NCBI GenBank assembly: GCA_049516875.1
Contig: JBEKSS010000001.1
Coordinates: 32,001-96,000, forward strand
Direction of reading: 5' to 3'
DNA: 64,000 nucleotides
DNA from: Candidatus Bathyarchaeia archaeon
Lineage (GTDB): Archaea > Thermoproteota > Bathyarchaeia > Bathyarchaeales > Bathycorpusculaceae
Shown here: piece by piece, positions 1 to 64,000 of the stretch
Position numbering within the stretch: the first letter of the stretch is position 1
Layout: every line of letters begins with the position of its first letter
Notes under the pieces: generated by a model
The model's input: only the letters and a program-made list of their open reading frames with translations
Database searches by the model: none
Told to the model about the DNA's origin: nothing
Position numbers and translations under genes: made by a program

Positions 1-471
1 GATGATCAGTTGCTCTTCAACCTCGGACAAATGATGAGCGGCCAGCCTCTTGAGCCTCTTAAGAGCATGTCTGTAGTGGGCTAGTGCCGGGTCAGAAATC
101 ATTCTTGGATTCTTAGAAACATGGGCACCAGCTTCGAGTTCGAAGAATGCCAGCATCTTTCCCAGTTTCGCTTCCATCTTGGTTATCTTGTCATGAAGCG
201 ACTGTGTTTCTGGCAAGGTCATGTTTGCCGCGAATGATAACTCAGCAAACAATGAGACATCGCCAAGTTTGGCGCGATACGCCTCGAATTCTTCAAGACA
301 CCCTGCAAGGCGTTCTGCAGATAGGTTTCCGATTTTCCTACGATACTTCTTTGAAAAGCACTCTGCCATTTCGCCTAGGCTGTCAATGGCCTTCTGGACT
401 GAAGTGTCCGTAGAGCTTGGGAATACTTCGGATAGATTCCATGCAATATCTCTTTTTGTCACAAGCATCAT
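1..471 (-). CDS. Oligoendopeptidase F (M3 family), N-terminal part, runs off window
   Basis: Manual translation MMLVTKRDIAWNLSEVFPS...LAFFELE...HHLSEVEEQLII, typical PepF N-terminus; open to position 1. Confidence 0.8.
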   Translation of the reverse strand, partial: MMLVTKRDIAWNLSEVFPSSTDTSVQKAIDSLGEMAECFSKKYRRKIGNLSAERLAGCLEEFEAYRAKLGDVSLFAELSFAANMTLPETQSLHDKITKMEAKLGKMLAFFELEAGAHVSKNPRMISDPALAHYRHALKRLKRLAAHHLSEVEEQLII

Positions 472-477
472 CTTCTC

Positions 478-1014
478 TCAAGATTGTACGAATGGCGGGC
501 GGGTCGCTTTATCCGGTTTCGCCATTCTCTTGACGGAGTCGATGAACTCGTCGGGGTCCTTGGGAGTGATAAGGTAGTTGCCCTGTTTGGTTTTTATCAG
601 AACGCCGTCCCTGAAGTTGGTTAAGACCACAAAAGCTCTGCCGACGTTCGGAAAATAGTAGTATCCGCCATAGCCGCTTGCTCCGAAAAGCCTGATGCCA
701 AACGGTATCAACGTTCTTTCGATAGATTCTATCGTTTCCAAGGAAACCCTTTTCGTGCCGCCAATGAACACGGATGCCTTCATGATCAGTTCACGCTGTG
801 TCAGAGTGTACTCTGTTTTATGCATGGAAACCGTCAGGGAGATGATTATTATCTCCACGACAACCACGACGACCAAGCCCACCGTAAGTCCGAGTATTTG
901 TGTCTGTGAGTACAGATAGGTGATAAACACGCCCAGAGCCGCCAGCAGCACAGCCGTCGCGATGTAGAACCATGCCAGCGGTCCCGAAACCTCAGGCCTA
1001 TTGACGACGCTCAT
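478..1014 (-). CDS. Membrane protein with bacterial PH-like domain
   Basis: Two TM helices then GIRLFGASGYGGYY...YLITPKDPDEF; start taken at MSVVNRP. Confidence 0.7.
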   Translation of the reverse strand: MSVVNRPEVSGPLAWFYIATAVLLAALGVFITYLYSQTQILGLTVGLVVVVVVEIIIISLTVSMHKTEYTLTQRELIMKASVFIGGTKRVSLETIESIERTLIPFGIRLFGASGYGGYYYFPNVGRAFVVLTNFRDGVLIKTKQGNYLITPKDPDEFIDSVKRMAKPDKATRPPFVQS

Positions 1015-1091
1015 TTCGACCCTGCAAAGACTGGGAAGTTGCACTTAATTAAGAGCGCGCTTGAAGTTGTTAACGCACGTTTCTTATTCCA

Positions 1092-1748
1092 CTAGCCATG
1101 CTGTGGGTTCTTGTGGAAGGTTCTGGTTTTTGTTTTGAGGAGCTCAAGGGCCGCCGTCTTTACTCCGAGTTCTGCTCTTATCTTTTCGTCTGCGCTTCCG
1201 ATTATTATGACGTCGCCCTCGTTCAAACAGAGTTTTGACAACGAAGCGAGAATGGAGGGCTCACTTTTTGACACGTCTTCCTCAGTACCGGGCATGGTAA
1301 GTCTGTTCTTGGTGAAGACTAGAGTGGTGGCTCCCTTTGCTCCCGCCATTATTGCCGCGTCTCTCTGTTCCAGACCGTATTTTATGGAGTCTTTCATCCC
1401 TGCCACTCTAACTGCAACATTGAAAAACCCAACAGTCAAAGATGTGGACGGAATGTCCATCTGCTCGCTTACAAGGGCTCTCAAACGGGAAAGCATCCTT
1501 TTTCCACCCTCAGACAGGGAAATACCAGATTCTGAAACATCAATCAACCCTTCATTCTTAAGATGTCTAACAAGAGTTCTGACCTCACCCTCCCCCACGT
1601 GGAGATCTCTTGAGAGTTTCAACCGACCCACGCTTTCTTGGAGGCTGATCTCTTCCAAAGCTTTCACAACGTGGGCTTCAGCAAAAGAAGGCGAACGTCC
1701 AGGTGCGATTTTCCCTGCAACCTTGGTGATTACTTCAATGGAGTCCAC
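1092..1748 (-). CDS. HTH + DUF4443-like domain protein
   Basis: N-terminal wHTH (GRLKLSRDLHVGEGEVRTLVRHL), C-terminal GLEQRDAAIMAGAKGATTL. Confidence 0.7.
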   Translation of the reverse strand: MDSIEVITKVAGKIAPGRSPSFAEAHVVKALEEISLQESVGRLKLSRDLHVGEGEVRTLVRHLKNEGLIDVSESGISLSEGGKRMLSRLRALVSEQMDIPSTSLTVGFFNVAVRVAGMKDSIKYGLEQRDAAIMAGAKGATTLVFTKNRLTMPGTEEDVSKSEPSILASLSKLCLNEGDVIIIGSADEKIRAELGVKTAALELLKTKTRTFHKNPQHG

Positions 1749-1856
1749 GTGTATTCTCCTCGCACATAGGCTATTGTTAGTTAAATATAGGAATTAATGA
1801 ACTTTTAAGATGTTTAAACGAGCAGGCTGTAAAAAAAGAAAGGAAGAGCTGCAGTT

Positions 1857-2405
1857 TCACGAAGGCGAAGTCGGCCACGGATTGTAGCTCTGATAAGTGA
1901 AGGCAATAGTATCTTCTCCATGAAGTATGAGCTGTGCACATGAATAATTCGGACTTGTCCATGTTGTTGTTTCGGCAGGTTCGCACCAGAAGAACCATCC
2001 GCGTCCAAGCGTCGGATTATTCGCCAGGCCGTTTATCGATGTGACTAATACCCCCAAGGTTCCTCCGTAGTCCGTGTAATTCACGTCCGATGTCACGAGC
2101 CGCAAGGCAGTAAATGCTGTTGTACCAAGAGGAAGTGCGGTGTTGTTAAACCACGTTCTTGTCCCATTGCCGTAGCTCACAAGAATATTGACTCGTAAAG
2201 ACAGGGAGTTCATGACATCTGAAAGGTTCCCCATTGAACCAGTAACATTCCCCATCGCGCCGGTGAGATTCTCTATTGCACGTGAAAGCACGTTTATCTC
2301 GCCCAGTAGGTTATTGTACTCATTCTGGTAAGTGTTGTATTGCGTGGAGTAGTAACCGGCTATGGCGGTACCGCAAATTGCCCAGACCAGAAGAGCCAAG
2401 ATCAC
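1857..2405 (-). CDS. Membrane-anchored DUF4430-like protein
   Basis: N-terminal TM, coiled coil, GVLVTSINGL...GWFFW motif; overlaps stop of ECF S gene. Confidence 0.65.
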   Translation of the reverse strand: MILALLVWAICGTAIAGYYSTQYNTYQNEYNNLLGEINVLSRAIENLTGAMGNVTGSMGNLSDVMNSLSLRVNILVSYGNGTRTWFNNTALPLGTTAFTALRLVTSDVNYTDYGGTLGVLVTSINGLANNPTLGRGWFFWCEPAETTTWTSPNYSCAQLILHGEDTIAFTYQSYNPWPTSPS

Positions 2406-2977
2406 GTATGTAAAGACTCTTTTTTCCAGACTTGTTCACCTCCAAAGAGTTTTTGCATCGCTTTTGTGACAGGGACGAAACCTGCTCCAAAGATGACAGT
2501 GTTGGAAACAACATGTGTTAACGAAAGAAAGGCACCAGAAACAAGTACGGCTACATACGTCGGCAAAACCGGCTGACCGTTCAGCATCGAAGGCATTGCA
2601 TACGCAAAATTGGTGAGTGCATCATAGACAAGGGTAAGAAAGGCCCCCAGAACCGCCGTTTCAAAACACGACTGCGCATCATAAGAACCATTTCTCGAGC
2701 GCCTGTACAGGCCGCCGGCCACCCCTGCCAGTGCCATTCCAACCATTTGAAACGGCAGGATCAAGCCGGCAAACCCTGAAGGCGAAACAAATCCGTTGAT
2801 AAACATTACAAAAGCCCCCAAACCGACGCCGAAAGACATTCCAATAACAGCGCTGGCCAAGAAAGAAATCAAAGTAGTGAACTCCACGTTCGGAGGACGA
2901 GGCGTCAACTGGATACCTGTACACATGGCAGCCAGAACAGCGAAGAGCGCGAGATGGCGAACCGTGAAGCGACGCAT
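2402..2977 (-). CDS. ECF transporter S component
   Basis: Hydrophobic ~190 aa, RPPNVEFTT and HVVSNTVIF motifs. Confidence 0.7.
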   Translation of the reverse strand: MRRFTVRHLALFAVLAAMCTGIQLTPRPPNVEFTTLISFLASAVIGMSFGVGLGAFVMFINGFVSPSGFAGLILPFQMVGMALAGVAGGLYRRSRNGSYDAQSCFETAVLGAFLTLVYDALTNFAYAMPSMLNGQPVLPTYVAVLVSGAFLSLTHVVSNTVIFGAGFVPVTKAMQKLFGGEQVWKKESLHT

Positions 2978-3050
2978 GAAGTATGGTTGGATAATCCAGC
3001 CATATAACCTTTTCCGCCCGGAATATTCAACCACACAAGAAGCGCGCGCG

Positions 3051-3749
3051 AGAGAGAAGTCGAGAATCTACAAGGCGCCCATGACCATAGTGTTGGTCAT
3101 CGACTTGAGCAAGTCCATGATGGAAAGCATCGAGAACGTGAAGGGGGCCGTTCTGCGACTGCACGCAGACGCCTATCGTTACCGGGACAAAGTGAGGGTT
3201 GTGGCTATGAAGGGCATAAACGCGGTTGTTGCCCAGCACCCCATAACCAACCTGCGAGTTGTGGCGAACAAGCTTCTGAAACTGCACGTTAGTAGATTCA
3301 CTCCGTTGGCTGCGGGAATGCTGAAGGCCATCGAGGTTTTGAAGGAAGAAAAACGCAGAGACAGGTCGACGATCCCGGTCATGGTTATCGTGACAGACGG
3401 GAACGCCAACGTTCCACTGATAAAGAGTCTGCAGACGAGTGAGGTGCGCACGTTTGACCCCCTCGACGCAGCATTCTTCAACTATGAAGACATGGCAGTA
3501 GACGATGTCATTTCGGTTTCCCAGGTTACTAGGAAAGAAGGGATTCACACGGTTGTAGTCAACACGAACCAGGCTACTGCGGAATGGCAGTACCCCGGTG
3601 TGCTGCTGACCGAAAAGATAGCCGAAATCACCAAGGGCAGCCATCACGAGGTCGGCGGCATAACGGAGCGGGAGCAAGCTGTCGATGAAATATATGAGGC
3701 AATAGCACAAGATGAACGCCTGATAGCCCACGAAGCCTCCTCGAAATAA
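3051..3749 (+). pseudogene. VWA domain of Mg-chelatase ChlD-like protein, apparently 5'-truncated (could be expressed from ATG 3081)
   Basis: REKSRIYKAPMTIVLVIDLSKSM (MIDAS), DAYRYRDKV, TPLAAGM, VIVTDGNAN; homology begins right after a GCGCGCGCG tract. Confidence 0.55.
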
Positions 3750-3838
3750 TGAAAGCCATTCTCTCTACTCTCTTTCAGAAGATTTCAAAGTGTGCGCTTT
3801 TCGTGCTTCTGCCCCTGGAAAATCGGTGTACACCGGGC

Positions 3839-4156
3839 CTAGCAGGATTTCTTTTGTGATGCCCTGATGAGACCGATGGCCTCTGCAAGAGTCAGTTTTG
3901 ATTTCGGATCTATTTCCAAGCTTGTCAGCAGTTTTTCCACAATCTCTGTTTCAAGCAGATCCGCCGCTTGGTCTCCGAAAATCAGGGTTAGCCCCTTGCG
4001 GAACAGTTCGGGCTTCTGGGGGATTTCTTTTTTCTTCAGGCCGATGTTTGTTTCGAAATAATTAGTTAGAGCTTGTTTTCCGCTTTTTCCAAGCGTTTCC
4101 AGTACCTCGTCGATACACTGCGATATCTTGCGTCTGGTCTCTGGATCAAGGGACAT
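3839..4156 (-). CDS. Small conserved protein (DUF3227/NitrOD5-like)
   Basis: IDEVLETLGKSGKQAL...IPQKPELFRKGLTLIFG. Confidence 0.6.
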   Translation of the reverse strand: MSLDPETRRKISQCIDEVLETLGKSGKQALTNYFETNIGLKKKEIPQKPELFRKGLTLIFGDQAADLLETEIVEKLLTSLEIDPKSKLTLAEAIGLIRASQKKSC

Positions 4157-4425
4157 GGAGTTTAGTTCTAGAACCAAGCATATATAAGCTTTATTTTCGT
4201 CGGAGCAAACTCTTTATTGGCGACAAATCTAAAAGGAGGTGGTATGCTTGAACTGGAGAATGTTTGTCACTCGACACTGGAAAGCCATCGCAATCGCGCT
4301 ATCAATCAGCTTGATTGTCCTATCACTCGCCACTGCGAAAGCCCTTGCAGAACCAATCGATTCACCGTGCGGACCGTAAGGCTAATATAGGGTATAACCA
4401 GAGCGCACTAACGGTGGGAAAGGGC

Positions 4426-5586
4426 ATGCCCAAACGATTTGACAACAAGAAGTTTGATAATCTTGACGTGAGAATTCTAGAAGGTCTTGCGGAATACGGA
4501 CCGAGAAACATCTCAAGAGTCGCTAAAGAACTCAACGCACCAAGGGGAACTGTCATATCGAGGATCAAACGCATGTCCTCCTCTTTTTACTTGAGGTTGC
4601 TCACGACTATTTATCACACAAACTTGGGAATGAAGAAAGCAGTGGTGTTCGCGAAGGCGATTCCTGGACGAGAGGATACCCTTTTCAACTGTTTGAAAGT
4701 CAACAAGTTTTACATATACTTGAGCCGATGCTTCGGTACGTTTGAGGGATGCGTTGGAATCTATGTTATTCCCGTGGAACACACGGCCGAGTTCGAAGGC
4801 TTCCTTTCTGAAGTGCAGAGGCTGGAAGTGACGCGGGGTGTAGAGTTGTTCTGGTCGACTTGTTTTCACACGGTTAATCGCACGAGAAACTGGTTTGACG
4901 ATGATAAGGAGACTTGGGTGTTTCCTTGGGAGAAGTGGCTGGACGACGTTTCTTCTTCAGAAAGTGAACTGCCCTACACGTTGAGAGACCCTGCGAGTTT
5001 CACGTTGAAAGCTGATCAAACTGACTTGTTTATAGTGAAGGAGCTGGAGAAAGATGCCACCGTGAGCTTGGCCTCTATGGCCAGGAAACTGGGAACGACT
5101 CTGCAGAACATTCGTTACCATTATGAAACACACGTCGTCAAACATGGACTGATTGAGACTTTTCAGATGGCCATGTTACCGTTCGACAGGGGGACGTCCG
5201 ACATGCTGTTTTTCATTTTCAGATTCAGCGACAGTGAGAAAATGGGCAAGTTTGCGACTTCTCTCTTGGACAAACCCTTCGTGATTATTCTGGGCAAGAT
5301 ACTGAAAGAAAACTCGCTGGTTTCTCAGGTTTATCTTCCCAGGAACGAGTTCCGCAACTTCATCGATGCTTTATCGAAGCTGTCAAGAGAGAACTTCTTG
5401 GAAAGTTACGAGTACGTGTTTCAGGACCTGCGCGTCGGGAAGTGGTCGAGAGAGACTGTGCCGTACGATCTTTTCAAGAATGGATGTTGGTTGTACGAAC
5501 ACTCGCAGCACGTGCAGGCTCTTCACGACTTAGCGTCAGACATGAAACGGGAATACGGTCAGGCTCGAATCAACCCGCAAGCCTGA
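4426..5586 (+). CDS. Lrp/AsnC-like regulator with two HTH modules
   Basis: LDVRILEGL...NISRVAKEL and DLFIVKELEKDATVSLASMARKLG. Confidence 0.75.
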   Translation: MPKRFDNKKFDNLDVRILEGLAEYGPRNISRVAKELNAPRGTVISRIKRMSSSFYLRLLTTIYHTNLGMKKAVVFAKAIPGREDTLFNCLKVNKFYIYLSRCFGTFEGCVGIYVIPVEHTAEFEGFLSEVQRLEVTRGVELFWSTCFHTVNRTRNWFDDDKETWVFPWEKWLDDVSSSESELPYTLRDPASFTLKADQTDLFIVKELEKDATVSLASMARKLGTTLQNIRYHYETHVVKHGLIETFQMAMLPFDRGTSDMLFFIFRFSDSEKMGKFATSLLDKPFVIILGKILKENSLVSQVYLPRNEFRNFIDALSKLSRENFLESYEYVFQDLRVGKWSRETVPYDLFKNGCWLYEHSQHVQALHDLASDMKREYGQARINPQA

Positions 5587-5603
5587 GTGCCCCTCAAGAT
5601 AAG

Positions 5604-6029
5604 CTAGACTTTTGAGCTTGCGCGTGTTAACGCTATGTCGAAAAGTTGCGCGATTTGGACGCCTGTTGGTAGTCCGAGAAGGAGGCCCTTGAGCGAGATG
5701 GCGTGGTAATGTGCGGTGTTGGGTTCGAGGTTTTTGGTTTCTTCAAGCCACCTGCGGAATTTGTTGACTTCGGATTCAACTTGTTCTTCCAGTTTCTTCC
5801 TTCTTTCTAGGGTTGCCTTGTTGTAGTTAGTTCTGCGTGTTCTGATTGTTTCAGCTATGTCGGTTTGGCTGTACTCTTCGTACAAGGTGAAGCTTTTCGG
5901 TGTTCTTTTCTGAGCTTCAAGTGTGTCTAGCGTGGACGTGAGTTCTTCGGTCTGTGATTGCATGAGGAAGAGCTTGCCAGGGCTGGGAATATCTTGTTTG
6001 TGAAGGCGCCGTTCATATTCAGAATTCAC
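5604..6029 (-). CDS. Hypothetical protein
   Basis: 141 aa ORF with codon bias matching neighbours. Confidence 0.55.
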   Translation of the reverse strand: MNSEYERRLHKQDIPSPGKLFLMQSQTEELTSTLDTLEAQKRTPKSFTLYEEYSQTDIAETIRTRRTNYNKATLERRKKLEEQVESEVNKFRRWLEETKNLEPNTAHYHAISLKGLLLGLPTGVQIAQLFDIALTRASSKV

Positions 6030-6047
6030 ACTGAACCGAGTTGCGCG

Positions 6048-6185
6048 CTAGAAGAGTTCTCTGTTTCTCCTTACTATCTCCTTTGGGCTCGTTTCGCGTA
6101 CGTATTTTCCAGCATAGTAACCGACAAGCAGGATTGGGTATGCTAGGGGCAGACTTGCAAGTGTTATGCAGATTTGCCACTTCAT
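6048..6185 (-). CDS. Possible small membrane protein (45 aa)
   Basis: MKWQICITLASLPLAYPILLVGYYAGK...; fills the gap in a minus-strand run. Confidence 0.3.
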   Translation of the reverse strand: MKWQICITLASLPLAYPILLVGYYAGKYVRETSPKEIVRRNRELF

Positions 6186-6259
6186 GGTTATTCTATGATT
6201 GAAGCTCGGATATTTAGATTTTCTGTTCAGGCCCTGTCCGCCGCGCTGGAAGCGGTGCG

Positions 6260-6745
6260 CTATTTTTGGTCGGGGTATTCTTCTACTTCGTTTGTGAGGA
6301 TTTCTAGCTTTACTCGGGCCTGCTTGAAAAATTGCTTTGTCAGGCCTGAGTCGTGGTAGTCTTTTTCTGCCACGACTCTTTCTATTCCGGCGTTGATTAT
6401 CATTTTGGCGCAGGCGAAGCAAGGGACGAATTTTGTGTACATGGTGGCTCCGTCGGTGGAGACCCCGTGCAGGGCAGCTTGCGTTATTGCGTTTTGTTCT
6501 GCGTGTGTGGTTCGTATGCAGTGTTTTGATTTGTTTCCGTTGGGATCGGTTGTTTCGGCCATCATGTGGCCGACTTCGTCGCAGTGTGGCAGTCCGGCTG
6601 GAGCGCCCGCATACCCTGTTGTTAGGATTCTCTTGTTCCTGACTAGGACGGCTCCGTTTCTTCCTCTGTCGCAGGTTCCTCTCGTGCCCACTACTTTTGC
6701 TATCTCTATGAAGTATTCGTCCCAGCTGGGCCTCTTGTCCACCAT
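6260..6745 (-). CDS. dCMP deaminase / ComEB family
   Basis: RPSWDEYF, HAEQNAI, PCFACAK zinc motifs. Confidence 0.92.
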   Translation of the reverse strand: MVDKRPSWDEYFIEIAKVVGTRGTCDRGRNGAVLVRNKRILTTGYAGAPAGLPHCDEVGHMMAETTDPNGNKSKHCIRTTHAEQNAITQAALHGVSTDGATMYTKFVPCFACAKMIINAGIERVVAEKDYHDSGLTKQFFKQARVKLEILTNEVEEYPDQK

Positions 6746-6754
6746 GGAAATCGC

Positions 6755-7450
6755 CTACAGCGCGCGTTCAAACAAGTCTTCTAAACTGGATAATCTGTTC
6801 ACGCTCTTGTCTTGAACTTTGCCGTCACGGTCAACTAAGAATACGGGTAGCCCGCACTTTTGTGCTCCTTTGTAGTCTGTTTCCATGTCGTCTCCGACGA
6901 AAACGGCCTCAGAAGGCGCTGTCCTCAACTTTTCTAGTGCATAGTTGAAAACTTCGGCGTCGGGTTTCATCCTTCTTAGTGTGTCAACGACGACAACGAC
7001 GTCAAAAAAGTCTTGTAACCCTACTTGGGGCAGTACGCCGCTTGTGTCACTCTGCAATCCGTTTGTTATGAGTCCTGTCTTCAAACCTTTTCCTTTGAGT
7101 TGCGGGAGCATCGTTTTAGCGTCTGGGTAGAGAGTTACTCTGGAATAGTCCCACCAGTGAGTTGCCATGAATCTTGCCAGTTTTTCAGTTTCTGAGTCGA
7201 CTCGAAGGTTGTGTAGAATCCGTAGGTTTCGCTGAACCCAGAACTCGTCAAGGAGTCTTGTCATGTCCCGAAAATTGAGTCCTTCCTCGGATTTCACCCA
7301 TGCTTTAGACACGTCTTCCAGAGAACGGTTGACTCCGCAGTCTTCGAGCATTCTCTTCATGACGTGGGGGACCTCGCTGTTGTCAATCTTGACCAGCGTG
7401 CCTCCCAAGTCGAAAAGCACCGCTTTCACGTGGTTTCTGCCGCTTTTCAT
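6755..7450 (-). CDS. HAD-family hydrolase
   Basis: VLFDLGGTL, ITNG, KPD, FVGDD. Confidence 0.9.
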   Translation of the reverse strand: MKSGRNHVKAVLFDLGGTLVKIDNSEVPHVMKRMLEDCGVNRSLEDVSKAWVKSEEGLNFRDMTRLLDEFWVQRNLRILHNLRVDSETEKLARFMATHWWDYSRVTLYPDAKTMLPQLKGKGLKTGLITNGLQSDTSGVLPQVGLQDFFDVVVVVDTLRRMKPDAEVFNYALEKLRTAPSEAVFVGDDMETDYKGAQKCGLPVFLVDRDGKVQDKSVNRLSSLEDLFERAL

Positions 7451-7506
7451 TTTTCTTTCAGCAAGTGGATACTGCTTGCCTCTCAATTTAAAACCAGCGC
7501 GTGGTT

Positions 7507-8625
7507 CTAGGGACTAGCATGGATTGGTGCCCTTGGTTCCAGTGTTAGTGTCTCGTTGAGGGTGCTGCCGTTTCTGTTGATGTTCAGCTTTATTGTGTCG
7601 CCTGGGCTCGTGTACCTTTCCAAGTAGATTACGAAGTCTGCTCCACTGTTCACTTGCAGACCGTCGACTTGCTTTATCACGTCGCCTACTTGCAGTCCAG
7701 CCTTGTACGCTGGGCCTCCGGACACTATGCCTGTCACGTGCACTCCGTCTGTGTAGCGTGAATCGTACTCTATCCCAACCCATGGGTGGTCGTAGTGGCC
7801 GGTGGTTTCTAGGGCTGGAATTACCCGCATGAGGAGTACTGATGGGACGGCATAGGCTATTCCTATGAAGCCGTTGATGCCTGTGTTGTCGGTTTCTATG
7901 GCGAACGTCACACCGATGACGTAGCCGAAGCCGTCCAGCAGTGGCCCGCCGGAATTGCCCGTGTTGACGGCGGCGTCGAACTGGATCAAGTCGGCTATCG
8001 AGTAGTTTCCCTCGGCGGGTGGCACGGGCTCTCCCAGTTCTGAGAGTCTCTTCACTCTTCCCAGTTGGCTGATTATTCCCGAGGTCATTGAACTGCTCAA
8101 CCCGAAGGGGTTTCCGATAGCGTAGACGGGTTCTCCGACCATCAGCTGTGTCGAGTTTCTGATGGACAGGGGTTGTGATTGTGCGGGCAGCTTGTCAACT
8201 TTGATTAATGCTAGGTCGCCGTAAGCGTCGGGTGTTCCTGTGATTTGGGCCGTTTCAGCGGTTCCGTCGAAGAATGTCACATTGATGCTGGTGGTGCCCT
8301 CAACAACGTGGTTGTTCGTAACGATGTGTCCTTGCGAATCGTAGACAAAACCTGAACCTTCCCCATTATCAGTCGTTATCAACACAACTGAATACTTGGT
8401 TCGATTGTAGATTTGAACTGCAGACAGGCCGCTCGTCTGGTTGGCGTGCAACTCCTCAAGCAGCCCTCGAAGCTGCTCATCGTCACTTTTCAGAGAAGCA
8501 ATCTCTGATTTCAAATCAACATACATTACTGCGAGGCTTCCAGCCAACGCCAAAAAAACGAGGACCAAAACTGCAATTACCTTTCTGTCAACAACATATC
8601 CCGAGCTTTTCTCCATACGCATCAA
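7507..8625 (-). CDS. HtrA/DegP-like serine protease with PDZ domain, membrane anchored
   Basis: TNNHVV, DLAL, GNSGGPL catalytic motifs; C-terminal PDZ. Confidence 0.92.
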   Translation of the reverse strand: MMRMEKSSGYVVDRKVIAVLVLVFLALAGSLAVMYVDLKSEIASLKSDDEQLRGLLEELHANQTSGLSAVQIYNRTKYSVVLITTDNGEGSGFVYDSQGHIVTNNHVVEGTTSINVTFFDGTAETAQITGTPDAYGDLALIKVDKLPAQSQPLSIRNSTQLMVGEPVYAIGNPFGLSSSMTSGIISQLGRVKRLSELGEPVPPAEGNYSIADLIQFDAAVNTGNSGGPLLDGFGYVIGVTFAIETDNTGINGFIGIAYAVPSVLLMRVIPALETTGHYDHPWVGIEYDSRYTDGVHVTGIVSGGPAYKAGLQVGDVIKQVDGLQVNSGADFVIYLERYTSPGDTIKLNINRNGSTLNETLTLEPRAPIHASP

Positions 8626-8842
8626 TCACCTTGACACCGTGTTCAGATCAGCAATCACAAACTCCAATAAAAACCCACATCCGACCAAGCGTGCACTATT
8701 GCCAGAAAAAGAAAAACCAGCTACCGCCCGCGCGAAGGCAGCAACAGTCTTCCAATCAACAGCAAAGGATTAATGCGGGTTCCTCCACTTTAGTTTCGGG
8801 TGTTAGATGTGAGGAATAGCGTTCTCTGTTCGTAAGAACAAA

Positions 8843-8852
8843 ACCTTTAATA
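8843..8852 (+). promoter_or_regulatory. Putative TATA box of leaderless leuS
   Basis: CTTTAATA preceded by A-rich BRE-like tract about 27 nt before ATG 8879. Confidence 0.4.
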
Positions 8853-8878
8853 CCCCACGAACCGAATCAGAAAGTTTC

Positions 8879-11800
8879 ATGGAGTTTTTGAAAAAAATCG
8901 AGGAAAAATGGCAGAAAAACTGGGAAAAAGCCAGAATCTTCGAGACTGATCCAGACCCGTCCAAGCCCAAGTGTTTCATCACCGTAGCCTATCCCTACCC
9001 CAATTCGCCTCAGCACATCGGCCACGGAAGAACCTACACCATGGCAGACGTCCACGCACGGTACATGCGAATGCGCGGCTACAACACGCTACTGCCTATG
9101 GCCTTCCACTACACGGGTACGCCCGTACTGGCAATGGCCAAACGCCTCGCAGACAATGATAAGGACCTAATCAGCGACTTCGTTAACGTGTACAAAATCC
9201 CAGAACAGAAACTAGAAGAGCTCACGGAACCCATCGCTATGGCCCGTTACTTCCACCAAGAAATCAAAACTGGCATGAAAGAAATAGGCTTCTCAATCGA
9301 CTGGAGACGTGAATTCACCACCGTAGACCCGCATTATAACCGCTTCGTAGAATGGCAATTCGAAAAACTGCGCCAAAACGGATACATCACGCAAGGAAGC
9401 CACCCAGTGGGCTGGTGCCCCAAAGACGGAAACCCAGTCGGCATGCACGACACCGCAGGCGATGTTGAACCAGAAATAGGCGAGTTCACACTCATAAAAT
9501 TCACAAAAGACAACATCGTCTATCCAGCCGCTACACTGAGACCTGAAACAATCTTCGGCGTCACAAACATCTGGCTAAACCCCAGCACAAAATACGCCAA
9601 AGCCACGATCGACGGCGAACCATGGATAATCAGCCAAGAAAGCGCCGAAAAACTCGCCAACCAAAACCGAAAAGTCAAAGTCCAAGAAACCTTTGAAGGC
9701 AGACAGCTCATAGGAAAACACGTTCAAAACCCAGCTACAGGAAGAGAAATCCCAATACTCCCAGCAGACTTCGTAGACCCTAAGAACGCCACAGGTGTCG
9801 TCATGTCAGTCCCAGGACACGCCCCATACGACTACATCGCCCTAGAAAACATAAAGAAAGAACCGCAGAAGCTGAAACAGTACGGAATAACAGCCGAAGA
9901 CATAAACACGATCCAGCCCATCTCGCTCATCGAAGTCAAAGAATACTCGGACATTCCAGCAGCAGACGTAGTAAAGAAAATGAGCATCAAAGAACAGACA
10001 GACTCGAAGCTGGAGGACGCCACGAAAGAGGTCTACAGGCACGAGTTCCACAACGGAAAAATGAAAGCCAACACAGGCAAGTACGCCGGCATGACCGTGG
10101 CTGAAGCAAAAGACAGAGTCAAACAGGACCTAATCCGGGAAGAAAAAGCCACAACCATGTACGAACTGCTTAACAGACCCGTCTTCTGCCGCTGCAAAAC
10201 AGAGTGCATCGTCAAGATAGTCCAAGACCAATGGTTCATCGACTACGGCAAACCCGAGTGGAAGGCCTTAGCACACAAGAACTTGGACATGATGGAAATA
10301 CTGCCCGAAGAAGTACGACTAGAATTCAACAACGTCATCGACTGGCTGCACGAAAGAGCCTGCGCGAGAAAATCAGGCATGGGCACACGCCTACCATGGG
10401 ACAAAGACTGGATCATCGAATCACTCTCAGACTCAACAATCTACATGGCCTACTACACAATAGTCAAACACATAAAACAGCACAAGATCCAGCCAGCCCA
10501 ATTGACCGACGAAACCCTCGACTACATATTTTTAGGCCTTGGAAAACCCGCAGAAATCAGCAGAAAAACGGGCGTAAACACCAAAGTCCTGAATCAGATG
10601 CACGACGAATTCATGTACTTCTATCCGCTGGACAGCAGGCACTCAGGCCGCGAACTCATCCCCAACCACTTCACCTTCATGATATTCAACCACACCGCCA
10701 TATTCCCACAAAACCATTGGCCCCGCCAAATCGTCACCAACGGACACGTCATGATGGAAGGCTCTAAGATGAGCAAATCCTTCGGAAACATCATCCCCCT
10801 ACGCGAAGCCATAACGAAGTTCGGCGCAGACCCAGTAAGACTGAGCGTCTTGTCAACGGCTGAACTGCTTCAAGACTCCGACTTCAGCCCCACAATAGCC
10901 AAATCAATGCGCGACAGACTCGAAAGACTCTACAGATTCGCCTCCGAAACCGCCAAGCCCCCAAGCAAAAAAGCCTCAAAGACGACGTTGACGGCGATGG
11001 ACAGGTGGATGCTCAGCAGACTACACCAGCACATCAGAAACGCAACCGAAGCGATGGACAAACTGGCCGTCCGCAAAGCCATACACACCGTACTCTTCGA
11101 ACTGGATCAAGACTTCCAATGGTACCAAAAACGCATCGCAGATGGAAAGGAAAACCCGAAAAGGAAAGCCGCATCAGCCTACGTTTTTCATGAGGTCTTA
11201 GACGCGCAAACACGGATGCTGGCACCAGTTGCACCGCACACATGCGAAGAAATATGGGAAATGCTAGGCGGAAAAGACTTCATTGCGCGAAGCCCTTGGC
11301 CAACACCCGACGAATCCAAAATAGACGTCAAGGCAGAGGAAAATGAAACCCTCATCGTGAACGTGCTCGAAGATACGCTGAATATCCTTAAAGCGACAGG
11401 CGCAAAACCCGAGAGGATATGCTATTACACGGCTGCCCCATGGAAATGGAAGACGTATATGAAAGCGCTGGAAAAATCCACTTCAGAAAAGATTCTGCAG
11501 AAGGATTTGATGAAACAGCTCATGCAAGAGCCGGAATTGAGGACAAACGCTCACAAAGTAGCCAAGTTCGCAGGTCAAATCGCAGAGGAAATAAACCGAA
11601 CTTCCGAAGAAACAAAACAAAGACGCATACAAACCGGACTTGTAAACGAGACCGAGGCATTAGAAGAAGCACAGAACTTCTTCAAGAAAGAGCTGAACGC
11701 GGAAATCCACGTCTACAACGAAGAAGACGCTGAACGCCACGACCCCAAACAAAGGGCACAACTCGCCAAACCCTACCGCCCAGCCATTTACATAGAATAA
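8879..11800 (+). CDS. leuS: Leucyl-tRNA synthetase (archaeal type)
   Basis: PYPNSPQHIGH, TLRPET, KMSKS; 973 aa. Confidence 0.97.
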   Translation: MEFLKKIEEKWQKNWEKARIFETDPDPSKPKCFITVAYPYPNSPQHIGHGRTYTMADVHARYMRMRGYNTLLPMAFHYTGTPVLAMAKRLADNDKDLISDFVNVYKIPEQKLEELTEPIAMARYFHQEIKTGMKEIGFSIDWRREFTTVDPHYNRFVEWQFEKLRQNGYITQGSHPVGWCPKDGNPVGMHDTAGDVEPEIGEFTLIKFTKDNIVYPAATLRPETIFGVTNIWLNPSTKYAKATIDGEPWIISQESAEKLANQNRKVKVQETFEGRQLIGKHVQNPATGREIPILPADFVDPKNATGVVMSVPGHAPYDYIALENIKKEPQKLKQYGITAEDINTIQPISLIEVKEYSDIPAADVVKKMSIKEQTDSKLEDATKEVYRHEFHNGKMKANTGKYAGMTVAEAKDRVKQDLIREEKATTMYELLNRPVFCRCKTECIVKIVQDQWFIDYGKPEWKALAHKNLDMMEILPEEVRLEFNNVIDWLHERACARKSGMGTRLPWDKDWIIESLSDSTIYMAYYTIVKHIKQHKIQPAQLTDETLDYIFLGLGKPAEISRKTGVNTKVLNQMHDEFMYFYPLDSRHSGRELIPNHFTFMIFNHTAIFPQNHWPRQIVTNGHVMMEGSKMSKSFGNIIPLREAITKFGADPVRLSVLSTAELLQDSDFSPTIAKSMRDRLERLYRFASETAKPPSKKASKTTLTAMDRWMLSRLHQHIRNATEAMDKLAVRKAIHTVLFELDQDFQWYQKRIADGKENPKRKAASAYVFHEVLDAQTRMLAPVAPHTCEEIWEMLGGKDFIARSPWPTPDESKIDVKAEENETLIVNVLEDTLNILKATGAKPERICYYTAAPWKWKTYMKALEKSTSEKILQKDLMKQLMQEPELRTNAHKVAKFAGQIAEEINRTSEETKQRRIQTGLVNETEALEEAQNFFKKELNAEIHVYNEEDAERHDPKQRAQLAKPYRPAIYIE

Positions 11801-11841
11801 AATATATCAACCAAATACCCTTCCTTCTATTGCCCGAAAAA

Positions 11842-11955
11842 GGATCCGTAGCGCAGCATGGATACTCCTTAAGCCATAAAGCGCGTCGGCCTTCTAACGC
11901 GCTAAAAGCCGAAGAAAGCCGAAAGTCCTGGGTTCAAATCCCAGCGGATCCGCCA
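11842..11955 (+). tRNA. tRNA-Arg(UCU) with two introns (D-loop 11864-11879; canonical 37/38 11897-11916), CCA encoded
   Basis: Acceptor GGATCCG/CGGATCC, anticodon stem TCGGC/GCCGA, T-loop TTCAAAT; both introns form bulge-helix-bulge motifs. Confidence 0.9.
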
Positions 11956-12047
11956 CACACCGAGCGAATATGTACCTTGACTACTTGTATTTCCCCCTTT
12001 TTTCCAGAAAGAAGATGAGGAATTGCAGCGTCTAGAATTTTGTTGTT

Positions 12048-12065
12048 GGGGTAAAGTTTTATCCC
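12048..12065 (+). repeat. Palindromic boundary site 1
   Basis: GGGGTAAAGTTTTATCCC. Confidence 0.9.
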
Positions 12066-12115
12066 AAACACACACACGCGCACTATGTCTGTCTCAGTCT
12101 GTCAGTCTCTCAAGT

Positions 12116-12946
12116 CTATTTTAGTCCTTTCTTTTTACTTAACTCCTGCCATATTTTCAAGCCTCTTCGAATACGTTTTTTTCTGTTCAAATCGGTAATA
12201 ACCGCGAAAGTGCCAATTCGAGGGTCAGGCGAAAGAGTAAATGTTGAGTTCGTTGTTTCAGCCTCTATCTTCATAGCTACAAAGCATTTGTGTGCAAATC
12301 TAACATGAGTCTTAGCGCTCTCCCAAATGATTTGCTTGGGGCTAAACCTTAAGTTGTGCTGATTTTTCCAAATATTAGCAAGCATATTTATGGGATAAGC
12401 TCTTGCGTCAATTTCCAGTTCGATGTCTCGTTTTTTTCTTCTTATCTTAAGCCATTGAAATCCTGATTCAAGATCCCAAGGCAACGGATTCCCAGAAACC
12501 CACTCGTTATTCATAATCTTAGCAGCTAATCGATTTTGCTGATCATAAAGCGTTGCTGAAATCTCTATTCTGTTTTTGTTGATATTCAAAGATAGCAGAT
12601 TCTCACCATCAATTGCCACTAAATCTCCAGTGCCAATTATTTGGCTAGTCCCGACATTAACAATAGGAATATTCTGATTGACTTCTAGCTGCCCTTGAAC
12701 AAACCCTTGTTTAATATTATAGGGATTCGATTTGTAGAATAGTTGTTCTTTCTTAGTCATTACTTTGTGTGTTGCTTTGTAATGACATGGAAAAGGACAA
12801 AGCAGCATGATATCCTCCGGTTTTTTGGATTTTCTTACAATATGGTGATATTGAACTATTGGTTGACCACATTTGCAACACCCAAAACCTGCTTCTTGTC
12901 TGACGATTCTCTTGACAGGAGCGGGTATCTCAGTTCTCTCGCTCAT
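12116..12946 (-). CDS. HNH endonuclease domain protein
   Basis: IPAPVKRIVRQEAGFGCCKCG...YHHI...LLCPFPCH; GGTGA SD upstream. Confidence 0.8.
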   Translation of the reverse strand: MSERTEIPAPVKRIVRQEAGFGCCKCGQPIVQYHHIVRKSKKPEDIMLLCPFPCHYKATHKVMTKKEQLFYKSNPYNIKQGFVQGQLEVNQNIPIVNVGTSQIIGTGDLVAIDGENLLSLNINKNRIEISATLYDQQNRLAAKIMNNEWVSGNPLPWDLESGFQWLKIRRKKRDIELEIDARAYPINMLANIWKNQHNLRFSPKQIIWESAKTHVRFAHKCFVAMKIEAETTNSTFTLSPDPRIGTFAVITDLNRKKRIRRGLKIWQELSKKKGLK

Positions 12947-12956
12947 TTTCAATCAC

Positions 12957-13345
12957 CTATTTTGGGAATGCGATTCTTGGAATCCACTTCCGTTTTTCAT
13001 TTCTCAAGTATTGAGCTAACAGGGAGGCCTCTTCACAAATCAACGTCTCAACTTCCTGACTTTTACCATATCTAATCCGTGGGATATCAACCCTCATCAA
13101 TAAGTATTCGTTCAGATGTCTAAGCAAATCTCTGTGTTCAGTTCACTTAAGTACTGCCTCTTTCCTTTCTTTCTCGTTGAAAGAATCTCTGTCTTCAGAA
13201 CGAAGTCAGACGGTTTGAGCTTCTTACAGTACTGGATCAGAAAGTCGTCTATCAAATAGCGGTACAATTCCATGAAGTCACATATCAGACTCGGCTTGCC
13301 CATTGCGGCAGTGTGCAGAAACCCAAGGTAGGGTTCAAGCTTGGC
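12957..13345 (-). pseudogene. cas1: Cas1-solo (casposase-like) C-terminal remnant, frameshifted near 13133
   Basis: AKLEPYLGFLH...KPSLICDFMELYR, then in shifted frame RVDIPRIRYGKSQEVETLICEEASLLAQYLRNEKRKWIPRIAFPK*. Confidence 0.85.
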
Positions 13346-13350
13346 CTTTA

Positions 13351-13701
13351 TCAATAGCGCACGCGCTCTTCCTCCTTGGTTTCCAAAAGTCGCTTGACGC
13401 TCTCTGGAACTTGTCCTTCAATCCAAATGTCTTCAATATCTTTGAACGGCACAAATACAATATCGCCAAAAGTCAAATGCGTGATTTCAGTTGGAGTATT
13501 ATCGAGAGTTCCCTTCACAAGCTGATTTTCAACTTGAACTTCGGAAACCTTGACCCACATATGTTCGACACGTTTACCAGCAGAGAATGCAGATTTCACC
13601 ATATCGGCTTTGAGTAACTGCTCCACAGTGAATTTTCCCTTGTTTGGATAGAGTTTCTCTGAACATTCAGGACAAACATAGAGAATATTGGGATCAGACA
13701 T
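13351..13701 (-). CDS. DUF2314/YegJ-like protein with N-terminal CPEC
   Basis: EHMWVKV...GTLDNTP...GDIV; GGAG SD before MSDPN. Confidence 0.65.
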   Translation of the reverse strand: MSDPNILYVCPECSEKLYPNKGKFTVEQLLKADMVKSAFSAGKRVEHMWVKVSEVQVENQLVKGTLDNTPTEITHLTFGDIVFVPFKDIEDIWIEGQVPESVKRLLETKEEERVRY

Positions 13702-13831
13702 TATTCTCCACTCCAAACGCGCGCGCCCTAAGTATCCCAATTGATTTAACTTATCGTTTATGAATCGGAAATTCAGAACCAGAATTGGGTTTGGGTTTGT
13801 GTGTGTGCGCGCGCTTGCTCTTCCCTTTATC

Positions 13832-14047
13832 TCAATCTCCTTTTCTAAGATTTCTTTTGAACATTTTCTCGATGTTATAATTATCAACCGCTTGAAGACT
13901 TTCTTTTATCAATTCAACTTCTGTCTTTCTAGGGACATAGGAAACACTACCATTAGAATTAATCCAGAAATTGGAATCTTCAACAAAATGCACAACCATC
14001 AATAGGCGACCGTCAGAAGACATACGAACTTCAATTTTCGCTGGCAT
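13832..14047 (-). CDS. Hypothetical protein
   Basis: 71 aa ATG ORF with TATA-like sequence upstream. Confidence 0.5.
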   Translation of the reverse strand: MPAKIEVRMSSDGRLLMVVHFVEDSNFWINSNGSVSYVPRKTEVELIKESLQAVDNYNIEKMFKRNLRKGD

Positions 14048-14575
14048 GCAAAAATATATTGTGGAAGTGATATTTTTGCGTTGAGTTTTTGATTAACTAC
14101 TGCATCGTTCGCTATTTTTGTATTATCCAACGTTGCATTCGCTAATTCAATAGGCTAAAACAGGTGATATTCACTTCAATAAGTTGAAAAGGTAGCATGT
14201 AACTTCAATCATTTGCTTTGGAATAGTAGATTTTAATGTTGCTAGAAATACTTGGCTCAAATTGGTCAGTTTATGTTGATTTGTTTATCTCAGAAAGGTA
14301 TAGCAAGAGTGGAAGCGTTTCTTGACTCACTACCTTGCGCGTGCTTTTATTTGAAATAACAAATTCGAGAGCCTATTAAGGTTAGAGGATTCTAACTAAG
14401 AGCGCGCGCTGCCATGTATTCATCTTTCCCGATTTTCTATGCTCTTATTCTCCAGATTTGAAGTTTTACAATTACGAAGGGTTTTGGGATTCCTTTAAGC
14501 GCGCCATAAGCCATTTTGAAATGAATGAAAGAATTTATTAATCTGTTGAAATAGAATGGTTCACTGGGAATAGCA

Positions 14576-15034
14576 TTGTCGCAATTACTTCCTCTCGAGA
14601 AATTTCTCTCAATGTTTGAGTCTGATTTGCAAAACACGGTGGCTAACATTGAATGGATGATACCAGAGCGAAAGGATATTTATGGTTTAGTAAGAAACGC
14701 ATGGAAAGAGCTTCAACCGCAATTTGAAACAGCGACAAAAGAGATACGTGAGATTGTATCTACCGATGTTAGCGCGGGCGCGCGCTTTCAAGCTATGGGA
14801 TTATCAGGTTCACAGTTAGAACTAAAGATTAAAGAATACACAAGACGTAGAGAACGACTGCTTAATTTTGATAAGCTTAAGCTATCAAGAATTGCAAGTG
14901 ACGTTTTGAAGAGATTATTAAAAGCGTTATTGACCTCTGCTGACAATATACTTGACACTTTGGCATCAATTTTCCCTCCTATGCAGGCAATCAAGGAATT
15001 CAAGGATACTCTCGTAAGTATAGCGTCAGACTAA
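14576..15034 (+). CDS. Hypothetical helical protein
   Basis: 152 aa ORF in AT-rich island. Confidence 0.6.
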   Translation: MSQLLPLEKFLSMFESDLQNTVANIEWMIPERKDIYGLVRNAWKELQPQFETATKEIREIVSTDVSAGARFQAMGLSGSQLELKIKEYTRRRERLLNFDKLKLSRIASDVLKRLLKALLTSADNILDTLASIFPPMQAIKEFKDTLVSIASD

Positions 15035-15126
15035 GTGTAGCGCGCGCCAGACTTGAGAGTTGCCGACAAATATAAGACGAACTTCAACAATATGAGAGTG
15101 ATTTCTGCCTATTTGGTGATAGCAAC

Positions 15127-15342
15127 ATGGTCAGCGATACTCTCGTAGGAAAAATAATCAAAATGTCTGGTAACAACCTTACAATAAGGGTTTTTGTTGA
15201 GTCTGGCGAAAAAACAGAATACTATGAGGTAACGCTTCCAGTCAAAGCAGAACTTCTTGACACTGCTGTGTCAAATATCGGCAGGAAGGTTAGTTTCTAC
15301 ACATGGAAGGGCTATATAGACGGTCTCGAAACAGCCTCCTAG
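15127..15342 (+). CDS. Small hypothetical protein
   Basis: GGTGA SD, 71 aa, beta-rich. Confidence 0.6.
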   Translation: MVSDTLVGKIIKMSGNNLTIRVFVESGEKTEYYEVTLPVKAELLDTAVSNIGRKVSFYTWKGYIDGLETAS

Positions 15343-15417
15343 CCACTTGCTCTGCGCGCGCAAAATAAAAAATCCAGAAACAGTGTCGTCGTCCGTCGTC
15401 GTAAATATTGTGTGTGT

Positions 15418-15435
15418 GGATAAAACTTTACCCCC
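15418..15435 (-). repeat. Palindromic boundary site 2
   Basis: GGATAAAACTTTACCCCC. Confidence 0.9.
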
Positions 15436-15552
15436 AAACCCAAACCCTGCCGAAGCAGCAAAGAAAAACAGAGACGCAGAAAAATCTGCAAAACCGCTTT
15501 AGATCTTCATCTCTTCAACCTTTAGCGAGCTAGGGGGCAAAACTGGTGATGA

Positions 15553-15699
15553 TTAAAAAGCCTTCAGAGCTTTCATTTGATTAGATAACTTGAGTTTAAT
15601 ACAGTTAGTGCAGACCGTGACAAATACCTTCTCATTAGGAAAACCCACTGCATACGGCACTATTTCTGCTCCACACTTGGGGCACTTCACTTGCGACAT
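15553..15699 (-). CDS. Zinc-ribbon microprotein (48 aa)
   Basis: Manual translation MSQVKCPKCGAEIVPYAVGFPNEKVFVTVCTNCIKLKLSNQMKALKAF; GAGGT SD. Confidence 0.6.
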   Translation of the reverse strand: MSQVKCPKCGAEIVPYAVGFPNEKVFVTVCTNCIKLKLSNQMKALKAF

Positions 15700-15931
15700 T
15701 CTTCTACCTCAGCTATCCAACTGATCAATCAAATTGAAACGGACACTTAAACGGTATTTCGATCAGCAGAATATTACCAAAAAAGCGCGCGCTCGTCCTT
15801 CTCACACACACGCCGTGTGAGTGTGTGTTGTATGGGTAGGTATAGGTAGGTGTAGAGGTAGGAGTTGGCAGTGGCAGTGACCGAGAGTTTGAGTGACTGG
15901 CAGAGCGAGTGACCGTGAAATTGGTTGGTTG

Positions 15932-15948
15932 AGGGTGAAGTTTTATCC
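15932..15948 (+). repeat. Palindromic boundary site 3 (GTGAAG variant)
   Basis: AGGGTGAAGTTTTATCC. Confidence 0.8.
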
Positions 15949-16021
15949 AATTGACCAAATTTCGGAGTTGCGGAAAAGTTATAGCTGAACCAGTTCAATC
16001 AGCTTCAGTGCGTGTTCACAA

Positions 16022-16558
16022 TTGCTTGAAGGAAAGAATATTAACATGAGGGTTATGGAGAAAGAGGACTTGCCACTATTTGCAGAATGGGTTAACAAGC
16101 CTGAGTTCATTGGTGAATACAATCCTCTGCGACAGATGTCCAGAACAGAGATAGAGAAGGGTTATGAAAAAAGCAGTCTTGAACAAATGGAGTTTATTAT
16201 TGAAAAGAAAGATGGAAATAAAATCGGTTACATATGGCATTTTGCTGCCCATCCTGTAGCAAAACTGTTGGAGATAGGTTATTTCTTAGTTCCAAGCGAG
16301 AGAGGTAAAGGCTACTGTACTGAAGCCGTCAACATTATGGTCGACTACTTGTTTCTCTCAAAAGAAATCATACGTATTCAAGCTCATACTGAACTGAGAA
16401 ATATGGCTTCTCAGAGGGTTTTAGAAAAAGTTGGATTCAAAAAGGAAGGAACAGTTCGCAAATCCTTTTTCAACAGAGGAGAATATAGAGATGCTTGTCT
16501 GTATAGCATCCTGAGAGTGGAATGGAAAGAACCAAGAATACTGACAAGGACCGCTTAA
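16022..16558 (+). CDS. GNAT N-acetyltransferase, RimJ/RimL family
   Basis: EIGY...ERGKGYCTEA...NMASQRVLEKVGFKKEG. Confidence 0.92.
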   Translation: MLEGKNINMRVMEKEDLPLFAEWVNKPEFIGEYNPLRQMSRTEIEKGYEKSSLEQMEFIIEKKDGNKIGYIWHFAAHPVAKLLEIGYFLVPSERGKGYCTEAVNIMVDYLFLSKEIIRIQAHTELRNMASQRVLEKVGFKKEGTVRKSFFNRGEYRDACLYSILRVEWKEPRILTRTA

Positions 16559-16563
16559 GAAAT

Positions 16564-16582
16564 GGGGATAAGACTTCACCCC
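16564..16582 (-). repeat. Palindromic boundary site 4 (GTGAAG variant)
   Basis: GGGGATAAGACTTCACCCC. Confidence 0.8.
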
Positions 16583-16679
16583 TACATACACCACTCTTTC
16601 TAGACCGAGGCACCAGTAAAATGCAGTCAACACATATATGACATAGCAATCAAAGACTCAAAAAGAGGAAACACCAACT

Positions 16680-17132
16680 ATGAAACAGCAAACAAGCCAG
16701 TTCTCAGAAAAAGCAGCAAACTTCTTCAGGCAAGACTACAACTGCGCTCAAAGCGTCCTGTTGACCATGCAAGAATACTATGGCATTCGCAGGAACAGGT
16801 TAATCCCAAAAATCGCCACAGCGTTTGGAGGGGGAATCGGGAGACGCGGCTCACTGTGTGAAGCGTTAACAGGCGCCATAATGGCCATTGGGTTGAGGCA
16901 TGGAACCAACAAGACAGTCTTGGCAGAAAAAGAAAAGGCATACCAGATAGCTCTAAGATTCTACGAACAATTTGTAAAAGAATGTGGTAGCCCCTTCTGC
17001 AGAGAACTCATCGGATATGATTTAACTAATCCCGAAGAACTCGAAAGACTACGAAAGTCAAACGTGCGCGAAGAAAAATGCTCCTATTTCGTGACAAAGG
17101 CTGTTGAAATACTGATTAGCTTAGAAGAGTAA
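16680..17132 (+). CDS. C_GCAxxG_C_C family putative redox protein
   Basis: YNCAQSV, FGGGIG, LCEALTG, CREL. Confidence 0.88.
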   Translation: MKQQTSQFSEKAANFFRQDYNCAQSVLLTMQEYYGIRRNRLIPKIATAFGGGIGRRGSLCEALTGAIMAIGLRHGTNKTVLAEKEKAYQIALRFYEQFVKECGSPFCRELIGYDLTNPEELERLRKSNVREEKCSYFVTKAVEILISLEE

Positions 17133-17396
17133 TAGAGCCCAGCGTGGACTTGAACATAAGGCAAGTGGCGATGTCTCCCGCAAACCCCTCTTTTTCTATG
17201 TCAATCCAGATTCCGAGTTCATCATTATATAGCGAATCCGCCGGGAATTGAACCCCGCAGGGTGAATTTGACCCGCCTCTGGGTCTTCTTCAGCATCCCT
17301 CTTTTTTCTATTTTGCGCTTGTATGCTTCTTTTGTCGTACATGAAAGCATGCTCTTGCAAGTCAATTTCCACTTCTAAAGAATGGTAACATTTTAT

Positions 17397-17582
17397 AGCG
17401 CGCATGTGTGTTCCTAAATTGGCCAAAAATGGTTTTTATTCGCCTTTTGTGATTTGGGGACAGTTTTGGACTTCGCATTTGTTCCTGAATTCCTTGCGGC
17501 AACCAGCCTTCTCGAACAAGCAGAAGTGTGCAGAACGGAATTAAAACCATTTTTAACCATTTTCGGAACAGGCATGCGCGCT
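17397..17582. mobile_element. MITE-like element flanked by GCGCGC
   Basis: AGCGCGCATGTGTGTTCCTAAATTGG versus reverse complement of right end AGCGCGCATGCCTGTTCCGAAAATGG (22/26). Confidence 0.65.
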
Positions 17583-17666
17583 GGGCTTGAGCGCCAGTTG
17601 AGTCTATAACCACAAAATTCTTTTGGTGTGAACAACCCTTTGTTTGTCTAGCTGTTGAGGTGTCGT

Positions 17667-19028
17667 ATGTTGACTTATGACAAGTACAAGCTTCTAGAAG
17701 CAGCGAAGAAAAATGAACAATCAGAAATAGAATGCTTGAAGAAACTGGTTGACATTCCAACCTGTTACGACAAACAGCACGACATGAAACCCATCATCGC
17801 ACAACTGACTGAGGAATTTGAAAAAAGAGGATACCAAGCTCGAACCTTTTCAACGTCCGGTGCGCCTGTAGTGGTCGCCGAAAAGAACCTTGGCATGGAA
17901 AAAACGTTGCTGTTCTATAATCACTACGACGTTCAGCCCGAGGAGCCACTGGAAGAGTGGAAATCTCCTCCATACAACCTGTCGACAAGAAACGACCGAT
18001 TGTATGGCAGGGGTGTCAGTGATGACAAGGGTCCTCTTGTTGCCAACCTCTTCGGCGTTCAGACCGCGCTTGAGGTGGGGTATGAACCACGGTGCAACAT
18101 AAGGTTCATTGTCGAAGGTGAGGAAGAAGCGGGCAGCATTCATCTCGCAGAGTTCTGCAAAGCACATCCAGAGTTGTTGAAGGCTGATGGCTGCGTCTGG
18201 GAGGGAGCGAACGCTGTTCCCAACCAACGAAGCGAGATATGCGCAGGAGTCAAGGGCGATGTCTACTTTGAACTCCACGTGAAGGGGTTTCACAAGGATG
18301 CGCATTCTGGTGACGCCCCAATTGTAGTCAACCCTGCTTGGAGATTGGTTTGGGCTTTGTCCACTATCAAGGATGAGAAGGAGAATATTCTGATTGATGG
18401 CTTCTATGATGACGTTGTTCCTCCGAGGAGAGAGGAACTGGAGCTTTTCGAGAAGTATCCTCCTGAACAGATTGAGCAGTATAAGCAGCTATACAAGACT
18501 GACAAGTTTTTGTTAGGAAGAGAAGGCGTGGGATTCTGGAAGGAACTAACCCTCAGACCAACATGTACAATATGTGGTCTGCTGGCCGGCTGGACGGGAC
18601 CCGGCTCCAAAACGGTCGTGGGCAGAGAAGCCATGTCAAAAGTGGATTTCAGAATCGTACCAGACCAGAAGGTGGACAGAGTCAAAAGACTATTGCGTGA
18701 GCATTTGGACAAACATGGTTTTTCTGACATCGAAGCGAGGTTTCTTACGGGCTACGAGCCTAGCAGGACATCGATCGATCATCCATTCATCCGATTGTTG
18801 GCAAATCTGGCCAGAGATTTTAGTGCTAAGGACGCCCTTCTGGTTCCTTCCTCTCAAGGGTCTGGGCCGGCTTACCTTTTTGGCTCCTACACCCCTTGGG
18901 CTGCATGCGGCACTTTCGATCCTGAAGACAACATTCACGCGCCAAACGAGAGCATGAGGTTGAACGATCTCAGATACATGACTGCCTTTATCGCCGCCGT
19001 AGCCACAGAACTAGGAACCAAAAAATGA
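17667..19028 (+). CDS. M20/ArgE/DapE family metallopeptidase
   Basis: HYDVQP, GRGVSDDKG, EGEEEAGS, HAPNE. Confidence 0.92.
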   Translation: MLTYDKYKLLEAAKKNEQSEIECLKKLVDIPTCYDKQHDMKPIIAQLTEEFEKRGYQARTFSTSGAPVVVAEKNLGMEKTLLFYNHYDVQPEEPLEEWKSPPYNLSTRNDRLYGRGVSDDKGPLVANLFGVQTALEVGYEPRCNIRFIVEGEEEAGSIHLAEFCKAHPELLKADGCVWEGANAVPNQRSEICAGVKGDVYFELHVKGFHKDAHSGDAPIVVNPAWRLVWALSTIKDEKENILIDGFYDDVVPPRREELELFEKYPPEQIEQYKQLYKTDKFLLGREGVGFWKELTLRPTCTICGLLAGWTGPGSKTVVGREAMSKVDFRIVPDQKVDRVKRLLREHLDKHGFSDIEARFLTGYEPSRTSIDHPFIRLLANLARDFSAKDALLVPSSQGSGPAYLFGSYTPWAACGTFDPEDNIHAPNESMRLNDLRYMTAFIAAVATELGTKK

Positions 19029-19360
19029 ACCTGGTAAAATCTTGGCACTCCACTATTGTCGGACGCGTTCACGGAGAACTCAAACAAATCGCAGAAAAAC
19101 TGAAGTCAGAGTTGCGCAGAACTTGACGTTTCTCTTTTGCACGTGTTAGGGGTAGTGTTCTACTGCGGTAATGTTGCTATCGTAGTGGTACAAGGACAAT
19201 GAGCGCTAGAAGCGCGCGAGTTCAGGCATATACGCTACGCGAGTTTGAACAAACGAGTGAGGCCGCATTGATGGTTTTGGCAGCGATGCCGAACGATATG
19301 TAGCGCGCTGTGCTTAGATGCTCACCCCATAAAACACATATCACGTCCGTGAAGGTCAAA

Positions 19361-19585
19361 TCATTGTTTTTGTCCGCATTGAGGACAGAAGCGTGCTGAG
19401 ACAGGTATTCTGCTTTTGCAGTTGGGGCAGATTTTTAATACAAGTTGGGAACGTAACAAGGCCCCGCAAAAATTGCAGTAGATAGAGACAGAGGAGACAT
19501 TATTCCCACATCGCGGGCAAATCAAGTACTGCCCCGGCAAAGGAAGGGGAACAAGAACCCATCCTCCAACGTTCAACTCGTCCAC
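19361..19585 (-). CDS. Double zinc-ribbon protein
   Basis: CPRCG, CNFCG, CPNC, CPQCG. Confidence 0.75.
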   Translation of the reverse strand: MDELNVGGWVLVPLPLPGQYLICPRCGNNVSSVSIYCNFCGALLRSQLVLKICPNCKSRIPVSARFCPQCGQKQ

Positions 19586-19624
19586 CTTGTTAGAATACGG
19601 TCTTTCCTCTTCGTTTCGTGCACG

Positions 19625-19819
19625 CTAACGATCTGCGTATTTCTCTGAATGTAACTGTCCACCCGTTGCCCAGTTGGTCTTCGAGGCTTCGTAAATGATG
19701 ACGGTAACTGCTTCCCGGGGAATACCCAGTTCCTCAAGCACACTTGTCATTCCTTCAACGACCTTCTTCTTATTCTCTATGCTCATACCGGCCCAAACAG
19801 AGACTTGAACGACAGGCAA
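19625..19819 (-). CDS. 4-oxalocrotonate tautomerase family protein
   Basis: TTG start gives (M)PVVQVSVWAG...NWATGG with catalytic Pro1. Confidence 0.88.
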   Translation of the reverse strand: MPVVQVSVWAGMSIENKKKVVEGMTSVLEELGIPREAVTVIIYEASKTNWATGGQLHSEKYADR

Positions 19820-20227
19820 TTCAGCTACCCCAACGTAACAATATCTTTTTCCACCTATAAAGGCAATCTTCTGTTTCTTTTGAGCGCGCGCGTCAACATA
19901 CCGTAGAGGCGTCATGGATCCTGTAGTGAATCCGTTAGCGCGCGCCAGCAGCTTCACTGGAAACTTGATTTCAGCGTTCCCCAGGAGCCCATCGGCCAGA
20001 CGTTGAATGTTGGAAATCACGTTGTTGCGAAGATAAACGGCGCAATGATGCTTCTAACAAGCCGCCAGCATCAGAATTACATTGATAAAGGTGTAGCGGT
20101 GAAGCCGTGACGCCATAGCACCTACAGGTTTCAACAAGTACTACTGTCTTTAGGGATGAAATTGGGTCTAATTCTGAAAAACCATTTAATAAGCGCGTGG
20201 CTTGCTGTCTGTATGGTGATGTGAAAA

Positions 20228-20809
20228 GTGAAGAAAAGCATGAAGATAGCTGCTGTAGCTGTGGTGTTGTGCCTAGCCGCGGGTGTAATCGCCTTCGCGT
20301 ACGCAGGGTCACAGAACGCTTTGAATGCAAATGCTGACGACCAACAGACAGGCACACAGAACATGCAGACCTTTCTCGGACCGAACAACCAGACCTTTTA
20401 CGAGTGGAACAACTGTACGATTTCGGACCACATGAGGCGCATGCCGCAAATGCGGGCGAACGATCTTCAACTGCCTTACGGACTCTTGGAGAACGCTACG
20501 CTTTCAACGGTTAATGGAACAGTAGTCTCAGAAGTTAAGGGCATGCTAATCTTGGACACTGACTCGAGCCAGGTCCGGGTTTTGCTGCCTAAAGACTGGA
20601 CTGTGGGCGACCAAGTCGTGGGCAGAGCCAGCCTATTCAACGGCACGTTTGCGAGTCCAGGTCAGAGCGTGACGGTTGAAGTGTTGGAAAGCGACGTGTT
20701 CAGTAACGCGAACTTCAGCATTAACGTCATGCTAGGCTACGAAGTAACCAACGCAACTGGCGCACAAGCATACGCGGTGCTACCCTTCAACATACAACCC
20801 GCTAGCTAA
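20228..20809 (+). CDS. Secreted hypothetical protein
   Basis: Signal peptide, multiple N-glycosylation sequons, T-rich terminator after stop. Confidence 0.75.
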   Translation: MKKSMKIAAVAVVLCLAAGVIAFAYAGSQNALNANADDQQTGTQNMQTFLGPNNQTFYEWNNCTISDHMRRMPQMRANDLQLPYGLLENATLSTVNGTVVSEVKGMLILDTDSSQVRVLLPKDWTVGDQVVGRASLFNGTFASPGQSVTVEVLESDVFSNANFSINVMLGYEVTNATGAQAYAVLPFNIQPAS

Positions 20810-21413
20810 ACTATCCCCCCCTTTTTTGTTGTGTATCCTGGTTTAGAAAACCTTCGAACAAGGTTGGATGTGCATTTTTAGTTCTTTCGGGCAACTGGGG
20901 TGCAATGTTTGACTTTTGTTGCAATAAGATACCGCCATCGATCGCGTGAATGTGCGATACTCAGTTGAATTGTTCGCATATTCTAAATATGAGAGTGTAA
21001 GCAGTGAATCAGGCTTCTCAACCAGCCTCCATATGGCCATTTGTTCCAATTTCATCTCTAATCTAATCTTGCTCGCGCGCGCCTGGTGGCGTTTGTTGTG
21101 TTCTTGATCAGAAGAAAAGAGCGCGTGGCATAGCTGCCATGAAGAGGGACCATCAGTAATCGAGACGAGAGCGATTTCGAGCGCGCGAAATGAGCTCTAC
21201 ATTGTCCGCTCCATGATTATTCTCCTTTTTGCGCAGCGACAAGCCTAAATCTTGCCATGTGAACATGATCATAACGAGAGTGGCAGATGAAGCTGAGATT
21301 TTTCTCCTTTCTCCCCTCTTAAGGCTGATGAAGTCTACCATTCTCCACTTTTCTTCTGACGTTCTCTGGACTTTCGAGAAACTGTCTCTTCTTTTTCCAG
21401 TCTAAGCAGTCTT

Positions 21414-21746
21414 TTATAACCAGCCATGCTTAATCGTTGAAGGTGTTGTCGCTGGCCTCTTCCGTTTCTCACTTTTCTTTTCTTTGAACTTGTGGATTTT
21501 GACAGCATCACCTTCGACTGCAACCCAATACTCGTTGTTGAGATGTCGATGGTAGAGGAATTTGTTCACCACTCCCTTCAGCTCCTGCACGGACAGTTTC
21601 TCGGAACCTAACAACAGATTATGGCCGTGAGAAGCAACCTCCTCATTGAGGGACTTGTGCAGAAAAACAGACAGAGGTTCCTTTTCATCTTCCAACTCGC
21701 CCCAATCCACTTTCAACTTCTTCCCCCCAGAAAACAAGCCGCTCAT
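21414..21746 (-). CDS. Ribosomal protein eL22-like protein
   Basis: LSVQELKGVVNKFLYHRHLNNEYWV resembles the eL22 C-terminal helix/strand; basic tail; 110 aa. Confidence 0.5.
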   Translation of the reverse strand: MSGLFSGGKKLKVDWGELEDEKEPLSVFLHKSLNEEVASHGHNLLLGSEKLSVQELKGVVNKFLYHRHLNNEYWVAVEGDAVKIHKFKEKKSEKRKRPATTPSTIKHGWL

Positions 21747-22004
21747 TCTCCACTATGGTGAGAGTTGCATCAACTAGAAACGTATATGCTTTTTCTCTCA
21801 ATAAAATCGCGCGAAATCTTCGCACGTGCCATAAAGAACTCTTCTTTGCTCAATCATATCGAGTCTGTCAGGTTAGTTTTCTCAGAACCACTTCAACATC
21901 GCGCGCGCTTGGGTCTAATTTCTCGAGTTTACTGCAAACCACAGTGGCACGCGCTACAGCATCGAAGGTCATTGATTTATTATAAATCGAAGAGCGCGCT
22001 AGCG

Positions 22005-22115
22005 TGTTCCTAAATTCCTTTCTTAATGTGTGGCAGGGTTGAGTTGTGTGCCTCTCTAATGGAACGTACTATGAAGAGAGAAGTACGAGATATGTCGCAA
22101 ACGAATTTAGGAACA
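22005..22115. mobile_element. 111-bp MITE, copy A
   Basis: Perfect 13-bp TIR TGTTCCTAAATTC/GAATTTAGGAACA; inverted identical copy at 44844-44952. Confidence 0.85.
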
Positions 22116-22152
22116 AATCGTTATCTTTGGTATTGTTTGAACAGATGATAAG

Positions 22153-23334
22153 ATGACTCCAAGAGGTAAGGGTTTTTCAACCAAAGCCGTTCACGCAGGG
22201 GATAAGCGGGGTTCTTCTACAGGAGCTGTTGTTGAGCCGATCTATGAGACATCGGTCTTCGCGTTTTCCAGCACGAGGGAATTGGTAGACGTTATGGGTG
22301 AAAAAGCTGAGGGGTATGTTTACACTAGGTATGGTAATCCGACGAGTAGAAGCGTTGAGAACAAGATGGCCGAACTTGAAGAGAGTGAAGATGCGGCGGT
22401 TTTCTCGTCGGGTATGGCGGCCATTGCGACAACGTTTTTCACGCTGGTTTCGTCAGGTGACCATGTTGTCTCCATTAGGGATTTGTACGGTGGAACGTTG
22501 GAATTCTTCACTAAGGTTTTGCCGAAATTCGGTGTGGAAGCAACTTTGGTTGATGCTTCGGACTTGGATGAAATAAGGTCCGCGATTCGAAGCAACACTA
22601 AGGTCATTTACGCTGAAACGCCGACTAACCCTACGCTTAAAGTTGTAGATTTACTCGAGGTCGCTAAGATTGGAAAAGAAAAAGGAGCAACGGTTGTTGT
22701 TGACAGCACCTTTGCTTCTCCCTACAATACGAAGCCTACAGAGCTGGGCGCCGATATCGTCGTTCACAGCGCCACAAAATACTTGAGCGGGCATAACGAC
22801 GTGACCGCCGGAGTGATGTGTGGTTCAGAAAAGCTTGCTCAAGAAATAAGAAAAATGCGCAAAAGCTTGGGCGGAACTCTTGATCCCCTCGCCGCATGGC
22901 TGCTGCTACGCGGGTTGAAGACTTTGGGTTTACGAATGGAGAGGCATAACTCCAACGGTATCAAGGTTGCAAGGTATCTTGAGAAACATCCTAAGGTCAA
23001 GACGGTACACTATCCAGGTCTCGAAAGTCATCCTCAGCATTCAATTGCCAAACGACAAATGAGGGGGTTCGGAGGAGTCGTCAGCTTTGAAATGGACGGA
23101 GACTTTGAGACAACCGTCAAATTCGTGGAAAATCTTGAACTCTGTTCTTTAGCCGCCAGTCTTGGAGGAACTGAAACCTTGGTTACCCAGCCCGTCACTG
23201 CCTCTCACTACTTCGTCAGCGCAGAAGACCGAAGAAGGGCGGGGATAACGGATCAGCTAGTGAGGTTGGCTCTGGGAATAGAAGACCCAGAAGACATCAT
23301 CGCCGACTTAGAGCAGGCCTTCGACAAAATTTAG
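22153..23334 (+). CDS. Cys/Met metabolism PLP enzyme (cystathionine gamma-synthase/lyase or Met gamma-lyase)
   Basis: [35 protein letters not shown]. Confidence 0.93.
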
Positions 23335-23548
23335 CATAAGCGACGCGCGCGCATAAGAACCCCTGCCTGTGACCTCAAGTTTGTTACGGTATGTGTCAGA
23401 GACCCTTTTCGTTCCCAGTTTGTTATACTCCCTCTCAGAAAATGCAAGCCCACTAATGCAAATAGTATTGCAGAAGCCTGTTGGTACGTCTTTCCCACAG
23501 CATATATTCAGCACGCCTTACAAAGACGAACGTCCCAAAGCTGCTCTT

Positions 23549-23647
23549 TTACCTTCTCTTCTGTTTTTTTCCACCACGAGCTCTTCTCGTCTGATGACCC
23601 TTCTGTCTATCAATCGTTTTTCCAGCGGGTTTGTTTCTCTTGCTCAC
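23549..23647 (-). CDS. Basic microprotein (32 aa), paralog of 46146-46259
   Basis: MSKRNKPAGKTIDRQKGHQTRRARGGKKQKRR; GAGGTGA SD. Confidence 0.7.
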   Translation of the reverse strand: MSKRNKPAGKTIDRQKGHQTRRARGGKKQKRR

Positions 23648-23924
23648 GTTCTGTCACCTCTATCTCAATCACCCATCCCAAACAAATTCAGTAGCGCCAC
23701 ACTTCAGTTGTTATCGAGAAGACATATAAATCAAGCTTTCCATGCAGTGCCGCATGCAACGTTGGCGCTATTCAAAAAGACCAGTGCCCCCTAAGGGCTT
23801 TTGAGGGTAGAGGAAAAAAGTGTTTGAAGCGCGATTGAAACACGATTTTGTAACAAGAAAATGGAAGAAACCACACATTTCACGAGTATGCGCCAAACTC
23901 CAAAAGCTTAGTGTACGCCAAGCG

Positions 23925-24110
23925 CATGACACGAGTCTCCAGCAAACACGAACTACAAGCCACCAACCGTTTGAGCCTCAAAAAAACCACGGATTGAGTA
24001 CTCAAAAGCAGAAGGTCGAAACCCGACATGCAACCCGCACGAACAACCATCAGAATTCACCTTTTGACACTCAAAGAAATCACGGATTGAATACTCAAAA
24101 GCAAGGGCTC
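23925..24110 (-). repeat. Double-palindrome intergenic repeat, two tandem copies
   Basis: TTTGAGCCTCAAAAAAACCACGGATTGAGTACTCAAAAGCA (to 24010) and a diverged copy 24061-24110. Confidence 0.85.
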
Positions 24111-24116
24111 TGGATC

Positions 24117-25418
24117 TCAGCCTTTCAGCTTCTCGGCGACCTCTTCGATTTTGACGGTTTTCTGCTCTCTCTTCGCCAGATCTCGCACCACAACCGCTCC
24201 CTCCTTCAGCTCTCTTTCTCCCACCATCACAGCGTAGCTCATCCTTCTTCTGTCCGCGTCCTCCAAGGCTCTAGCCATCTTCCGCCCCATGACCTCAACC
24301 TCAACACACACTCCCGCTTCCCTAAGCATCTGCGAAACCCTCAAAGCCTCACCCCTCAACTCTTCTTTGATGGGAATAACCAGCACCGTCCTTTCATCCC
24401 CAGCCTTCCGCACGGCTTTCTCCGTAACCTTCTGCTCCTGCAACGCCAGCATCATCCTGTCCACTCCGTGAGCAACACCCACGGCGGGCGTTGGATCGCC
24501 CCCGAACAGCTCGATAAGCCTGTCGTACCTTCCGCCTCCGCCCAGCGCTAAATCCATGCCTGGCACGTACACCTCAAGAATCATTCCCGTGTAATACTCA
24601 AGCCCCCTCGCGAAACCCGCGTCCACCATCATGTCAACCTTGCACCCGCTCTTCAGGACAAGAGTCAGGATTTCGCCGAGGTTTCTCGCAGCCTCAACAG
24701 ACTTCTCATAACCCTTCACAAGCTCGGTTATCCTGTCAGCCACCTCGAGAACGTCGCTGCCCCTGAGCTTCACCAGCTTTCGAAGCGTCAACATACACTT
24801 TTGCGACACGCCGGCATTTTCCACCAGCTTGAAAGCGTCGTCATACTGCTTCTTGTCCATCAGCTGCATGACCGCGCTCTGCACCTTGTCCACAACCTTC
24901 TCCTGGTTCAGCATCCCCCTCAGAACACCGACGTGACCAACCTTCAACGCAAACTTGTTCAACCCCGCGGCCCGCATCAAGCTGTTCGTCAGCAAAAGGA
25001 TTTCAGCGTCCGCCTCCGGCCTGCCGGAACCCATCAGCTCGTAGTTCGTCTGCCAAAACTCTCTGTAACGGCCCCGCTGCGGCTCATCATAACGGTATAT
25101 GCTCCCAACCGAGAAAAGCCTGAACGGTCTGGGTTCGTTCCGCAACGTCGTAGCTACGAGCCTGGCCACGGAGGCCGTGAACTCTGGGCGCAGTGCGACG
25201 TCTCTTTCGCCCAGATCCTTGAACACGAACATGCGCGACTTGACCTCTTCCCCGGCTTTCGCTGACAGCAACTCGTACGACTCCACAACGGGCGTCACAA
25301 TCTCCTTGTACCCGTAAAGACACGCCACTTCCTTGGCCTTGCCTTCAACAAGTCTCAGCAGCCTGGCTTCTTCGGGCAGGAAGTCCCTCATGCCGCGGAC
25401 GGTCTTGAACTCGGCCAT
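24117..25418 (-). CDS. hisS: Histidyl-tRNA synthetase
   Basis: RGMRDFLP, LRPEFTAS, RYDEPQRGRYREF, RGLEYYTG, GGGRYD. Confidence 0.97.
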   Translation of the reverse strand: MAEFKTVRGMRDFLPEEARLLRLVEGKAKEVACLYGYKEIVTPVVESYELLSAKAGEEVKSRMFVFKDLGERDVALRPEFTASVARLVATTLRNEPRPFRLFSVGSIYRYDEPQRGRYREFWQTNYELMGSGRPEADAEILLLTNSLMRAAGLNKFALKVGHVGVLRGMLNQEKVVDKVQSAVMQLMDKKQYDDAFKLVENAGVSQKCMLTLRKLVKLRGSDVLEVADRITELVKGYEKSVEAARNLGEILTLVLKSGCKVDMMVDAGFARGLEYYTGMILEVYVPGMDLALGGGGRYDRLIELFGGDPTPAVGVAHGVDRMMLALQEQKVTEKAVRKAGDERTVLVIPIKEELRGEALRVSQMLREAGVCVEVEVMGRKMARALEDADRRRMSYAVMVGERELKEGAVVVRDLAKREQKTVKIEEVAEKLKG

Positions 25419-25436
25419 TCTCAGCTTTCTCCGTTG

Positions 25437-25988
25437 TCACTTCAGATTTAGTTCTGAAACGGAGTAGTAAACTATTTCTCCTCTGCGGTTCATGACCGCC
25501 AGGACGAGCTCCTTCTTGAGGCTGAGGCTCTGCGTCAGCGCGCGGCTCAGGCTTTCAACCGCAATGGGCTTTCCCTCCTGAACGCTGACTATCAGGTACT
25601 TGGCCGTGTCCTTGCTGTAGTTGCCCCTCTCGTAAACTCGAAAGTCGACGCCCTGGCCGAAGCCTTCCCGCACGACGTACCCCCTGCTTCTCAAATCGCG
25701 GAAAACCAGGTAACACGCCCAAGCGTTCTCGTTAACCGTCTCGTAACACTGGAGCAGCCGCTGGAAACCCACTCTGTCATCGTTCTCGTCCCCAACCTCC
25801 AGCATCGCCCTGTCCACAAGGTAGAGCGCCTCGTAAAACGTTAGCTGAAAAGTCTTCTTTCCCGGCACTCCGTAGCCTCTGGAGGCAAGCTCGTTGACGA
25901 ACCGTTTTTCAGAAACCTTCACGCCCTCTTTGACGAGCAGGCCCTTGGCTCTGAGCTCCGGCGCGCTTGGCTCTTCACTCTTGCTCAT
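25437..25988 (-). CDS. endA: tRNA splicing endonuclease subunit, probably structural
   Basis: YEALYL, VFRDLRSRGYVV, DFRVYERG; catalytic His not present. Confidence 0.82.
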   Translation of the reverse strand: MSKSEEPSAPELRAKGLLVKEGVKVSEKRFVNELASRGYGVPGKKTFQLTFYEALYLVDRAMLEVGDENDDRVGFQRLLQCYETVNENAWACYLVFRDLRSRGYVVREGFGQGVDFRVYERGNYSKDTAKYLIVSVQEGKPIAVESLSRALTQSLSLKKELVLAVMNRRGEIVYYSVSELNLK

Positions 25989-26017
25989 CTGGACCCCCCG
26001 CTAGCTTAGGAGCGTCT

Positions 26018-27043
26018 TCACTTATAGCGGTTGGCCTGAAGCCGTTTCAAATCTTTCCTGCGTAATACGCCGGTTTCGCATACGATGGCTGAGACGTACT
26101 TGAACGGGGTTACGTCGAATGCCGGGTTCAGGACGTCGACTCCTTCGGGGGCGATGCGTTGCTGGCCTATATGCGTGACTTCTTCGGGCTTGCGTTCCTC
26201 GATGACAACCTGTGCGGACGTGTGGGCCATGTCGAACGTGGATTTGGGTGCTGCGACGTAGAAGGGAATCCTGTGTTGTTTGGCTAAGACAGCGACGGTG
26301 AAGGTGCCGATCTTGTTGATGACGGCGTCTCGGACTATGCGGTCTGCTCCCACGATGACCTTGTTCACCATGCGCTTGCTCATCACGTAGCCCACCGTGC
26401 CGTCCGTGATCAATGTTACCGGTATGCCTGCTCGCTTGAGCTCGTAAGCGGTCAGCCTTGCGCCCTGCAGGAGTGGGCGAGTCTCATCCGCGAAAACCCT
26501 GAACCTTTTCCCCTGTTCCCAAGCGGTCTTCAGGACACCTAGGGCCGTGCCAAAGTCCACAGTGGCCAGTGCGCCGGCGTTGCAGTGCGTCAACACAGCA
26601 TCTCCGTCAAGGATGAGCTTGGCGCCGTGCTTGCCAATCAGGCGGTTTGAAGCCGCGTCCTCCTCGGCAATCCTGTTTGCTTCCTCAACGACGGAGGCGG
26701 CCACATCGTCGGCACTGCCTAACGCGGTCTTGGCTTTGTCAAGGATTCTGTCCAGAGCCCAGAAGAGGTTGACGGCCGTGGGCCGTGTTGCCCTTATGGT
26801 CGCAGCGGCCCTTTCGAGTTCGCTGACCAGTTCTTTCTTGGTCTTCGCTTCTGAGTTGTGTGCTGTCAGGGCTAGGGCGTAGGCGGCGGCTGCTCCGAGG
26901 AGGGGTGCGCCTCTTATCTTCATCGTTTTTATGGCGCCGGCCACGTCTTCGCAGTTTTTCAGGCTGAGCATGACCTCTTCGTTTGGAAGTTTCGTCTGGT
27001 CAATCGTCAGCACCGTGCCGTTGCGCCACTGTATCGTTCGCAT
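26018..27043 (-). CDS. mtnA: Methylthioribose-1-phosphate isomerase (eIF-2B family)
   Basis: IDQTKLP, IRGAP, TRPTAVNL, THCNAGALAT, ETRPLLQGARLT, NPAFDVTP. Confidence 0.9.
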   Translation of the reverse strand: MRTIQWRNGTVLTIDQTKLPNEEVMLSLKNCEDVAGAIKTMKIRGAPLLGAAAAYALALTAHNSEAKTKKELVSELERAAATIRATRPTAVNLFWALDRILDKAKTALGSADDVAASVVEEANRIAEEDAASNRLIGKHGAKLILDGDAVLTHCNAGALATVDFGTALGVLKTAWEQGKRFRVFADETRPLLQGARLTAYELKRAGIPVTLITDGTVGYVMSKRMVNKVIVGADRIVRDAVINKIGTFTVAVLAKQHRIPFYVAAPKSTFDMAHTSAQVVIEERKPEEVTHIGQQRIAPEGVDVLNPAFDVTPFKYVSAIVCETGVLRRKDLKRLQANRYK

Positions 27044-27082
27044 GGCTTTTGCCTCGTAAACCGCTTATGCTTCGGGTGTATA

Positions 27083-27796
27083 ATGTTTGTCGGCCAGGTG
27101 AAAAAGGTTATGAAAACGGTGAGCCTCAGAACGTTTGTTGAAGCCTTTGGGCAGAGGTATTCTGAGGTTTTGGGCATAGAGGTTTCAGGCGGTGGTGATG
27201 GGGAGGTTTTCAAGTGGTTTTTGGCTTCGTTGCTGTTCGGCGCCCCCATCACGGAGTCAGCGGCCATCAGGACTTACCGCTGTTTCGAGAAGCGCGGTGT
27301 TCTGGCGCCGGGGCGGATTCTCAGGACCGGGTGGGACGGTCTGGTCGAAATCTTGGACGAGGGCGGCTACACGCGTTACGACTTCAAGACGGCGGACAAG
27401 CTTCTGGAGGTTGGGGGGAACCTTGTGGAAGCGTACTCTGGGAGTCTCAGCCGTGTTCACGGTTCGGCTTCTGACTCGCGTGATTTGGAGAGGAGGTTGA
27501 AAGGCTTGGGGAAGGGGGTTGGAGACGTGACGGTGAGCATTTTTCTGAGGGAGCTGCGGAGCGTGTGGGAGAAGGCTGATCCTTTTCCGACGGGTCTCGA
27601 GGTTCTTGCTGGTGAACGGCTCGGAATCCTGAAGAATGGAGCTGAAGCCGAAGAGGCTTTGAAACGGTTGAAGGGTTTCTGGGCCAGGAACAGGGTTGCT
27701 GGAAAATCGTTCGTGCAGTTTGAAACTGCTTTGCTCAGGCTGGGCAAGGAGTGCAGAAAGGGAGAATGCAGTGTTCGCTTGGCCAAGCGTGGGTAG
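27083..27796 (+). CDS. HhH-GPD superfamily DNA-glycosylase-like protein
   Basis: FKWFLASLLFG, GGYTRYD, KGVGDVTVSIFLREL. Confidence 0.75.
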   Translation: MFVGQVKKVMKTVSLRTFVEAFGQRYSEVLGIEVSGGGDGEVFKWFLASLLFGAPITESAAIRTYRCFEKRGVLAPGRILRTGWDGLVEILDEGGYTRYDFKTADKLLEVGGNLVEAYSGSLSRVHGSASDSRDLERRLKGLGKGVGDVTVSIFLRELRSVWEKADPFPTGLEVLAGERLGILKNGAEAEEALKRLKGFWARNRVAGKSFVQFETALLRLGKECRKGECSVRLAKRG

Positions 27797-27801
27797 CGCT
27801 G

Positions 27802-27908
27802 TATGTTGGAGTTCGAGTCCTTGCTTTTGAGTACTCAATCCGTGGTTTTTTTGAGACTCAAAAGGTTGATGGCGCGTGGTTCTGTGTTTGTTGGAGGCTC
27901 GTGTCATG
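27802..27908 (+). repeat. Double-palindrome intergenic repeat, copy 3
   Basis: TTGCTTTTGAGTACTCAATCCGTGGTTTTTTTGAGACTCAAAAGGTTG. Confidence 0.85.
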
Positions 27909-28085
27909 AGCTTGGCGGGCTGAGTGAGAATTTGCGGTTTTGTCTATCAGAAGGTAACAGTTTCGTGTGGCAACACCGTAGCAACCATTTTTTCGGAAAG
28001 CGCGCGAGTATGTCGGAAAAAAGATTTAAAGGCAAAACTGATGGATAGTTCTTGTATAGATTGAGATGTCGGTTGGGGGCATGTT

Positions 28086-29634
28086 ATGGACAACAGCGAT
28101 TTCTTCCTGGGGTTTGCTGCTCATGCGCACACTAAGAGTGAGCTTGGAATCGATCAGGTGAAGGAGGAGCTGAGGAGGGCAAATAGCGCAGAGGAAGCTC
28201 AGCGGCTGGCAGAAATGGTTCTTGATAGGCTTGCAACAGACGTCTCAAAAAGCGGATGTAGGCTTGATGATGTGAAACTGTTGGTCCTGTATGTGAGTTA
28301 CAGGGGAGAACCCGAAGAGAAGGATACTGTGATGTGCGAATCGATTCTGCGGTGCATCAAAGAGAGATTTGAGAAAGGTTCTGCTGCAAACCAGGTCCGA
28401 CTAATCGGACATACGACGGGTGGCGAACTGGAGAACGAAGACCTTGTGCTGAAGGAGGTTTCAGACATCGGGTACAATGGTTTGTCTCTTTTGGCTCTGG
28501 TTACAAACTTTCCAATAGGCGTGGGGCGAACTTGGAGTCTTCGAACGGCAAAGGAAGCAGGAGAGCAAGGGATGGAGATGGCTCGTGATGCGAGCGTTGA
28601 TTTCAGCCAACAGACTACAAACAAAGAGCAGCTACAAACTGGAAAGACTCTGCTTGTATTGACGCAAGGATCGAAAGTTGACACTCCAGGTTATGAGCAT
28701 TTCCTAGCCGAGGGAATTGCCAACTTCATGGGCAGCAACCGCGACGCAAGAATAGTGAACGTAATAGGCGGGAGCAGCGGTGATGGAATGACTGGCAAGG
28801 TTATTCATCAATTCTATGGCAGTTTGAAAGGGCAATCACAGTTTAGAGTTCTTGATGGTGAAGCAGTATGTGCTTTGATTCCCAACTTGCGTGAGACCTC
28901 TATAGGTGTCGACATAGGAACAGGAACGAGAATTGGAAGGCAGCACATATTTCATTTTGACCGTGAGAAGGAACTCCACTTCAAGTACGTTAAACGCATC
29001 GGCAACTAGGATTCTTGTACAAAGTATGCCAACATGATTTATGAAAATGAAGTTCGACTATCCAAGGAAAAGGGCTTGCCAATAGTTGACAAAAAAGTCA
29101 TTATACAGGGAATTTCCGATGCCCGCGCACAAAAAAGAATTTTAGTGTTCAATCCTATTCTGTACAGATACGCTTTCGCTTTTCCTTTTGGCAACTATGT
29201 TGCTAATGTCCCTCTGCGAGTGGTAGACGAAGATCTTGAACTTATCTTTCCAGTTAGAAGCTACACTCCCGAGATGCCAGGTTACTTTCATATTAGTTGA
29301 TCATGAGAAAATTCAGAAAGGAGCTCGCCGCGTGCATGATATACTGAGAGTAGATCAGGGCTTCAACTCTTGCATGAACAGGAGACTGGTTGAGCTGATG
29401 GCTGGATGTATATCTGGGACTGAAGCTGAGATATTGAAAGAAGGGCTTTCATCAACTCAGGTTATAGGATTTCTGGCATATGGCGAGATGGCATTCACTC
29501 ATCTAATCCAAGAGCCATACTTTCACGCCGGCAGATGCTGGGGAATCACACTTCATTCCAAAACTGCAACAACCGAATCGAAGGAAAAGAAAACTGAACT
29601 TGGCATTAATGGCTGGATTAAAGGAAAAACATAG
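28086..29634 (+). pseudogene. FIST-domain sensory protein, disrupted
   Basis: IGHTTGGE, GGSSGDG, IGFLAYGE motifs split by in-frame TAG (29007-29009) and a frameshift near 29285. Confidence 0.75.
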
Positions 29635-29919
29635 CCGGCAAACTAGTTTTGCAAGACTTGCAGAGCGCGCACAAAAATTCTCTCTTCAAACACTAGATGT
29701 GCAGCAATCTTATAGAGAGGCGATCGTTGGAGATGTTGCGAAGCTAATCAAATGCAAAGAACTGAAAAGTGCGCAGTGAACTTATGGAGCGCATCACTCC
29801 TTTTCTAGGCTTTCTGAGAATTTCAAGAAGAACAGGAAAATGACAGTTTTGTTACACTTTTCTGCTATAATTCCCCATGATTTTCCACGCTCTCAATAAG
29901 AACGCGAGCGTTTGTTTGG

Positions 29920-30678
29920 CTAGGTGTGAATGCTCGGTTCGTAGGGTGCTTTGACGTATGTTATGACTTCTACTGGGCATTCGCCTGAGAGTTTGAGGGT
30001 TTTTTTCCATTCTTCTCCTACGGCTATGAGGAGGAAGACTCCTGACATTTCGGCTTTGGCTTTTTTGACGAGGCTGACGAGTGCGGCTTGGGTTTCTCCG
30101 GTTTTGATCATGTCGTCGACGACGAGTACGCTGTCGCGTTTTTTGATGGCTTCTTTTGGGATGTAGAGAGTTGAGGTGACGCCTGAGCCTTTGAGGAGGA
30201 CGTAGGTTTCTTCGAGGAAGGCTTTGACGCCGATTTCTTTGGTTTTTTTTGCGACTACGAGGTTGACTCCGAGGGTGTTTGCGACCATGGTTGCGAGGGG
30301 TACGCCGTCGACGGCGACTGAGAGGACTTTTGTGACGCGTTTTCCAGCGAAATTCGCGAGGGCGTGGTTGGCGGCTTGTTGGAGGATGTTGTAGTCGCCT
30401 ATGATTTCGGTGTTGTCGAAGTAGCCGTCTTCGTCGAATTTTATTCTGCTGCGCAGTTCGGGTTCGAGGCCGACGAGTCTTGTGAGAACTTTCCAGAGCT
30501 GTTTTGCTCTGGCGGTGTTGGGCAGGACGTGGCCTTTCGCGTATCGGCTGAGGACGGTTACGGGCAGGCCGGTTTTCGAAGCGAGTTCGCGGTAGGTTAT
30601 GTTTCGTTTGTACTTTGCGGTTCTGAGAAGTTCTATGGTCATCAACCTGAGTTTCAAATCTTCCGCATGCGTGCTCAT
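29920..30678 (-). CDS. HTH + phosphoribosyltransferase domain protein (PurR-like regulator)
   Basis: TYRELASKTGLPVTVLSRY; VLVVDDMIKTGET. Confidence 0.88.
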   Translation of the reverse strand: MSTHAEDLKLRLMTIELLRTAKYKRNITYRELASKTGLPVTVLSRYAKGHVLPNTARAKQLWKVLTRLVGLEPELRSRIKFDEDGYFDNTEIIGDYNILQQAANHALANFAGKRVTKVLSVAVDGVPLATMVANTLGVNLVVAKKTKEIGVKAFLEETYVLLKGSGVTSTLYIPKEAIKKRDSVLVVDDMIKTGETQAALVSLVKKAKAEMSGVFLLIAVGEEWKKTLKLSGECPVEVITYVKAPYEPSIHT

Positions 30679-30827
30679 AACAACAGCCTCTTATACACTG
30701 ATAAGTCAAACCTTAACGTGTTCCCCTTCTATTATTGCACTAGCGATATATACTTTGCTGGGTGTGAGAAAACGCCATGTCTGCGGGCTGCTAGGGTCTT
30801 CTGCGAACCTTTCGTTTGAGGCTGCGC

Positions 30828-30898
30828 ATGTTGAGGTTCGAGCTCTTGCTTTTGAGTACTCAATCCGTGGTTTTTTTGAGGCTCAAACGGTTGATGGC
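30828..30898 (+). repeat. Double-palindrome intergenic repeat, copy 4
   Basis: TTGCTTTTGAGTACTCAATCCGTGGTTTTTTTGAGGCTCAAACGGTTG. Confidence 0.85.
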
Positions 30899-30952
30899 CT
30901 GCGAGTCTTGTTGGTTTTCCTTTGGTTTATAGTGTGTGCTGAAATGGGGTGT

Positions 30953-33394
30953 TTATGCTTCTTGTTTTGTCTCTGGTCCCGTCTTTGATTTTGTTTCAGG
31001 TTTCGTTTCTGGTGCTGTCTTTGTTTCCGCTTTTGGTGGGGTTTCTGCCTCTTTTTCTGTTTCGGGTTTTGTCTTTGGTTTTCTTATTGCGAGGTAAGCT
31101 GTTGTTGCCACGAGGATGGCGGTAACGGCTATGAAGGTGTACACTAGGTCTGTGTAGAATGTTAGGTCGTTCTGTGTTGACGTTTTGTAATCGTTGAGGG
31201 TTGTGTTTAGGCTGTTGATGGAGGAGTTTAGAGAGTTTAGGGTTGCTTGCAGCTGGTTGTAGCTGGTTTGGAGGCTGGAATAGTCTTGTAGATGTTGTTG
31301 GTAGGACGCGTTCAGACTGTTGAAACTTTTTTGGAGTTGGCCGTAGTTTTGTAGCAGCTGGTTGTAGGTGGTGTTTAGGTCTGCGATTTGGGAGAGGAGT
31401 TGGCCGTTAGTGTCTGCGAGTTGATTGTAGCTCGAGTTTAACGCTTTGAGGTCTGTTGTGAGTTCGGACAGTTTGAGTATTAAGTTTCGATAGGCTGTTC
31501 TTATTTCGTCAGTTTCAGGAGAGAAGGGACGCATCAGTGGATAGTTGTCATGGTTGCTGGAGTCAATGACGTAGGGAGTGTCTCCTATCCAGTCAAGACC
31601 CGTCATGTTCTGGTAGGGTCCGCTGTGCACGTCCTCTCCAGCATAGTCACTCCAGTAGTTTCCGGCGGAAGCGTAGCCGTTGTCCCAGGAACTGTTCTGT
31701 GAATTGTGAGTGTAGGCTTGGAGGCTGTTGTTTTCGAAGTTGTTGTGGAAGATTCTGGTGTTGGCGGAGTAGATGAGTTCGACGCCGTAGTCGGTGTTGT
31801 TTGTTATGTTGTTTTCAAGAATACTTGTGTCTGAACAGCCGCCTTGTTCGGGGTATCCGACCGTTATGCCTCTTAGATTTGAGGCTATGTTGTTTCCGAT
31901 TATGATGGTGTTGTTTGAAGAACCTAGTCTGATGCCGTCTTCGTTGTTTGTTATGTTATTTCTAGCCAGGACGTTGTCCGAGCCGCCGACGCCGAAATAT
32001 TGGGGATCGCCAATATCGATTCCGACTCCATTGTCGGCTATGTTGTTTTCAGAAATGTTGTTGTTTGAAGAGTAGGAGGCGATGATGCCGCTGTTTGTTA
32101 TGTTGTTTCCAATGATGTTGTTGTGTGAAGAGTTTAACAGTTGAATGCCGAGCGGCGTTATGTTGTTTCCAACGATGTTGTTGTGTGAAGAGGAGTTCAC
32201 GTAAAGGAAGCGAATGTCGTTTCGCGTGACGTTGTTGTTGCTCGACAGCGTCACGAGTTCTATCTTAGCGTTGCGGTTTCCAGTTACTTCGGTGTTGTTC
32301 GTAGCGAGGAGCTCCAGCGTTGTGATTGCGGTTGTGTTGGTGGAACCGAGGTTTTTCAGGTGCATTTCGCTGCAGCTGACCAAGACCACTTCTGCTACGT
32401 CGGCGTTTTGGACTGTTTGATCGGTAATCCCTTCCAAATAAACAACGGGTCTGCCATTCAAAGTGTTGTTGTTAACGATGTTTGCGTAAGAGTTATAGAC
32501 GAACAAACCGTGGGCGACAAAGGTGTTCGCTGTTATGTTGTTGCCTGAAGAAGAATCAAGTGTGAGGCCATCGCAGTCATTTCCTGTCAGAGTGTTGTTT
32601 GAAGAACCGTCGGATAGCTGGATCATATTTGTTAAATCGTTTCCTGTTATGGTGTTGTTCAGAGAATTCCGCAGCTGTACGCCATCTGTCATGTTGTTTC
32701 CAGATATTACATTGCCTGAAGAAGAGTCAAGCATGACGTCACTGCAATCATTTCCTGCGACAGTGTTGTTTGAAGAGCCACCAGATAGCGTGACCACATT
32801 TGTCAAAGTGTTTCCCGTTACTGCGTTGTTTAAGCAATTTTCTAGTTGTATGCCTTCCGTCATGTTGTTCCCAGAAATGATGTTGCCTGAGGACGAGCGG
32901 ACCATGATGCCAAGCTGAGTGTTTTGTGTGATGTTGTTCCCAGAAATGATGTTGTTTGAACTAAGAAGCATAACACCCCATTGGCAGTTGGTGATTGTGT
33001 TCCCAGAAACGTTGCAGTATCTGCCGACAATCCAAATCCCAATATTACGTATGCGAAGAGCGCCTTCCACAGTGAACCCAGTCATAGTGACGTTGTCACT
33101 GCTTATCTGCACTGTCCAAATTCCAGGCTGGTTGCCATCGATAATTGTTGTTTCAGGGTTTTCTCCTACAAGCGACAACTTCTTGTTGGCATCCAGGTTC
33201 TCCGCGTACGTTCCGTTTCTCACGAATATTGTATCTCCAGCGCTTGCATTGTTTATGGCTTCTTGTATTGTTGCATAGTCGTCTGGGACGATTATCGTGG
33301 CGGAAACTGCCTTACCATTGCCTCGGACTAGAGATGAAGAAGTGGACAAAAACAAAAGAGGCAAGAGCAAGAAAAGAACACATCTCTTAAACAT
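30953..33394 (-). CDS. NosD/CASH parallel beta-helix cell-surface protein with coiled-coil stalk and C-terminal TM
   Basis: VPDDYATIQEAIN, repeated SSNNxIxGN, GNYWSDY, DNYPLM. Confidence 0.88.
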   Translation of the reverse strand: MFKRCVLFLLLPLLFLSTSSSLVRGNGKAVSATIIVPDDYATIQEAINNASAGDTIFVRNGTYAENLDANKKLSLVGENPETTIIDGNQPGIWTVQISSDNVTMTGFTVEGALRIRNIGIWIVGRYCNVSGNTITNCQWGVMLLSSNNIISGNNITQNTQLGIMVRSSSGNIISGNNMTEGIQLENCLNNAVTGNTLTNVVTLSGGSSNNTVAGNDCSDVMLDSSSGNVISGNNMTDGVQLRNSLNNTITGNDLTNMIQLSDGSSNNTLTGNDCDGLTLDSSSGNNITANTFVAHGLFVYNSYANIVNNNTLNGRPVVYLEGITDQTVQNADVAEVVLVSCSEMHLKNLGSTNTTAITTLELLATNNTEVTGNRNAKIELVTLSSNNNVTRNDIRFLYVNSSSHNNIVGNNITPLGIQLLNSSHNNIIGNNITNSGIIASYSSNNNISENNIADNGVGIDIGDPQYFGVGGSDNVLARNNITNNEDGIRLGSSNNTIIIGNNIASNLRGITVGYPEQGGCSDTSILENNITNNTDYGVELIYSANTRIFHNNFENNSLQAYTHNSQNSSWDNGYASAGNYWSDYAGEDVHSGPYQNMTGLDWIGDTPYVIDSSNHDNYPLMRPFSPETDEIRTAYRNLILKLSELTTDLKALNSSYNQLADTNGQLLSQIADLNTTYNQLLQNYGQLQKSFNSLNASYQQHLQDYSSLQTSYNQLQATLNSLNSSINSLNTTLNDYKTSTQNDLTFYTDLVYTFIAVTAILVATTAYLAIRKPKTKPETEKEAETPPKAETKTAPETKPETKSKTGPETKQEA

Positions 33395-33750
33395 GTTACT
33401 TCACCGTCCATTTTACTGTCCTGTTCACCCTATTTAACAATTTATGGACGAATAGGACGAATAAGGATTGAATCATAACATATCAAAACCAATGCAAGCG
33501 TGCGCGTAAAATCCTGGCATACAACTGCTGAATTTTGTTTCACGGCTTTGTCTTGAACTTTCCCTTGCCAGAAAAAACAGTGCGCGCACGTTCAAGTTGG
33601 TATTGAACAACGCTCGGTGTATGTCGAAAGACAGACTAAGACTTATCTTACAGGCAGAAGGAGTGGACAACAATACAGCGAAGAACATAACCCTTGAGGA
33701 CCAGGCCGTTCGAAAAAGGCATCTTGCAACCATATGGATGACAGAAAACC

Positions 33751-34998
33751 ATGAAGAAAACAGACTCAAACGAAAGCAACTCAAATTCGCGGCGAGCTAA
33801 GTTCTTTGGGAGTAACATCGCAGTAATCGCCAGCAGCAGTGCCGTCAATGGTTTTGGAACAGGAATGATCAGCTACTACGCTTCACTTTACTTCGTCAGC
33901 ATCGGCGGAGACCCTATCAGGTTAGGAATCTTGACATCAATATCAATCCTAATCCAATGTTTAGTACTGTTCTTAGGCGGCCGCATAGCAGACCACTATG
34001 GAAGAAGAAAAGTAATTGTGATAGCAGCATTCTACGCAATACTGTTCCCAACGCTATATGCATTGATTCCTGACTGGAGAATCTTCGTTGCAACAGCCGC
34101 AATAGGCGCGTTCGGAGCCGTATCAAGTCCAGCATCTCACGCGACAGTGGCTGACTCGATTCCTGCTGAGAAACGAACCACTGGAATCTCGACCCTTCAG
34201 GTTGTCTCCACCTTTCCTATGATATTTTCTCCTCTGATCGGAGGATTACTCATAGAAATCTACGGACTGCAAAGCGGTTTTAGATTGGCTTCCGCGTTTG
34301 TTGCAGGAACGACGTTAGTCTCGGCGGTAATCTTGCTGCTGTTCCTCAAAGAGACAATGCGACAAAGGCACGGACAAGAATCCCGAGTCTCTGCCAACTC
34401 GACTGTGAGTATCCGTGGTAGACTGTCAGCAAGGTCCCTGCACAGCCTAGTGGCACTGCTTTTTTCTTACGGACTCATCGCCTTTGCCAACGCACTGGTC
34501 AGTAGTTACTACATTCTGTACGCAACTCAAGTCATAGGTCTTGATGCACCACACTATGGAATCATCGTCAGCCTACAAATCCTTCTAACTATTCTCTTGA
34601 AGATTCCTGGAGGGTGGGCAAGTGACAGGTTTGGCAAGAAGAAGATGATGATAGTCTCAATATTGACGTGTACACCCTGCGTGGTAATGTTCACGTTTTC
34701 TCGATCATTCCTTCAAGCCGCGATCACCATAATCGTCTTGACAATCACGGGAATGTACTACGCACCGTCGTATGAAGCTCTTCAGGCTGACTTGACGCCT
34801 AGAGAAATCAGAGGACGAGTCACATCTTTTTGGGATATAAGTGGCGCCGTTGGAGGGGCTTTAGGCGCATCTTTGGGCGGCATCTTTTTCCAAACAATCA
34901 GTCCCGCAACCCCATTCTACGCTTTCGCCGTAGTTGAGGTGGTAGCCGCACTGTTGATACTTGTCGCTGTTAAAGAACCTCAACAAGCCGAAGATTAG
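33751..34998 (+). CDS. MFS transporter
   Basis: GGRIADHYGRR, GGWASDRFGKK; about 12 TM. Confidence 0.92.
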   Translation: MKKTDSNESNSNSRRAKFFGSNIAVIASSSAVNGFGTGMISYYASLYFVSIGGDPIRLGILTSISILIQCLVLFLGGRIADHYGRRKVIVIAAFYAILFPTLYALIPDWRIFVATAAIGAFGAVSSPASHATVADSIPAEKRTTGISTLQVVSTFPMIFSPLIGGLLIEIYGLQSGFRLASAFVAGTTLVSAVILLLFLKETMRQRHGQESRVSANSTVSIRGRLSARSLHSLVALLFSYGLIAFANALVSSYYILYATQVIGLDAPHYGIIVSLQILLTILLKIPGGWASDRFGKKKMMIVSILTCTPCVVMFTFSRSFLQAAITIIVLTITGMYYAPSYEALQADLTPREIRGRVTSFWDISGAVGGALGASLGGIFFQTISPATPFYAFAVVEVVAALLILVAVKEPQQAED

Positions 34999-35159
34999 AC
35001 AAGTCAGGTCATGCATTTCAAGCCCTGTTTACCTCACTGTGCGCTTTGACTGTTATGTTGACGGGTTCAGAGTTTGATGGACTTGGATTTCATGTTTTCA
35101 TCCAGATAGCTAATGGCAAATGCACTTTTTTTGTAGGATTCAAACCTTACAGTGGTTGC

Positions 35160-35624
35160 TTATTTCTCTCTCCGCAGGAAGTCGCCTATATCCAGAATAT
35201 TCTCCACCGCTGGGCCTCCTCTTTTTCCGTCCAAGTTGCACAGTATTCTGCCAAAGCCTAGGCACTCACCATAGGAGTTTAGGACCAACGTGTATTCGTC
35301 TTTTTTCCTTGAGCCGATCACGTTCGCTATTCCTTGTTTGAATATGTCTCTGCCGCAGATGAACAGCCATTCGGTTTTCTTGTGGATGATTACTTTGTTT
35401 GATTTTTCCCTCGCGACAAAATTCAGCAAGTTGAAGCTTGGAAAGAATCTCCCATCCTTGACTTTTCCTATGTAGGCTCCTGCGTAGAAGAAGTCTTTTG
35501 ATGCTAACCGCTTCAGATTCTTGTTTAGTAGGAAGTATCGACCTTGCCTTTTCACGATGAGACTTTCGTCCAGCATGATCTTTGTTCCAAAGCGGCCTAC
35601 AAAATCGACTATGGGCTTGATCAT
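35160..35624 (-). CDS. NIP7-like PUA-domain ribosome biogenesis protein
   Basis: EWLFICGRDIF...LDIGDFLRRE; coupled to Nop2 gene. Confidence 0.75.
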   Translation of the reverse strand: MIKPIVDFVGRFGTKIMLDESLIVKRQGRYFLLNKNLKRLASKDFFYAGAYIGKVKDGRFFPSFNLLNFVAREKSNKVIIHKKTEWLFICGRDIFKQGIANVIGSRKKDEYTLVLNSYGECLGFGRILCNLDGKRGGPAVENILDIGDFLRREK

Positions 35625-36511
35625 GCAGCGTTCCGCCGTTTCAGTTTGCACACGAAGAAACCTTGGGTTTGTCCAGGCCAGATTCGTCTGCATTTTTCTA
35701 TTGAACTATCTAGGTATTTGCCGAAAACGTTTGTCAGTGCCTCTTGTCCGTGACAGCTGATTTCTTCCACTTGAAGGCTAAGGTTTCTGACGGCCCAGTC
35801 AATGTTTAACTCGTTTTCTTCAGGTTCCAAGGAACAGGTTGAATAAACTATTTCGCCGTTGTCGTTCAGAACTTTGACTGTTTCGGTCATTATCTCTCTT
35901 TGAAGCGCCGCGTTTCTTTTTACGTCATTGATTGTTCTTCTTTTGAACCAGTTTTCGTCTGCCGCGAAGTTGCCGGAGCAGGGCATGTCCAGAAGTATGC
36001 GGTCGAAACTTGCTTTCAGTTCAGAGACTTGTCTTGCATCTAGAAAGTAGACGACTGTATTTTTGACGCGGCACCGTTCCAGTTGGTTTGCCAACGCTGT
36101 CAGCCTTTGTTTTCTGATGTCTAAGGCGATTATCGCGCCTGTGTTGTGCATTGAGTCGGCCAGTTGAACGGTTTTTCCTCCTGGAGCTGCGCAGGCATCT
36201 AGCACAGTTTTGTCTTCTGATTCTGTGAATAGGGTGACGGGTATTTGAGCCGCTGCCTCTTGGATTGAGTACAGACCCAAGAGGTATTCCGATGTTGCCC
36301 CGACCGAGAATTTTGATTCACAAACCCAGTAGCCATGATCTAGGAAGGAGATCCTTTCAAGCGTTATTCCAATCGACTGTAGTCTTTGCAGGATGGTCGC
36401 TGTTTTCTCTACGTTTATGGTGTTTATTCTTATTGCCTGTCTGGGTGTTACATCTTCGTGTTTCCAGCCTAGTTCCTTATAGCGAGTTATGAAGAAGTCT
36501 TTACTTGACAT
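35621..36511 (-). CDS. NOL1/NOP2/Sun RNA m5C methyltransferase
   Basis: DACAAPGGKT, LLDMPCSG, YSTCSLEPEENE. Confidence 0.93.
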   Translation of the reverse strand: MSSKDFFITRYKELGWKHEDVTPRQAIRINTINVEKTATILQRLQSIGITLERISFLDHGYWVCESKFSVGATSEYLLGLYSIQEAAAQIPVTLFTESEDKTVLDACAAPGGKTVQLADSMHNTGAIIALDIRKQRLTALANQLERCRVKNTVVYFLDARQVSELKASFDRILLDMPCSGNFAADENWFKRRTINDVKRNAALQREIMTETVKVLNDNGEIVYSTCSLEPEENELNIDWAVRNLSLQVEEISCHGQEALTNVFGKYLDSSIEKCRRIWPGQTQGFFVCKLKRRNAA

Positions 36512-36570
36512 TGATGATAGTTTAGGGTGCTATTCATAAAAGCTTGGTGTTGACGCAGAGGTGTGAAGGT

Positions 36571-39324
36571 TCACTTCGTCAGTCTTCGGGTAAACCATTT
36601 CCTGATTTCTTCAACGAAAACTATAATGACTGCGAGGACCGCTAGGAACGCCCATTCAAACGGCCCTAAGGATGCCGTGCCGAAAAGCGCCTGCATCGGT
36701 GGAGCATATATCAGAAGAGATATTATCAATATTTGAGAGGCTATGCCGAGCCATATCCATTTGTTGCTTTTGAGACTTGTTTTGAAAATTGAGGCTTTGT
36801 TCGTCCTACTTGCTAAGACGTTGCCAACTTGGGCTATGACAATGCCGGCAAAGGTCATGGTTGTACCTTTGGCGTAGATAGTTGGGTCTTGAACCTTTGA
36901 CAACCCGAGATGCCAGCCGCCTGCTGACCACGCCATGAAGCAGCCTGCCATAGCGCCAACGGCGATGATTGTGCCCAGATATAGGGAGCGGAGAAAGACC
37001 TTAGCGTTGAACAATCGTTCCCTGATGCTCCGTGGATGTTCCTGCATGATGCCGACTTCTGGCGGTTCACGGCTCAGAGCCAAGGAGGGTATAACCTCGA
37101 TTCCCAAGTCTATGGCTAGAATCTGAGCGACAAGCAGGGGAAGAGGTAAGCCTAGTACTGCGTAAAGAACATAAGGAATTAGCTCGGCCCAGTTATGCGT
37201 GAAAACGTACACGATGAATTTTCTTAGGTTCTCGTAGATTGTACGCCCAGACTCAATTGCCTTGACTATTGAGGCGAAACTGTCGTCGAGGAGAACCATG
37301 TCTGCGGCTTCTCTCGCCACATCTGTCCCTGAAACGCCCATGGCTACTCCTATGTCTGCCTCTTTCAACGATGGAGCATCGTTAGCTCCGTCCCCGGTCA
37401 CGGCCACGATTTCACCATGCCGTTTGAGAGCTTTTACTATCCGAAGTTTTTGTTCGGGTGAGACCCTTGCAAAAATAACGTTTTCATTCTTGACTTCTTC
37501 TGAGATTTGTTCGTCCGTCATAGCTTCCATGTCGACGCCGCGGATTATACGACATTTCTCCGGGTTCACTATGCCGACTTCTTGGGCTATGGCCTGCGCA
37601 GTCGGACCGTAATCTCCGGTTATTATGACGATTTTTATGCCAGCTTTTTTTGCCACTGTTACCGCATTCTCTACTTCTGGACGGGGTGGATCTTTCATGG
37701 CCGCAAGCCCTACCAGAATCATGTCTTTTTCAACGTTTTTGGCCCTGAAAGCACCGTTCGCCGGTAGCTCCGAATAAGCCACGGCTATTACGCGGAGACC
37801 TTCATCTGCGAACTCACGGATTTTTGTCTCGGCGGCATCAAGATATTCTTTGGTCAGGTTTTCTACCCTGTCTTCAACCAGCACCCTGTTACATATGGAG
37901 AGGATGCTTCTCGGCGCACCCTTCGTGTAAGCGCAGATCTTGTGATCATACTTGTGAATTGTCGTCATCCTTTTTCTTCGGGAGTCAAAAGGTATGACGT
38001 TGTGGATAGGCTTCTGTGCCAGCATGCTTTGCGGGTTTAGCCCGTACTTTATAGCGGCTACAAGTAGTGCACCGTCTGTTGAGTCTCCTACGATGCTCCA
38101 TGATCTGTTCCTGTCTGAAGGCGGCTCAAGCTTGGCACTGTTGCAGAGGGCGGCGATTTCCAAGAGTTTTTCAATCGTGCCGGATTTTTCCTTTTCTAAA
38201 GCCTGGCCGCCGTTCGTAAAATCGCCGGCGGGATCGTAGCCGACCCCTGAAACTTCCACAACCCTGTCGGGAACCCACATTTTCGTGGCGGTCATTTCGC
38301 CCTTTGTAATCGTCCCTGTTTTGTCAGTGCATATGACGGTTACACTGCCGAGAGTCTGAACTGCAGACAAACGCTTCACTAGGACGTTTTCTCGCGCCAT
38401 CTTCAGAACGTTGATGGCTAGGGCGCTGGACACGGTGACCTGTAGTCCTTCTGGAACTAGTGCCACCATCACGCCTATCATGAACAGGATAGCTGTGACC
38501 AGCAGTACATGAAGTAATGTCAGGCTTACAAAGAAGAATGCGACACCCACTATTATGGCTAGAACGAAGTCGTATCTTGCTGTGTAGGCAATTTCTTTCT
38601 GTAGCGGACTTGCCTCTTCCTTTATTTCCTGTGTAAGACCGGCAATCTGTCCGAACTTTGTTTCCATACCTGTTTTGACTACTACAGCTTTGCCTTGACC
38701 TGTAGCAACACTTGTGCTCATGAAAACGAGATTTGGCATATCAAGGTAGGCTGAGTCTGCGATTTTGATAGCTTTGGTCGTTCGTGGCTGCGGTTCAGAT
38801 TCCCCAGTCAAAGGGACGTTGTTGGTCCATAAATCAAAAGCTTCTACTAGTCTTGCATCCGCAGGTACGCGGTCACCCTCTTCTAACTCTATTAGGTCGC
38901 CTAGAACCAGATCTTTTACCAATATCTTCTTCAGTTCCCCGTCTCGGATGACCTTGGCGTACTCGGGCATCCAGCTTTTCAGGGTTTCCATAGCTTTTTC
39001 TGCACGCCATTCCTGAAAAAGGCTGAACAAGGAGTTTACGAGGACTACTGCAAAGATTATTGCGCTTGTCTCCCACATGCTGAAGTTGTCTTCCCACACG
39101 GCATCTATCGCGGCAAGCAGACTTGCAAAAAGGAGCAGCACGCCGAACAGGTCTTTGAGTTGCCCTAGAAACTTGTAGGCTATTGAAACATGTTTCTTTT
39201 CGACTAGTATGTTGGGGCCGTGTTCGGCAAGTCGTCTGTTGGCTTCTTCACTGCTCAATCCTGCAGGTGAGGTTTTCAGAAGTTCGTAGACTTCTTTGAC
39301 ATGCAGAGTCGCAGCATCCTTCAA
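36571..39324 (-). CDS. Cation-transporting P-type ATPase (P2, P2C-like)
   Basis: TGES, VPEGL, DKTGT, GDGANDAP, ILAIDLG. Confidence 0.93.
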   Translation of the reverse strand: MKDAATLHVKEVYELLKTSPAGLSSEEANRRLAEHGPNILVEKKHVSIAYKFLGQLKDLFGVLLLFASLLAAIDAVWEDNFSMWETSAIIFAVVLVNSLFSLFQEWRAEKAMETLKSWMPEYAKVIRDGELKKILVKDLVLGDLIELEEGDRVPADARLVEAFDLWTNNVPLTGESEPQPRTTKAIKIADSAYLDMPNLVFMSTSVATGQGKAVVVKTGMETKFGQIAGLTQEIKEEASPLQKEIAYTARYDFVLAIIVGVAFFFVSLTLLHVLLVTAILFMIGVMVALVPEGLQVTVSSALAINVLKMARENVLVKRLSAVQTLGSVTVICTDKTGTITKGEMTATKMWVPDRVVEVSGVGYDPAGDFTNGGQALEKEKSGTIEKLLEIAALCNSAKLEPPSDRNRSWSIVGDSTDGALLVAAIKYGLNPQSMLAQKPIHNVIPFDSRRKRMTTIHKYDHKICAYTKGAPRSILSICNRVLVEDRVENLTKEYLDAAETKIREFADEGLRVIAVAYSELPANGAFRAKNVEKDMILVGLAAMKDPPRPEVENAVTVAKKAGIKIVIITGDYGPTAQAIAQEVGIVNPEKCRIIRGVDMEAMTDEQISEEVKNENVIFARVSPEQKLRIVKALKRHGEIVAVTGDGANDAPSLKEADIGVAMGVSGTDVAREAADMVLLDDSFASIVKAIESGRTIYENLRKFIVYVFTHNWAELIPYVLYAVLGLPLPLLVAQILAIDLGIEVIPSLALSREPPEVGIMQEHPRSIRERLFNAKVFLRSLYLGTIIAVGAMAGCFMAWSAGGWHLGLSKVQDPTIYAKGTTMTFAGIVIAQVGNVLASRTNKASIFKTSLKSNKWIWLGIASQILIISLLIYAPPMQALFGTASLGPFEWAFLAVLAVIIVFVEEIRKWFTRRLTK

Positions 39325-39652
39325 AAAGACACCCTCTCCTTAAAATCGTCGGCAATCAGGAGGCGTTACGGTCCCCTAGAACAATTGTCTCTGCTCAGAC
39401 AGTCAGCTAAGAAAACGTGCGGCAACGAAAGGTTGCTTGTCTGCGTCAAAATTATTAGAACATACATCTGGATCAGCCTGTTGAGCCTTTAGCTTCTCTG
39501 CAAATCTGCGCAATTTTGTGTTGATCACCAATATTTTGCTGTCTACAATGACAAGCCCTTACATTTAAACCAATCGGGCAATCGCAGCTGTTTTGTTTTG
39601 ACAAGTCTTAAATGTTGAAGTAGCTTATGTTGGCTGTTGCACGGGTGGTACG

Positions 39653-40111
39653 ATGAGTGAAAAACAGGCTTTTGTAATTATGATTCAAACCAGATGGTGG
39701 AATGAATTTTGCCGTCGCAATCATGAGGGAAAAAAGACTCATTCCTTTGTATTGAGAGGAATTGCGCCGCCCAAGGATGCTTCGAGGGTTCTGTTCTACG
39801 TGACTAAGCCAGTTGGTGAGATTGCTGGGTACGCCGACTTCATCGAGCGAAAAGTTGGTGATGCTGAAAGATTGTGGAGAGAGCATGGCGAGGAGTCCGT
39901 GTTGGGTTCGAAAGAGAAGTATGATGGTTTCGTAAAGGATTCGCTGAAAGTGTCTTTCGTCAGGTTCAAGGACTTGCACGAAGGAGCTGCGGCTGTACCG
40001 CTCAACTATGTTCTCATGTCCCTTGGAGTCAGAAGGTTAGGCAGAAAAGGTTTTTACATTGATAAGGAAATTGAAGACAAGTTTGTGGCGTTGATGAAGG
40101 AAAGAACCTAG
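39653..40111 (+). CDS. DUF365/PUA-like protein
   Basis: VLFYVTKPVGEIAG motif. Confidence 0.6.
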   Translation: MSEKQAFVIMIQTRWWNEFCRRNHEGKKTHSFVLRGIAPPKDASRVLFYVTKPVGEIAGYADFIERKVGDAERLWREHGEESVLGSKEKYDGFVKDSLKVSFVRFKDLHEGAAAVPLNYVLMSLGVRRLGRKGFYIDKEIEDKFVALMKERT

Positions 40112-40292
40112 AAGTATAATGAAAACAGTTTCCAACAGTATTGAGGAAGTGAATGGCAAAGTTAATAGGTCGCTTCTTTTACATCCATGTAGCCCATATT
40201 TAGGCAGTGGAAACCTAGAATGTTCGATATGTCAAAGGCAACTCCTTCACAGATATTCATGAGTTTTTCGCTACCGCAGGGAAGGTCTGATT

Positions 40293-42509
40293 ATGGTACG
40301 CTACAGGCAAGTTGAAGAAATTCAAAAGTTGATGAATTATCCGGAAATGATTAGGAACACAAGCATCATTGCTCACGTTGACCATGGCAAAACGACGTTA
40401 TCAGACAGTCTCTTGGCTGCGGCTGGAATAATAAGCGAACAGAGAGCAGGGCAGCAGCTTGCGCTTGACTCTTGGGAGCTTGAACAGAAGAGGCAGATGA
40501 CCGTTTTCGCTTCAAACATTAGCTTGGCTCACACTTACCAAGGAAAGGAATACTTGATAAACCTCATCGACACGCCAGGACACATTGATTTCAGCGGTGC
40601 AGTCACGAGAAGCCTCCGGGCCGTGGACGGCGCCCTCGTAGTGGTTGACGCTGTGGAGGGGCCTATGACTCAGACGGAAACTGTTTTGATGCAGGCGTTG
40701 CGCGAAAGGGTTAAGCCGATTCTTTTCATAAACAAGGTTGACAGGCTCATAAAAGAAATAAAATTGACGCCAGAAGACATCCAGAAGAAGTTCGCAAAAA
40801 TCATCACGCGGGTGAACACTCTCATCGAAAAGTATGCGCCGCCAGAGCACAAGAAGGACTGGCAGGTTAAGGTTGAAGACGGCGGCGTTGCCTTCGGTTC
40901 AGCCCTTCACAAGTGGGGTTTGAACCTGCCGCACATGAAAGCAAAAGGCGTGACATTCGTTGACATTATTGACGCTTACACGGGGGAACATGAGGAGGTT
41001 AACCAAAAGGTTGACGCCCTAAGCAAGAAGGCACCAGTGCAGGATCCTATCTTGGACATGTTTGTTGAACACTTGCCCAACCCGATAGAAGCTCAACCCT
41101 ACAGGCAGAGCCAGATTTGGCCTGGCGACCAGAACAGTGCCGTGGGCAAAGGGATGGCCAAGGTTGACCCTAACGGGCCAGTTCTAATGTGCGTTTCAAC
41201 GATTGAAGTTGACACTCACAGTGGAGTTGTTGCCATCGGACGTGTTTTCAGCGGCACGGTGGAAAAGGGAAAGCTTGTTCAACTCATAACTAGCCGCCAG
41301 AAAGGCACGATTCAACAGGTTTACATGAGTATGGCCGCCGACCGAGTGATAATCGAGAGAGTTCCCGCCGGAAACATTGCTGCCCTTTCAGGTTTGCCCT
41401 CTATCCACGTGGGCGAAACCGTTGCAGAAGACGGTGTGGAGACGCAGGCGTTTGAAGGGTTGAAGTATGTTTCAGACCCTGTGGTAACGGTGGCTGTTGA
41501 ACCTGCCGACGTTAAGGATTTGCCGCTTTTCGACAAGGTCATGCACAAGCTGACGACTGAAGACCCGAACCTGCACTTTTCGATAAACAAGGAAAGCGGG
41601 GAATACCTGCTGAGTGGCATGGGTGAACTTCACCTGGAAATCACGGCGTATCGCATGCAGGAAGCCAAACTGAAGGTGAACGTTAGCAAGCCCATCGTGA
41701 TATACCGAGAAACCATCAGTCATGACTATAAAGGTCCTGCGATTATGGGTAAAAGCCCCAACAAGCACAACAAGCTTTGGGTGACGATGGAGAAGCTGCC
41801 GGACGATGTGGTTGAAGCAATCAAGATGGGAAAAATCAGTGAAATGCAGACACGTGAGGAGAGACAGAAGATCCTCAAAGGGTTTGGCTGGTTGACAGAT
41901 GACGCGCGCAACGTCGTAGCCATTGAAGGCAACAACGTTCTTGTCAACAGGATCAAGGGAAGACAGTACGTTGAAGAAATAATGGATCATATAAAGTCCG
42001 GTTTCAGAGAAGCAGTGTTCACGTCAGTCTTGGCGAAGGAACCTGCGTACGGGTTGAAGATAAACTTGGAAGATGTCACGGTTCACGAAGACCCAGTGCA
42101 CCGCGGACCAGCGCAGATACTGCCCATGACTTGGCGTCCAATATGGTGCGCTTTTCTACTCAGCGACCCGAGGCTTCTTGAGCCGCTGATAAGCTTTGAG
42201 TGCAAGGTTCCGAACACGTTTGTGAGCGGCGTCATAGCCATAGTTCAAAAACGCCGAGGCAAAATATTAGACATGACAAACGAGGAAGACATGATAATCG
42301 TCAAAGCAGAGATGCCGGTTTCTGAATCGTTCGGTATAGCTGATGAACTGCGATCCTCGACCGAGGGCAGAGCGTTCTGGGCTACACAGTTCAGCCGCTG
42401 GGCCCCGGTTCCAGAGCAAATGAAAGACGAAATAATAAAGCAGATACGCGAACGCAGAGGCCTACCACCGACACCGCCGAGACCTGAAGAATTCTTCGAA
42501 GACGCATAG
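40293..42509 (+). CDS. fusA: Elongation factor 2
   Basis: AHVDHGKTT, DTPGH, NKVD, GMGELHLE, HEDPVHRGPAQ. Confidence 0.97.
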   Translation: MVRYRQVEEIQKLMNYPEMIRNTSIIAHVDHGKTTLSDSLLAAAGIISEQRAGQQLALDSWELEQKRQMTVFASNISLAHTYQGKEYLINLIDTPGHIDFSGAVTRSLRAVDGALVVVDAVEGPMTQTETVLMQALRERVKPILFINKVDRLIKEIKLTPEDIQKKFAKIITRVNTLIEKYAPPEHKKDWQVKVEDGGVAFGSALHKWGLNLPHMKAKGVTFVDIIDAYTGEHEEVNQKVDALSKKAPVQDPILDMFVEHLPNPIEAQPYRQSQIWPGDQNSAVGKGMAKVDPNGPVLMCVSTIEVDTHSGVVAIGRVFSGTVEKGKLVQLITSRQKGTIQQVYMSMAADRVIIERVPAGNIAALSGLPSIHVGETVAEDGVETQAFEGLKYVSDPVVTVAVEPADVKDLPLFDKVMHKLTTEDPNLHFSINKESGEYLLSGMGELHLEITAYRMQEAKLKVNVSKPIVIYRETISHDYKGPAIMGKSPNKHNKLWVTMEKLPDDVVEAIKMGKISEMQTREERQKILKGFGWLTDDARNVVAIEGNNVLVNRIKGRQYVEEIMDHIKSGFREAVFTSVLAKEPAYGLKINLEDVTVHEDPVHRGPAQILPMTWRPIWCAFLLSDPRLLEPLISFECKVPNTFVSGVIAIVQKRRGKILDMTNEEDMIIVKAEMPVSESFGIADELRSSTEGRAFWATQFSRWAPVPEQMKDEIIKQIRERRGLPPTPPRPEEFFEDA

Positions 42510-42618
42510 AACCAAAGCAGACCACGCCCTTCTTTTCGGCGCCTATTTTTCCCATTTTTCATTTAATCTTCAGCAAGCTTTATTGATTTTCACAGTCATA
42601 GGACTCTGATGAATTATC

Positions 42619-43224
42619 ATGATACTTGGCATTTGCGGGAGTCCAAGAAAACAGGCGACTGAGCACGTTTTAGGAGAAGCCTTGAACATATTGGAAAAAA
42701 TGGGTTTTGAAACAGAACTCTTCACGGTCAGAGGCAAGAACATCGGGTTCTGTCAGCACTGTGACTACTGCTTGAGAAACAAGGAGTGCAAGCTGAAGGA
42801 CGACATGTACATCCTTTATCCATTGCTCAGAAAGACGGAGGCGCTGGTGATAGCGACGCCAGTTTACAACGGCGGAGTGAGCGCTCAGACAAAAACCGTA
42901 ATGGATAGGTGCAGGGCTCTGTTTGCCGATGACAGGAACGTGTTGAGGTATAAAGCTGGCATGGCCATCGCAGTCGGCGGGGACAGAGCTGGAGGACAGG
43001 AGTTGGCAATTCAGCAGATCATGACTTTCTACGTCTTGAACGGCGTCATTCCTGTCAGCGGCGGTCCATTCGGAGCAAACTTGGGAGCAACTTTTTGGTC
43101 CAAGGACACTTTGAAAGATGTGAAACAGGATGAAGAAGGATTCAAGACTTTGAAAAAGACTGTGAAGAGATTCTCTGACCTTGTGAAACATAATGAGAGT
43201 AAGAAAAGAGCTCAAAATGTGTGA
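42619..43224 (+). CDS. Iron-sulfur flavoprotein / flavodoxin family
   Basis: GSPR, CQHCDYC...C, TPVY, GGQE. Confidence 0.9.
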   Translation: MILGICGSPRKQATEHVLGEALNILEKMGFETELFTVRGKNIGFCQHCDYCLRNKECKLKDDMYILYPLLRKTEALVIATPVYNGGVSAQTKTVMDRCRALFADDRNVLRYKAGMAIAVGGDRAGGQELAIQQIMTFYVLNGVIPVSGGPFGANLGATFWSKDTLKDVKQDEEGFKTLKKTVKRFSDLVKHNESKKRAQNV

Positions 43225-43823
43225 TTATGACCGAAGAGTTGGCAAGAGCTGAGAAGAAGAGGAAAGTTGCGTGGGGAATCACGGGCAGCGGAGACAGATT
43301 GCCCGAAACAATCGGCACTATGAAAAAGATGAAAGAAGAGTATCATAATGAGGTCGATGTAAGAGTTTTTCTTTCGAAGGCAGGAGAACAGGTCGTCAAA
43401 TGGTATAGGCTTTATGACCAGTTGAAACAGCATTTTGAAAAGGTCTGTGTTGAACTTAACTCTAACTCGCCGTTTCTTGCTGGTGACCTGGAACTCGGGA
43501 AATTTGAATTCTTGTTGATTGCTCCCGCGACGTCGAACACCGTGGCAAAAATTGCGGCAGGAATAACTGACACATTGCTCTGCAACTCAGCAATCATGGC
43601 TTTGAAAGGCTTCCTTCCAGTCTACATCATGCCCAGCGATTACAAGGAAGGAACAGTGGTCACAAGGCTTCCCAACGGAAAGGATCTCAAGCTGAGAATA
43701 AGGAGAGAAGACGCAGAAAATACAAGAAAGCTCTCCCTTATGGAAAATATGTTCGTGCTTGAAAAACCCGAAGACATCTGTGAGGTTTTCAGGAAGCATT
43801 TCAACACGAAAAAGCAGAAATGA
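43221..43823 (+). CDS. afpA: Archaeoflavoprotein AfpA
   Basis: VAWGITGSG, NSNSPFLAG, PATSNTVAKI, LKLRIRRED. Confidence 0.85.
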   Translation: MIMTEELARAEKKRKVAWGITGSGDRLPETIGTMKKMKEEYHNEVDVRVFLSKAGEQVVKWYRLYDQLKQHFEKVCVELNSNSPFLAGDLELGKFEFLLIAPATSNTVAKIAAGITDTLLCNSAIMALKGFLPVYIMPSDYKEGTVVTRLPNGKDLKLRIRREDAENTRKLSLMENMFVLEKPEDICEVFRKHFNTKKQK

Positions 43824-43832
43824 GAGCTGAGC

Positions 43833-44111
43833 GTGAGACCAATGAACTTTGGACTGCTCATCGTTCCACTGGTTGCTGGGATGCTGTTTGGCTACTTCTT
43901 GCGTGAAAAGAGGAGGGTCAATCTTGGCAAACTCACGTTTGGAATAATCTTGGTATTGATATTTTCCCTTGGTTTTGGCATAGGCTCAAACAGTGAATTG
44001 CTGAATTCGCTGCCCGAGGTCGGCTTAAGCGCCGTCGTGATTGCTTCGCTCGCCATAGTGTTCAGCGTCATCCTTGTCAAAGCAGTTAAAAGAACGGCTG
44101 GTCTAGAATGA
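43833..44111 (+). CDS. LysO family exporter, N-terminal subunit
   Basis: 3 TM, LIFSLGFGIGSN. Confidence 0.7.
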   Translation: MRPMNFGLLIVPLVAGMLFGYFLREKRRVNLGKLTFGIILVLIFSLGFGIGSNSELLNSLPEVGLSAVVIASLAIVFSVILVKAVKRTAGLE

Positions 44112-44716
44112 TAAAATACATCTTAGCTACGTTACTGCTTGGAGGAGTCGCAGGCTATCTGGACGCGAATTGGGCGAGTGTCGTCAATAGTGCTTGGGTT
44201 TCCGATTATTTGCTGAATGCCTCACTCATGCTGCTGTTGTTTGTTATGGGAGTAGCCCTTGCTATGGACAAGGACTCCATTGCGAAGATAAGGCTGAGAG
44301 GACTCCGGATCTTGATTGTTCCCTTAGCAATTGCGTTGGGCACCATTCTTGGCGGTGTGGTCAGCGCGCTGATACTTGGCATTAACGTGGTTGCGACGAC
44401 CGCGGTAAGCGCAGGGTATGGCTGGTACACGTTGACAGGCCCGCTCGTGGGCCAGATTTTCGGAGCAAAGTGGGGAGCACTCGGCTTTGCCGCGAACTTC
44501 CTGAGAGAACTGTTGACCATAATCACCGTTTCTTTGATGGTTAAAGTTGACAAGTACGCGCCAACTGCATCAGGCGGCGCAACAGCCATGGACACAACAC
44601 TGCCAATCATCGTGCGTTACTGCGGCTCTGACACGCTGATCACAGCGTTTTCAAGCGGCTTTGTACTAACCATGATAGCTCCTTTCACAATAATGGCAAT
44701 AGCCTCGCTAGGCTGA
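44108..44716 (+). CDS. LysO (DUF340) family exporter
   Basis: GYGWYTLTG, NFLRE, GGATAMDTTLP. Confidence 0.88.
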   Translation: MIKYILATLLLGGVAGYLDANWASVVNSAWVSDYLLNASLMLLLFVMGVALAMDKDSIAKIRLRGLRILIVPLAIALGTILGGVVSALILGINVVATTAVSAGYGWYTLTGPLVGQIFGAKWGALGFAANFLRELLTIITVSLMVKVDKYAPTASGGATAMDTTLPIIVRYCGSDTLITAFSSGFVLTMIAPFTIMAIASLG

Positions 44717-44843
44717 GTTCCCTCCCAGACACCGTTAACTTATTCTTCATGATGTTATGATTCGCATCGAGGAAATTGGTCTAGTGACTCGGTGAATCTG
44801 GCAGGTGTTTTTGATTGTTGTGCTATCTTCTAGCGCGCATGCT

Positions 44844-44952
44844 TGTTCCTAAATTCGTTTGCGACATATCTCGTACTTCTCTCTTCATAGTACGTTCCAT
44901 TAGAGAGGCACACAACTCAACCCTGCCACACATTAAGAAAGGAATTTAGGAA
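44844..44952. mobile_element. 111-bp MITE, copy B (inverted, last 2 nt lost)
   Basis: 109 nt identical to reverse complement of 22007-22115. Confidence 0.85.
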
Positions 44953-45040
44953 ATCCATTCCCATGAAGTCGAAGGAACAATTTCAGTCTTCTAGTGTCCC
45001 CGCTTATTATAAATACTAGTTATAGCAAGGAATACTAGGG

Positions 45041-45382
45041 ATGTTTTTGACCAGATTCTTGGCATTGTGGCATGAGAACCCGTTAGCACCATGGCCTAAG
45101 GATCCCGCTGAGCTTTCAAAATTGAGAGAAAAAATGTGGGACGGTATAGACAACCTCCTGAAGAAGGGCGAAATCAAAGAGTTCGGCTTCTTTCTGGACG
45201 GAACATCAGGATACGCAATTGGCGAAAAAGATTCAGAAACTACTTTCAGAAACATAAGCATGTTCTTGCCCTACTACGTTTCGAGCGTACATGAAATAAT
45301 ACCCTACGAGAAAGGCAAGGAAATCTTGGGGACTCTCTGGAAAGCTCAATCGAAGATGTTGCACGGGCAAAGTCAACGATAG
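45041..45382 (+). CDS. Hypothetical protein
   Basis: 113 aa ORF with TATA-like TTATAAA upstream. Confidence 0.65.
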   Translation: MFLTRFLALWHENPLAPWPKDPAELSKLREKMWDGIDNLLKKGEIKEFGFFLDGTSGYAIGEKDSETTFRNISMFLPYYVSSVHEIIPYEKGKEILGTLWKAQSKMLHGQSQR

Positions 45383-45601
45383 CTGTCATCCGCAGACGTG
45401 ACTAGTCAAACAAATCTCATCTCTCTTTTTCTATAACCTGATCTTGTTGCTTTATTCCAGCATAGGAATAAGCCGAGCACTTCAAGATTCGATGAGAAAA
45501 GAAACCTTGAAACAGATGAGACTAGAGCGTGCGCTCTTCTGCGACCTTTTCTGAAGTTCATCTTTAACGCGTTGTGGCTTTGAGTTTTGCAATAGATTGA
45601 T

Positions 45602-45850
45602 TCAGAAGTTTCCGCGAGCGCGAGCAAGTTTGTACTTTCTATCTGATTCGTCGATTGAGTGATCGCGATCGATGGACGCTTGCTTGATATAGTTGTGTTC
45701 GCTTAGGTAGGCCATCACGATTGATCTGACTATTTCTGCGTCTTCTGTTCCAAAGCCTTTCAATGACCGGATAATATTCATCTGGTCTTCGTCGAAAGTC
45801 ACATTAACTGATTTGTGCGAGTTTGCGCTTTGATCAATCGCATTTGTCAT
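45602..45850 (-). CDS. Ribbon-helix-helix (CopG-like) protein
   Basis: SVNVTF...LKGFGTEDAEIVRSIVMAYLSE. Confidence 0.7.
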   Translation of the reverse strand: MTNAIDQSANSHKSVNVTFDEDQMNIIRSLKGFGTEDAEIVRSIVMAYLSEHNYIKQASIDRDHSIDESDRKYKLARARGNF

Positions 45851-46016
45851 CTATTCTTTCATCTCCATGCTTTTTCATGTATTCTTTGATAGCCCTGGTC
45901 GTTTCTTCGCTTACTCTCCGGCTTGATCCGTGCTTCTGAATGACAAAGAGCAACCATTGTTTCCAAGTGCCTTCGTCCATGTTTACGCTGGTCTTCTTTT
46001 TCGGCATGTCGGTCAT
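45834..46016 (-). CDS. Small RHH-like protein
   Basis: KKKTSVNMDEGTWKQW...VSEETTRAIKEYMKKH. Confidence 0.6.
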   Translation of the reverse strand: MTDMPKKKTSVNMDEGTWKQWLLFVIQKHGSSRRVSEETTRAIKEYMKKHGDERIDDKCD

Positions 46017-46145
46017 GTTTACCGTTATACCTTTATAAGTCTGCCCTTTTATGGCTTGATGAAGCATAAAATGTGAATGGGCTATTGCCAACAGGTTTAT
46101 TTTGGAAAAGACACTATTGACGATTGAAGGGTGAGGTGACAAAAC

Positions 46146-46259
46146 ATGGGTGGAGGAAGGAATACACGTAGAAAAGTCGTCGAGAGCGCTCGCCGTGACA
46201 AAGCGAAGGGTCATCAAACGAGAAGAGCTCGCGGGGGAAAGAAACAGAAGAGAAGGTAG
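46146..46259 (+). CDS. Basic microprotein (37 aa), paralog of 23549-23647
   Basis: MGGGRNTRRKVVESARRDKAKGHQTRRARGGKKQKRR; GAGGTGA SD. Confidence 0.7.
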   Translation: MGGGRNTRRKVVESARRDKAKGHQTRRARGGKKQKRR

Positions 46260-46410
46260 AGAAGCGATCTTGGGCAGCTCATCCTTGTAAGGTACGCTTA
46301 CGATGTATATATGAGGAAAGGCACGCCGATAAGTTATTGCAATATTCTGCTTTTGCTTAGAAATGGCATGTTTTGCCTCAGAGGTTACAAACACATAAAA
46401 AATAAGAAGG

Positions 46411-46806
46411 TTGTCTGGTAGAAACCATTCCACATTTAACATAGCAGCGGAAATTCTGAGAGAGTTGCGGGAACCAACTGGCGTTACGAATACCATATCC
46501 AATTGTAATATGAGCTTCAAACAGTCAGGGTATTACTTGAGTTTCATGAAGTCAAGCGATATTATCCAGACAGACGTAATAACGGGAAGAGTGAAGTATT
46601 GTAGAACAGAAGCTGGACAGAAGTTTCTAGAAACCTATGACAAGATGATTCTGTTACTAGATCCTGGTTTTTTTCCCGCGCTGCCCAATGTAACAACGAG
46701 CACGCGCTGCAACACGATGGTTGGTTGGGGTAAAGTTTTATCCCCAAACCCAAAAAAAGAAGTATATACCATTTTTAGCCATTTTAGGGACAAGCCAGCG
46801 CGCTAA
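46411..46806 (+). CDS. Winged-helix regulator (HTH_45-like); tail runs through boundary site 5
   Basis: RNHSTFNIAAEIL...NCNMSFKQSGYYL...YCRTEAGQKFL. Confidence 0.7.
   Translation: MSGRNHSTFNIAAEILRELREPTGVTNTISNCNMSFKQSGYYLSFMKSSDIIQTDVITGRVKYCRTEAGQKFLETYDKMILLLDPGFFPALPNVTTSTRCNTMVGWGKVLSPNPKKEVYTIFSHFRDKPAR
46727..46745 (+). repeat. Palindromic boundary site 5
   Basis: GGGGTAAAGTTTTATCCCC (consensus). Confidence 0.92.
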
Positions 46807-46853
46807 CATAAAAAGCCTATATGAAAGTTTTCGATAACATATGATAGGTCTAC

Positions 46854-47279
46854 ATGGGTGTGGTGTTCATGGCTGAGTCCAAGATTAGACTCTATTTGAA
46901 AAGCGTCAAAACTGTGACGGGGACCGTCGAGATAGAACGCGAGTATATACCCCGACCCCGCCTTCCGCCCACGGTAAAAACAGAACCAAAACACGAGTAC
47001 ATACTTCCCGAGGACCAACAGAAAGCAACTCAAATGGTCAAGAGTATCGCTTCCAAGTATGGTTTAAAAGTTGAAGTTGTTGATGTGACGAGGGAAAATG
47101 TCTTTCGCAGAGAAATACAGAAAGAACGAGAAAAAATAAGGATTTTCCCAACTTTGATTGTGAGTTCTGAGGAGAGAATTGAAGGCAACATAACAGAGCA
47201 GCAAGTTGAAGAGCTTCTTTCTGGCACTCATTCTTCTGATACGCACCAACGTGACAAAAGAACTATGGGTTTGGGGTAA
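46854..47279 (+). CDS. Hypothetical thioredoxin-fold-like protein; stop codon inside site 6
   Basis: VEVVDVT...FPTLIV...RIEG; ends GGT TTG GGG TAA. Confidence 0.65.
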   Translation: MGVVFMAESKIRLYLKSVKTVTGTVEIEREYIPRPRLPPTVKTEPKHEYILPEDQQKATQMVKSIASKYGLKVEVVDVTRENVFRREIQKEREKIRIFPTLIVSSEERIEGNITEQQVEELLSGTHSSDTHQRDKRTMGLG

Positions 47280-47290
47280 AGTTTTGTCTC
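47273..47290 (+). repeat. Palindromic boundary site 6
   Basis: GGGGTAAAGTTTTGTCTC. Confidence 0.8.
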
Positions 47291-47350
47291 ATTTTCGCTC
47301 TGATGGCTGAACTCCTCTTGTCTCGCTGCTTTGAACTCTTGTTTTCTCAT

Positions 47351-47749
47351 CTAGCGCTTGTCTTCATTGACCAGTTTCCGTCTTTCCCCGCGAAGCCAAT
47401 CATAACCAATCAACCAAGTTATAAGAGCGACAGCCAGTTGAATTCCGATAAGCAGGAACCCAAATGAGCCAGACGATGTCAATAGGCTATAATCTAGAAA
47501 CAGGAAGCTTGTCCTTTCGACAAGTTCGTAAAATATGCCGAAGTATATTGGAAAGAACAGTATCAAGGACCATGCAGCTAGGGTTGCTCTCCAACTTCTT
47601 CTCAGCCTGAGCAGCACATAGGAAGTTCCCAGACCAATTAGTGCGGGAAAAAAGAACAGTGCAACATTGAACCATACGAAAATCCAGATTGCGCCTGAGC
47701 CTATACCAGCCTGACGTTCAGATAGCAGCATCAATGTTGTTATGGGCAC
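47351..47749 (-). CDS. Hypothetical membrane protein
   Basis: Three hydrophobic segments; start uncertain. Confidence 0.55.
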   Translation of the reverse strand: MPITTLMLLSERQAGIGSGAIWIFVWFNVALFFFPALIGLGTSYVLLRLRRSWRATLAAWSLILFFPIYFGIFYELVERTSFLFLDYSLLTSSGSFGFLLIGIQLAVALITWLIGYDWLRGERRKLVNEDKR

Positions 47750-47832
47750 AATCGTTTCGAACCCTCTTTCTCTTCGTATGATTTCCTATTGCACCCCTTA
47801 TGACTTGTGGAAGAATCGGGATGGTGGTGGTT

Positions 47833-47851
47833 GGGGTAAAGTTTTATCCCC
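47833..47851 (+). repeat. Palindromic boundary site 7
   Basis: GGGGTAAAGTTTTATCCCC (consensus). Confidence 0.92.
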
Positions 47852-48319
47852 AAACCAAACATTTTTTGCAGTGACGACGGACGACGACGAACGCATAGCG
47901 ATTTACTGAGGAGTTCTAGCGCGCTCTAGTGAAACAAATAGAGATGCGCCGATATTATTCAGGTTCTTGATTAGAAGGCGTACCGTGCACAAGAATTCTT
48001 TTGCAAATTAAGGGGAAAGGAACCCTTTGTGCACGGCACATCCTAAAAGGATTAAATGATACAACCAATTTAAGCCTTGTTCACACAAAACCTTCATGAA
48101 ACCCTCAAATGTGTGCTAGATAGCGAAAACTCGTTTCTTTTGAAAGATACGGATGTATAGCGCGCGCTAAAGACGGAAAGAAAGTTTCTGTTGTTGTTAA
48201 GAAGACTAGATACCTTGCAAATCTTGAAGAACTTCGAAAGGTTCTTGATGGTAGAAAAAGCTATACTTGCATTCTTGGACCTTCTGAAACAAAGAAAACT
48301 GAGGAAGTGAATGTAAAAA

Positions 48320-48520
48320 ATGAGAGATAAGAAACATAGAAGGAAACGTGTTAAGACTATTAATCTTGACACCTTCACAGGTCATAGGCTACTGTATTGG
48401 ATTGGAATGCAACGTAACAGTCTAGAGGTTAAGAGGTTTATCGCTGAGTATTTTAGAAGGAAATTTCCAGAGGATTCTTTCTGGATTCCAATTTTGAAGA
48501 GGAAAGGTTTAATCAGTTGA
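48320..48520 (+). CDS. Small basic hypothetical protein
   Basis: 66 aa ATG ORF; 3' end duplicated nearby. Confidence 0.4.
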   Translation: MRDKKHRRKRVKTINLDTFTGHRLLYWIGMQRNSLEVKRFIAEYFRRKFPEDSFWIPILKRKGLIS

Positions 48521-48742
48521 GCAAAAACAGGAATAGTCAGCAGGAGAGAGACACATGAAAAACTGTGACACTTGTCGCCATTACAAAGAGCATAATTGGA
48601 GACTTTGCCGTAAAAGAGATTATCCGCTTCATTGTTGGGAAGCTGAATCAGTTGAGCAAAAACAGGAATAGTCAACAAAGGTATTACGACCGTACAGAAG
48701 GAAATTTCCAGAGGATTCTTTCTGGATTCCAATTTTGAAGAG
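48455..48742 (+). repeat. Permuted direct duplication A-B...B-A
   Basis: 47 bp at 48455-48501 = 48696-48742; 29 bp at 48511-48539 = 48646-48674. Confidence 0.85.
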
Positions 48743-48810
48743 AAGAGGTTTGATCTGGTCGTTTCGTCGTCGTCAGTCGTTTTTGTTTCATTTGATTCGT
48801 TTGGGTTTTG

Positions 48811-48826
48811 GGGGTAAAGTTTTATC
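48811..48826 (+). repeat. Palindromic boundary site 8
   Basis: GGGGTAAAGTTTTATC. Confidence 0.88.
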
Positions 48827-49030
48827 AAACCCAACCCAAACCCATTTACGCTCTCAACTATCCTCACTCTCACTTACACTCACTCAGCGCGCGCTAGTAT
48901 TTGGTTGAGCGGATCAATTTTGGAATAATAATTGGTCGATGCAGCTAGTACCGTGAGTCAAATTTAAATCAACTCGAAATAAACACTGGTTGAGTAAGGA
49001 GCGTTCCATTTGACAATCAGGTGAGAAAAC

Positions 49031-49762
49031 ATGATCGACTCATTATTCCATCTCTCATTAGGTGAGGGAACATTAGTCGGCTTTTCGGCAGGTATCTTAT
49101 GCGTGCTTCTAAGCTATCTACTTATAATCTTCAGAAAGAAACGAATTGCTCGATTTTTCTTCCGCGATATGATAACCATTGTTGGTCTAGGTGTTATATT
49201 GCCGGTATTGTGGGTAAAGGCAAACGGTCTCTCTTTCAATGAATTCGGGTTGCCTGGAGAAAATTGGCTATGGGCTACATTTGCAAACATGATATTGGCG
49301 TTTTCATTGGCCACGATTTTCTATTTTGAAGCGAAGAAAAAGGGTCAGAGACCTGTTTTTTCTGGCAAATATGGAACGATTTTCTATTTGACGATAGGGG
49401 TGCTTTTTGAGACTTTGTTCTTCTATAGCTTCTTGAGACAGCTTTTTGAGCAGACCTTTGGCATAATCCCCGCGCTTTTGCTGACTTCGGTCTTTTACAG
49501 CTTGCATCACATTGGCTTAGAGGAACAAATGAAGGGCACAACGCCCGCTCAGGAGTTGAGAAAACTCTTTTTTGTAGGTCTTCTTTATTCCACCACATTC
49601 AGAATTTTCAACTCTGCTCTCGCAATTTTCCCATTTTTCATTGGTGTCGGAGTGATTTCTGATCTGATCGTTGAAAAGCAAAGTGAGCCTCTTTCGTGGA
49701 AAATCGCTCTTCTATCATTTTTCCTAATGATAGCAAGCGCGCTAATCATAATCAACCTTTGA
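49031..49762 (+). CDS. CPBP/Abi (CAAX protease-like) membrane protein
   Basis: FETLFFYSFL, FYSLHH; multi-TM; motifs degenerate. Confidence 0.7.
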   Translation: MIDSLFHLSLGEGTLVGFSAGILCVLLSYLLIIFRKKRIARFFFRDMITIVGLGVILPVLWVKANGLSFNEFGLPGENWLWATFANMILAFSLATIFYFEAKKKGQRPVFSGKYGTIFYLTIGVLFETLFFYSFLRQLFEQTFGIIPALLLTSVFYSLHHIGLEEQMKGTTPAQELRKLFFVGLLYSTTFRIFNSALAIFPFFIGVGVISDLIVEKQSEPLSWKIALLSFFLMIASALIIINL

Positions 49763-50027
49763 TCAAAAGAAAAGTGAACGTCTATTGGCGCGCGCTCTGT
49801 TATGAGGGGTACATTTTTGTGCTTTTCTGACCCCTCGTTGCATCAACTCACTATCCTATCCTTATTCTGTTCCAGTGGTATCCAGATGTGTCCTGAATCA
49901 GGTGTCCAGTCTTTAGCCTCCCATTGGAAGCATATGGATAGTTGTCCGTTAACCGTCGTCCGTCGTGGTCGTCGTCGTGGTTCGTGGTCGTCGTCCGTCC
50001 GTCGTCCGTCGTCGTCCGTGGTTGGTT

Positions 50028-50045
50028 GGATAAAACTTTACCTCC
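50028..50045 (-). repeat. Palindromic boundary site 9
   Basis: GGATAAAACTTTACCTCC. Confidence 0.85.
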
Positions 50046-50076
50046 TTCCTTCCGTCAGTGCGCGCTTTCTTTGAAA

Positions 50077-50760
50077 TTATGGTTGAGAGCTTAGAATTTT
50101 TCGTATATGTTGAGCGATTCTGTCGTAGGCCTCGAAGGCTTCCCGGGTTGGAAACGCCTTTCTCCCCACAATCCCGTCGTACTTTACGGGAATCCCACCA
50201 ATCACGATGGTTGTGATTGGTGAAATTACAGGCATTATCCCCACATATTGATCCTTCTTGTAAGGAGTTACCATGAGGTTTGGCGATCCAAGTTCAAGCA
50301 GCATATTCTTCAGTTCCGAGTCTGCGTTCAAAAGCTGCGCCAGTTCTCCGCCCTCCCAATTGTAATCGACGATTTCGCCGGTGGGGAAGCCTTTCTTGAT
50401 CTGTTTGGCCTCCGCCTTAAGTTGGTTCTCCAGGTTTCCCACATTTGCCCTTACCACATAGTTATACCTGTAGACCAGGTGACCTGGGCCGCCTGAGACC
50501 CCACCACCTGCGCCGATCCTGGATACCTCTACTAAGTCGATGTTTCGGCCTTCGACCTTGACACAACCCAGCGGAGGAAGGTTTTCCATGGTATAATAGA
50601 TATGACTGGTTCGAGAGTGATGTATGGCTTCGGGGCTCTTGAAGTCCAACACTGTTGCTTCTACGCCGATCTGTCGAAGATGCTCACACAACTCGTTTAT
50701 CAGGCCAACTTCGCGGGTGCGCGCCTCGATCGCTCCCCTTATCTTCTTAAAAAAACTCAT
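50077..50760 (-). CDS. Hypothetical protein
   Basis: Start MSFFKK with GGAGG SD; WEGGELAQLLNAD, FPTREAFEAYDRIA. Confidence 0.7.
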   Translation of the reverse strand: MSFFKKIRGAIEARTREVGLINELCEHLRQIGVEATVLDFKSPEAIHHSRTSHIYYTMENLPPLGCVKVEGRNIDLVEVSRIGAGGGVSGGPGHLVYRYNYVVRANVGNLENQLKAEAKQIKKGFPTGEIVDYNWEGGELAQLLNADSELKNMLLELGSPNLMVTPYKKDQYVGIMPVISPITTIVIGGIPVKYDGIVGRKAFPTREAFEAYDRIAQHIRKILSSQP

Positions 50761-50862
50761 CTGCAACCCCTCCACTTCAATCAATAGTTAACCGTTCTTG
50801 TAAATTAGACTTTTTCTTACTCGTCTTTTTCTTTGAAGAATCTTCCATGTTCTCTCCACCTC

Positions 50863-51285
50863 CTAGTGAAGTGCTTTGATATCTCCTTTCCTCTGAGAAC
50901 CACAATTAAAGCAGGTCTTGTTCTCTAACTCGTTCAGACAATCACAGTATTCGCACTTCCAGAAAGTCTTATTTCCAAGGACGGTAGCTTTAGTAGTTTC
51001 TTGGTTTGCAGTCATCTTCCCTTTCAATTCATTTTCACAAGCAAAGCATATTCCTGTTCCCCATTCGGGATGTTTCTTCCACCATGCCTCAGGACCCGTC
51101 CATCCATTCGGAGAACTTTCTGGCACATAGCTTCCAAATGCTCTTTGGTTGGGAAGTTTTATTCCACAGACCAAACAATGAGAGCAACAAGTTTGACAGT
51201 AGTTCTTTCCTCTATTTCCTGAACCGCTAAATCTGTAAAGTTTCTTACATCTCTCACAAGTCTTCTTTTCAAACATCTCATTCAC
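50863..51285 (-). CDS. Cys-rich zinc-finger protein
   Basis: Several CxxC pairs, C-terminal WKCEYC...CFNCG; GAGGTGA SD. Confidence 0.7.
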   Translation of the reverse strand: MNEMFEKKTCERCKKLYRFSGSGNRGKNYCQTCCSHCLVCGIKLPNQRAFGSYVPESSPNGWTGPEAWWKKHPEWGTGICFACENELKGKMTANQETTKATVLGNKTFWKCEYCDCLNELENKTCFNCGSQRKGDIKALH

Positions 51286-51626
51286 CTCTTAATGTTAGGT
51301 ATGGCTCTCGGCACATGCCGATATTATTCCAGCAAGTGCAAGAAACAATGCACCACACAGGAGACCGAGAGAAACATTAGTGTCTCCCATGAGATAGGAA
51401 ATAGCTCTCGCGCGCGCGCCGTAACCACCGCCATTCTTTTCATGCAGTAACACGTTTTCACAAGTGGACATAGATAGTTCCTCACTTGCTACAATTTCTG
51501 ATTGAAGCTTAGCACTTATAAGACTTCAGAAGCCTGAATCAATTCAATTACTTCAACCAAGTTATTGGTTCATGGTAGTGGGCTAAACTTAACGCGCGCT
51601 CAGTGCAATTCAAACCGCACATTTAT

Positions 51627-51946
51627 CTAATTTCTTTGCCAGAAATGCTTCTTCTTGGCTTGTTCCTGCTGTTTGGACGCGATGGGTTCTTCGCGCTGTG
51701 TCGGTTCGTTTGCCTTTTCTTTCTTAACCTCGATTTCTTCACTGACCTCTTTGACGGCTTCTCTCACAGCCCTCAGCTTTATCTCTTTTATTAGGCTCAC
51801 ACCTTTACCCATGATTACGCCACCCGCATATATGGAATAGCAGAAGCGCCTCTGAAAAGAATGGAGATGCCAAAATAGGGGGGAATAATCACAACTATAA
51901 GTCCAATTGCCAGCAATGCATATCCGACAATTTTGTGAGACTCCAT
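51627..51946 (-). pseudogene. Membrane protein remnant (frameshift/internal deletion)
   Basis: MESHKIVGYALLAIGLIVV continues in another frame as YAGGVIMGKGVSLIKEIKL. Confidence 0.45.
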
Positions 51947-52542
51947 ATTAAAATCCCTCGCTTGATATGCACTAATTAGTTCACTTGTATTGATTAGTTT
52001 TATGGACTATTAATATACATTATGAATGCAACGCGCGTTATCTATGGCGAAGAGTTCGCATTGGTTTGAGGACTGCTCTTCGCAGCCAAGTCGCGACTGT
52101 CTGTCTTGTGAGCTTCATGTGTTCCTTTAAGTCGCCTACACTCAGCACAGTAGCCCAGCTTGTCTATGCTCTCGTTGTGAGCTCTGAGTTGGGCGTGGAT
52201 GGTTGCAGCGGAGCGGTCGAGTGCGCGCGCGGTGTAGTACGGTTTTCTGTATGTGTATGATTTTGTTTAGCTGTTTCTATTTCTAGTTTCTCTGTATGCT
52301 GGGGTTTAAGTGTACGTATAGCGTACTGTACGATTTTTCTGGGTGTTTTGTGTTAGTGTTGTAGCGTGTTCTTGGGTGTTTCTGTTGTTTGTTCCTAATG
52401 TTTTCTGTTCTGGCAATAATACATACAATAATAGCGAAAGACGTGAAACACACAATGGCAGACATACCAAAACCAGATAAGATACAAACCAAGCGCGTGG
52501 AGCTTAGCGTCGTCGTTCGTCGTCGTGCGTGGAAGGAAGGAA

Positions 52543-52558
52543 ATAAAACTTTACCCCC
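52543..52558 (-). repeat. Palindromic boundary site 10
   Basis: ATAAAACTTTACCCCC. Confidence 0.88.
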
Positions 52559-52632
52559 AAAACCCAAGTCTTAAATATGCCCGAATTGGACTGATGACAA
52601 GTTGCGATACGTGGAATAGGCAGTGTTGCTTC

Positions 52633-53385
52633 TTGCCAAAGAAAGACTCTGTGATGAGACAGTGGGACGACGCGGCAGAATCCTGGGTTGATTTTGTGAG
52701 GCAGGGTAAGGACTATTACAGGGATGAGCTTAACAACCCTGCAGCTTTCAGACTGATAGGAAACGTGAAAGGTCAACTTGTGCTGGACTTGGCCTGCGGC
52801 GAAGGATACAACACCCGAATACTGGCCCGAAAAGGTGCCAGAGTAACAGGGGCAGACTTTTCGGCGAGACTGATAGGACTTGCGAGAATCGAGGAGGCCA
52901 AAGAGAGGCTGGGCATAGACTACCGTGTTTCAGATGCTGCTGACCTGTCTGAGTTTTCAGGTAATTGCTTTGACCTTGTGACTTGTTTCATGGCGTTGCA
53001 GGATATCAAGAACTACGAGAGAGCGGTATCTGAAGTGGCAAGAGTGCTGAAGAACAGAGGCCGGTTCGTGTTTTCAATTCCTCATCCGTGTTTCGAAATG
53101 ATAGTTGACAAAGGAAACAGAATAAGCACAACTACGAGATATTTTGGAGCTGCAGAGGACCATATTCGTTGGAAAATGGAGAGACTCCTGAAACCATTCG
53201 AGACTACAAGTTTTCACAGGACATTAACCGACTATTTCAGTGTGCTCTATAAGAACAGGCTTCTCATAAGAAGGCTCGTGGAGCCACAGCCGACAAAGCA
53301 AGGGATCAAGAAACATCCACCTCTCAAAGAAGTTCTTCTCAGACCACAATCAGTAGTAATAGAAGCAGTAAAAGAGCCAATCTGA
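52633..53385 (+). CDS. Class I SAM-dependent methyltransferase
   Basis: VLDLACGEG, FDLVTC, ARVLKNRGRFVFSIPHP; start uncertain. Confidence 0.9.
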   Translation: MPKKDSVMRQWDDAAESWVDFVRQGKDYYRDELNNPAAFRLIGNVKGQLVLDLACGEGYNTRILARKGARVTGADFSARLIGLARIEEAKERLGIDYRVSDAADLSEFSGNCFDLVTCFMALQDIKNYERAVSEVARVLKNRGRFVFSIPHPCFEMIVDKGNRISTTTRYFGAAEDHIRWKMERLLKPFETTSFHRTLTDYFSVLYKNRLLIRRLVEPQPTKQGIKKHPPLKEVLLRPQSVVIEAVKEPI

Positions 53386-53404
53386 GCAGACCTCTAAGGA
53401 GATT

Positions 53405-53423
53405 GGGGCAAAGTTCTATCCCC
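53405..53423 (+). repeat. Palindromic boundary site 11 (diverged)
   Basis: GGGGCAAAGTTCTATCCCC, 17/19 to consensus. Confidence 0.75.
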
Positions 53424-53545
53424 TCTTCCTCCTGACTACCACGGCGTGGGGAAGAGAACCCGCCCTGCCTGCTGTGCACCCTGCTGGGTGTCCCGTATAT
53501 GCCGCGGCATACGCAGGGAAGAAAGGCAGTATGCAAGGGGCGCGT
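53423..53545. ncRNA. Candidate structured non-coding RNA
   Basis: GC-rich intergenic; CTCTTCC/GGAAGAG hairpin plus nested stems CGCCC/GGGCG, CCCTG/CAGGG, TATGCC/GGCATA. Confidence 0.3.
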
Positions 53546-53600
53546 GCGATGAAATATGCAATTCCGACAAGCAAGTTGACAGTGCCCCCCACCCGCTACT

Positions 53601-53609
53601 CTTATAAAT
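53601..53609 (+). promoter_or_regulatory. Putative TATA box of mtnP-apt
   Basis: CTTATAAAT about 24 nt before ATG 53633. Confidence 0.45.
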
Positions 53610-53632
53610 TCACGGTATTTTAGTAGATTTCC

Positions 53633-54418
53633 ATGCAAGCAGAAATCGGAATCATCGGAGGAACAGGCTTTTACGATCCGCAGCTTATCAACAACGGTAA
53701 GGAAACAAAGCTTGACACACCCTATGGGCCGCCTTCAGACTCGATTATTGTTGGCGAATTGAAAGGCAGAAAGGTAGCGTTTCTGCCGCGACATGGGAAG
53801 AAGCACACGATAAGGCCGACGGACGTAAATTCGAGAGCCAACATATACGCGTTGAAGGAACTGGGTGTTCAACGTATTCTGGCCCCGTCAACAGTAGGTT
53901 CTTTGAGGGAAGAGTACAAGCCTAGAGACCTTGTGTTCGTTGATCAGTTCATAGATAGGACGACAAGGCGGGAACAGTCTTTCTACACGGGCCCGAAGGT
54001 GTGCCACATTTCGGTGGCAGAGCCGATGTGTCCCGACTTGAGGAAGATTCTGACAGAAGTGGCTGAGGAAATGAAGATAAGTTATCATAAGACTGGCACC
54101 TACGTTTGTATAGAAGGCCCGAGGTTTTCAACGAAGGCCGAGTCCAAGATGTTCAGGAGGTGGGGCTCCGACGTGGTTGGTATGACAGTCGTTCCCGAGT
54201 GCGTTTTGGCTCGTGAAGCTGAGATATGTTATGCCTCGATAGCGACTGTGACTGACTATGATGTGTGGAAAGATCATCCCGTAAGTGCTGGTGAAGTTGC
54301 TAGGACTATGAAACAGAACATCGAGAAAGTTAAGAGCGTCATCATGGAAACAATTGCAAGAATGCCCAAAGAAAGGACGTGCGAGTGCAAAGACGCATTA
54401 AAAAGCGCATCGGTTTGA
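53633..54418 (+). CDS. mtnP: 5'-methylthioadenosine phosphorylase
   Basis: IGIIGGTG, RHG, ANIYAL, EGPRFSTKAES, GMT, TDYD. Confidence 0.93.
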   Translation: MQAEIGIIGGTGFYDPQLINNGKETKLDTPYGPPSDSIIVGELKGRKVAFLPRHGKKHTIRPTDVNSRANIYALKELGVQRILAPSTVGSLREEYKPRDLVFVDQFIDRTTRREQSFYTGPKVCHISVAEPMCPDLRKILTEVAEEMKISYHKTGTYVCIEGPRFSTKAESKMFRRWGSDVVGMTVVPECVLAREAEICYASIATVTDYDVWKDHPVSAGEVARTMKQNIEKVKSVIMETIARMPKERTCECKDALKSASV

Positions 54419-54442
54419 AAACGCACCATCAGTTGAAGTGAG

Positions 54443-54976
54443 GTGTCGAGTTTGGATCTGAAGTCGAAAATAAGGAGAATACCAGAGTTCAAAGGCGTCG
54501 TTTTCTGGGACATAACACCCCTTCTGAAAGACAAGGACGCCTTCAGAGAGTGCATTGAACGGATGGCAAACCACTTCAGAGGCAAGAAAATAGACTTGGT
54601 AGTTTCAAACGAAGCCAGAGGCTTCATAATAGGAGGCGCATTAGCCTACGAACTTGGAGTTGGCTTTGTTCCAATCAGAAAGAAAGGCAAACTGCCCTCA
54701 AAAGTAGTGAACCTAACGTATAACAAGGAATACGAATCAGACACGATTGAGATTCACGAGGATTCCATTGAACCCGGCCAAAATGTTTTGCTCGTCGATG
54801 ATCTGCTGGCAACAGGAGGGACGATAAAAGCCAACGCAGAACTGGTTGAAAAGCTCGGGGGAAGAATTGTGGGCATGGGCTTTCTGATAGAACTTGAGTA
54901 TCTGCGTGGAAGAGAATTTCTGGGAGACAATTACGACATCTTCTCGATAATAAATTATGAAACGACCGCAGGATAG
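54443..54976 (+). CDS. apt: Adenine phosphoribosyltransferase
   Basis: FWDITPLL, EARGF, RKKGKLP, VDDLLATGGT. Confidence 0.95.
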   Translation: MSSLDLKSKIRRIPEFKGVVFWDITPLLKDKDAFRECIERMANHFRGKKIDLVVSNEARGFIIGGALAYELGVGFVPIRKKGKLPSKVVNLTYNKEYESDTIEIHEDSIEPGQNVLLVDDLLATGGTIKANAELVEKLGGRIVGMGFLIELEYLRGREFLGDNYDIFSIINYETTAG

Positions 54977-55122
54977 ACTTCAAGGCTACTTATCTAGCGC
55001 GAGATGCATTCCTGTCTTTTCACAGCTACTACGTGAAGGTGGCTTCCTGTACCCGCAACATAAGGCTCATCGTAGATTCTATGCAATATTTTGGCCAACT
55101 TTTTCTTTTCCGCGCGCTAGCG

Positions 55123-55273
55123 TGTTGCTAAATTCGGTGAATTGGCATGAACTTGTTCGATCACGCTTGGGCTTGGACAGACACCCATGATATGGTATGT
55201 AGAAGTTTGATGAAAACGCAACCATGCTTGGAAGGCAAGCAGAAATTAACACAAACAATAGGATTTAGCAACG
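55123..55273. mobile_element. MITE-like element of the same TIR family
   Basis: TGTTGCTAAATTC ... GGATTTAGCAACG, ends 5 nt from GCGCGC (left) and GTGCGC (right). Confidence 0.65.
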
Positions 55274-55378
55274 CCCTAGTGCGCGTCAGTAGCCTGTTGT
55301 TTGCGGCTCCTCTCACGTAAGCACGCACCGACATTCTTATCTGAAAGTCCCGTTGTAACAATCAAGCGGAAAGGCCAA

Positions 55379-55783
55379 ATGAAGAAGAAAAGACTGGTCA
55401 CCCTTTCACTATCAATACTTATCATCGGCGCCGTAGTTGCAGCCTTCATCGCCATGAAGAATGCTCCTGCGCAGACTGGCGTATGGCAACAATCTGCCCA
55501 GATTTCAGGCACAGGACGGCAAGACACCACAGAATTCGTAATGAACAATCAGTGGCGCATAATCTGGACAATTCAGAACCAAACTACGAGCCTGTTCCTT
55601 GTCGCTGTCTACGCCAAGAATGGCACTGGATACTCCCCCATTGCAGACGCTGACGAATCAGACACAAACGCGACACAAGGCATCCTCCCAGTGGTTTACA
55701 CGGGCGGATTTGTTATCCGAGTGGTTGCATCAGACGACACTGAATGGACTCTGCACATCCAAGAATTCGTCAAACCAACCTAA
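55379..55783 (+). CDS. Secreted/membrane-anchored hypothetical protein
   Basis: MKKKR + hydrophobic anchor, beta-rich domain. Confidence 0.7.
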   Translation: MKKKRLVTLSLSILIIGAVVAAFIAMKNAPAQTGVWQQSAQISGTGRQDTTEFVMNNQWRIIWTIQNQTTSLFLVAVYAKNGTGYSPIADADESDTNATQGILPVVYTGGFVIRVVASDDTEWTLHIQEFVKPT

Positions 55784-55851
55784 TGCGCATGTGTCGAAAG
55801 CCGAATATGAGCCCCGGCGCGCGTCGGTTCGCAAAGTGTGTGTGCGTTTCT

Positions 55852-55951
55852 TGGTGCGGTCGCCGGGATTTGAACCCGGGATCACAAGCTTGGAAGGCTT
55901 ACACTCGCCTTTGAAGGCTTTGTGTCCTAAACCAGTCTAGACGACGACCGC
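55852..55951 (-). tRNA. tRNA-Gly(UCC) with 21-nt intron at 29/30 (55899-55919), CCA encoded
   Basis: Acceptor GCGGTCG/CGACCGC; spliced anticodon stem CAAGC/GCTTG with loop CTTCCAA; BHB ACAC/GTGT. Confidence 0.88.
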
Positions 55952-56006
55952 CCTTTTTTCTGCAGTAAAATAGCATAGGGGGTATAGATAAGATTTCTTT
56001 CTCGGC

Positions 56007-56675
56007 CTACCGCGGTTTCTCGTCCGGCTTGAAGAGTTTCTTCTCATGTTTGGATCTCGGTTTGAAACTGCCGCGATATTTCGGCATTGAAGTCTTCTGT
56101 CGTTCCAAATTCCTTATTCTGGCATAAAGTCTTGACACCTTAGTTTTTGAAGGCGTTTTGGGTTTAGGAATGCGCACATGGACAGGCGTGAATGGTTTCT
56201 TGATCTCGCTGCTAAGGCCCCTTTTTTTCCTCGGCATTTCTTTCACTTTTTTGAAGACGACGCAGCCTTCTTTCAGGTTCACTTCTCGCACCTCCCAGCC
56301 TGCGTCCAGCCAGCCTTTAGCATGCGGGCTTCCAGGCAGGTTGTCCCACCATTCTTCGCTACGATAAGCGCTCATAGGCAAGTTCTCACCGATTATTCCA
56401 TCCATGCGAGCGAAGCTAAGCTTAACCGTACTCGTAAAAGCACCTCGGAACCTCAGATAGCTTGTCAGTCCACCGTATCTGGACACGCTTTTCGGCGCAA
56501 CTATCCTCCGCGCACAATTCAGGCAAAGCAACTTCGTCGGGTCGCCTGTAGAGACATCGGGAACCATACAGTCCCTGCAGTAGAGTCGCCCACACCTCTG
56601 ACAACGTCTAAGATAACTGTACGAGAGAACCCTGCCGCACAATCCGCACTCGTCCTTGAAAGGCATTCCAATCAC
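56007..56675 (-). CDS. Zn-finger + DUF7662-like domain protein
   Basis: Four CxxC pairs; LSFARMDGIIGENLPMSA...WWDN...WLDAGW. Confidence 0.7.
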   Translation of the reverse strand: MIGMPFKDECGLCGRVLSYSYLRRCQRCGRLYCRDCMVPDVSTGDPTKLLCLNCARRIVAPKSVSRYGGLTSYLRFRGAFTSTVKLSFARMDGIIGENLPMSAYRSEEWWDNLPGSPHAKGWLDAGWEVREVNLKEGCVVFKKVKEMPRKKRGLSSEIKKPFTPVHVRIPKPKTPSKTKVSRLYARIRNLERQKTSMPKYRGSFKPRSKHEKKLFKPDEKPR

Positions 56676-56806
56676 TAGTGACTCTCAAACGCTACGTATC
56701 AGTTAGGCGGAAGCTTTTGATATAGACTTCGCCAATTCTGTAAGAACATCGAGGCTTATCGCAAGACTTATAGACACCAAGCCATGAAAACAAATCGAGG
56801 GCTTTA

Positions 56807-57166
56807 TTGCTTTTCAGTGAGTATCTGCATGAGAAAGCGGAAGAGTCACGACACAATGAAACCATCGGCTACCTAATAATCATCACTGGCTCAGTGTTCT
56901 TCGTGGGCGGCCTGCTTGAAACAATAATAACAGCCATATTAGGTGGTGCAAATCCAGACTGGTTCCTGATATTCCCTTATCACTTCACGCCCAATCCGGA
57001 CAGCCTCCTCGGCACATCTCTGACCTCCGTGGGCATTGTCCTAATCTTTCTCGGAATAGCCTTGGCAATACACTATGCGAGAGAGAGATCATGGTACATG
57101 AGGGAGCTTCACAGGGCACATTCTGTGGAAGAACAGAAACTGAGAACAGAAAAGAAAAACGAGTGA
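56807..57166 (+). CDS. Conserved small membrane protein
   Basis: YLHEKAEESRHNE, 2 TM. Confidence 0.7.
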   Translation: MLFSEYLHEKAEESRHNETIGYLIIITGSVFFVGGLLETIITAILGGANPDWFLIFPYHFTPNPDSLLGTSLTSVGIVLIFLGIALAIHYARERSWYMRELHRAHSVEEQKLRTEKKNE

Positions 57167-57220
57167 AGGCAGACTAGCTGAAGCAAGAGAAGGGGAAGTC
57201 TAGACTCTTCGATAAGAGTG

Positions 57221-58699
57221 CTAGCCTTTCATAACAGCCAAGGGAACTAATCTGGCAACTTTTGTGGCTATCCCGACTTTGTCGCTTACCTCCACAACGA
57301 CGTCAACATTTTTGTAGGCTGGATCTGCTTCCTCAGCCAAGACAACCGGGCTTGCAGCTCGAACGTAAATCCCTCGTCTCTCCAGAGACTTCTTGACGTC
57401 TCCGCCATAGAAGTTTCTTTTTGCCGCACTTCGACTTAGCATGCGACCAGCCCCGTGGGCAGTGGAGCCAAAGCTCACCTGCATAGCCTGCTCTGTCCCG
57501 ACCAAAAGCCAGGAGCTTGTGCCCATGCTTCCTGGGATGAGCACAGGCTGACCTACAGAACGATATTCTGACGGTATTTCCGGGTGGCCGGGCGGAAATG
57601 CTCTTGTGGCACCTTTTCTGTGAACCCAAACTTTCTTCTGGTCCCCGTTAACTCTGTGATTTTCTATTTTGGCAATGTTGTGGGCGACATCATATACGAG
57701 TCTCAGTCCGAACTTTTCGGGGTTTTCTCTGAAAACCTGCTGGAAGCTCTGTCGAACCCAATGAAGGATTGTCTGTCGGTTGACGAATGCGTAGTTGACG
57801 GCGCACGCCATCGCTTGATAGTAATCTTCTGCTTCTTGGCTTTTTCCAGGCGCACACGCAAGCTCCCTGTCGGGCAGGACTATCTTGTACTTTTGAACCG
57901 CTCTCTCCATGACTCTCAGGTAGTCTGAGCATACTTGATGGCCGAAACCTCTTGAGCCGCAGTGAATCATTACAGTGACCTGGCCTTCGTGTTCTATTCC
58001 GAACACTTTGGCTGTCCGCGAATCAGTTATTTTGTCCACCTTCTGGATTTCCAGGAAGTGGTTTCCTGAGCCCAGAGTGCCAATCTGCGTTAACCCCCTG
58101 TTTTTTGCGTTTGATGAAACTTTGTCAGGGTCGGCGTTTTTCATGCAACCATTTTCCTCGCAGTGCTCAGCATCTTCAGGCCAGCCCAGCCCCTTCTCGA
58201 TCGCCCAAGGAACACCTCTCGCGGTAAGCGTGTCCAAGTCGTGTTGCGACACTTTGAAGTCTTTTCGGCGGCTTCCAAGTCCGCAGGGAACGTTGTTGAA
58301 AATGGCGTCCACAAGCTGACCGAGCTTTGGCCTTATGTCCTGTTCAGAAAGGTTCGTCGTCACGAGGCGAACACCGCAGTTGATGTCGTAGCCCACGCCG
58401 CCTGGACTGATCACACCTTCTTCATAGTCTGTCGCGGCTACACCGCCTATCGGGAAACCGTAGCCTTCATGCCCATCCGGCAGGGTAATTGAATATTTGT
58501 ATATGCCAGGCAAGTGTGCAACGTTTACGCACTGCTGAAGGGTTCTGTCTGTCTGCATCTTGTCCAGTAACTCTTTGTTAGCGAAGACCATGCCGGTGAC
58601 CTTCATGTCCGGCTTGTACTTCGGAATGCGCCAAGAGCAGTCGTTTATCTTTTCAAGCGGAATTCTCCCCGAAGGAAGATGACCTTCTCCCTCTTCCAT
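57221..58699 (-). CDS. rtcB: RNA-splicing ligase RtcB
   Basis: PDGHEGYGFPIGG, YDINCG, GSGNHF, HRKGAT, HGAGR. Confidence 0.96.
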   Translation of the reverse strand: MEEGEGHLPSGRIPLEKINDCSWRIPKYKPDMKVTGMVFANKELLDKMQTDRTLQQCVNVAHLPGIYKYSITLPDGHEGYGFPIGGVAATDYEEGVISPGGVGYDINCGVRLVTTNLSEQDIRPKLGQLVDAIFNNVPCGLGSRRKDFKVSQHDLDTLTARGVPWAIEKGLGWPEDAEHCEENGCMKNADPDKVSSNAKNRGLTQIGTLGSGNHFLEIQKVDKITDSRTAKVFGIEHEGQVTVMIHCGSRGFGHQVCSDYLRVMERAVQKYKIVLPDRELACAPGKSQEAEDYYQAMACAVNYAFVNRQTILHWVRQSFQQVFRENPEKFGLRLVYDVAHNIAKIENHRVNGDQKKVWVHRKGATRAFPPGHPEIPSEYRSVGQPVLIPGSMGTSSWLLVGTEQAMQVSFGSTAHGAGRMLSRSAAKRNFYGGDVKKSLERRGIYVRAASPVVLAEEADPAYKNVDVVVEVSDKVGIATKVARLVPLAVMKG

Positions 58700-58768
58700 T
58701 TTTTCACCTGTTACTACACGAAAAGTAAAGAAGCGCAAATATAAACCATCTTGACGTTTTACAACAAG

Positions 58769-59689
58769 CTACGGCTGACCACTACTGTACTTCTCAGCGA
58801 ACTGCATAAACCCCTGCACACTGTTGTTAAGAACGGTTTCATTCAACACGGAGTGAGCTTCAATGAATTTCACAGCCTTTCGAATCTGATCATCACTTTC
58901 AATAATCTTTTGGCGCACCTCTTCAAAGCTTCGCTTTTCTTCTATTCCTTGTCTTGCAATCTTACTCCATAGTCGCAGTTGCTCAGCGTATGCCTGAAGT
59001 CTTCCAACAGGATTGGATGCCTCTCCAAAATGACTGTAGTACAGAGCCCTCGGTTTCAGGCTGATCAGCTTGTCCAAAGATGCTAACGCGGTGTCAAGCC
59101 GAAAAGGTGCGGGTGTCGTTGGCACAATAGTATCAAATTCCCTCAGATAAATGCCAGCCGCATCTCCTGGAAACAGTCCGCGGCCCAAAGTTTCATAGTA
59201 GCTCTGATGATGTGAAGCATGGCCGAGAGTTTCTACAACTCTTAACTTGACGTTTTTTCCAAGGTCAAAGGTCATGCCATCCTCTGCCGCGATGATTCTT
59301 TCAAGCGGAACAGGTTCAGGCTCACCGTATAACTCCGTTATCTTGCCAAGAACCTCCCTCGACTGCTGCCAAAGCTTCTCAGGATTGGCCAAGTGAGGCG
59401 CGCCCTTCTGATGTACGATGACCTTTGCGTTAGGTAGACTTTTCAACAGGGTTCCAGCACCTCCCCCATGGTCAAGGTGAATGTGCGAAACAGCAACATA
59501 GGCAACGTCTTCCAGTTTGACGCCGAGTTTCTTGAGACCAGAAAGGAGGTTAGGCACCGAAGAAGTCGGACCTGTCTCAACGATTGCAGTGCTTTTCCCC
59601 TTCAAAACATAGCTTGCAATGAAGTTTTCGAAGCCAGCCGTTTCAACATCAATCAAATCGACGTGGTCTTCAAGTTTTGTCATGCGCAT
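58769..59689 (-). CDS. MBL-fold metallo-hydrolase
   Basis: SHIHLDHGGG, GHASHH, GDA, SHFG. Confidence 0.9.
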   Translation of the reverse strand: MRMTKLEDHVDLIDVETAGFENFIASYVLKGKSTAIVETGPTSSVPNLLSGLKKLGVKLEDVAYVAVSHIHLDHGGGAGTLLKSLPNAKVIVHQKGAPHLANPEKLWQQSREVLGKITELYGEPEPVPLERIIAAEDGMTFDLGKNVKLRVVETLGHASHHQSYYETLGRGLFPGDAAGIYLREFDTIVPTTPAPFRLDTALASLDKLISLKPRALYYSHFGEASNPVGRLQAYAEQLRLWSKIARQGIEEKRSFEEVRQKIIESDDQIRKAVKFIEAHSVLNETVLNNSVQGFMQFAEKYSSGQP

Positions 59690-59783
59690 CTGCTTATCAT
59701 CCGCTTCATTTCTGGGAACCCTAGCGGCAACTGACTGCTTAAACGTTTTCATCACAAGAATACAGCATTTACAGTGGATCTGA

Positions 59784-60014
59784 TTATTTGCGGGGCTTCT
59801 TTTTCTGCTGTTGCTCCTCTTCAACTGCAGGTTCTTCGGCGCCAAGAAGCACTCTCAACGACTTCACTTCCTCTCTCAGCATGCCGACCTCGCTTTCCAG
59901 AGCTTTCGCCTTTGAGTCCGCCATCTTCTTGAGTTCCTCAATCTCCAGCAGAAGATTCTTGCGTTCATTTTCCAAGTTTCTAAGCCGTTCTACTACGTTT
60001 TTAAAATTGCTCAT
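59784..60014 (-). CDS. Small coiled-coil protein
   Basis: Heptad-rich 76 aa. Confidence 0.7.
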   Translation of the reverse strand: MSNFKNVVERLRNLENERKNLLLEIEELKKMADSKAKALESEVGMLREEVKSLRVLLGAEEPAVEEEQQQKKKPRK

Positions 60015-60105
60015 GAACTCGACGCGTCCAACATTCCCTTCTCTGCTTCATACTAGCCGTTCAGGCAGATTTAAGATTTTTGCAAACAAGCCTTTGAGCG
60101 ATTTC

Positions 60106-60543
60106 TCATATGTCCAGAATGAATTTCAGTGTTACTCTTCCGGGTTCTTTGACGATCTCCATGCGGTGATAGGTGACGGCTTTGACGCCTACCTTCTGCA
60201 GATGTCTTTTTGGGTTGAACTTTTCTCCCCAAATCCTTGCTTCAAGCCTGAAACCATTTGCAGACTTTCCGATGTGTAGGATTCTGAATTTGGAGTAGAG
60301 CATCCGGTTCGTTTCAGACTTTATAAGCAAGGCTTCAAGCCAACTGTAGAGCAGGCTATACTCATCCTCGCCTTCAACCTCGACCGAGTCCTCAACCTTT
60401 GAACGTACGTTTTCAACCTCGGTCATCACGTCAAACATTGCAACCGCAGCATTCTCGAAAGCCTCAGCCAAATCCTTACCGTAGGCAGCGATGTACGCGT
60501 CTGCAGTGTGCTCCAGAAATTCATAGCCCTTTTTGTCGTCCAA
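60106..60543 (-). CDS. Archease
   Basis: YEFLEHTAD, VKAVTYH, ILDI; TTG start. Confidence 0.93.
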   Translation of the reverse strand: MDDKKGYEFLEHTADAYIAAYGKDLAEAFENAAVAMFDVMTEVENVRSKVEDSVEVEGEDEYSLLYSWLEALLIKSETNRMLYSKFRILHIGKSANGFRLEARIWGEKFNPKRHLQKVGVKAVTYHRMEIVKEPGRVTLKFILDI

Positions 60544-60648
60544 CCGTCTGACCGTGAGAATAATGAAGTGTTTGGTTTTAAAACGATTTTGCATCTCGCT
60601 CAAAGTGAAAAACCTTAATTCAAGCACCAGCCAAGTTGACTCACAGTC

Positions 60649-61638
60649 TTGGAGGCTCAACGGGCATTGAAAAAAGAAACCCCCGTTCCGCAAATCGTTC
60701 TAGCCTACTTTGCCATTGCCTTTGCCGTTCTTTTGATCGCTTATCTTTTTCCTGGACAAGACGAATCTCTCGCTTCAGTTCCAGTCCTCATGTCGCTTCT
60801 TTTGTTGATTCCACTCTACATGTGGTACAGAGATTACAGGCGGAAGAGAGAGCTTTCGAAAGAGATATGTGCAAGAAACAACAATGAAGCCATTTTCTGG
60901 GTTTTCGCACTTTTCCTTTTGGCAATGTTTGTTCGACTCCCGTCGGTTGTGGTTCTCGGTGTGCCGTTTGAAAAGATTCCTGTGATTTTTCTCACAATTT
61001 CAATGATAGTCGTCATCGAGAGAACGAACCCTTCCGCTTTTGGTTTCACCGTTAAAAAACCTGGAAGATCACTCCTTTACGGAGTATCGTTCTTCCTCAC
61101 GATGAACATACTTGCGACGGTCATCAATTATCTGCTCATCTACGGCCTCACCAACCAAATGCCGTTCGAAACGTTCACCCCTACTCCTTCCCTGCTGGTG
61201 CTGCCCTTCATGACCTTGTGCGTGGGCATTTGCGAGGAAGGACTCTTTAGAGGATACATGCAGACTCATCTTGAAAAAATCTTCAGAGTGACAGATGCCA
61301 TACTTGTCCAGGCAATTCTGTTCGGAGCCTGGCACTTGGTCTGGGATCTTTCTCCGTTCAACCCGTTTGACATGGCACAGCGAGTTTTGACTACATTCAT
61401 CATAGGACTGCTCTTCGGCTACTTCTACAGCAAAACAAGAAGTCTGACGCCGCTAATTCTTGCTCACGGCCTTTGGGACAGCGTTGCGTTGGGAATAGTT
61501 GAAAGTCAATCGGCCTTCGGGGTCCTTGGAGCGTCGCCGTTGGGTAGAGCGCTGGTTTTCCTCCTGTCATATGCAATTGCAGCACTGGTGACTTTCTTCT
61601 TCATAAGGTACTTCGTGAAAAGGATCAACGGCGCCTAA
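60649..61638 (+). CDS. CPBP family intramembrane metalloprotease
   Basis: EEGLFRG, FGAWH, HGLWD. Confidence 0.9.
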   Translation: MEAQRALKKETPVPQIVLAYFAIAFAVLLIAYLFPGQDESLASVPVLMSLLLLIPLYMWYRDYRRKRELSKEICARNNNEAIFWVFALFLLAMFVRLPSVVVLGVPFEKIPVIFLTISMIVVIERTNPSAFGFTVKKPGRSLLYGVSFFLTMNILATVINYLLIYGLTNQMPFETFTPTPSLLVLPFMTLCVGICEEGLFRGYMQTHLEKIFRVTDAILVQAILFGAWHLVWDLSPFNPFDMAQRVLTTFIIGLLFGYFYSKTRSLTPLILAHGLWDSVALGIVESQSAFGVLGASPLGRALVFLLSYAIAALVTFFFIRYFVKRINGA

Positions 61639-62093
61639 ACTGCGCCTCGACCGAGGGCAGCAAGAATTTCAACAGCCTTCTTCACTAGAACGGTGCATTT
61701 CTCTTCAAACACGTCCTCTTCATGAGCCTTTCTAAGCTGCTTTGCATCAGAAAGATCGAACCCGATGAGCTCTCGACACATGACGTTTCCATTCTGTTTC
61801 TCAAATTGCCTATAGAACCTTTTCGCAAGCTTGTAGGCGTTAGAACGCTTTTCCGCTGAGGGTTCGTTGGTTCCATACTTTATTCCGATAGCCATCAAGC
61901 CTCCAGTCAGAGCCCCGCAAACGGAACCACACCTTCCCATTCCTCCACCAAAAGCAGTGGCAACCTTGGGGACCAGTTCACTCTTGCTGTTCCAATGTTC
62001 AAACATCGTCAACAGAACACTCTGGGAACAGTTATACCCGTCATCTCTGAAGTGCTTCACAGCCTTTACACCAATCGAGTCTTCATGATTCAT
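61635..62093 (-). CDS. C_GCAxxG_C_C family protein
   Basis: YNCSQSV, VCGALTG, CREL. Confidence 0.88.
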   Translation of the reverse strand: MNHEDSIGVKAVKHFRDDGYNCSQSVLLTMFEHWNSKSELVPKVATAFGGGMGRCGSVCGALTGGLMAIGIKYGTNEPSAEKRSNAYKLAKRFYRQFEKQNGNVMCRELIGFDLSDAKQLRKAHEEDVFEEKCTVLVKKAVEILAALGRGAV

Positions 62094-62290
62094 CAGCTTC
62101 ACACCATCTTCCACGGCACTAGCACTCGAGACATACGTTGAGATATGTTTTGTGGGAACCATTTTATGTTTGACACATCATGCTTTGTCGGAGATGGAGA
62201 TACAAGCCAAGGCAACACTTCTTGATATCGGAGCACGCGAACGAGAGAAGTGGCACGCCGTATCTTGTTGGTTATGCGTCAAAGACGGAG

Positions 62291-63337
62291 CTAGAAGTGT
62301 TTCGGGATTTTTCTGATTGCGGCAACGGTCAGTTTCACGGTGTTTTCCACGTCGGTTAGGCTGAGGAGCGATGTTGGGCTGTGAATGTAACGTGTTGGTA
62401 TGCAGATGCTGCAGCTGGGCACTCCCTCTCTTACCAATGAGATGCGTCCGGCGTCTGTTCCTCCTGGCAAGCCTGCCTCAAGTTGGTAAGGAATTTTGTT
62501 CTCCTCCGCCACTTCTGTCAACAGTCTCAGCACCTTTGGATGTGATATGTGCAGGGAATCAGCAATCAACAACGACGGGCCTTTCTTGAGTTTGGTCGGG
62601 GCCTCAACTTCCTTGACTCCCGGGATGTCGCCGGCCACCGTCACGTCAAGCGCAAGTCCAACATCAGGATAGATTCCGAAGGCAGAGGTTGTTGCCCCGC
62701 GCGCGCCCACTTCCTCCTGCACCGTTCCCACAGCGTAAACCGTGCACTCCGTCTTCTGCAAACGCTTCAAAACCTCAATCATCGCGGTGCATCCGACCCT
62801 GTCGTCGAAAGCCTTGCCAATCACTATGTCCTTGTTGATCGCGACAAATTTCACGTCGAACCCCATCGGGTCACCGATTTTCACGCCCATTCTCTTGGCC
62901 TCCTCTTGACTGCCAGCTCCAATGTCGATGAACAACTCATCATAAGGGATGACCCTCTTGCGTTCATCTTCCTTTTGTATGTGGGGAGGCTTCGAACCTA
63001 TGATCCCGTGCAAAGGCCCTTTCTCAGTGTACACCATCACTTTCTGCGCCAGCAAAACCCGATCGTCTATTCCGCCTATTTTCGCGAACTGCAGATAACC
63101 CTCTTTCGAAACCGTCTTCACCAACAAACCGATTTCGTCCATGTGACCAGCAAGCATCACTTTAGGGGCGTTCTTCCCCCCCTCCTTAATCCCAATCACG
63201 TTACCCAGCTTATCCTCCTTGACCTCATCCACGTACGGCTTCAACAGTTTAAGCATCAAACTTCGAACTTCCTCTTCCCTGCCTGCAACTCCACAAGCAT
63301 TACAGAGCTTTTCCAAAATGTCAACTGATACCAACAT
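62291..63337 (-). CDS. M42 family (TET-like) aminopeptidase
   Basis: HMDEIG, DDRVG, QEEVG, GGTDA, RYIHS. Confidence 0.93.
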   Translation of the reverse strand: MLVSVDILEKLCNACGVAGREEEVRSLMLKLLKPYVDEVKEDKLGNVIGIKEGGKNAPKVMLAGHMDEIGLLVKTVSKEGYLQFAKIGGIDDRVLLAQKVMVYTEKGPLHGIIGSKPPHIQKEDERKRVIPYDELFIDIGAGSQEEAKRMGVKIGDPMGFDVKFVAINKDIVIGKAFDDRVGCTAMIEVLKRLQKTECTVYAVGTVQEEVGARGATTSAFGIYPDVGLALDVTVAGDIPGVKEVEAPTKLKKGPSLLIADSLHISHPKVLRLLTEVAEENKIPYQLEAGLPGGTDAGRISLVREGVPSCSICIPTRYIHSPTSLLSLTDVENTVKLTVAAIRKIPKHF

Positions 63338-63492
63338 AAGCCCTCTTAATGAGTACCTAGAACTAATGTGTTTCATATTAAACAATTGCGGTTTTCTGCG
63401 ACAAGAGAGAACCCAACTCTGGGCCAAACTGGCCCCAAAAAACGCATACGCCATAAATAGCAGTTAAGATGACTAAAAGAGGGCAATAGAGC

Positions 63493-64000
63493 ATGATTCT
63501 GAAGGCCGTGCTTTTTGACCTGCATGACACATTAGTCCACCTCGAAAACCCGTTAAGTTCAGAGGAGGTCTCAGAATTCCTGTTGGAGCACGGCTATGAA
63601 GTTTATCCCCAGTCTTGGGACGCCGCATCCCATTATGTAGGCATGGTAGACTACCCAAAACGGGGATACCGCAACAGACAAGCTTTTCTTAAGCAGGTTT
63701 TGCATCGACTTGACACTAAAATTGACAGTGAAAGCTTACAGGGTCTTGCGCTACTCCACAATCGCCGCAACGCTTACACCCTGTTTCCAGACGCTGTTCC
63801 CGCCGTCCTTAGAGCCAAACAGCTCGGTATGAAAACTGCCATCATCACTACCATCCCAGACTTCGTCTTCGACGCTGCAATAAAGCCCATCAAAGACCAC
63901 TTTGACGTGATTATGACAGGCTACAAAGCAGGCTGCGAAAAATCCAACCCGCTAATGCACAGGAAAACCCTCAAGGAACTTGACGTCATCCCAGACCAAG
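63493..64000 (+). CDS. HAD-family hydrolase, runs off window
   Basis: Manual translation MILKAVLFDLHDTL...LFPDA...CEKSNP. Confidence 0.8.
   Translation, partial: MILKAVLFDLHDTLVHLENPLSSEEVSEFLLEHGYEVYPQSWDAASHYVGMVDYPKRGYRNRQAFLKQVLHRLDTKIDSESLQGLALLHNRRNAYTLFPDAVPAVLRAKQLGMKTAIITTIPDFVFDAAIKPIKDHFDVIMTGYKAGCEKSNPLMHRKTLKELDVIPDQ

Follow-up and report, generated by a model that had tools for sequence, protein, structure and literature searches.

A 19-bp motif in gene islands of Bathyarchaeia as a probable junction of casposon-like elements with a stand-alone Cas1

Results

Two variable islands contain eleven motif sites

The window analysed here, a 64,000-nucleotide stretch of a Bathyarchaeia genome (G000), contains two islands of accessory genes in which the 19-mer GGGGTAAAGTTTTATCCCC recurs. 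Ten matches with at most three mismatches were found in the window, against 0.01 expected from shuffled sequences, and none of 100 shuffles reached ten. An earlier note on this DNA had counted eleven sites; ten stand at this threshold and the eleventh, at 15932 on the plus strand, is a weaker copy.

Island 1 (11960 to 17600, the right limit being approximate) starts directly 3′ of an intron-bearing tRNA gene (11842-11955). A tRNA-duplicating integrase insertion was considered for this island and rejected, as the tRNA's 3′ end has no second copy in the window. The island carries site 1 (12048..12066, plus strand; junction motif GGGGTAAAGTTTTATCCCA, one mismatch, profile E 7.8e-9), site 2 (15416..15434, minus strand; one mismatch, together with a profile match), the degenerate site 3 (15932..15950, plus strand) and site 4 (16564..16582, minus strand; two mismatches). 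Site 3 has more than three mismatches to the 19-mer and was detected with a profile derived from the sites of this genome (E 1.2e-3 to 1.4e-3), not by the mismatch scan. In island 2 (44722..53587), sites 5 (46727..46745) and 7 (47833..47851) are exact copies on the plus strand, the former being followed by the solo end of an unrelated MITE (46738-46806). Sites 6 (47273..47291) and 8 (48811..48829), also on the plus strand, have three mismatches each, all within the last three positions for site 8. The minus-strand sites 9 (50026..50044) and 10 (52539..52557) have three and two mismatches, and site 11 (53405..53423, plus strand) is a diverged copy with two. Three minus-strand starts had previously been placed two to four bases off, at 15418, 50028 and 52543 instead of 15416, 50026 and 52539. 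The sole further match to the site profile in the window lies near 51147 and is very weak (E 1.1), so the earlier observation that core regions are free of sites holds. Genes do end at sites, as had been noticed: the stop codon of ORF 46854-47279 lies inside site 6, while ORFs 16022-16558 and 52525-53385 finish 5 bases ahead of site 4 and 19 bases ahead of site 11, respectively.

Both site clusters fall in islands that are missing or replaced in sister species. Island 2 is missing from G003 and G004, where its flanks are contiguous and no site-like sequence was found at the empty locus; its outer limits do not coincide with sites. In one metagenome contig, position 44711 is joined to 53587, and a strain, X10, lacks 46806-48159 as judged from a depth gap that does not span site to site. 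Only this depth gap and the joint of 44711 to 53587 were used: in most contig joints the sides, 19-35 bases long, are the repeat itself, and such joints were not counted as evidence for circles or site-to-site deletions.

As for gene content, Pfam searches confirmed a Cas1 C-terminal remnant, a GNAT protein and a SAM methyltransferase among the genes proposed earlier, and also matched C_GCAxxG_C_C. The thioredoxin-like ORF has a sub-threshold glutaredoxin/thioredoxin match, and the supposed HNH, CPBP and membrane proteins have no Pfam match. The window encodes no intact enzyme, in agreement with the first reading, but only an 80-aa C-terminal remnant of a Cas1-solo protein (13112..13354, minus strand; PF01867, E 3.8e-14), in which the invariant His and Asp columns are retained. 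An intact Cas1 of the genome is encoded outside the window, at C9:118082-119107. The left end of its element is at C9:117465; on the right side there is only a 20-base inverted match, at the very contig end.

Three of the nine intervals between window sites deserve description. The interval with the Cas1 remnant (12067..15415) has (CA)n-type sequence at both ends, matching at 9/16 positions, and its flanking sites are oppositely oriented; it is probably a decayed autonomous element. A 527-bp interval (46746..47272, plus strand) holds one small thioredoxin-like ORF between direct sites, and both of its ends start with CCAAACCCA (10/16). The 2.5-kb interval 50045..52538, with (TTCC)n-type ends matching at 10/16 and direct flanking sites, is the window's best candidate for a non-autonomous element. 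None of the nine window intervals has own ends matching at 12/16 or more.

The motif bounds mobile DNA in the genome and its family

The genome contains about 54 motif copies, clustered in strain-variable islands, and 51 of the 54 are intergenic. Adjacent sites have the same orientation in 43 cases and opposite orientations in 29 (p 0.12). Relative to genes, orientation is even (15 convergent, 12 + 11 tandem, 13 divergent, with crude gene calls). Within the same Bathyarchaeia family, 66 of 301 genomes contain the motif, across 35 of the 70 genera searched. (GC)n tracts (1123 genome-wide, 70% intergenic) were rejected as a component of the system: they are an intergenic feature found throughout the genome, with no enrichment near sites beyond intergenic density.

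The claim that sites are boundaries of mobile DNA is supported by comparison of relatives' loci with G000: 12 of 23 HSPs with at least 90% identity end within 35 bases of a site, and modules ending near sites are 90-99% identical, against 79-88% for core flanks. Among the family genomes, Cas1-solo is commoner in site-rich ones (at least five sites; 14/32) than in the others (33/269), with an odds ratio of 5.6 that is overstated because kin genomes are not independent. A Cas1-solo at E 1e-60 or better is absent from 18 of the 32 site-rich genomes, including G085 (32 sites, 98% complete), G102 (30 sites), G208 (36) and G002 (16).

The conserved block corresponds to motif positions 1-17, while positions 18-19 and the arms vary. 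The two arms of a site show no co-variation (mean fold energy -12.1 for native and -12.8 for chimeric pairs, p 0.85), for which reason an RNA or ssDNA hairpin under selection was rejected. Homology of site flanks is one-sided: 104 HSPs cover only the left side, 96 only the right, and 8 span the site. In a pair-wise pass, spanning homology was seen solely between neighbouring sites in one record. One-sidedness and the lack of arm co-variation are both expected if the two sides of a site belong to different elements.

Stand-alone cas1 genes of relatives lie in elements that duplicate their target

In relatives, intact stand-alone cas1 genes are located inside elements of 2.8-13 kb that have terminal inverted repeats and are accompanied by direct repeats of 13-16 bp. 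Of the 30 cas1 loci examined, 14 showed flanking inverted repeats, plus one more in a separate pass. Thirteen elements were measured, one of which ends at a contig end. Each of the 12 that could be assessed carries direct repeats, 13-16 bp long or, next to an abutting second element, 20 bp; in 200 shuffles, the longest repeats reached 8-11 bp. A 3.9-kb element of G012 is missing from its sister genomes G095 and G125, which have a single TTAAAATTTTTAT copy exactly where G012 has two around CCCAAACCC...GGGTTTGGG. For the G269 element, 41 genomes of the same genus yielded no clean empty site.

Each of the 13 elements encodes one Cas1, matched by PF01867 and TIGR00287. An alignment of 18 Cas1-solo sequences shows conservation of the catalytic-type columns E160, H225 and D237. 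The small ORFs adjoining cas1 have no Cas2 family match, and a genome scan of G000 found no CRISPR array. None of the 100 ORFs of the 13 elements is a DNA polymerase gene, the largest ORF being 366 aa long, and ten selected ORFs from cas1 loci have no polymerase family match. These are therefore PolB-less casposon-like transposons.

The link to Cas1-solo suggested by the earlier note is supported by eight cas1 loci of motif-bearing genomes, which have a motif site on either side, in the same orientation in seven of them. The inner ends, inverted, match at 12/16 positions or more in 6/8 loci, against 4.9% of end pairs drawn from different intervals. The repeat unit at the ends varies among cas1 elements: (CCCAAA)n, (CAA)n, (CCCAA)n, (TTCC)n or (AACC)n. 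In the G174 element, the target duplication and left end read AAAGTTTTATCCCCAAACCC, identical to a G000 site with its arm. Hence, element structure, target duplication and one empty site are observed for the relatives' autonomous elements, and their duplicated target is the motif first noticed in the window. When all 75 intervals between sites are taken together, the two ends of an interval match only slightly better than ends of different intervals, at 7.92/16 versus 7.47/16 positions; the former mean was reached by 49 of 5000 permutations (Mann-Whitney p 0.058).

Discussion

A probable junction between elements

Since the motif flanks cas1 genes as direct repeats with matching inner ends, the 19-mer reads as an end-target-end junction. 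We consider it probable that it is the junction left by Bathyarchaeia casposon-like transposons that lack a DNA polymerase gene and are moved by a stand-alone Cas1, which we infer to be their integrase. The elements would be laid out as a 5′ C-run and short microsatellite at one end, and a microsatellite and 3′ G-run at the other. The target would be an AT-rich quasi-palindrome, in this lineage TAAAGTTTTAT plus one or two flanking bases, and staggered joining would duplicate 13-16 bp of it. The motif would then comprise, in order, the oligo-G end of the left element, the duplicated target and the first C's of the right element. Because element ends supply the G-run and the C-run, every insertion would rebuild GGGG-target-CC on both sides; the rebuilt target could admit the next element, giving clusters of units with the motif between them. 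A model of two abutting element ends without a shared target was replaced by this end-TSD-end model because the symmetric junctions that it predicts are rare (for example, C11:228-267). On the other hand, if insertion were simply repeated, all sites of a cluster should be direct repeats, whereas adjacent sites are of mixed orientation, and the flanking sites of the window interval holding the Cas1 remnant are opposed. The nine window modules may be cargo units, non-autonomous or decayed, that the Cas1 of C9:118082-119107 mobilises in trans.

Three other origins of the motif were weighed. It could be a regulatory or structural intergenic palindrome, that is, a bidirectional promoter, a terminator or the operator of a lineage-specific DNA-binding protein, with modules shuffled by homologous recombination and Cas1-solo merely preferring such targets. 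The promoter-stem-loop cassettes of T4-type phages are reportedly shuffled in this way, by homologous recombination between copies. The core includes AAAGTTT, which is 3.7-fold enriched upstream of well-scored genes, and a degenerate copy at C2:14675 resembles the promoter of a conserved gene; the intergenic location of nearly all sites, their random orientation relative to genes and the absence of Cas1-solo from many site-rich genomes would also fit. However, sites are equally frequent at the 3′ and 5′ ends of genes, and island genes, by reading, carry their own BRE/TATA-like boxes between site and ATG; with the even gene orientation, these boxes led us to reject a directional promoter as the main role. 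In addition, of 44 AAAGTTTTAT copies, 28 have the complete GGGG...CC context and the remaining 16 mostly read as variant sites, so this is not a general promoter word. A palindrome of this kind accounts neither for the matching inverted ends and the direct repeats that flank cas1 nor for the empty site, and we find it unlikely.

An integron-like or pdif-like cassette array, the analogy drawn in the earlier note, would make the motif an attC-type or Xer-type site on which a tyrosine recombinase acts in trans. In its favour, the repeated sites separate gene-sized units, genes end at sites, several site clusters of G000 contain tyrosine recombinase genes, and by eye an 11-6-11 arrangement can be made out in the motif. 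However, inspection of the sites revealed no RYYYAAC...GTTRRRY (R″/R′) ends, and the centre is conserved while the arms vary, which is the reverse of attC. Site orientation (43 same, 29 opposite) is neither uniform as in integrons nor alternating as in pdif modules, and gene orientation is random. All of 24 further family genomes have PF00589 matches, with or without sites, so that the distribution of tyrosine recombinases does not follow the motif, which itself acts as the target duplication of cas1 elements. As a mechanism, this analogy is very improbable. Even less credible is a REP-like origin, with dispersal by a RAYT-type Y1 transposase: the motif is indeed a short, intergenic, imperfect palindrome of lineage-specific sequence, but no PF01797 (Y1, IS200/IS605-type) match was found in the site-rich genomes G000, G003, G021 and G023, and sites gather in islands instead of spreading over the core genome.

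Significance

Casposons are held to be ancestral to the CRISPR adaptation module. According to the review passages considered, every described casposon family has a polymerase, and casposons are uncommon, as a rule a single one per genome. In the present elements, a related Cas1 sits in minimal polymerase-free elements whose insertion would rebuild its own palindromic target, and the array-forming behaviour that this implies is a requirement of the casposon-to-CRISPR scenario. Tentatively, and at somewhat less than even chances, the system might be a living casposon/CRISPR-array intermediate, in which a Cas1 without PolB or Cas2 arrays gene-sized inserts, each insertion regenerating a 15-17 bp quasi-palindromic repeat. 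If so, it would constitute an archaeal gene-capture platform in which nearly any DNA ending in short G-runs could be stored and passed from species to species. The array-forming behaviour by itself would account for the assembly of accessory-gene islands in abundant uncultured archaea of peat and sediment. The predicted integrase is compact and testable, with a defined 13-16 bp target. Among the papers searched, none describes polymerase-free Cas1 elements in Bathyarchaeia; supplementary lists may name Cas1-solo loci.

Comparison with known systems

The elements resemble casposons (families 1-4) in having a Cas1-family protein, here not tied to a CRISPR array, as the only candidate integrase, in their terminal inverted repeats and homopolymer-run ends, in a sequence-specific, reused target, and in tandem elements with one TSD between them. 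Target duplications are 13-16 bp here versus 14-15 bp published; the excerpts of PMC6614799 and PMC4779613 considered also report that only the five terminal nucleotides of the homopolymer-run end are needed and that tandem elements can share one TSD (see also the relevant part of PMC9939771 for the features compared). For casposase integration, a 3′-terminal TCCCC pentamer suffices (PMC6614799, in the part considered). The G/C-run-bounded Aciduliprofundum ends mentioned in the earlier note fit this pentamer, but the polarity here is reversed, 5′-CCCC...GGGG-3′. Unlike casposons, the present elements have no family B polymerase (100 ORFs, 13 elements), are as small as 2.8 kb, have microsatellite-like ends that vary among elements (5′-C-run...G-run-3′), leave junction copies by the tens in a genome, many units being devoid of cas1, and reside in Bathyarchaeia.

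As in CRISPR spacer acquisition by Cas1-Cas2 (mechanism as outlined in excerpts of PMC6614799 and PMC9939771), insertion beside a palindromic repeat duplicates the repeat, giving growth by insert-repeat-insert. In contrast, inserts are 0.3-13 kb long and carry genes, the repeat is 15-17 bp, orientation is mixed, no Cas2 match was found beside cas1 and no array in the scan of G000, and site spacing ranges from 72 bp to 7.6 kb rather than being set by regular 25-50 bp spacers. Integron arrays and CALINs, archaeal ones included, likewise have gene-sized accessory units between repeated recombination-type sites, in clusters that may be without the enzyme (PMC9668308, from the portion considered). 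However, site structure and enzyme family differ, orientation here is not uniform, and boundaries are target duplications and not attC crossovers. Finally, in Tn7-type repeated insertion, compared in a section of PMC4779613, one reused target likewise builds an island in which some elements are inactive; the enzyme is a different one, and in the Bathyarchaeia elements each insert has the target regenerated to its left and to its right.

The motif recurs in clusters between genes

The repeated 19-mer GGGGTAAAGTTTTATCCCC has ten matches in the window at three mismatches or fewer, as against 0.01 in shuffled sequences. The sites described in an earlier note are confirmed; the eleventh, 15932+, is a weaker copy that a profile built from the sites of this genome detects (E about 1e-3). 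The note's three statements on gene ends, with a stop codon inside site 6, 5 bp before site 4 and 19 bp before site 11, are correct. The window corresponds to C1:32001-96000 of the source genome (2.43 Mb, 20 contigs), which contains 48 copies at three mismatches or fewer and 54 by profile (E < 0.01). These copies are clustered, and positions 1-17 form their conserved block. According to a crude gene caller made for this analysis, 51 of the 54 are intergenic, whether the gap is convergent, tandem or divergent; five are at most 1.5 kb from the end of a contig, compared with an expected fraction of 2.5%. At 49940-50060 and 52520-52560, the microsatellite arms adjoining sites 9 and 10 vary in length among metagenome contigs, with +TCCT at 50042 and +GGAAGGAA at 52530 as examples.

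Sites join unrelated DNA

We compared the flanks of 146 sites from the source genome (G000) and from fetched loci of its relatives G002-G004, G021 and G023. Homology was one-sided, with 104 left-only and 96 right-only HSPs, while 8 spanned both sides. In a separate pair-wise pass, two-sided homology occurred only between neighbouring sites of one record. When the relatives' loci were aligned to the source genome, 23 HSPs had at least 90% identity, and 12 of these ended within 35 bases of a site; modules bounded at sites are 90-99% identical and core flanks 79-88%. Sites are junctions between unrelated DNA.

Islands, genes and other repeats of the window

Island 2 (44722-53587) is absent from G003 and G004, in which its flanks are contiguous, and the empty form is also found in one metagenome contig. 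Its outer limits do not coincide with sites. A strain in run X10 (~450x) carries island 2 and lacks 46806-48159. An intron-bearing tRNA gene at 11842-11955 (+) borders island 1, which starts at its 3' end; it is one of two tRNA genes with an intervening sequence, the other being at 55851-55952 (-). ARAGORN detected no tRNA in the window and Rfam scored one of the two genes at 18.9 bits; the gene at 11842-11955 was missed by both.

Concerning the gene labels of the earlier note, Pfam confirms a Cas1 C-terminal remnant (80 aa, 13112-13354, - strand), GNAT, C_GCAxxG_C_C and a SAM methyltransferase. The thioredoxin-like label has a sub-threshold glutaredoxin/thioredoxin match only, and the HNH, CPBP and membrane labels find no Pfam support among the window genes. 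The 380-bp module around a 48-aa ORF (15553-15699, -; two CxxC pairs) has counterparts of 93-96% identity at two places in G004 and in G002; in the latter the adjoining site is interrupted after GGGGTAAAGT by a MITE.

A MITE family (187 bp, inverted ends of ~50 bp beginning AGCGCGCATG...TGTTCCTAAA) is present at 17396-17582, with solo ends at 44830-44880 and 46738-46806, in more than 20 copies in the source genome and in many in sister genomes. Some of the 1123 (GC)n tracts of at least three units in the source genome are MITE ends, many are not; 70% fall in the intergenic ~20% of the genome. In addition, the 110 bp at 44843-44952 are repeated exactly at C1:54007-54116 (22007-22116 of the window) and C4:42329-42438, and a 173-bp element at 55112-55284 recurs many times, at 68-90% identity, across all four sister genomes, with more than 15 copies in G001.

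Cas1-solo genes lie in elements with target duplications

Among 30 cas1 loci examined (20 fetched and ten earlier), inverted repeats flank the gene in 14, plus one more by separate inspection. The 13 elements measured span 2.8-10 kb and contain one Cas1 each. The 12 elements not truncated by a contig end all have direct repeats of 13-16 bp at their outer edges (20 bp next to a second, abutting element), as against 8-11 bp for the longest repeats in 200 shuffles. The duplicated target is an AT-rich quasi-palindrome of type TTAAAATTTAAT. Element ends open with a C-run, after which comes (CCCAAA)n, (CA)n, (CT)n or (CCT)n. For one element the empty site is present in relatives: a single TTAAAATTTTTAT in G095 and G125, as opposed to two copies in G012 with the 3.9-kb element between them. 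In a genus without the motif, the right target duplication of a 10-kb cas1 element (L089, G265:C6, 14696-14720) is immediately followed by another (CA)n end, a tandem pair. G008 too has this Cas1 but no motif; here inverted repeats with the structure of half-sites lie on either side of the gene. A low-scoring Cas1 paralogue (~345 aa) lies within site clusters of five genomes, and only cas1 itself is conserved between these loci. The source genome has a Cas1-solo gene at C9:118082-119107.

No DNA polymerase family matched any of the 100 ORFs of the 13 elements (the largest is 366 aa), nor ten ORFs selected from other cas1 loci. The E160, H225 and D237 columns are kept in 18 aligned Cas1-solo sequences, including the window fragment where it covers them. 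A scan made for this analysis found no CRISPR array in the source genome. Next to cas1-solo there is repeatedly a protein of ~300 aa that has a Walker A-type motif (GKT/GKS) and matches an AAA lid weakly (L021:2248-3147, L094:4525-5424, L087:6330-7259, L089:11890-12834, L013:7022-7945, L014:9267-10166 and L015:10477-11388); this P-loop protein possibly serves the elements as an accessory ATPase. Directly 3' of cas1-solo in three genomes is a small ORF of 107-121 aa with an HExxH-type motif (LHELYHH; L011:19080-19445, L015:8640-8963, L021:5205-5546), without a match in Pfam or NCBIfam.

The motif as a probable end-target-end junction

In motif-bearing genomes, eight cas1 loci lie between two sites, which have the same orientation in seven. 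In six (G136, G051, G003, G004, G021 and G023), 12-14 of the 16 positions agree between the inner ends, a level reached by 4.9% of control pairs of ends from different intervals. The repeat unit is shared by the two ends of an element and varies from element to element. Because sites thus flank cas1 as direct repeats with matching inner ends, the motif consists of the duplicated target, preceded by the terminal G's of one element and followed by the opening C's of its neighbour. The left junction of the G174 element shows AAAGTTTTATCCCCAAACCC, the same sequence as the motif. This structure fits the conserved block 1-17, the independence of the two arms of one site and the breaking of homology at sites. 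The Cas1-solo reading suggested in the earlier note is supported.

The motif is not the promoter of the island genes, whose TATA-like boxes stand between site and ATG; gene 3' ends occur at sites as often as 5' ends. Nor is it a maintained hairpin: the left arm is G/T-rich and the right arm C/A-rich over a reach of about 20 bases only, and the arms of one site pair no better together than with those of other sites. REP/RAYT is countered by four site-rich genomes in which no Y1 transposase was found. The earlier note had also considered an integron-like array or a tyrosine recombinase, a reading that is not supported. Archaeal integrons, in excerpts of PMC9668308, have bacterial-type attC sites and ORFs in the same orientation. 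Here it is the arms of the motif that vary, around a conserved centre, and orientation is mixed (43 adjacent pairs of sites in the same orientation vs 29 opposite), unlike attC or pdif.

The nine intervals of the window may be discrete elements, and these candidate cassettes may have moved in trans. Their own ends match at 4-10 of 16 positions, the best being 46727->47273 and 50026->52539 (10 each). Over 75 intervals, own ends match slightly better, at 7.92 positions vs 7.47 for foreign ends, a mean reached in 49 of 5000 permutations. To account for the mixed orientation, inversions would have to have occurred later, or composite units to have transposed either way round.

Distribution of the motif and of Cas1-solo

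The 17-mer (at most one mismatch) occurs in 66 of 301 family genomes and 35 of 70 genera. It is present in 1 of the 89 genomes of the largest genus, and the motif in none of 16 genomes from other families of the order. Of the 301 family genomes, 47 have a Cas1-solo match at E 1e-60 or better. They comprise 14 of the 32 genomes that have at least five sites and 33 of the 269 that have fewer; the odds ratio of 5.6 overstates the association, since kin genomes are not independent. At this threshold, 18 site-rich genomes, some of them 96-98% complete, are without Cas1-solo.

Comparison with known casposons

In the literature searched, no description of such elements in Bathyarchaeia was found. In the excerpts of PMC9939771, PMC4779613 and PMC6614799, casposons are defined by cas1 with polB, terminal inverted repeats and target duplications; the latter measure 14-15 bp, and one may be common to tandem casposons. 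According to the same excerpts, five terminal nucleotides suffice for an oligo-C casposon end. The present elements have every one of these features save the polymerase, and differ also in size, end polarity and copy number. They are a new polymerase-free, array-forming form of the casposon kind.

Follow-up and report, generated by a model that had tools for sequence, protein, structure and literature searches.

We asked whether the interval at positions 12048–15435 of a 64,000-nucleotide stretch of DNA from a Candidatus Bathyarchaeia archaeon (hereafter the window; all positions refer to it) is a single decayed mobile element. A first-pass annotation had read it as one casposon-like unit, with a frameshifted stand-alone Cas1 and an adjacent HNH gene enclosed by the unit's own terminal inverted repeats (TIRs), and had linked the boundary site to a casposase. 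Comparison with homologues indicates that positions 12049–13363 are quite probably the final ~1.3 kb, now dead, of a Cas1-dependent transposon common in Bathyarchaeia, and that this is the sole part of the interval that is a Cas1-element remnant (Table 1). The transposon reading rests on the homologues because neither a TIR pair nor a target-site duplication (TSD) is present in the window.

Table 1. Features in and beside the interval, in window coordinates
Feature	Position	Strand	Description	Basis
tRNA-Arg(TCT) gene (context)	11842–11955	+	Carries two inserts; 93 bp from core copy 1	
Core copy 1	12038–12083	+	Core 12049–12064, GGGTAAAGTTTTATCC; GT-rich outer flank, CA-rich inner flank	
278-aa ORF, HNH-like N-terminus	12116–12952	−	Open, intact	PHROG matches
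Cas1 pseudogene, second frame	12957–13133	−	Residues ~285–341 of the intact protein and stop codon	Frame confirmed
Cas1 pseudogene, first frame	13133–13363	−	Residues ~209–284; GFLH...CDFMELYRY motif kept	PF01867, tblastn with the intact C9 copy, alignment
DUF2314-like gene	13351–13701	−	Unrelated cassette that adjoins the Cas1 fragment and cuts it short	PF10077 (1.3e-10), frames
Duplicated segment	13715–13815	−	82-bp upstream segment (13715–13796), 97.6% identical to C15:29923–30004, beside another core copy	
Boundary without core	13787–13815		GGGTTTGGGTTTGTGTGTGTGCGCGCGC; follows the 82-bp segment	
ORFs	13832–15342		71 aa (−), 152 aa (+) and 71 aa (+), plus 0.5 kb of non-coding DNA	
Core copy 2	15407–15447	−	Core 15418–15433; orientation opposite to copy 1; inner flank of ACGACG type	

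The Cas1 remnant and its clade

The C-terminal remnant of Cas1 (13363–12957, minus strand) comprises ~134 codons in two frames separated by one frameshift near position 13133, in line with the about 130 codons described earlier. The Pfam family PF01867 matches the ORF at 13354–13112 (−) with E = 3.8e-14 over family positions 209–282 of 283. When the genome's one intact Cas1 copy (C9:118082–119107) was used as a tblastn query, its residues 212–284 aligned to positions 13354–13133 with 65% identity and its residues 285–337 to positions 13133–12975, in the other frame, with 57% identity. The gene has lost its first ~210 codons, and the break adjoins the DUF2314-like gene.

The gene read as HNH directly after the Cas1 piece is also there, as an intact 278-aa ORF that matches phrog_6544 (7.1e-26) and, over residues 2–71, two PHROGs annotated as HNH endonuclease (8.7e-5 and 7.3e-4). 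A CxxC...HH...CxxxCH pattern can be recognized by eye, and searches against Pfam, NCBIfam and PDB sequences gave zero matches. This ORF, which has a single copy in the genome and is present in 2 of the 121 genomes of the order, is probably cargo of the Cas1 element.

Next, we asked whether the fragment groups with stand-alone or with CRISPR-associated Cas1. It shares 46–61% identity with all 17 stand-alone rows of the alignment, where loci L005 and L009 are nearest to it, versus 20–30% with all 10 CRISPR-type rows (CRISPR-linked Cas1 of the same order) and 28% with this genome's own CRISPR-type Cas1 piece. In an IQ-TREE phylogeny the stand-alone and CRISPR-type clades separated with support of 100 each. 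Cas2 and Cas4 adjoin 8 of 9 CRISPR-type loci, three of which have arrays, and none of 15 stand-alone loci had Cas2, Cas4 or an array. Sequence comparison thus supports placing the fragment in a Bathyarchaeia clade of stand-alone, non-CRISPR Cas1, and the grouping with CRISPR-associated Cas1 that would have spoken against the earlier reading was not found. Full-length stand-alone Cas1 occurs in 12 of 120 other genomes (19 copies, at most three per genome), and a database search gave 1985 relatives at E ≤ 1e-5. Fifteen of the 16 proteins examined are 338–351 aa long and the remaining ORF has 384 aa, and E160, H225 and D237 (intact-copy numbering), which we take from E. coli Cas1 to be the catalytic residues, are invariant in all 16 full-length members. 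A profile of the clade scored 135 bits on 4n06, a solved Cas1 deposited as CRISPR-associated and presumably from Archaeoglobus fulgidus, versus 94.6 bits on the M. mazei casposase 6opm.

No CRISPR array was found in the whole assembly, and family profile searches found no Cas2, Cas4 or PolB in the interval; nor was a TSD seen around it, in keeping with the first-pass annotation. A single Cas2 is present in the genome, 314 kb from the interval and next to a different Cas1 piece, and C1:358268–360624 holds a decayed module of Cas1, Cas2 and Cas4 that has no array.

Terminal repeats and direct repeats around intact Cas1 genes

Flanking TIRs within 12 kb were detected for 8 of the 16 Cas1 copies examined (72–271 nt, 88–100% identity) and were not found within that distance for seven, including the closest relative, L009. 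The eight form compact units of 3.3–6.4 kb with an intact Cas1, and their TIRs have tips of simple, CA/CT-rich repeat sequence. All eight carry an exact direct repeat of 13–16 nt at the outer edges of the TIRs; in a cross-unit control 41 of 56 pairs had ≤8 nt in common. This direct repeat is an AT-rich quasi-palindrome: that of L051, GATAAAAGTTTACCCT, is identical to the window core on the other strand at 15 of 16 positions, and in three of the eight units other AT-rich sequences serve in its place. A ninth TIR-bounded segment is 27.4 kb long, with 200-nt TIRs and a direct core; counting it, nine of nine intact units have the core as a direct repeat. Since the direct repeat sits just outside the TIRs, the palindrome is the duplicated target, and the CA/GT-rich flanks alone are the element tips. 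The proposed tie between boundary site and casposase therefore stands in that the palindrome flanks intact Cas1 units, and fails in that the palindrome is the duplicated target and not the element end.

Cas1 is the only gene cluster common to all eight compact units. A protein designated c1 is present in six and another, c2, in four; c2 has weak AEP-primase-like matches (1.5e-3 and 1.9e-3). The order Cas1, one variable ORF, core is found in the window as well as in L010, L050, L041, L042 and L052. None of the eight compact units contains PolB. In the 27.4-kb segment Cas1 is directly followed by a ~640-aa PolB, matches to which (at least 45% identity) occur in ~50 of 121 genomes, none of those compared being beside Cas1 elsewhere. 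This genome's sole intact Cas1 unit runs into a contig end. For L052, an empty site was sought in 25 genomes of its genus; the left flank was kept in 10 and the right flank or a bare core was not recovered. The TIRs and direct repeats support the conclusion that intact members of the stand-alone clade sit in mobile, TIR-bounded and TSD-flanked units.

The palindromic core and the composition of the interval

The core (GGGTAAAGTTTTATCC) is a 16-bp AT-rich quasi-palindrome that occurs 11 times in the window, where 0.42 copies are expected and none of 100 shuffles reached 11. With up to two mismatches there are 58 copies in the 2.43-Mb genome; the repeat is thus far above chance, yet not specific to the interval. 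Nearly all copies are intergenic, and 23 of the 58 are perfect although the surrounding DNA has diverged, a pattern that points to selection on the core, which may itself be a host site. Among neighbouring cores ≤5 kb apart, 18 have the same and 13 the opposite orientation (hand count), which agrees weakly with serial duplication; four cores in the same orientation lie at 46728–48812 of the window, and locus L009 has eight. Among the pairs of cores ≤15 kb apart in this genome, none has a long TIR inside it; inverted matches reach ~18–22 nt of simple repeat at most.

The ~30-bp inverted repeats with a CA/TG tail noted earlier correspond to arms of 27 nt at 12038–12064 and 15418–15444 that are 85% complementary, with the CA/TG run on the inner side. 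The inner flanks of the two cores share a CA run, beyond which one is of GTCTGTC type and the other of ACGACG type; neither is present a second time anywhere. We read the region of core copy 1 as the integration target beside the tip of the Cas1 element. The tip at core copy 2 is assigned to another element or remnant, not the Cas1 element, because its inner flank is of ACGACG type. The absence of a TSD from the interval follows from the opposite orientation of the two cores.

Between the two cores the interval is a mosaic, with junctions at 13354 and at 13787–13815. Positions 13351–15433 are unrelated cassettes that end at the second core, which itself belongs to another remnant. The ORFs at 13832–15342 had no family matches and none is related to the Cas1 units; one of the 71-aa ORFs has a paralogue on contig C14 (42% identity). 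On its own the locus is inactive in transposition.

The strain data concern the same boundaries. In run X7, an abundant relative has both outer flanks and lacks 12222–15353; it matches the window up to 12067 and diverges beyond. Strain breakpoints at core copy 2 fall at 15417/15418 and 15433/15447, and contig breakpoints in the read data cluster at core edges. Parts of the stretch left uncovered in X8 and X9 were not counted as evidence. Read joints such as 12066>15433 and 15444>15967 were not used, their sides being 20–48 nt long with 90% likeness, so that they may stem from paralogous copies of the core.

Outside the interval, the raw tRNA-Arg gene is missed by ARAGORN and Rfam, and ARAGORN calls tRNA-Arg(tct) once the 16-nt and 20-nt inserts are removed. 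Likeness to relatives stops at its end (11955–11956). In five relatives LeuRS and the tRNA are followed by a block that lies inverted at 24.1–30.8 kb of the window, and the window's 11.96–24.1 kb is missing. Because of this gene order we regard the tRNA end as a rearrangement breakpoint and not as an established attachment site. An integron-like cassette array was rejected, as the cores are of mixed orientation and the genes face either way; no recombinase family was found among the 34 + 28 ORFs of the window's islands. A promoter role of the core was also rejected because, of the 58 cores, 13 have a forward and 13 a reverse ORF start within 100 nt, at variable spacing.

What appears to survive of the element is the last third of Cas1, frameshifted and cut at residue ~209, the intact HNH-like cargo gene and a CA-rich tip, which would adjoin the quasi-palindrome at core copy 1. 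From the sequences of the intact units, we infer that Cas1 would cut the palindrome with a ~13-bp stagger and join the element ends to it, gap repair would then duplicate the palindrome, and every insertion would leave two fresh targets. Two fresh targets per insertion would account for the clustering of cores in variable islands, where each core lies between a GT-rich and a CA-rich tip. Given the inverted copies and the unrelated inner flanks, the supposed TIRs of the window would be two target-plus-tip junctions and not one pair.

Alternative explanations and known Cas1 systems

Could the interval be one decayed casposon-like element after all, with the ~30-bp inverted repeats as its own TIRs? 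The complementary arms with their common inner CA/TG run, the presence of both the Cas1 remnant and the HNH gene inside, and the X7 relative that keeps both flanks and lacks the whole interior would all fit. We consider this very improbable, since the motif has 58 copies in the genome, the interval contains foreign junctions, and past the CA run the two inner flanks have nothing in common and no other copies. Moreover, intact units have TIRs of 72–271 nt, and their cores are direct in nine of nine cases whereas those of the window are inverted, so the claim that the two repeats are the TIRs of a single element has to be given up. Still less probable is that the palindrome is a host intergenic signal (a regulator site or terminator) unrelated to transposition, with the Cas1 pieces left over from broken CRISPR adaptation modules, even though perfect, mostly intergenic cores, the decayed Cas1-Cas2-Cas4 module and the higher score of the clade profile on 4n06 than on 6opm are what it would lead one to expect. 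Relative to start codons, the core varies in both distance and orientation, the window fragment and the CRISPR-type Cas1 piece of this genome share no more than 28% identity, and eight of eight compact TIR-bounded Cas1 units have the palindrome on both sides as an exact direct repeat of 13–16 nt; the use of other AT-rich repeats by three units is also unexpected from a fixed host signal.

An unlikely, if slightly better, alternative is that another transposase, for example the conserved c1, c2 or c3, moves the units while Cas1 is a passenger or has another role. The presence of c1 in six and of the weakly primase-like c2 in four of eight units speaks for it; against it, Cas1 alone occurs in all eight and its predicted catalytic residues are invariant. 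A duplication of 13–16 bp is unusually long for DDE transposons. It is near the 14–15 bp described for casposases (PMC6977970, PMC9939771). We retain the reading of 12049–13363 as the end of a Cas1-dependent transposon. A wider proposal is a tentative one that we think rather doubtful: that a Cas1 with 4n06, and not the solved casposase, as its nearest solved relative acts alone as the transposase of small PolB-less elements, duplicating a 13–16-bp palindrome, and that serial insertions, each of which restores the target, build arrays of one short repeat spaced by gene-sized inserts, as at 46728–48812 and in L009, which still turn over among strains in peat.

How does this group compare with known Cas1 systems? 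Casposons of families 1–4 are reportedly those of Krupovic et al. 2014. As described in PMC9939771 and PMC6977970, they have in common with the present units an integrase of the Cas1 family that is not tied to CRISPR, TIRs with a TSD about equally long (14–15 bp versus 13–16 bp), insertion at a specific short site and tandem arrays with a common duplicated site, and HNH is often aboard. Casposons are known to insert at tRNA 3' ends or ef-2; the present units use an AT-rich palindrome that is dispersed. A review describes every identified casposon as having a conserved PolB gene (PMC9939771), in contrast to its absence from the eight compact units. The label casposon-like accordingly holds for the stand-alone Cas1 and for the TIRs and TSDs of the relatives; with no PolB in those units and HNH sporadic (2 of 121 genomes), casposon in the strict sense of Cas1 plus PolB does not fit. 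The clade proteins are also shorter than the solved family-2 casposase (431 aa), which leaves no room for the HTH domain reported as essential there (eLife 2020, PMC6977970).

Judged by eye, the Cas1 of these units looks like the 'family 5 casposases' proposed from hot-spring metagenomes (Front Microbiol 2022, PMC9755687). As presented there, these are stand-alone archaeal Cas1 proteins near subtype I-A with conserved catalytic residues and no C-terminal HTH; PolB is missing from all contigs but one, and TIRs occur in five contigs. The present units agree with these in gene content, with PolB mostly absent and TIRs present. Cas1_938, _1200, _1219 and _1269 of its supplement have long strings in common, by eye, with the consensus of our 16 members, such as SLVCDF..ELYRYLIDD and LINEEA.LLAKYLRNE. 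Unlike those of hot springs, our units come from mesophilic peat and wetland Bathyarchaeia and have 13–16-bp TSDs, a palindromic target and many remnants. In the main text of PMC9755687 the term TSD does not occur, and 'duplication' and 'target site' appear solely in a reference; target duplication and a palindromic target are new relative to that main text. CRISPR acquisition by Cas1-Cas2, as reviewed in PMC9939771, similarly inserts at a partly palindromic repeat, duplicates it and recreates the target. Here, in contrast, there is no Cas2, leader or short-spacer array, the inserts are gene-sized with TIRs of their own, and the duplicated site is 13–16 bp as against CRISPR repeats of 25–50 bp (PMC6977970).

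Should these small elements be moved by Cas1 alone, Cas1-driven transposition would not require PolB, and the group would form a closer bridge between casposons and CRISPR adaptation than families 1–4; array building by a lone Cas1 would offer a living picture of the proposed step from casposon to CRISPR array. As the short palindromic target and the CA-rich tips are both defined, a direct biochemical test is possible. For annotation, the finding would account for a dispersed 16-bp motif and for dozens of C-terminal Cas1 pseudogenes in Bathyarchaeia, which may otherwise be mistaken for decayed CRISPR systems.

A Cas1 remnant beside a tRNA gene

The interval that the first-pass annotation had read as a decayed casposon-like unit (window positions 12048-15435) lies in a 2.43-Mb Bathyarchaeia assembly of 20 contigs, starts 93 bp past a tRNA gene and is part of a stretch of low GC content (35-44% compared to ∼48-52% in the surroundings). 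No tRNAs were called in the 64-kb window, and neither ARAGORN nor Rfam called the raw tRNA-Arg(TCT) gene; ARAGORN called it once both inserts had been removed by script. On the minus strand, a DUF2314-like gene is followed by a Cas1 fragment and then by an open 278-aa ORF. That the Cas1 C-terminus is present in two frames was confirmed: the fragment matches Pfam PF01867 (E = 3.8e-14, model positions 209-282 of 283) and its frames are 65% and 57% identical to the one intact copy in the genome (tblastn). The identification as Cas1 is solid. The adjacent ORF, described earlier as an HNH gene, matches phrog_6544 (7.1e-26) and, with residues 2-71, two HNH-endonuclease PHROGs (8.7e-5 and 7.3e-4). 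Because these matches are to PHROGs only, with none in Pfam, NCBIfam or PDB, an HNH protein is likely but not proven.

Coordinates of the features discussed and direct repeats flanking the intact units
Feature	Position	Strand	Remarks
tRNA-Arg(TCT) gene	window 11842-11955		two inserts: 16 nt in D-loop region, 20 nt at canonical site
Core 1	window 12049-12064		
Open 278-aa ORF	window 12952-12116	-	
Cas1 C-terminal fragment, continuation in another frame	window 13133-12957	-	tblastn
Cas1 C-terminal fragment, first frame	window 13363-13133	-	Pfam PF01867
DUF2314-like gene	window 13701-13351	-	
Core 2	window 15418-15433		
Decayed adaptation module L006	G000:C1:358268-360624		140-aa Cas1 C-terminal piece, Cas2, toxin-antitoxin-like pair, Cas4-like nuclease
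Direct repeat outside TIRs			GTTAAATTTTAAC(C); two units
Direct repeats outside TIRs			GCTTAAATTTTAACC, GGTTAAATTTTAACC, GATAAAAGTTTACCCT, ATAGAATTTCTAT, ATAAAAATTAAAT, ATTAATGCGTAAT

The stand-alone Cas1 clade

In IQ-TREE, the stand-alone Bathyarchaeia clade and the CRISPR-linked Cas1 of the same order were split with support of 100/100 each, and FastTree gave the same split with the window fragment correctly framed. The fragment groups with the stand-alone clade in the Cas1 tree proposed earlier, sharing 46-61% identity with all 17 stand-alone rows, as against 20-30% with all 10 CRISPR-type rows. Cas2 and Cas4 were present at 8/9 CRISPR-type loci and arrays at three; none of the three components was found at the 15 stand-alone loci. 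E160, H225 and D237, presumably the catalytic residues as assigned from E. coli Cas1, are invariant in 16/16 full-length clade members. Against solved structures, the clade profile scored 135 bits on 4n06 (a Cas1 deposited as CRISPR-associated) and 94.6 bits on 6opm (a casposase). The absence of a CRISPR array, noted earlier, holds for the whole assembly. The window genome does carry a decayed Cas1-Cas2-Cas4 module without an array (L006), unrelated to the stand-alone subfamily; ∼5 kb upstream of it lie a stand-alone-clade Cas1 fragment, two cores and a 766-aa PolB.

Besides its one intact stand-alone-type Cas1 (C9:118082-119107), the window genome holds at least seven Cas1 fragments of the same subfamily, with 44-65% protein identity to the intact copy. 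Matches to the clade occur in 53/121 genomes of the order, and 12 other genomes contain 19 full-length copies, at most three per genome (hand count from a table). The 121 genomes also contain 44 partial loci, 37 of which extend to residue 332 or beyond of 341; in these the natural C-terminus is retained and the 5′ part is missing to differing extents. Ease of detection accounts for some of this bias towards the C-terminus, the last 50 residues being the best conserved.

The core and the intact units

The core GGGTAAAGTTTTATCC, a 16-nt AT-rich quasi-palindrome, occurs 11 times in the window (0.42 expected; 0/100 shuffles reach 11) and 58 times in the genome with up to two mismatches (23 perfect), concentrated in a few variable islands. 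Nearly all cores have a GT-rich simple repeat on one flank, often GGTTTGGGTTTGG, and a CA- or CT-rich opposite flank (CCAAACCCAAAC, CACACAC or TTCTCTC). No constant geometry relative to start codons was found. A second island (window 46728-53421) holds seven cores that separate mostly small ORFs without a family; the first four share one orientation and are 0.5-1 kb apart. A GNAT acetyltransferase gene (15933-16581) stands alone between two inverted cores (650 bp) and may be a non-autonomous cassette; its paralogues, at C4:14670, C4:170431, C15:34265 and elsewhere, likewise have cores next to them.

We searched for inverted repeats within 12 kb of the intact Cas1 copies (16, from 15 loci). Eight copies were flanked by TIRs of 72-271 nt (88-100% identity), delimiting units of 3.3-6.4 kb. 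Directly outside the TIRs, each of the eight units had a direct repeat of 13-16 nt without mismatches. In a cross-unit control, 41/56 pairs had at most 8 nt in common; the 15 pairs above 8 nt were units using the same core. The TIRs start with the same simple repeats as those beside cores in the window genome. Whether the elements of intact homologues end in the same palindrome was a check proposed earlier. The repeat flanking unit L051 is identical to the window core at 15/16 positions, but it is a direct repeat outside the TIRs. As the asymmetric centre of the palindrome is identical on one strand at both unit ends, the palindrome is a duplicated target and not part of the TIR.

Cas1 is the sole gene cluster common to all eight units. 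Other recurrent genes, unassigned in function, are cluster c1, cluster c2 (which has weak primase-like matches), a MarR-like wHTH protein and DUF2116 zinc ribbons. Fic, Schlafen/AlbA_2 and a ClpP-like protease are among the cargo. PolB was found in 0/8 of these compact units. A ninth segment, 27.4 kb long, has TIRs of 200 nt and a core in direct repeat, and in it a PolB comes directly after Cas1; PolBs at least 45% identical to this one occur in ∼50/121 genomes, away from Cas1 in those compared. In the window genome, the intact Cas1 on C9 (locus L005) lies between inverted arms at 10546-10611 and 19712-19833 (40 and 28 nt, 100% identity), the right arm being truncated by the contig end; this unit of at least 9.3 kb also carries AbiV-like and AAA_25 genes.

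Origin of the interval and relation to casposons

In loci L041, L042, L047a, L051 and L052, Cas1 is the penultimate gene, oriented toward a terminus that lies 0.4-2 kb further on, and L010 and L050 have the same layout (Cas1, ∼1 kb, core). The window is alike: Cas1 remnant, HNH ORF, CA-rich tip and core 1. The inverted repeats of ∼30 bp proposed as element boundaries are real (27 nt, 85% complementary), but the two cores are opposite in orientation and their inner flanks are unrelated (GTCTGTC-type at core 1, ACGACG-type at core 2); no other copies of either tip were found in the genome or the fetched loci. The DUF2314 gene cuts off the Cas1 gene at 13354, and at 13715-13815 an 82-nt segment shares 97.6% identity with a stretch of contig C15 that adjoins a core, the core being absent here. 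These two junctions make the interval a mosaic, and with the unrelated, opposite cores they limit the Cas1-element remnant to 12049-13363. The flagged find is real, a relic of a Cas1 transposon, but not one unit across the interval.

The LeuRS-tRNA pair of five relatives directly precedes a block that is inverted at window 24.1-30.8 kb (24100-30800, holding HisRS, tRNA-intron-endonuclease and IF-2B), and window 11.96-24.1 kb, which includes ordinary metabolic genes, is missing there. This makes the tRNA end a breakpoint of a rearrangement and not a demonstrated attachment site. Strain data came from Logan contigs only, in which presence is readable and absence is not. Run X2 covered the full 5.2 kb at a depth of ∼320. 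A relative in run X7, with a depth of ∼1470-1590, covered 11705-12067 (9 differences/363 nt) and 15433-16900, with 12222-15353 at a depth of only 1.5-12 save one bin matched by other Cas1 copies. Loose contig ends gather at core edges (12045/12048, 12069/12074, 15417/15418, 15447 and 15960-15992). Together, the depth pattern and loose ends indicate that the content between cores varies among strains. A MITE-like repeat of ∼188 bp with ∼45-nt inverted ends (17396-17583) has >25 copies on at least 10 contigs and also occurs in L005 and L009 (called relatives' loci). GCGCGC occurs 965 times in the genome (444 expected), often between a TATA-like box and a start codon; 76% of sites lie outside crude gene calls, which span 76% of the genome (window examples at 13719, 13807, 14402, 14778, 15040 and 15354).

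Casposases are described as giving ∼15-bp TSDs, with tandem casposons having a TSD in common, and PolB as conserved in all identified casposons (PMC9939771); the M. mazei casposase is described as giving 14-bp TSDs and requiring its C-terminal HTH domain (PMC6977970). 'Family 5 casposases', proposed in 2022 (PMC9755687), are placed close to the Cas1 of subtype I-A; most lack PolB, and TIRs are given for five contigs. Sequences in that paper's supplement resemble the stand-alone clade, by eye only, and its main text makes no mention of a TSD or target; the present family is probably the one already proposed there. A full-text literature search for casposon with Bathyarchaeota gave one paper, in which each term has no more than a passing mention, and the literature searched yielded no published account of the TSD, the target or the abundance of remnants in Bathyarchaeia. 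The earlier link between the boundary site and a casposase stands in that the palindrome goes with a Cas1 transposon family, as its duplicated target and not as a TIR. The elements are of the casposon kind, as a polymerase-less variant of it.

Follow-up and report, generated by a model that had tools for sequence, protein, structure and literature searches.

Two highly basic microproteins of an unannotated Bathyarchaeia family and the HTH_45 upstream DNA that follows their genes

The stretch of DNA analysed here (the window) comprises 64,000 nucleotides from a Candidatus Bathyarchaeia archaeon (GCA_049516875.1 JBEKSS010000001.1:32001-96000) and carries two intact microgenes, both lying where an earlier note on this sequence had placed them. 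Copy A occupies 23549..23647 on the minus strand (32 codons followed by TAA, with a GTG start at 23647..23645 and the stop at 23551..23549), and its peptide after the initiator is SKRNKPAGKTIDRQKGHQTRRARGGKKQKRR. Copy B occupies 46146..46259 on the plus strand (37 codons followed by TAG, with the ATG at 46146 and the stop at 46257..46259) and encodes MGGGRNTRRKVVESARRDKAKGHQTRRARGGKKQKRR. When the two are compared codon by codon, the C-terminal 17 residues, KGHQTRRARGGKKQKRR, are identical, and the four codon differences within them (CAG/CAA, CGT/CGC, GGT/GGG and AAA/AAG, copy A first) are all synonymous; the stop codons also differ (TAA/TAG), exactly as had been reported. A third, frameshifted copy lies outside the window in the same genome (G000:C6:114530-114639), with part of it repeated on contig C12, and copy B has orthologues that are 92% identical in two genomes of the same genus.

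Each microgene is preceded by the Shine-Dalgarno sequence GAGGTGA, as the earlier note also stated, located 6 nt 5′ of the GTG in copy A (23654..23660, minus strand) and 6 nt 5′ of the ATG in copy B (46133..46139, plus strand). The motif and its spacing are common to most relatives, and the aligned start position is ATG, GTG or TTG in 58 of 78 loci. Farther upstream, copy B has a TATA-like box, TTTATTTT (46096..46103, plus strand), predicted to belong to its own promoter, in an alignment column that stays conserved over 79 unique upstream sequences representing many genera. For copy A, the TATA-like box TTTATATG (23723..23730, minus strand), about 85 nt before the start, aligns with the same element in three relatives (L016, L083 and L096) and probably has the same promoter role. 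Between the TATA box of copy B and its inferred transcript start lies a conserved element, CTATTGACGATTG (46114..46126, plus strand), whose consensus in the alignment of upstream sequences is CTATTGACAATTG and which may be a promoter-proximal or operator site; in the window's genome, this element, the TATA box and the ribosome-binding site are found together only at copy B and the third copy. Each microgene would stand alone as a unit, with an archaeal promoter of its own, a brief leader and an almost perfect Shine-Dalgarno site.

The encoded peptides have predicted masses of 3.8-4.3 kDa and a charge of about +13. Copy B contains 16 Arg and Lys residues against 2 Asp and Glu (computed charge +13.6, pI about 12), and copy A contains 14 against 1 (computed charge +12.6). 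The longest hydrophobic run in the microprotein sequences is two consecutive residues; a type I toxin or membrane microprotein was rejected as a candidate, as no hydrophobic helix of membrane-spanning length is present. The N-terminal half is variable and sets apart subtypes of 37 aa and of 31-33 aa. The 17-residue tail is almost invariant, glycines and glutamines included, and in one alignment (A2) G22, Q24, R26, R27, R29, G30, G31, K32, K33, Q34, K35, R36 and R37 do not vary at all. In the copy A subfamily, mean column identity is 90% over 11 sequences (alignment A5).

Variation among relatives has the form expected of a gene. In the last 17 codons of 67 unique sequences, third positions vary at 16 of 17 sites, first positions at 8 and second positions at 5, and the pooled pN/pS is 0.088, in a set that is biased toward conservation both because relatives were found through peptide patterns and because this tail set was additionally filtered by residue pattern. 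Among 40 unique 37-codon genes, found in the same way, pS is about 0.48-0.49 in both halves, and pN/pS falls from 0.335 in codons 2-20 to 0.077 in codons 21-37. This concentration of change at third positions, together with low pN/pS, identifies the microgene as a translated gene under purifying selection, and the two reading frames as real, paralogous protein-coding genes. The selection proposed earlier is thus upheld, with pN/pS of 0.08-0.34 rather than near 1. Frameshifts in homologues, which had been named as evidence to the contrary, do occur in part, given that 11 of the 78 relatives contain frameshifts or stops; we read these as decaying extra copies. In the window, antisense open reading frames of 228 aa and 141 aa are in the same codon register as the microgenes, so that sense-synonymous sites are antisense first positions; neither has a Pfam match. 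An alternative, that what is conserved here is a regulatory leader or a non-coding RNA in which the reading frame is incidental, could draw on the closely similar nucleotide sequences that disrupted copies retain and on the DNA-level conservation of promoter and leader. It was already disfavoured and deserves hardly any credence, since residues are fixed while variation gathers at third codon positions, the frame is kept although the type of start codon and the stop codon vary, and there is neither an Rfam match nor a structural signal.

The DNA 3′ of the two microgenes is also related. The segment after copy A (23353..23548, minus strand) is homologous to 46260-46458, with 64 of 100, 85 of 130 and 127 of 199 bases identical over increasing lengths; the corresponding alignment scores of 17, 19 and 27 were reached by none of 300 shuffles (-12.3+/-4.4, -15.6+/-5.3 and -22.2+/-6.1). 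Similarity between the copies ends at the octamer GCGCGCGC (23345..23352). After copy B, the shared intergenic region (46260..46410, plus strand) contains a TATA-like sequence, CCTTGTAAGG (46283-46292, plus strand), a 10-nt self-palindrome, TATTGCAATA (46335-46344), a ribosome-binding site of GAGG type and the ancestral, now mutated, start of the gene that follows. That gene (46411..46806, plus strand; 131 aa, TTG start) encodes an HTH_45 winged-helix protein (PF14947, E 4.2e-10, 39.9 bits against a cut-off of 25.5; an orthologue in L087 scores 51 bits). Relatives such as those in L008 and L038 begin about 25 nt earlier at an ATG, where this gene has ATA followed by TAA. After copy A, comparison with intact genes shows that a piece of the HTH_45 N-terminus survives at about 23353-23410 (minus strand), which reads ...RNKLEV.... 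Ten homologous 3′ segments were found, each followed by an HTH_45 gene, and homology exists only where such a gene follows; thus, the segment corresponds to the upstream region of the HTH_45 gene. By this comparison, the conserved DNA behind the two copies comes from an HTH_45 gene, whose upstream region and start it represents, and is not a structured RNA; it would have been duplicated together with the microgene and later truncated after copy A.

The alignable 3′ segment of the earlier note is therefore real, and longer than stated, but its inverted-repeat character is weak and not common to both copies: copy B has no inverted pair of at least 8 nt except the self-palindrome, and copy A has one 10-nt pair with 90% complementarity. 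The structured RNA suggested for this region found no support. RNAalifold on the 10 homologous segments gave -2.66 kcal/mol and +0.72 as the covariation term, no compensatory change was seen in the best 7-bp stem picked by hand, folding stability was unremarkable (MFE z-scores of -1.26 and +0.30), and a search of Rfam returned no match.

Given that an HTH_45 gene follows copy B and a remnant follows copy A, one may ask whether the peptide is a DNA-binding factor or a co-factor of the adjacent regulator, forming with it a two-gene regulatory module in which, for example, it modulates the repressor or binds beside it on DNA. One HTH_45 subfamily directly adjoins the microgene in 13 of 75 GTDB loci (8 downstream, 5 upstream). 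Strong orthologues (E 1e-24 or better) occur in 8 of 41 related genomes, with one further split copy, and all nine of these genomes carry the microgene, while the best E-value is 3.7e-11 in the 24 genomes without a microgene match plus G020 and G031, whose weak microgene matches were discounted. ATTG/CAAT palindromes are also present both in the promoter-proximal element of the microgene and upstream of HTH_45. Nevertheless, genomes that share ancestry do not count as independent observations, the window shows no enrichment of the palindrome pattern (4 matches against 1.6 expected, equalled by 11 of 100 shuffles), and six carriers (G002, G007, G010, G012, G022 and G024) have no strong HTH_45 orthologue. 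Moreover, in the window's genus HTH_45 decays while the microgene remains intact: the gene has lost its start and gained an extended end in the window's genome, is split in G004 and is deleted at a GCGCGCGC junction in G002. We consider such a module unlikely.

A search of 185,579 species genomes found 78 loci, all in Bathyarchaeia: 58 canonical, 7 whose start position is ACG or ATT, 2 shortened and 11 disrupted. In a sample of the class, 10 of 300 other genomes carry the microgene, 7 of 48 in family f1 and 3 of 6 in family f6, and none of the 246 genomes outside these two families does. Even within the window's own family, one genus has no carrier among 14 genomes, although its listed members are 90-100% complete. 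Judging from these genomes, the family is restricted to part of Bathyarchaeia, and it would evolve by duplication, relocation and decay; the window's genome has two intact copies and one frameshifted copy.

Such a history could also mean that the microgene persists by repeated copying and moving on small repeat-bounded cassettes, of a selfish or addiction type, rather than as a housekeeping gene. Its distribution is patchy, genomes hold multiple copies as well as decaying ones, and several copies lie less than 100 nt from contig ends. The block around copy B (44995-46751) is 90-93% identical in two same-genus genomes with different surroundings, and the left flank of the window is syntenic to other contigs of those two genomes; similarity of the block to a same-genus genome ends at a dispersed hairpin-type repeat, GGTTGGGG TAAAGTTTTAT CCCCAAACC (46723..46751), and in the window inverted MITE-like terminal repeats bracket the block (44831-44864 and 46768-46805). 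The octamer at which copy A loses similarity also marks the start of a repeat end that is similar to MITE-like termini. However, the terminal-repeat motif lies near only 7 of 77 loci, at 0.027 per kb against 0.018 genome-wide, and with a density so near background it is not a general feature of the family. No relative was found in 2.9 million viral contigs, there is no match in PHROGs or PADLOC and no transposase or toxin-like partner, and strong purifying selection, with synonymous sites saturated across genera, points to a cellular function. Persistence on cassettes therefore seems quite improbable.

The neighbouring genes differ from one lineage to another, and such context thus gives no consistent functional signal. 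The open reading frames listed beside copy A include a PLP-dependent enzyme of Cys/Met metabolism and HisRS, and those beside copy B are the HTH_45 gene and frames with no Pfam match. A tRNA-intron endonuclease and an IF-2B family protein are also encoded in the window and, with the confinement of all relatives to Bathyarchaeia, bear out the archaeal origin that the earlier note had assumed. One subtype sits after a cluster of zinc-finger, aIF-1A, SSB-like OB and 80-aa genes, and in another lineage the order is tRNA, microgene, radical SAM gene. The start of the microgene overlaps the stop of the upstream 80-aa gene in 8 of 75 loci, an arrangement consistent with translational coupling, and the 80-aa gene lies less than 2 kb away in 18 of 75, usually with the SSB-like gene. 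These associations could reflect a peptide with a regulatory role and a protein as its binding partner, for instance the 80-aa protein (of unknown family) or the protein with the SSB-like OB fold, whose gene and one microgene subtype are predicted to be transcribed together. This is improbable, since the window's genome has an SSB-like and 80-aa pair on contig C13 with no microgene after it, most 37-aa copies do not lie near these genes, and a charge of about +13 with no hydrophobic residues would be unusual for a protein-protein interface.

The radical SAM neighbours raise a different question, which is whether the microgene encodes a precursor modified by such an enzyme into a RiPP or a peptide-derived cofactor. 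Precursors of the mycofactocin and PQQ type are tiny open reading frames encoded beside radical SAM maturases, and the microgene resembles them in its size, in its invariant C-terminus and in the same-strand radical SAM gene that begins 13-274 nt 3′ of it in 11-13 of 75 loci. Nevertheless, only one group of related genomes shows this adjacency, and among the microgenes concerned three are frameshifted (L070, L097 and L099). Neither window copy has a radical SAM gene among the frames listed nearby, the one family that the enzyme matches is a hypothetical radical SAM family (PTO1314), for the most part below cut-off, and the invariant tail lacks Cys, Tyr, Trp and Glu, the usual targets of such enzymes. 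We thus regard a precursor role as very unlikely.

The proposal that the family is undescribed stands, as the microprotein has no match in Pfam, NCBIfam, PHROGs, PADLOC or PDB, and its handful of database entries are either unnamed or labelled hypothetical. Scanning both peptides against Pfam with E up to 10 returned no family, and searching the A2 profile against 177,635 distinct PDB chain sequences, also with E up to 10, returned no match; the microproteins are members of an unannotated family. Several small ribosomal proteins were considered and set aside. For eL41/eS32 (PF05162, Ribosomal_L41), there was no profile match and nothing was found in a scan of the window's genome, with a weak model that reached its own cut-off in none of 14 control genomes. 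For eS30 (PF04758), there was no profile match, and the slot is filled by a canonical gene (G000:C9:28029-28163, 45.5 bits, above cut-off). The microprotein and eL39 (PF00832) are both small and basic, and by eye the N-terminus of the 32-aa subtype (RNKP.GK) resembles the start of the genome's own eL39, but there was no Pfam match, a canonical eL39 is already present on contig C3 (53.9 bits), BLASTP gave no alignment between the two at E up to 100, and hhalign gave a probability of 0.9% over 1 aligned column.

The account that we favour, with confidence somewhat short of even, is that of a translated, unannotated family associated with RNA or the ribosome, followed in some genomes by HTH_45 DNA. 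We infer nucleic-acid binding, as the earlier note reasonably did, an RNA or ribosomal target and the expression level; the tail may dock onto one defined, conserved and negatively charged partner, for which a structured RNA such as rRNA is the likeliest candidate, and the peptide would then be a small protein associated with the ribosome or an RNP. A role as a non-specific polycation appears less likely. The nucleic-acid and translation genes that adjoin one subtype and another lineage count in favour of such a target. On the other side, the patchy distribution argues against a core ribosomal role, searches of Pfam and PDB found no similarity to any ribosomal protein or solved chain, and four of the 11 disrupted loci among the 78 (L070, L097, L099 and L100) are in assemblies where no intact copy was found.

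Lineage-restricted tiny ribosomal proteins, such as Thx in Thermus, bS22 and bL37 in Actinobacteria, and eL41/eS32, are 25-40 residues long, extremely basic and strongly conserved within their lineage, and their genes are routinely missed by annotation. The microprotein is similar in its length (32 and 37 aa), its highly basic composition, its confinement to Bathyarchaeia and the pN/pS of 0.08 in its tail. It differs in having no similarity to any Pfam ribosomal family or PDB chain, in being patchy even within one family, and in the two or three paralogues plus pseudogenes found per genome. A second comparison is with the arginine-rich-motif RNA-binding peptides of phage N proteins and lentiviral Tat and Rev, in which the motif is part of a larger protein and has a known cognate hairpin. 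Here, the only candidate RNA in cis, the 3′ segment, is supported by neither covariation nor stability, and the whole microprotein would consist of a motif with a short variable head. Nevertheless, like those motifs, it is a short Arg- and Lys-rich stretch broken by Gln, Thr and Gly, and its conservation extends to individual residues, as would be expected for the recognition of one RNA shape.

The two paralogous basic microgenes that the earlier note had read in the window are present there, and its factual statements about them all held on checking. Copy A runs on the reverse strand from a GTG at 23647 to a TAA ending at 23549 (32 codons), and copy B runs on the forward strand from an ATG at 46146 to a TAG ending at 46259 (37 codons), each with GAGGTGA 6 nt ahead of its start. 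The peptides, (V/M)SKRNKPAGKTIDRQKGHQTRRARGGKKQKRR and MGGGRNTRRKVVESARRDKAKGHQTRRARGGKKQKRR respectively, are the same at 17/17 C-terminal residues (the tail, codons 21-37 in 37-codon genes) despite four synonymous differences in the DNA and a different stop codon. The microprotein has 14-16 Arg and Lys against 1-2 Asp and Glu, with a computed charge of about +13. The gene content of the window is archaeal (for instance, a tRNA-intron endonuclease, an IF-2B family protein and HisRS), and the genome, G000, comprises 2.43 Mb in 20 contigs and is 97% complete. Antisense to the copies lie ORFs of 228 aa (45834-46520) and 141 aa (23369-23794), neither with a Pfam match; because they share the codon register of the sense frames, the variable sites are their first codon positions, and we treat them as by-products of the AG-rich sense strand.

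Among 41 related genomes, 15 have intact frames of about 38-39 codons (E 3e-4 or better), and two genomes of the same genus carry copies that are 92% identical; two further genomes (G020, G031) matched only at E 0.08-0.24 and were discounted, as were further matches at E 0.08-0.48. Across 185,579 species, each represented by a single genome, a pattern scan returned 349 matches, 78 of them confirmed, and the titles of the confirmed loci name Bathyarchaeia or Bathyarchaeota in 76 cases, an "uncultured archaeon" in one and an "uncultured bacterium" in one. In 67 unique tail sequences, variation is found at 16 of 17 third, 8 of 17 first and 5 of 17 second codon positions, with a pooled pN/pS of 0.088; as this set had been filtered by residue pattern, the test was repeated on 40 unique 37-codon genes, each divided into halves. 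There, pS was 0.479 and 0.492 in the two halves, and pN/pS was 0.335 for codons 2-20 versus 0.077 for codons 21-37, values that, like that of the tail set, somewhat overstate conservation because the relatives were gathered via peptide patterns.

Upstream of the gene, 79 unique sequences conserve, across genera, a TATA box (TTTATTTT), an element CTATTGACAATTG and a ribosome-binding site, together with their spacing, and, if the TATA-to-start distance is the one usual in archaea, transcription would begin roughly 20 nt ahead of the ATG. In G000, this combination of TATA box, CTATTGACAATTG element and ribosome-binding site occurs only at copy B and at a third copy outside the window; copy A is served by a different promoter, lying about 85 nt upstream and common to three other loci (L016, L083 and L096). 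A scan for sigma-70 promoters, which do not apply to archaea, and for intrinsic terminators found none of the latter. The pattern TATTG..CAAT, considered as an operator, is not enriched in the window. The microgene is coding and under purifying selection, with conserved expression signals. Thus, the proposal of an undescribed basic microprotein is borne out, given pN/pS values of 0.077-0.335 and database families that offer no match, and the family provides a clean test case for the discovery of microproteins via codon-position statistics.

When the 78 loci were sorted by start codon, frame and stop, 58 were canonical (ATG, GTG or TTG at the aligned start, an intact frame and a stop). Six others begin with ACG (L066, L082, L084, L090, L091 and L102) and one with ATT (L057), and in all seven the ribosome-binding site, spacing and frame are intact and the codon aligns precisely with the ATG, GTG or TTG of the others. 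Near-cognate initiation in an archaeon may be at work here; between L090 and L091 there are three synonymous differences, of which one precedes the sole internal ATG, and some ACG or ATT loci also have a downstream in-frame start. Two loci (L103 and L105) encode 23-aa forms with a remodelled N-terminus, and the remaining 11 are disrupted by a frameshift, an internal stop or a lost start or stop (L056, L060, L062, L068, L070, L087, L097, L099, L100, L101 and L104). Seven of the disrupted copies have an intact copy in the same assembly, while no intact copy was found in the assemblies of L070, L097, L099 and L100.

The two N-terminal subtypes, of 37 aa and 31-33 aa, often coexist within one assembly, and one assembly has three short-type copies. 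The third copy in G000 (G000:C6:114530-114639, 28 nt from the contig end) is of the 37-aa type and has an intact promoter and a frameshift, one base having been lost in the Lys-Gly-His codons, a lesion also present in L101. Its orthologue in L032 is intact, those in L062 and L101 have independent frameshifts, and the 3′ part of the G000 copy recurs at G000:C12:62598-62695, joined to an apparent TATA-binding-protein gene, which may be an assembly junction at a repeat. As for distribution, the microgene is carried by 10 of 300 other genomes in a sample of the class, namely 7/48 in family f1, 3/6 in family f6 and 0/246 in other families. Within the window's own family, one genus has no carrier among 14 genomes, its listed members being 90-100% complete; in a genus-balanced sample, 14 of 24 f1 genomes are carriers. 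Together, the two samples indicate that the microgene occurs only in part of one order, and there too unevenly; this patchiness, combined with the disrupted sole copies, argues against an essential core role.

The earlier note had also suggested that each ORF may be paired with a structured 3′ RNA, and this was not supported. After the two stops, 127 of 199 bases agree, a match far above that of shuffles, and this 3′ segment aligns with no loci other than those where a gene for a winged-helix regulator (HTH_45, PF14947) comes after the microgene. There it comprises a TATA-like CTTTATAAGG, a palindrome TTATTGCAATA, one or two TTAGAAATGG.TTGCTTTTGC units and a GAGAGGT ribosome-binding site, and the HTH_45 ATG lies about 128 nt past the microgene stop. 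Thus, the duplicated unit consists of the microgene, the intergenic region and the HTH_45 gene. The covariation analysis that the note had suggested gave, in RNAalifold, an energy of -2.66 kcal/mol with a covariation term of +0.72; the best hand-picked stem, of 7 bp, was paired in 76.8% of cells versus 78.0% in shuffles, with zero compensatory changes. Folded singly, the two window segments differ, with z-scores of -1.26 and +0.30, and Rfam (at gathering thresholds and at E up to 1) returned nothing but CRISPR-DR2 at E 0.54, below threshold, which we take as chance. That the conserved unit is a non-coding RNA is extremely unlikely; conservation of that kind cannot be the source of half-saturated synonymous sites combined with fixed residues. 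More generally, "conserved non-coding DNA" beside paralogues can simply be a neighbouring gene that was duplicated along with them.

Beside copy B, the position of the relatives' HTH_45 ATG holds ATA followed by TAA, and the gene (46411-46806, forward strand; PF14947, 39.9 bits) begins at a later TTG; beside copy A, just the first codons of an HTH_45-type gene are left (...RNKLEV...), and the similarity between the two copies ends at the palindromic octamer GCGCGCGC (23345-23352). Neighbour counts refer to 75 GTDB loci past the anchor, the larger 94-locus set including places fetched twice from two collections; weak or duplicate hits (L003, L005, L006, L021, L022 and L025-L027) and loci at which the anchor pattern was unmatched (L056, L068 and L104) were left out. 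An HTH_45 subfamily gene is directly adjacent in 13 of the 75 loci (8 downstream, 5 upstream). Strong HTH_45 orthologues are confined to microgene carriers (9/9 genomes), and the best HTH_45 match in the 26 genomes with no credible microgene match has an E of 3.7e-11; as the genomes are kin to one another, this co-occurrence is suggestive and does not amount to a statistical test. Six carriers have no strong HTH_45 orthologue, and the genus of the window retains the microgene while its HTH_45 gene decays or has been deleted. That the microprotein and HTH_45 form one module, as adjacency and co-occurrence might suggest, is unlikely.

Other neighbours recur in subsets of the loci. A conserved 80-aa protein of no known family is encoded within 2 kb in 18/75 loci, and in 8/75 the stop of its gene overlaps the microgene start; in these eight, an SSB-like OB-fold gene, aIF-1A and a zinc-finger gene come before the 80-aa gene. 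In G000, no microgene follows the pair of SSB-like and 80-aa genes. A radical SAM gene lies 13-274 nt after the microgene in 11-13 of the 75 loci, an arrangement that might mark the microprotein as the precursor substrate of such an enzyme, a reading that we regard as very unlikely. No neighbour is constant throughout the family. One radical SAM-followed locus, L035, also has a 120-nt tRNA gene (2795-2914; Rfam RF00005, 50.3 bits), presumably containing an intron, 87 nt upstream of the microgene; ARAGORN in bacterial mode missed it, reporting no tRNA in 12 loci. Separately, a protein of ~93 aa is encoded within about 2 kb of the microgene in eight loci (L012, L020, L030, L032, L039, L048, L088 and L095). 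Its C-terminal tail is extremely acidic, with a Glu/Ser run ending in HEHRD, and it has no significant Pfam or NCBIfam family; judging from composition, it could conceivably be a partner of the basic microprotein.

Several kinds of repeat occur in the window. The octamer GCGCGCGC occurs 20 times in the window versus 0.81 expected (at 3042, 13719-15792 with seven sites, 19884-23352 with five, 48160-52230 with six, and 62699) and 447 times in the 2.43-Mb G000 versus about 23 expected from base composition, other G/C palindromic octamers having 8-29 occurrences each. Its flanks are biased solely towards A before and T after (54% T), its sites are clustered (222 of 430 gaps under 1.5 kb versus about 104 under random scatter), and several rearrangement junctions lie against it, among them the end of the duplicated segment at copy A and, in same-genus genomes, the two ends of the copy-B block. 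At 55112-55285 lies a MITE-like element, about 175-190 nt long, whose inverted ends start GCGCGC (GCGCGCTAGCGTGTTGCTAAATTC), and about 8-10 end pairs spaced 185-190 nt are found elsewhere in G000. Solo ends lie at 21994-22017 (+), 23325-23352 (-), 44831-44864 (+) and 46768-46805 (-), in inverted pairs that bracket a PLP-dependent Cys/Met enzyme gene (22153-23334) and the block of copy B and the HTH_45 gene. Another dispersed, hairpin-like repeat, GGTTGGGG TAAAGTTTTAT CCCCAAACC, occurs at 46723-46751, 47825-47865, 48799-48840 and 50018-50056 and has many copies in two same-genus genomes; one copy marks the right end of the copy-B block. These repeats are abundant in a lower-G+C stretch starting beside copy B (45400-51300; 0.41-0.43 G+C between 46 and 50 kb), where none of nine ORFs of 72-243 aa has a Pfam match and none of the five scanned against PHROGs and PADLOC has a match there.

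A 1.3-1.8-kb block around copy B (44995-46751) is 90-93% identical in the same-genus contigs G004:C4 and G002:C1, with no match within 10 kb on either side. The left flank in the window (40293-44722) is syntenic (87%) to other contigs, G004:C15 and G002:C2, while no long match exists for the right flank (46760-52000); the surroundings of the block therefore differ between close relatives. We also considered the microgene as a general cargo of repeat-bounded cassettes and rejected this, as the terminal-repeat motif is found near only 7/77 loci and is not enriched near the microgene loci of other genomes. That the microgene is itself a copy-and-move gene, for which its several copies per assembly could speak and against which the constraint on its codons could be set, is decidedly improbable.

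Bathyarchaeia are abundant archaea of sediment and peat, few of which have been cultured, and to our knowledge almost nothing is known of the small proteins that they make, because ORFs this short are dropped by gene callers. The fixed 17-residue tail, at about half-saturated synonymous sites, suggests a specific conserved molecular partner, and we know of no one who has looked for it. As the invariance extends to Gly and Gln besides Arg and Lys, the tail probably fits one defined acidic surface and is not a general polycation. Of such surfaces a structured RNA would be the most plausible, and the ribosome leads the candidates. An RNA- or RNP-binding microprotein is our preferred reading, held tentatively and with slightly less than even confidence, and that its target is the ribosome specifically is a possibility that we hold with low confidence; the links to aIF-1A, the OB-fold protein and the tRNA gene are weak, though in keeping with both. 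That the microprotein is a protein-binding regulator, for example with the 80-aa protein or the SSB-like OB-fold protein as its partner, we judge distinctly unlikely. If the RNA-binding microprotein did act on the ribosome, it could be a new lineage-specific ribosomal or ribosome-silencing microprotein, with its tail in a conserved rRNA pocket, the N-terminal subtypes as condition-specific paralogues and ACG starts in some lineages, a picture that we find rather improbable as a whole. Were the ribosome the partner, the microprotein would be a lineage-specific ribosomal component of a major class of archaea that have yet to be cultivated routinely.

Neither window peptide matched Pfam, NCBIfam, PHROGs or PADLOC (E up to 10 where allowed) or is present in a collection of 15 billion proteins, in which relatives are unnamed or called "hypothetical protein"; a profile search of the PDB (E up to 10) gave no match, and 99 pattern matches in IMG/VR viral contigs included no confirmed relative. 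A HMMER pass over 1.84 billion representative proteins yielded 19 at E 0.001 or better, 3 of them at 1e-10 or better; all 19, which are clusters among representatives, belong to the family, several as read-through fusions or frameshift products. All 21 runs listed for 45700-47300 of the window are DNA metagenomes. Literature searches on Bathyarchaeia small proteins and ribosomes, and for the string GGKKQKRR, returned nothing on the family, which the data files of one catalogue (PMC11364881) might contain; the accessible passages of a preprint on the hibernation factor Dri (bioRxiv 10.1101/2024.11.12.623245) do not mention Bathyarchaeia. A likeness by eye of the 32-aa subtype to eL39 was ruled out by BLASTP and hhalign, and other likenesses by eye, to small EDRK-rich or TMA7-type factors, bacterial bL34, a ubiquitin-type RGG end and histone tails, had no Pfam support and were dropped. 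The family is new in sequence and familiar in kind, belonging with the tiny basic proteins.
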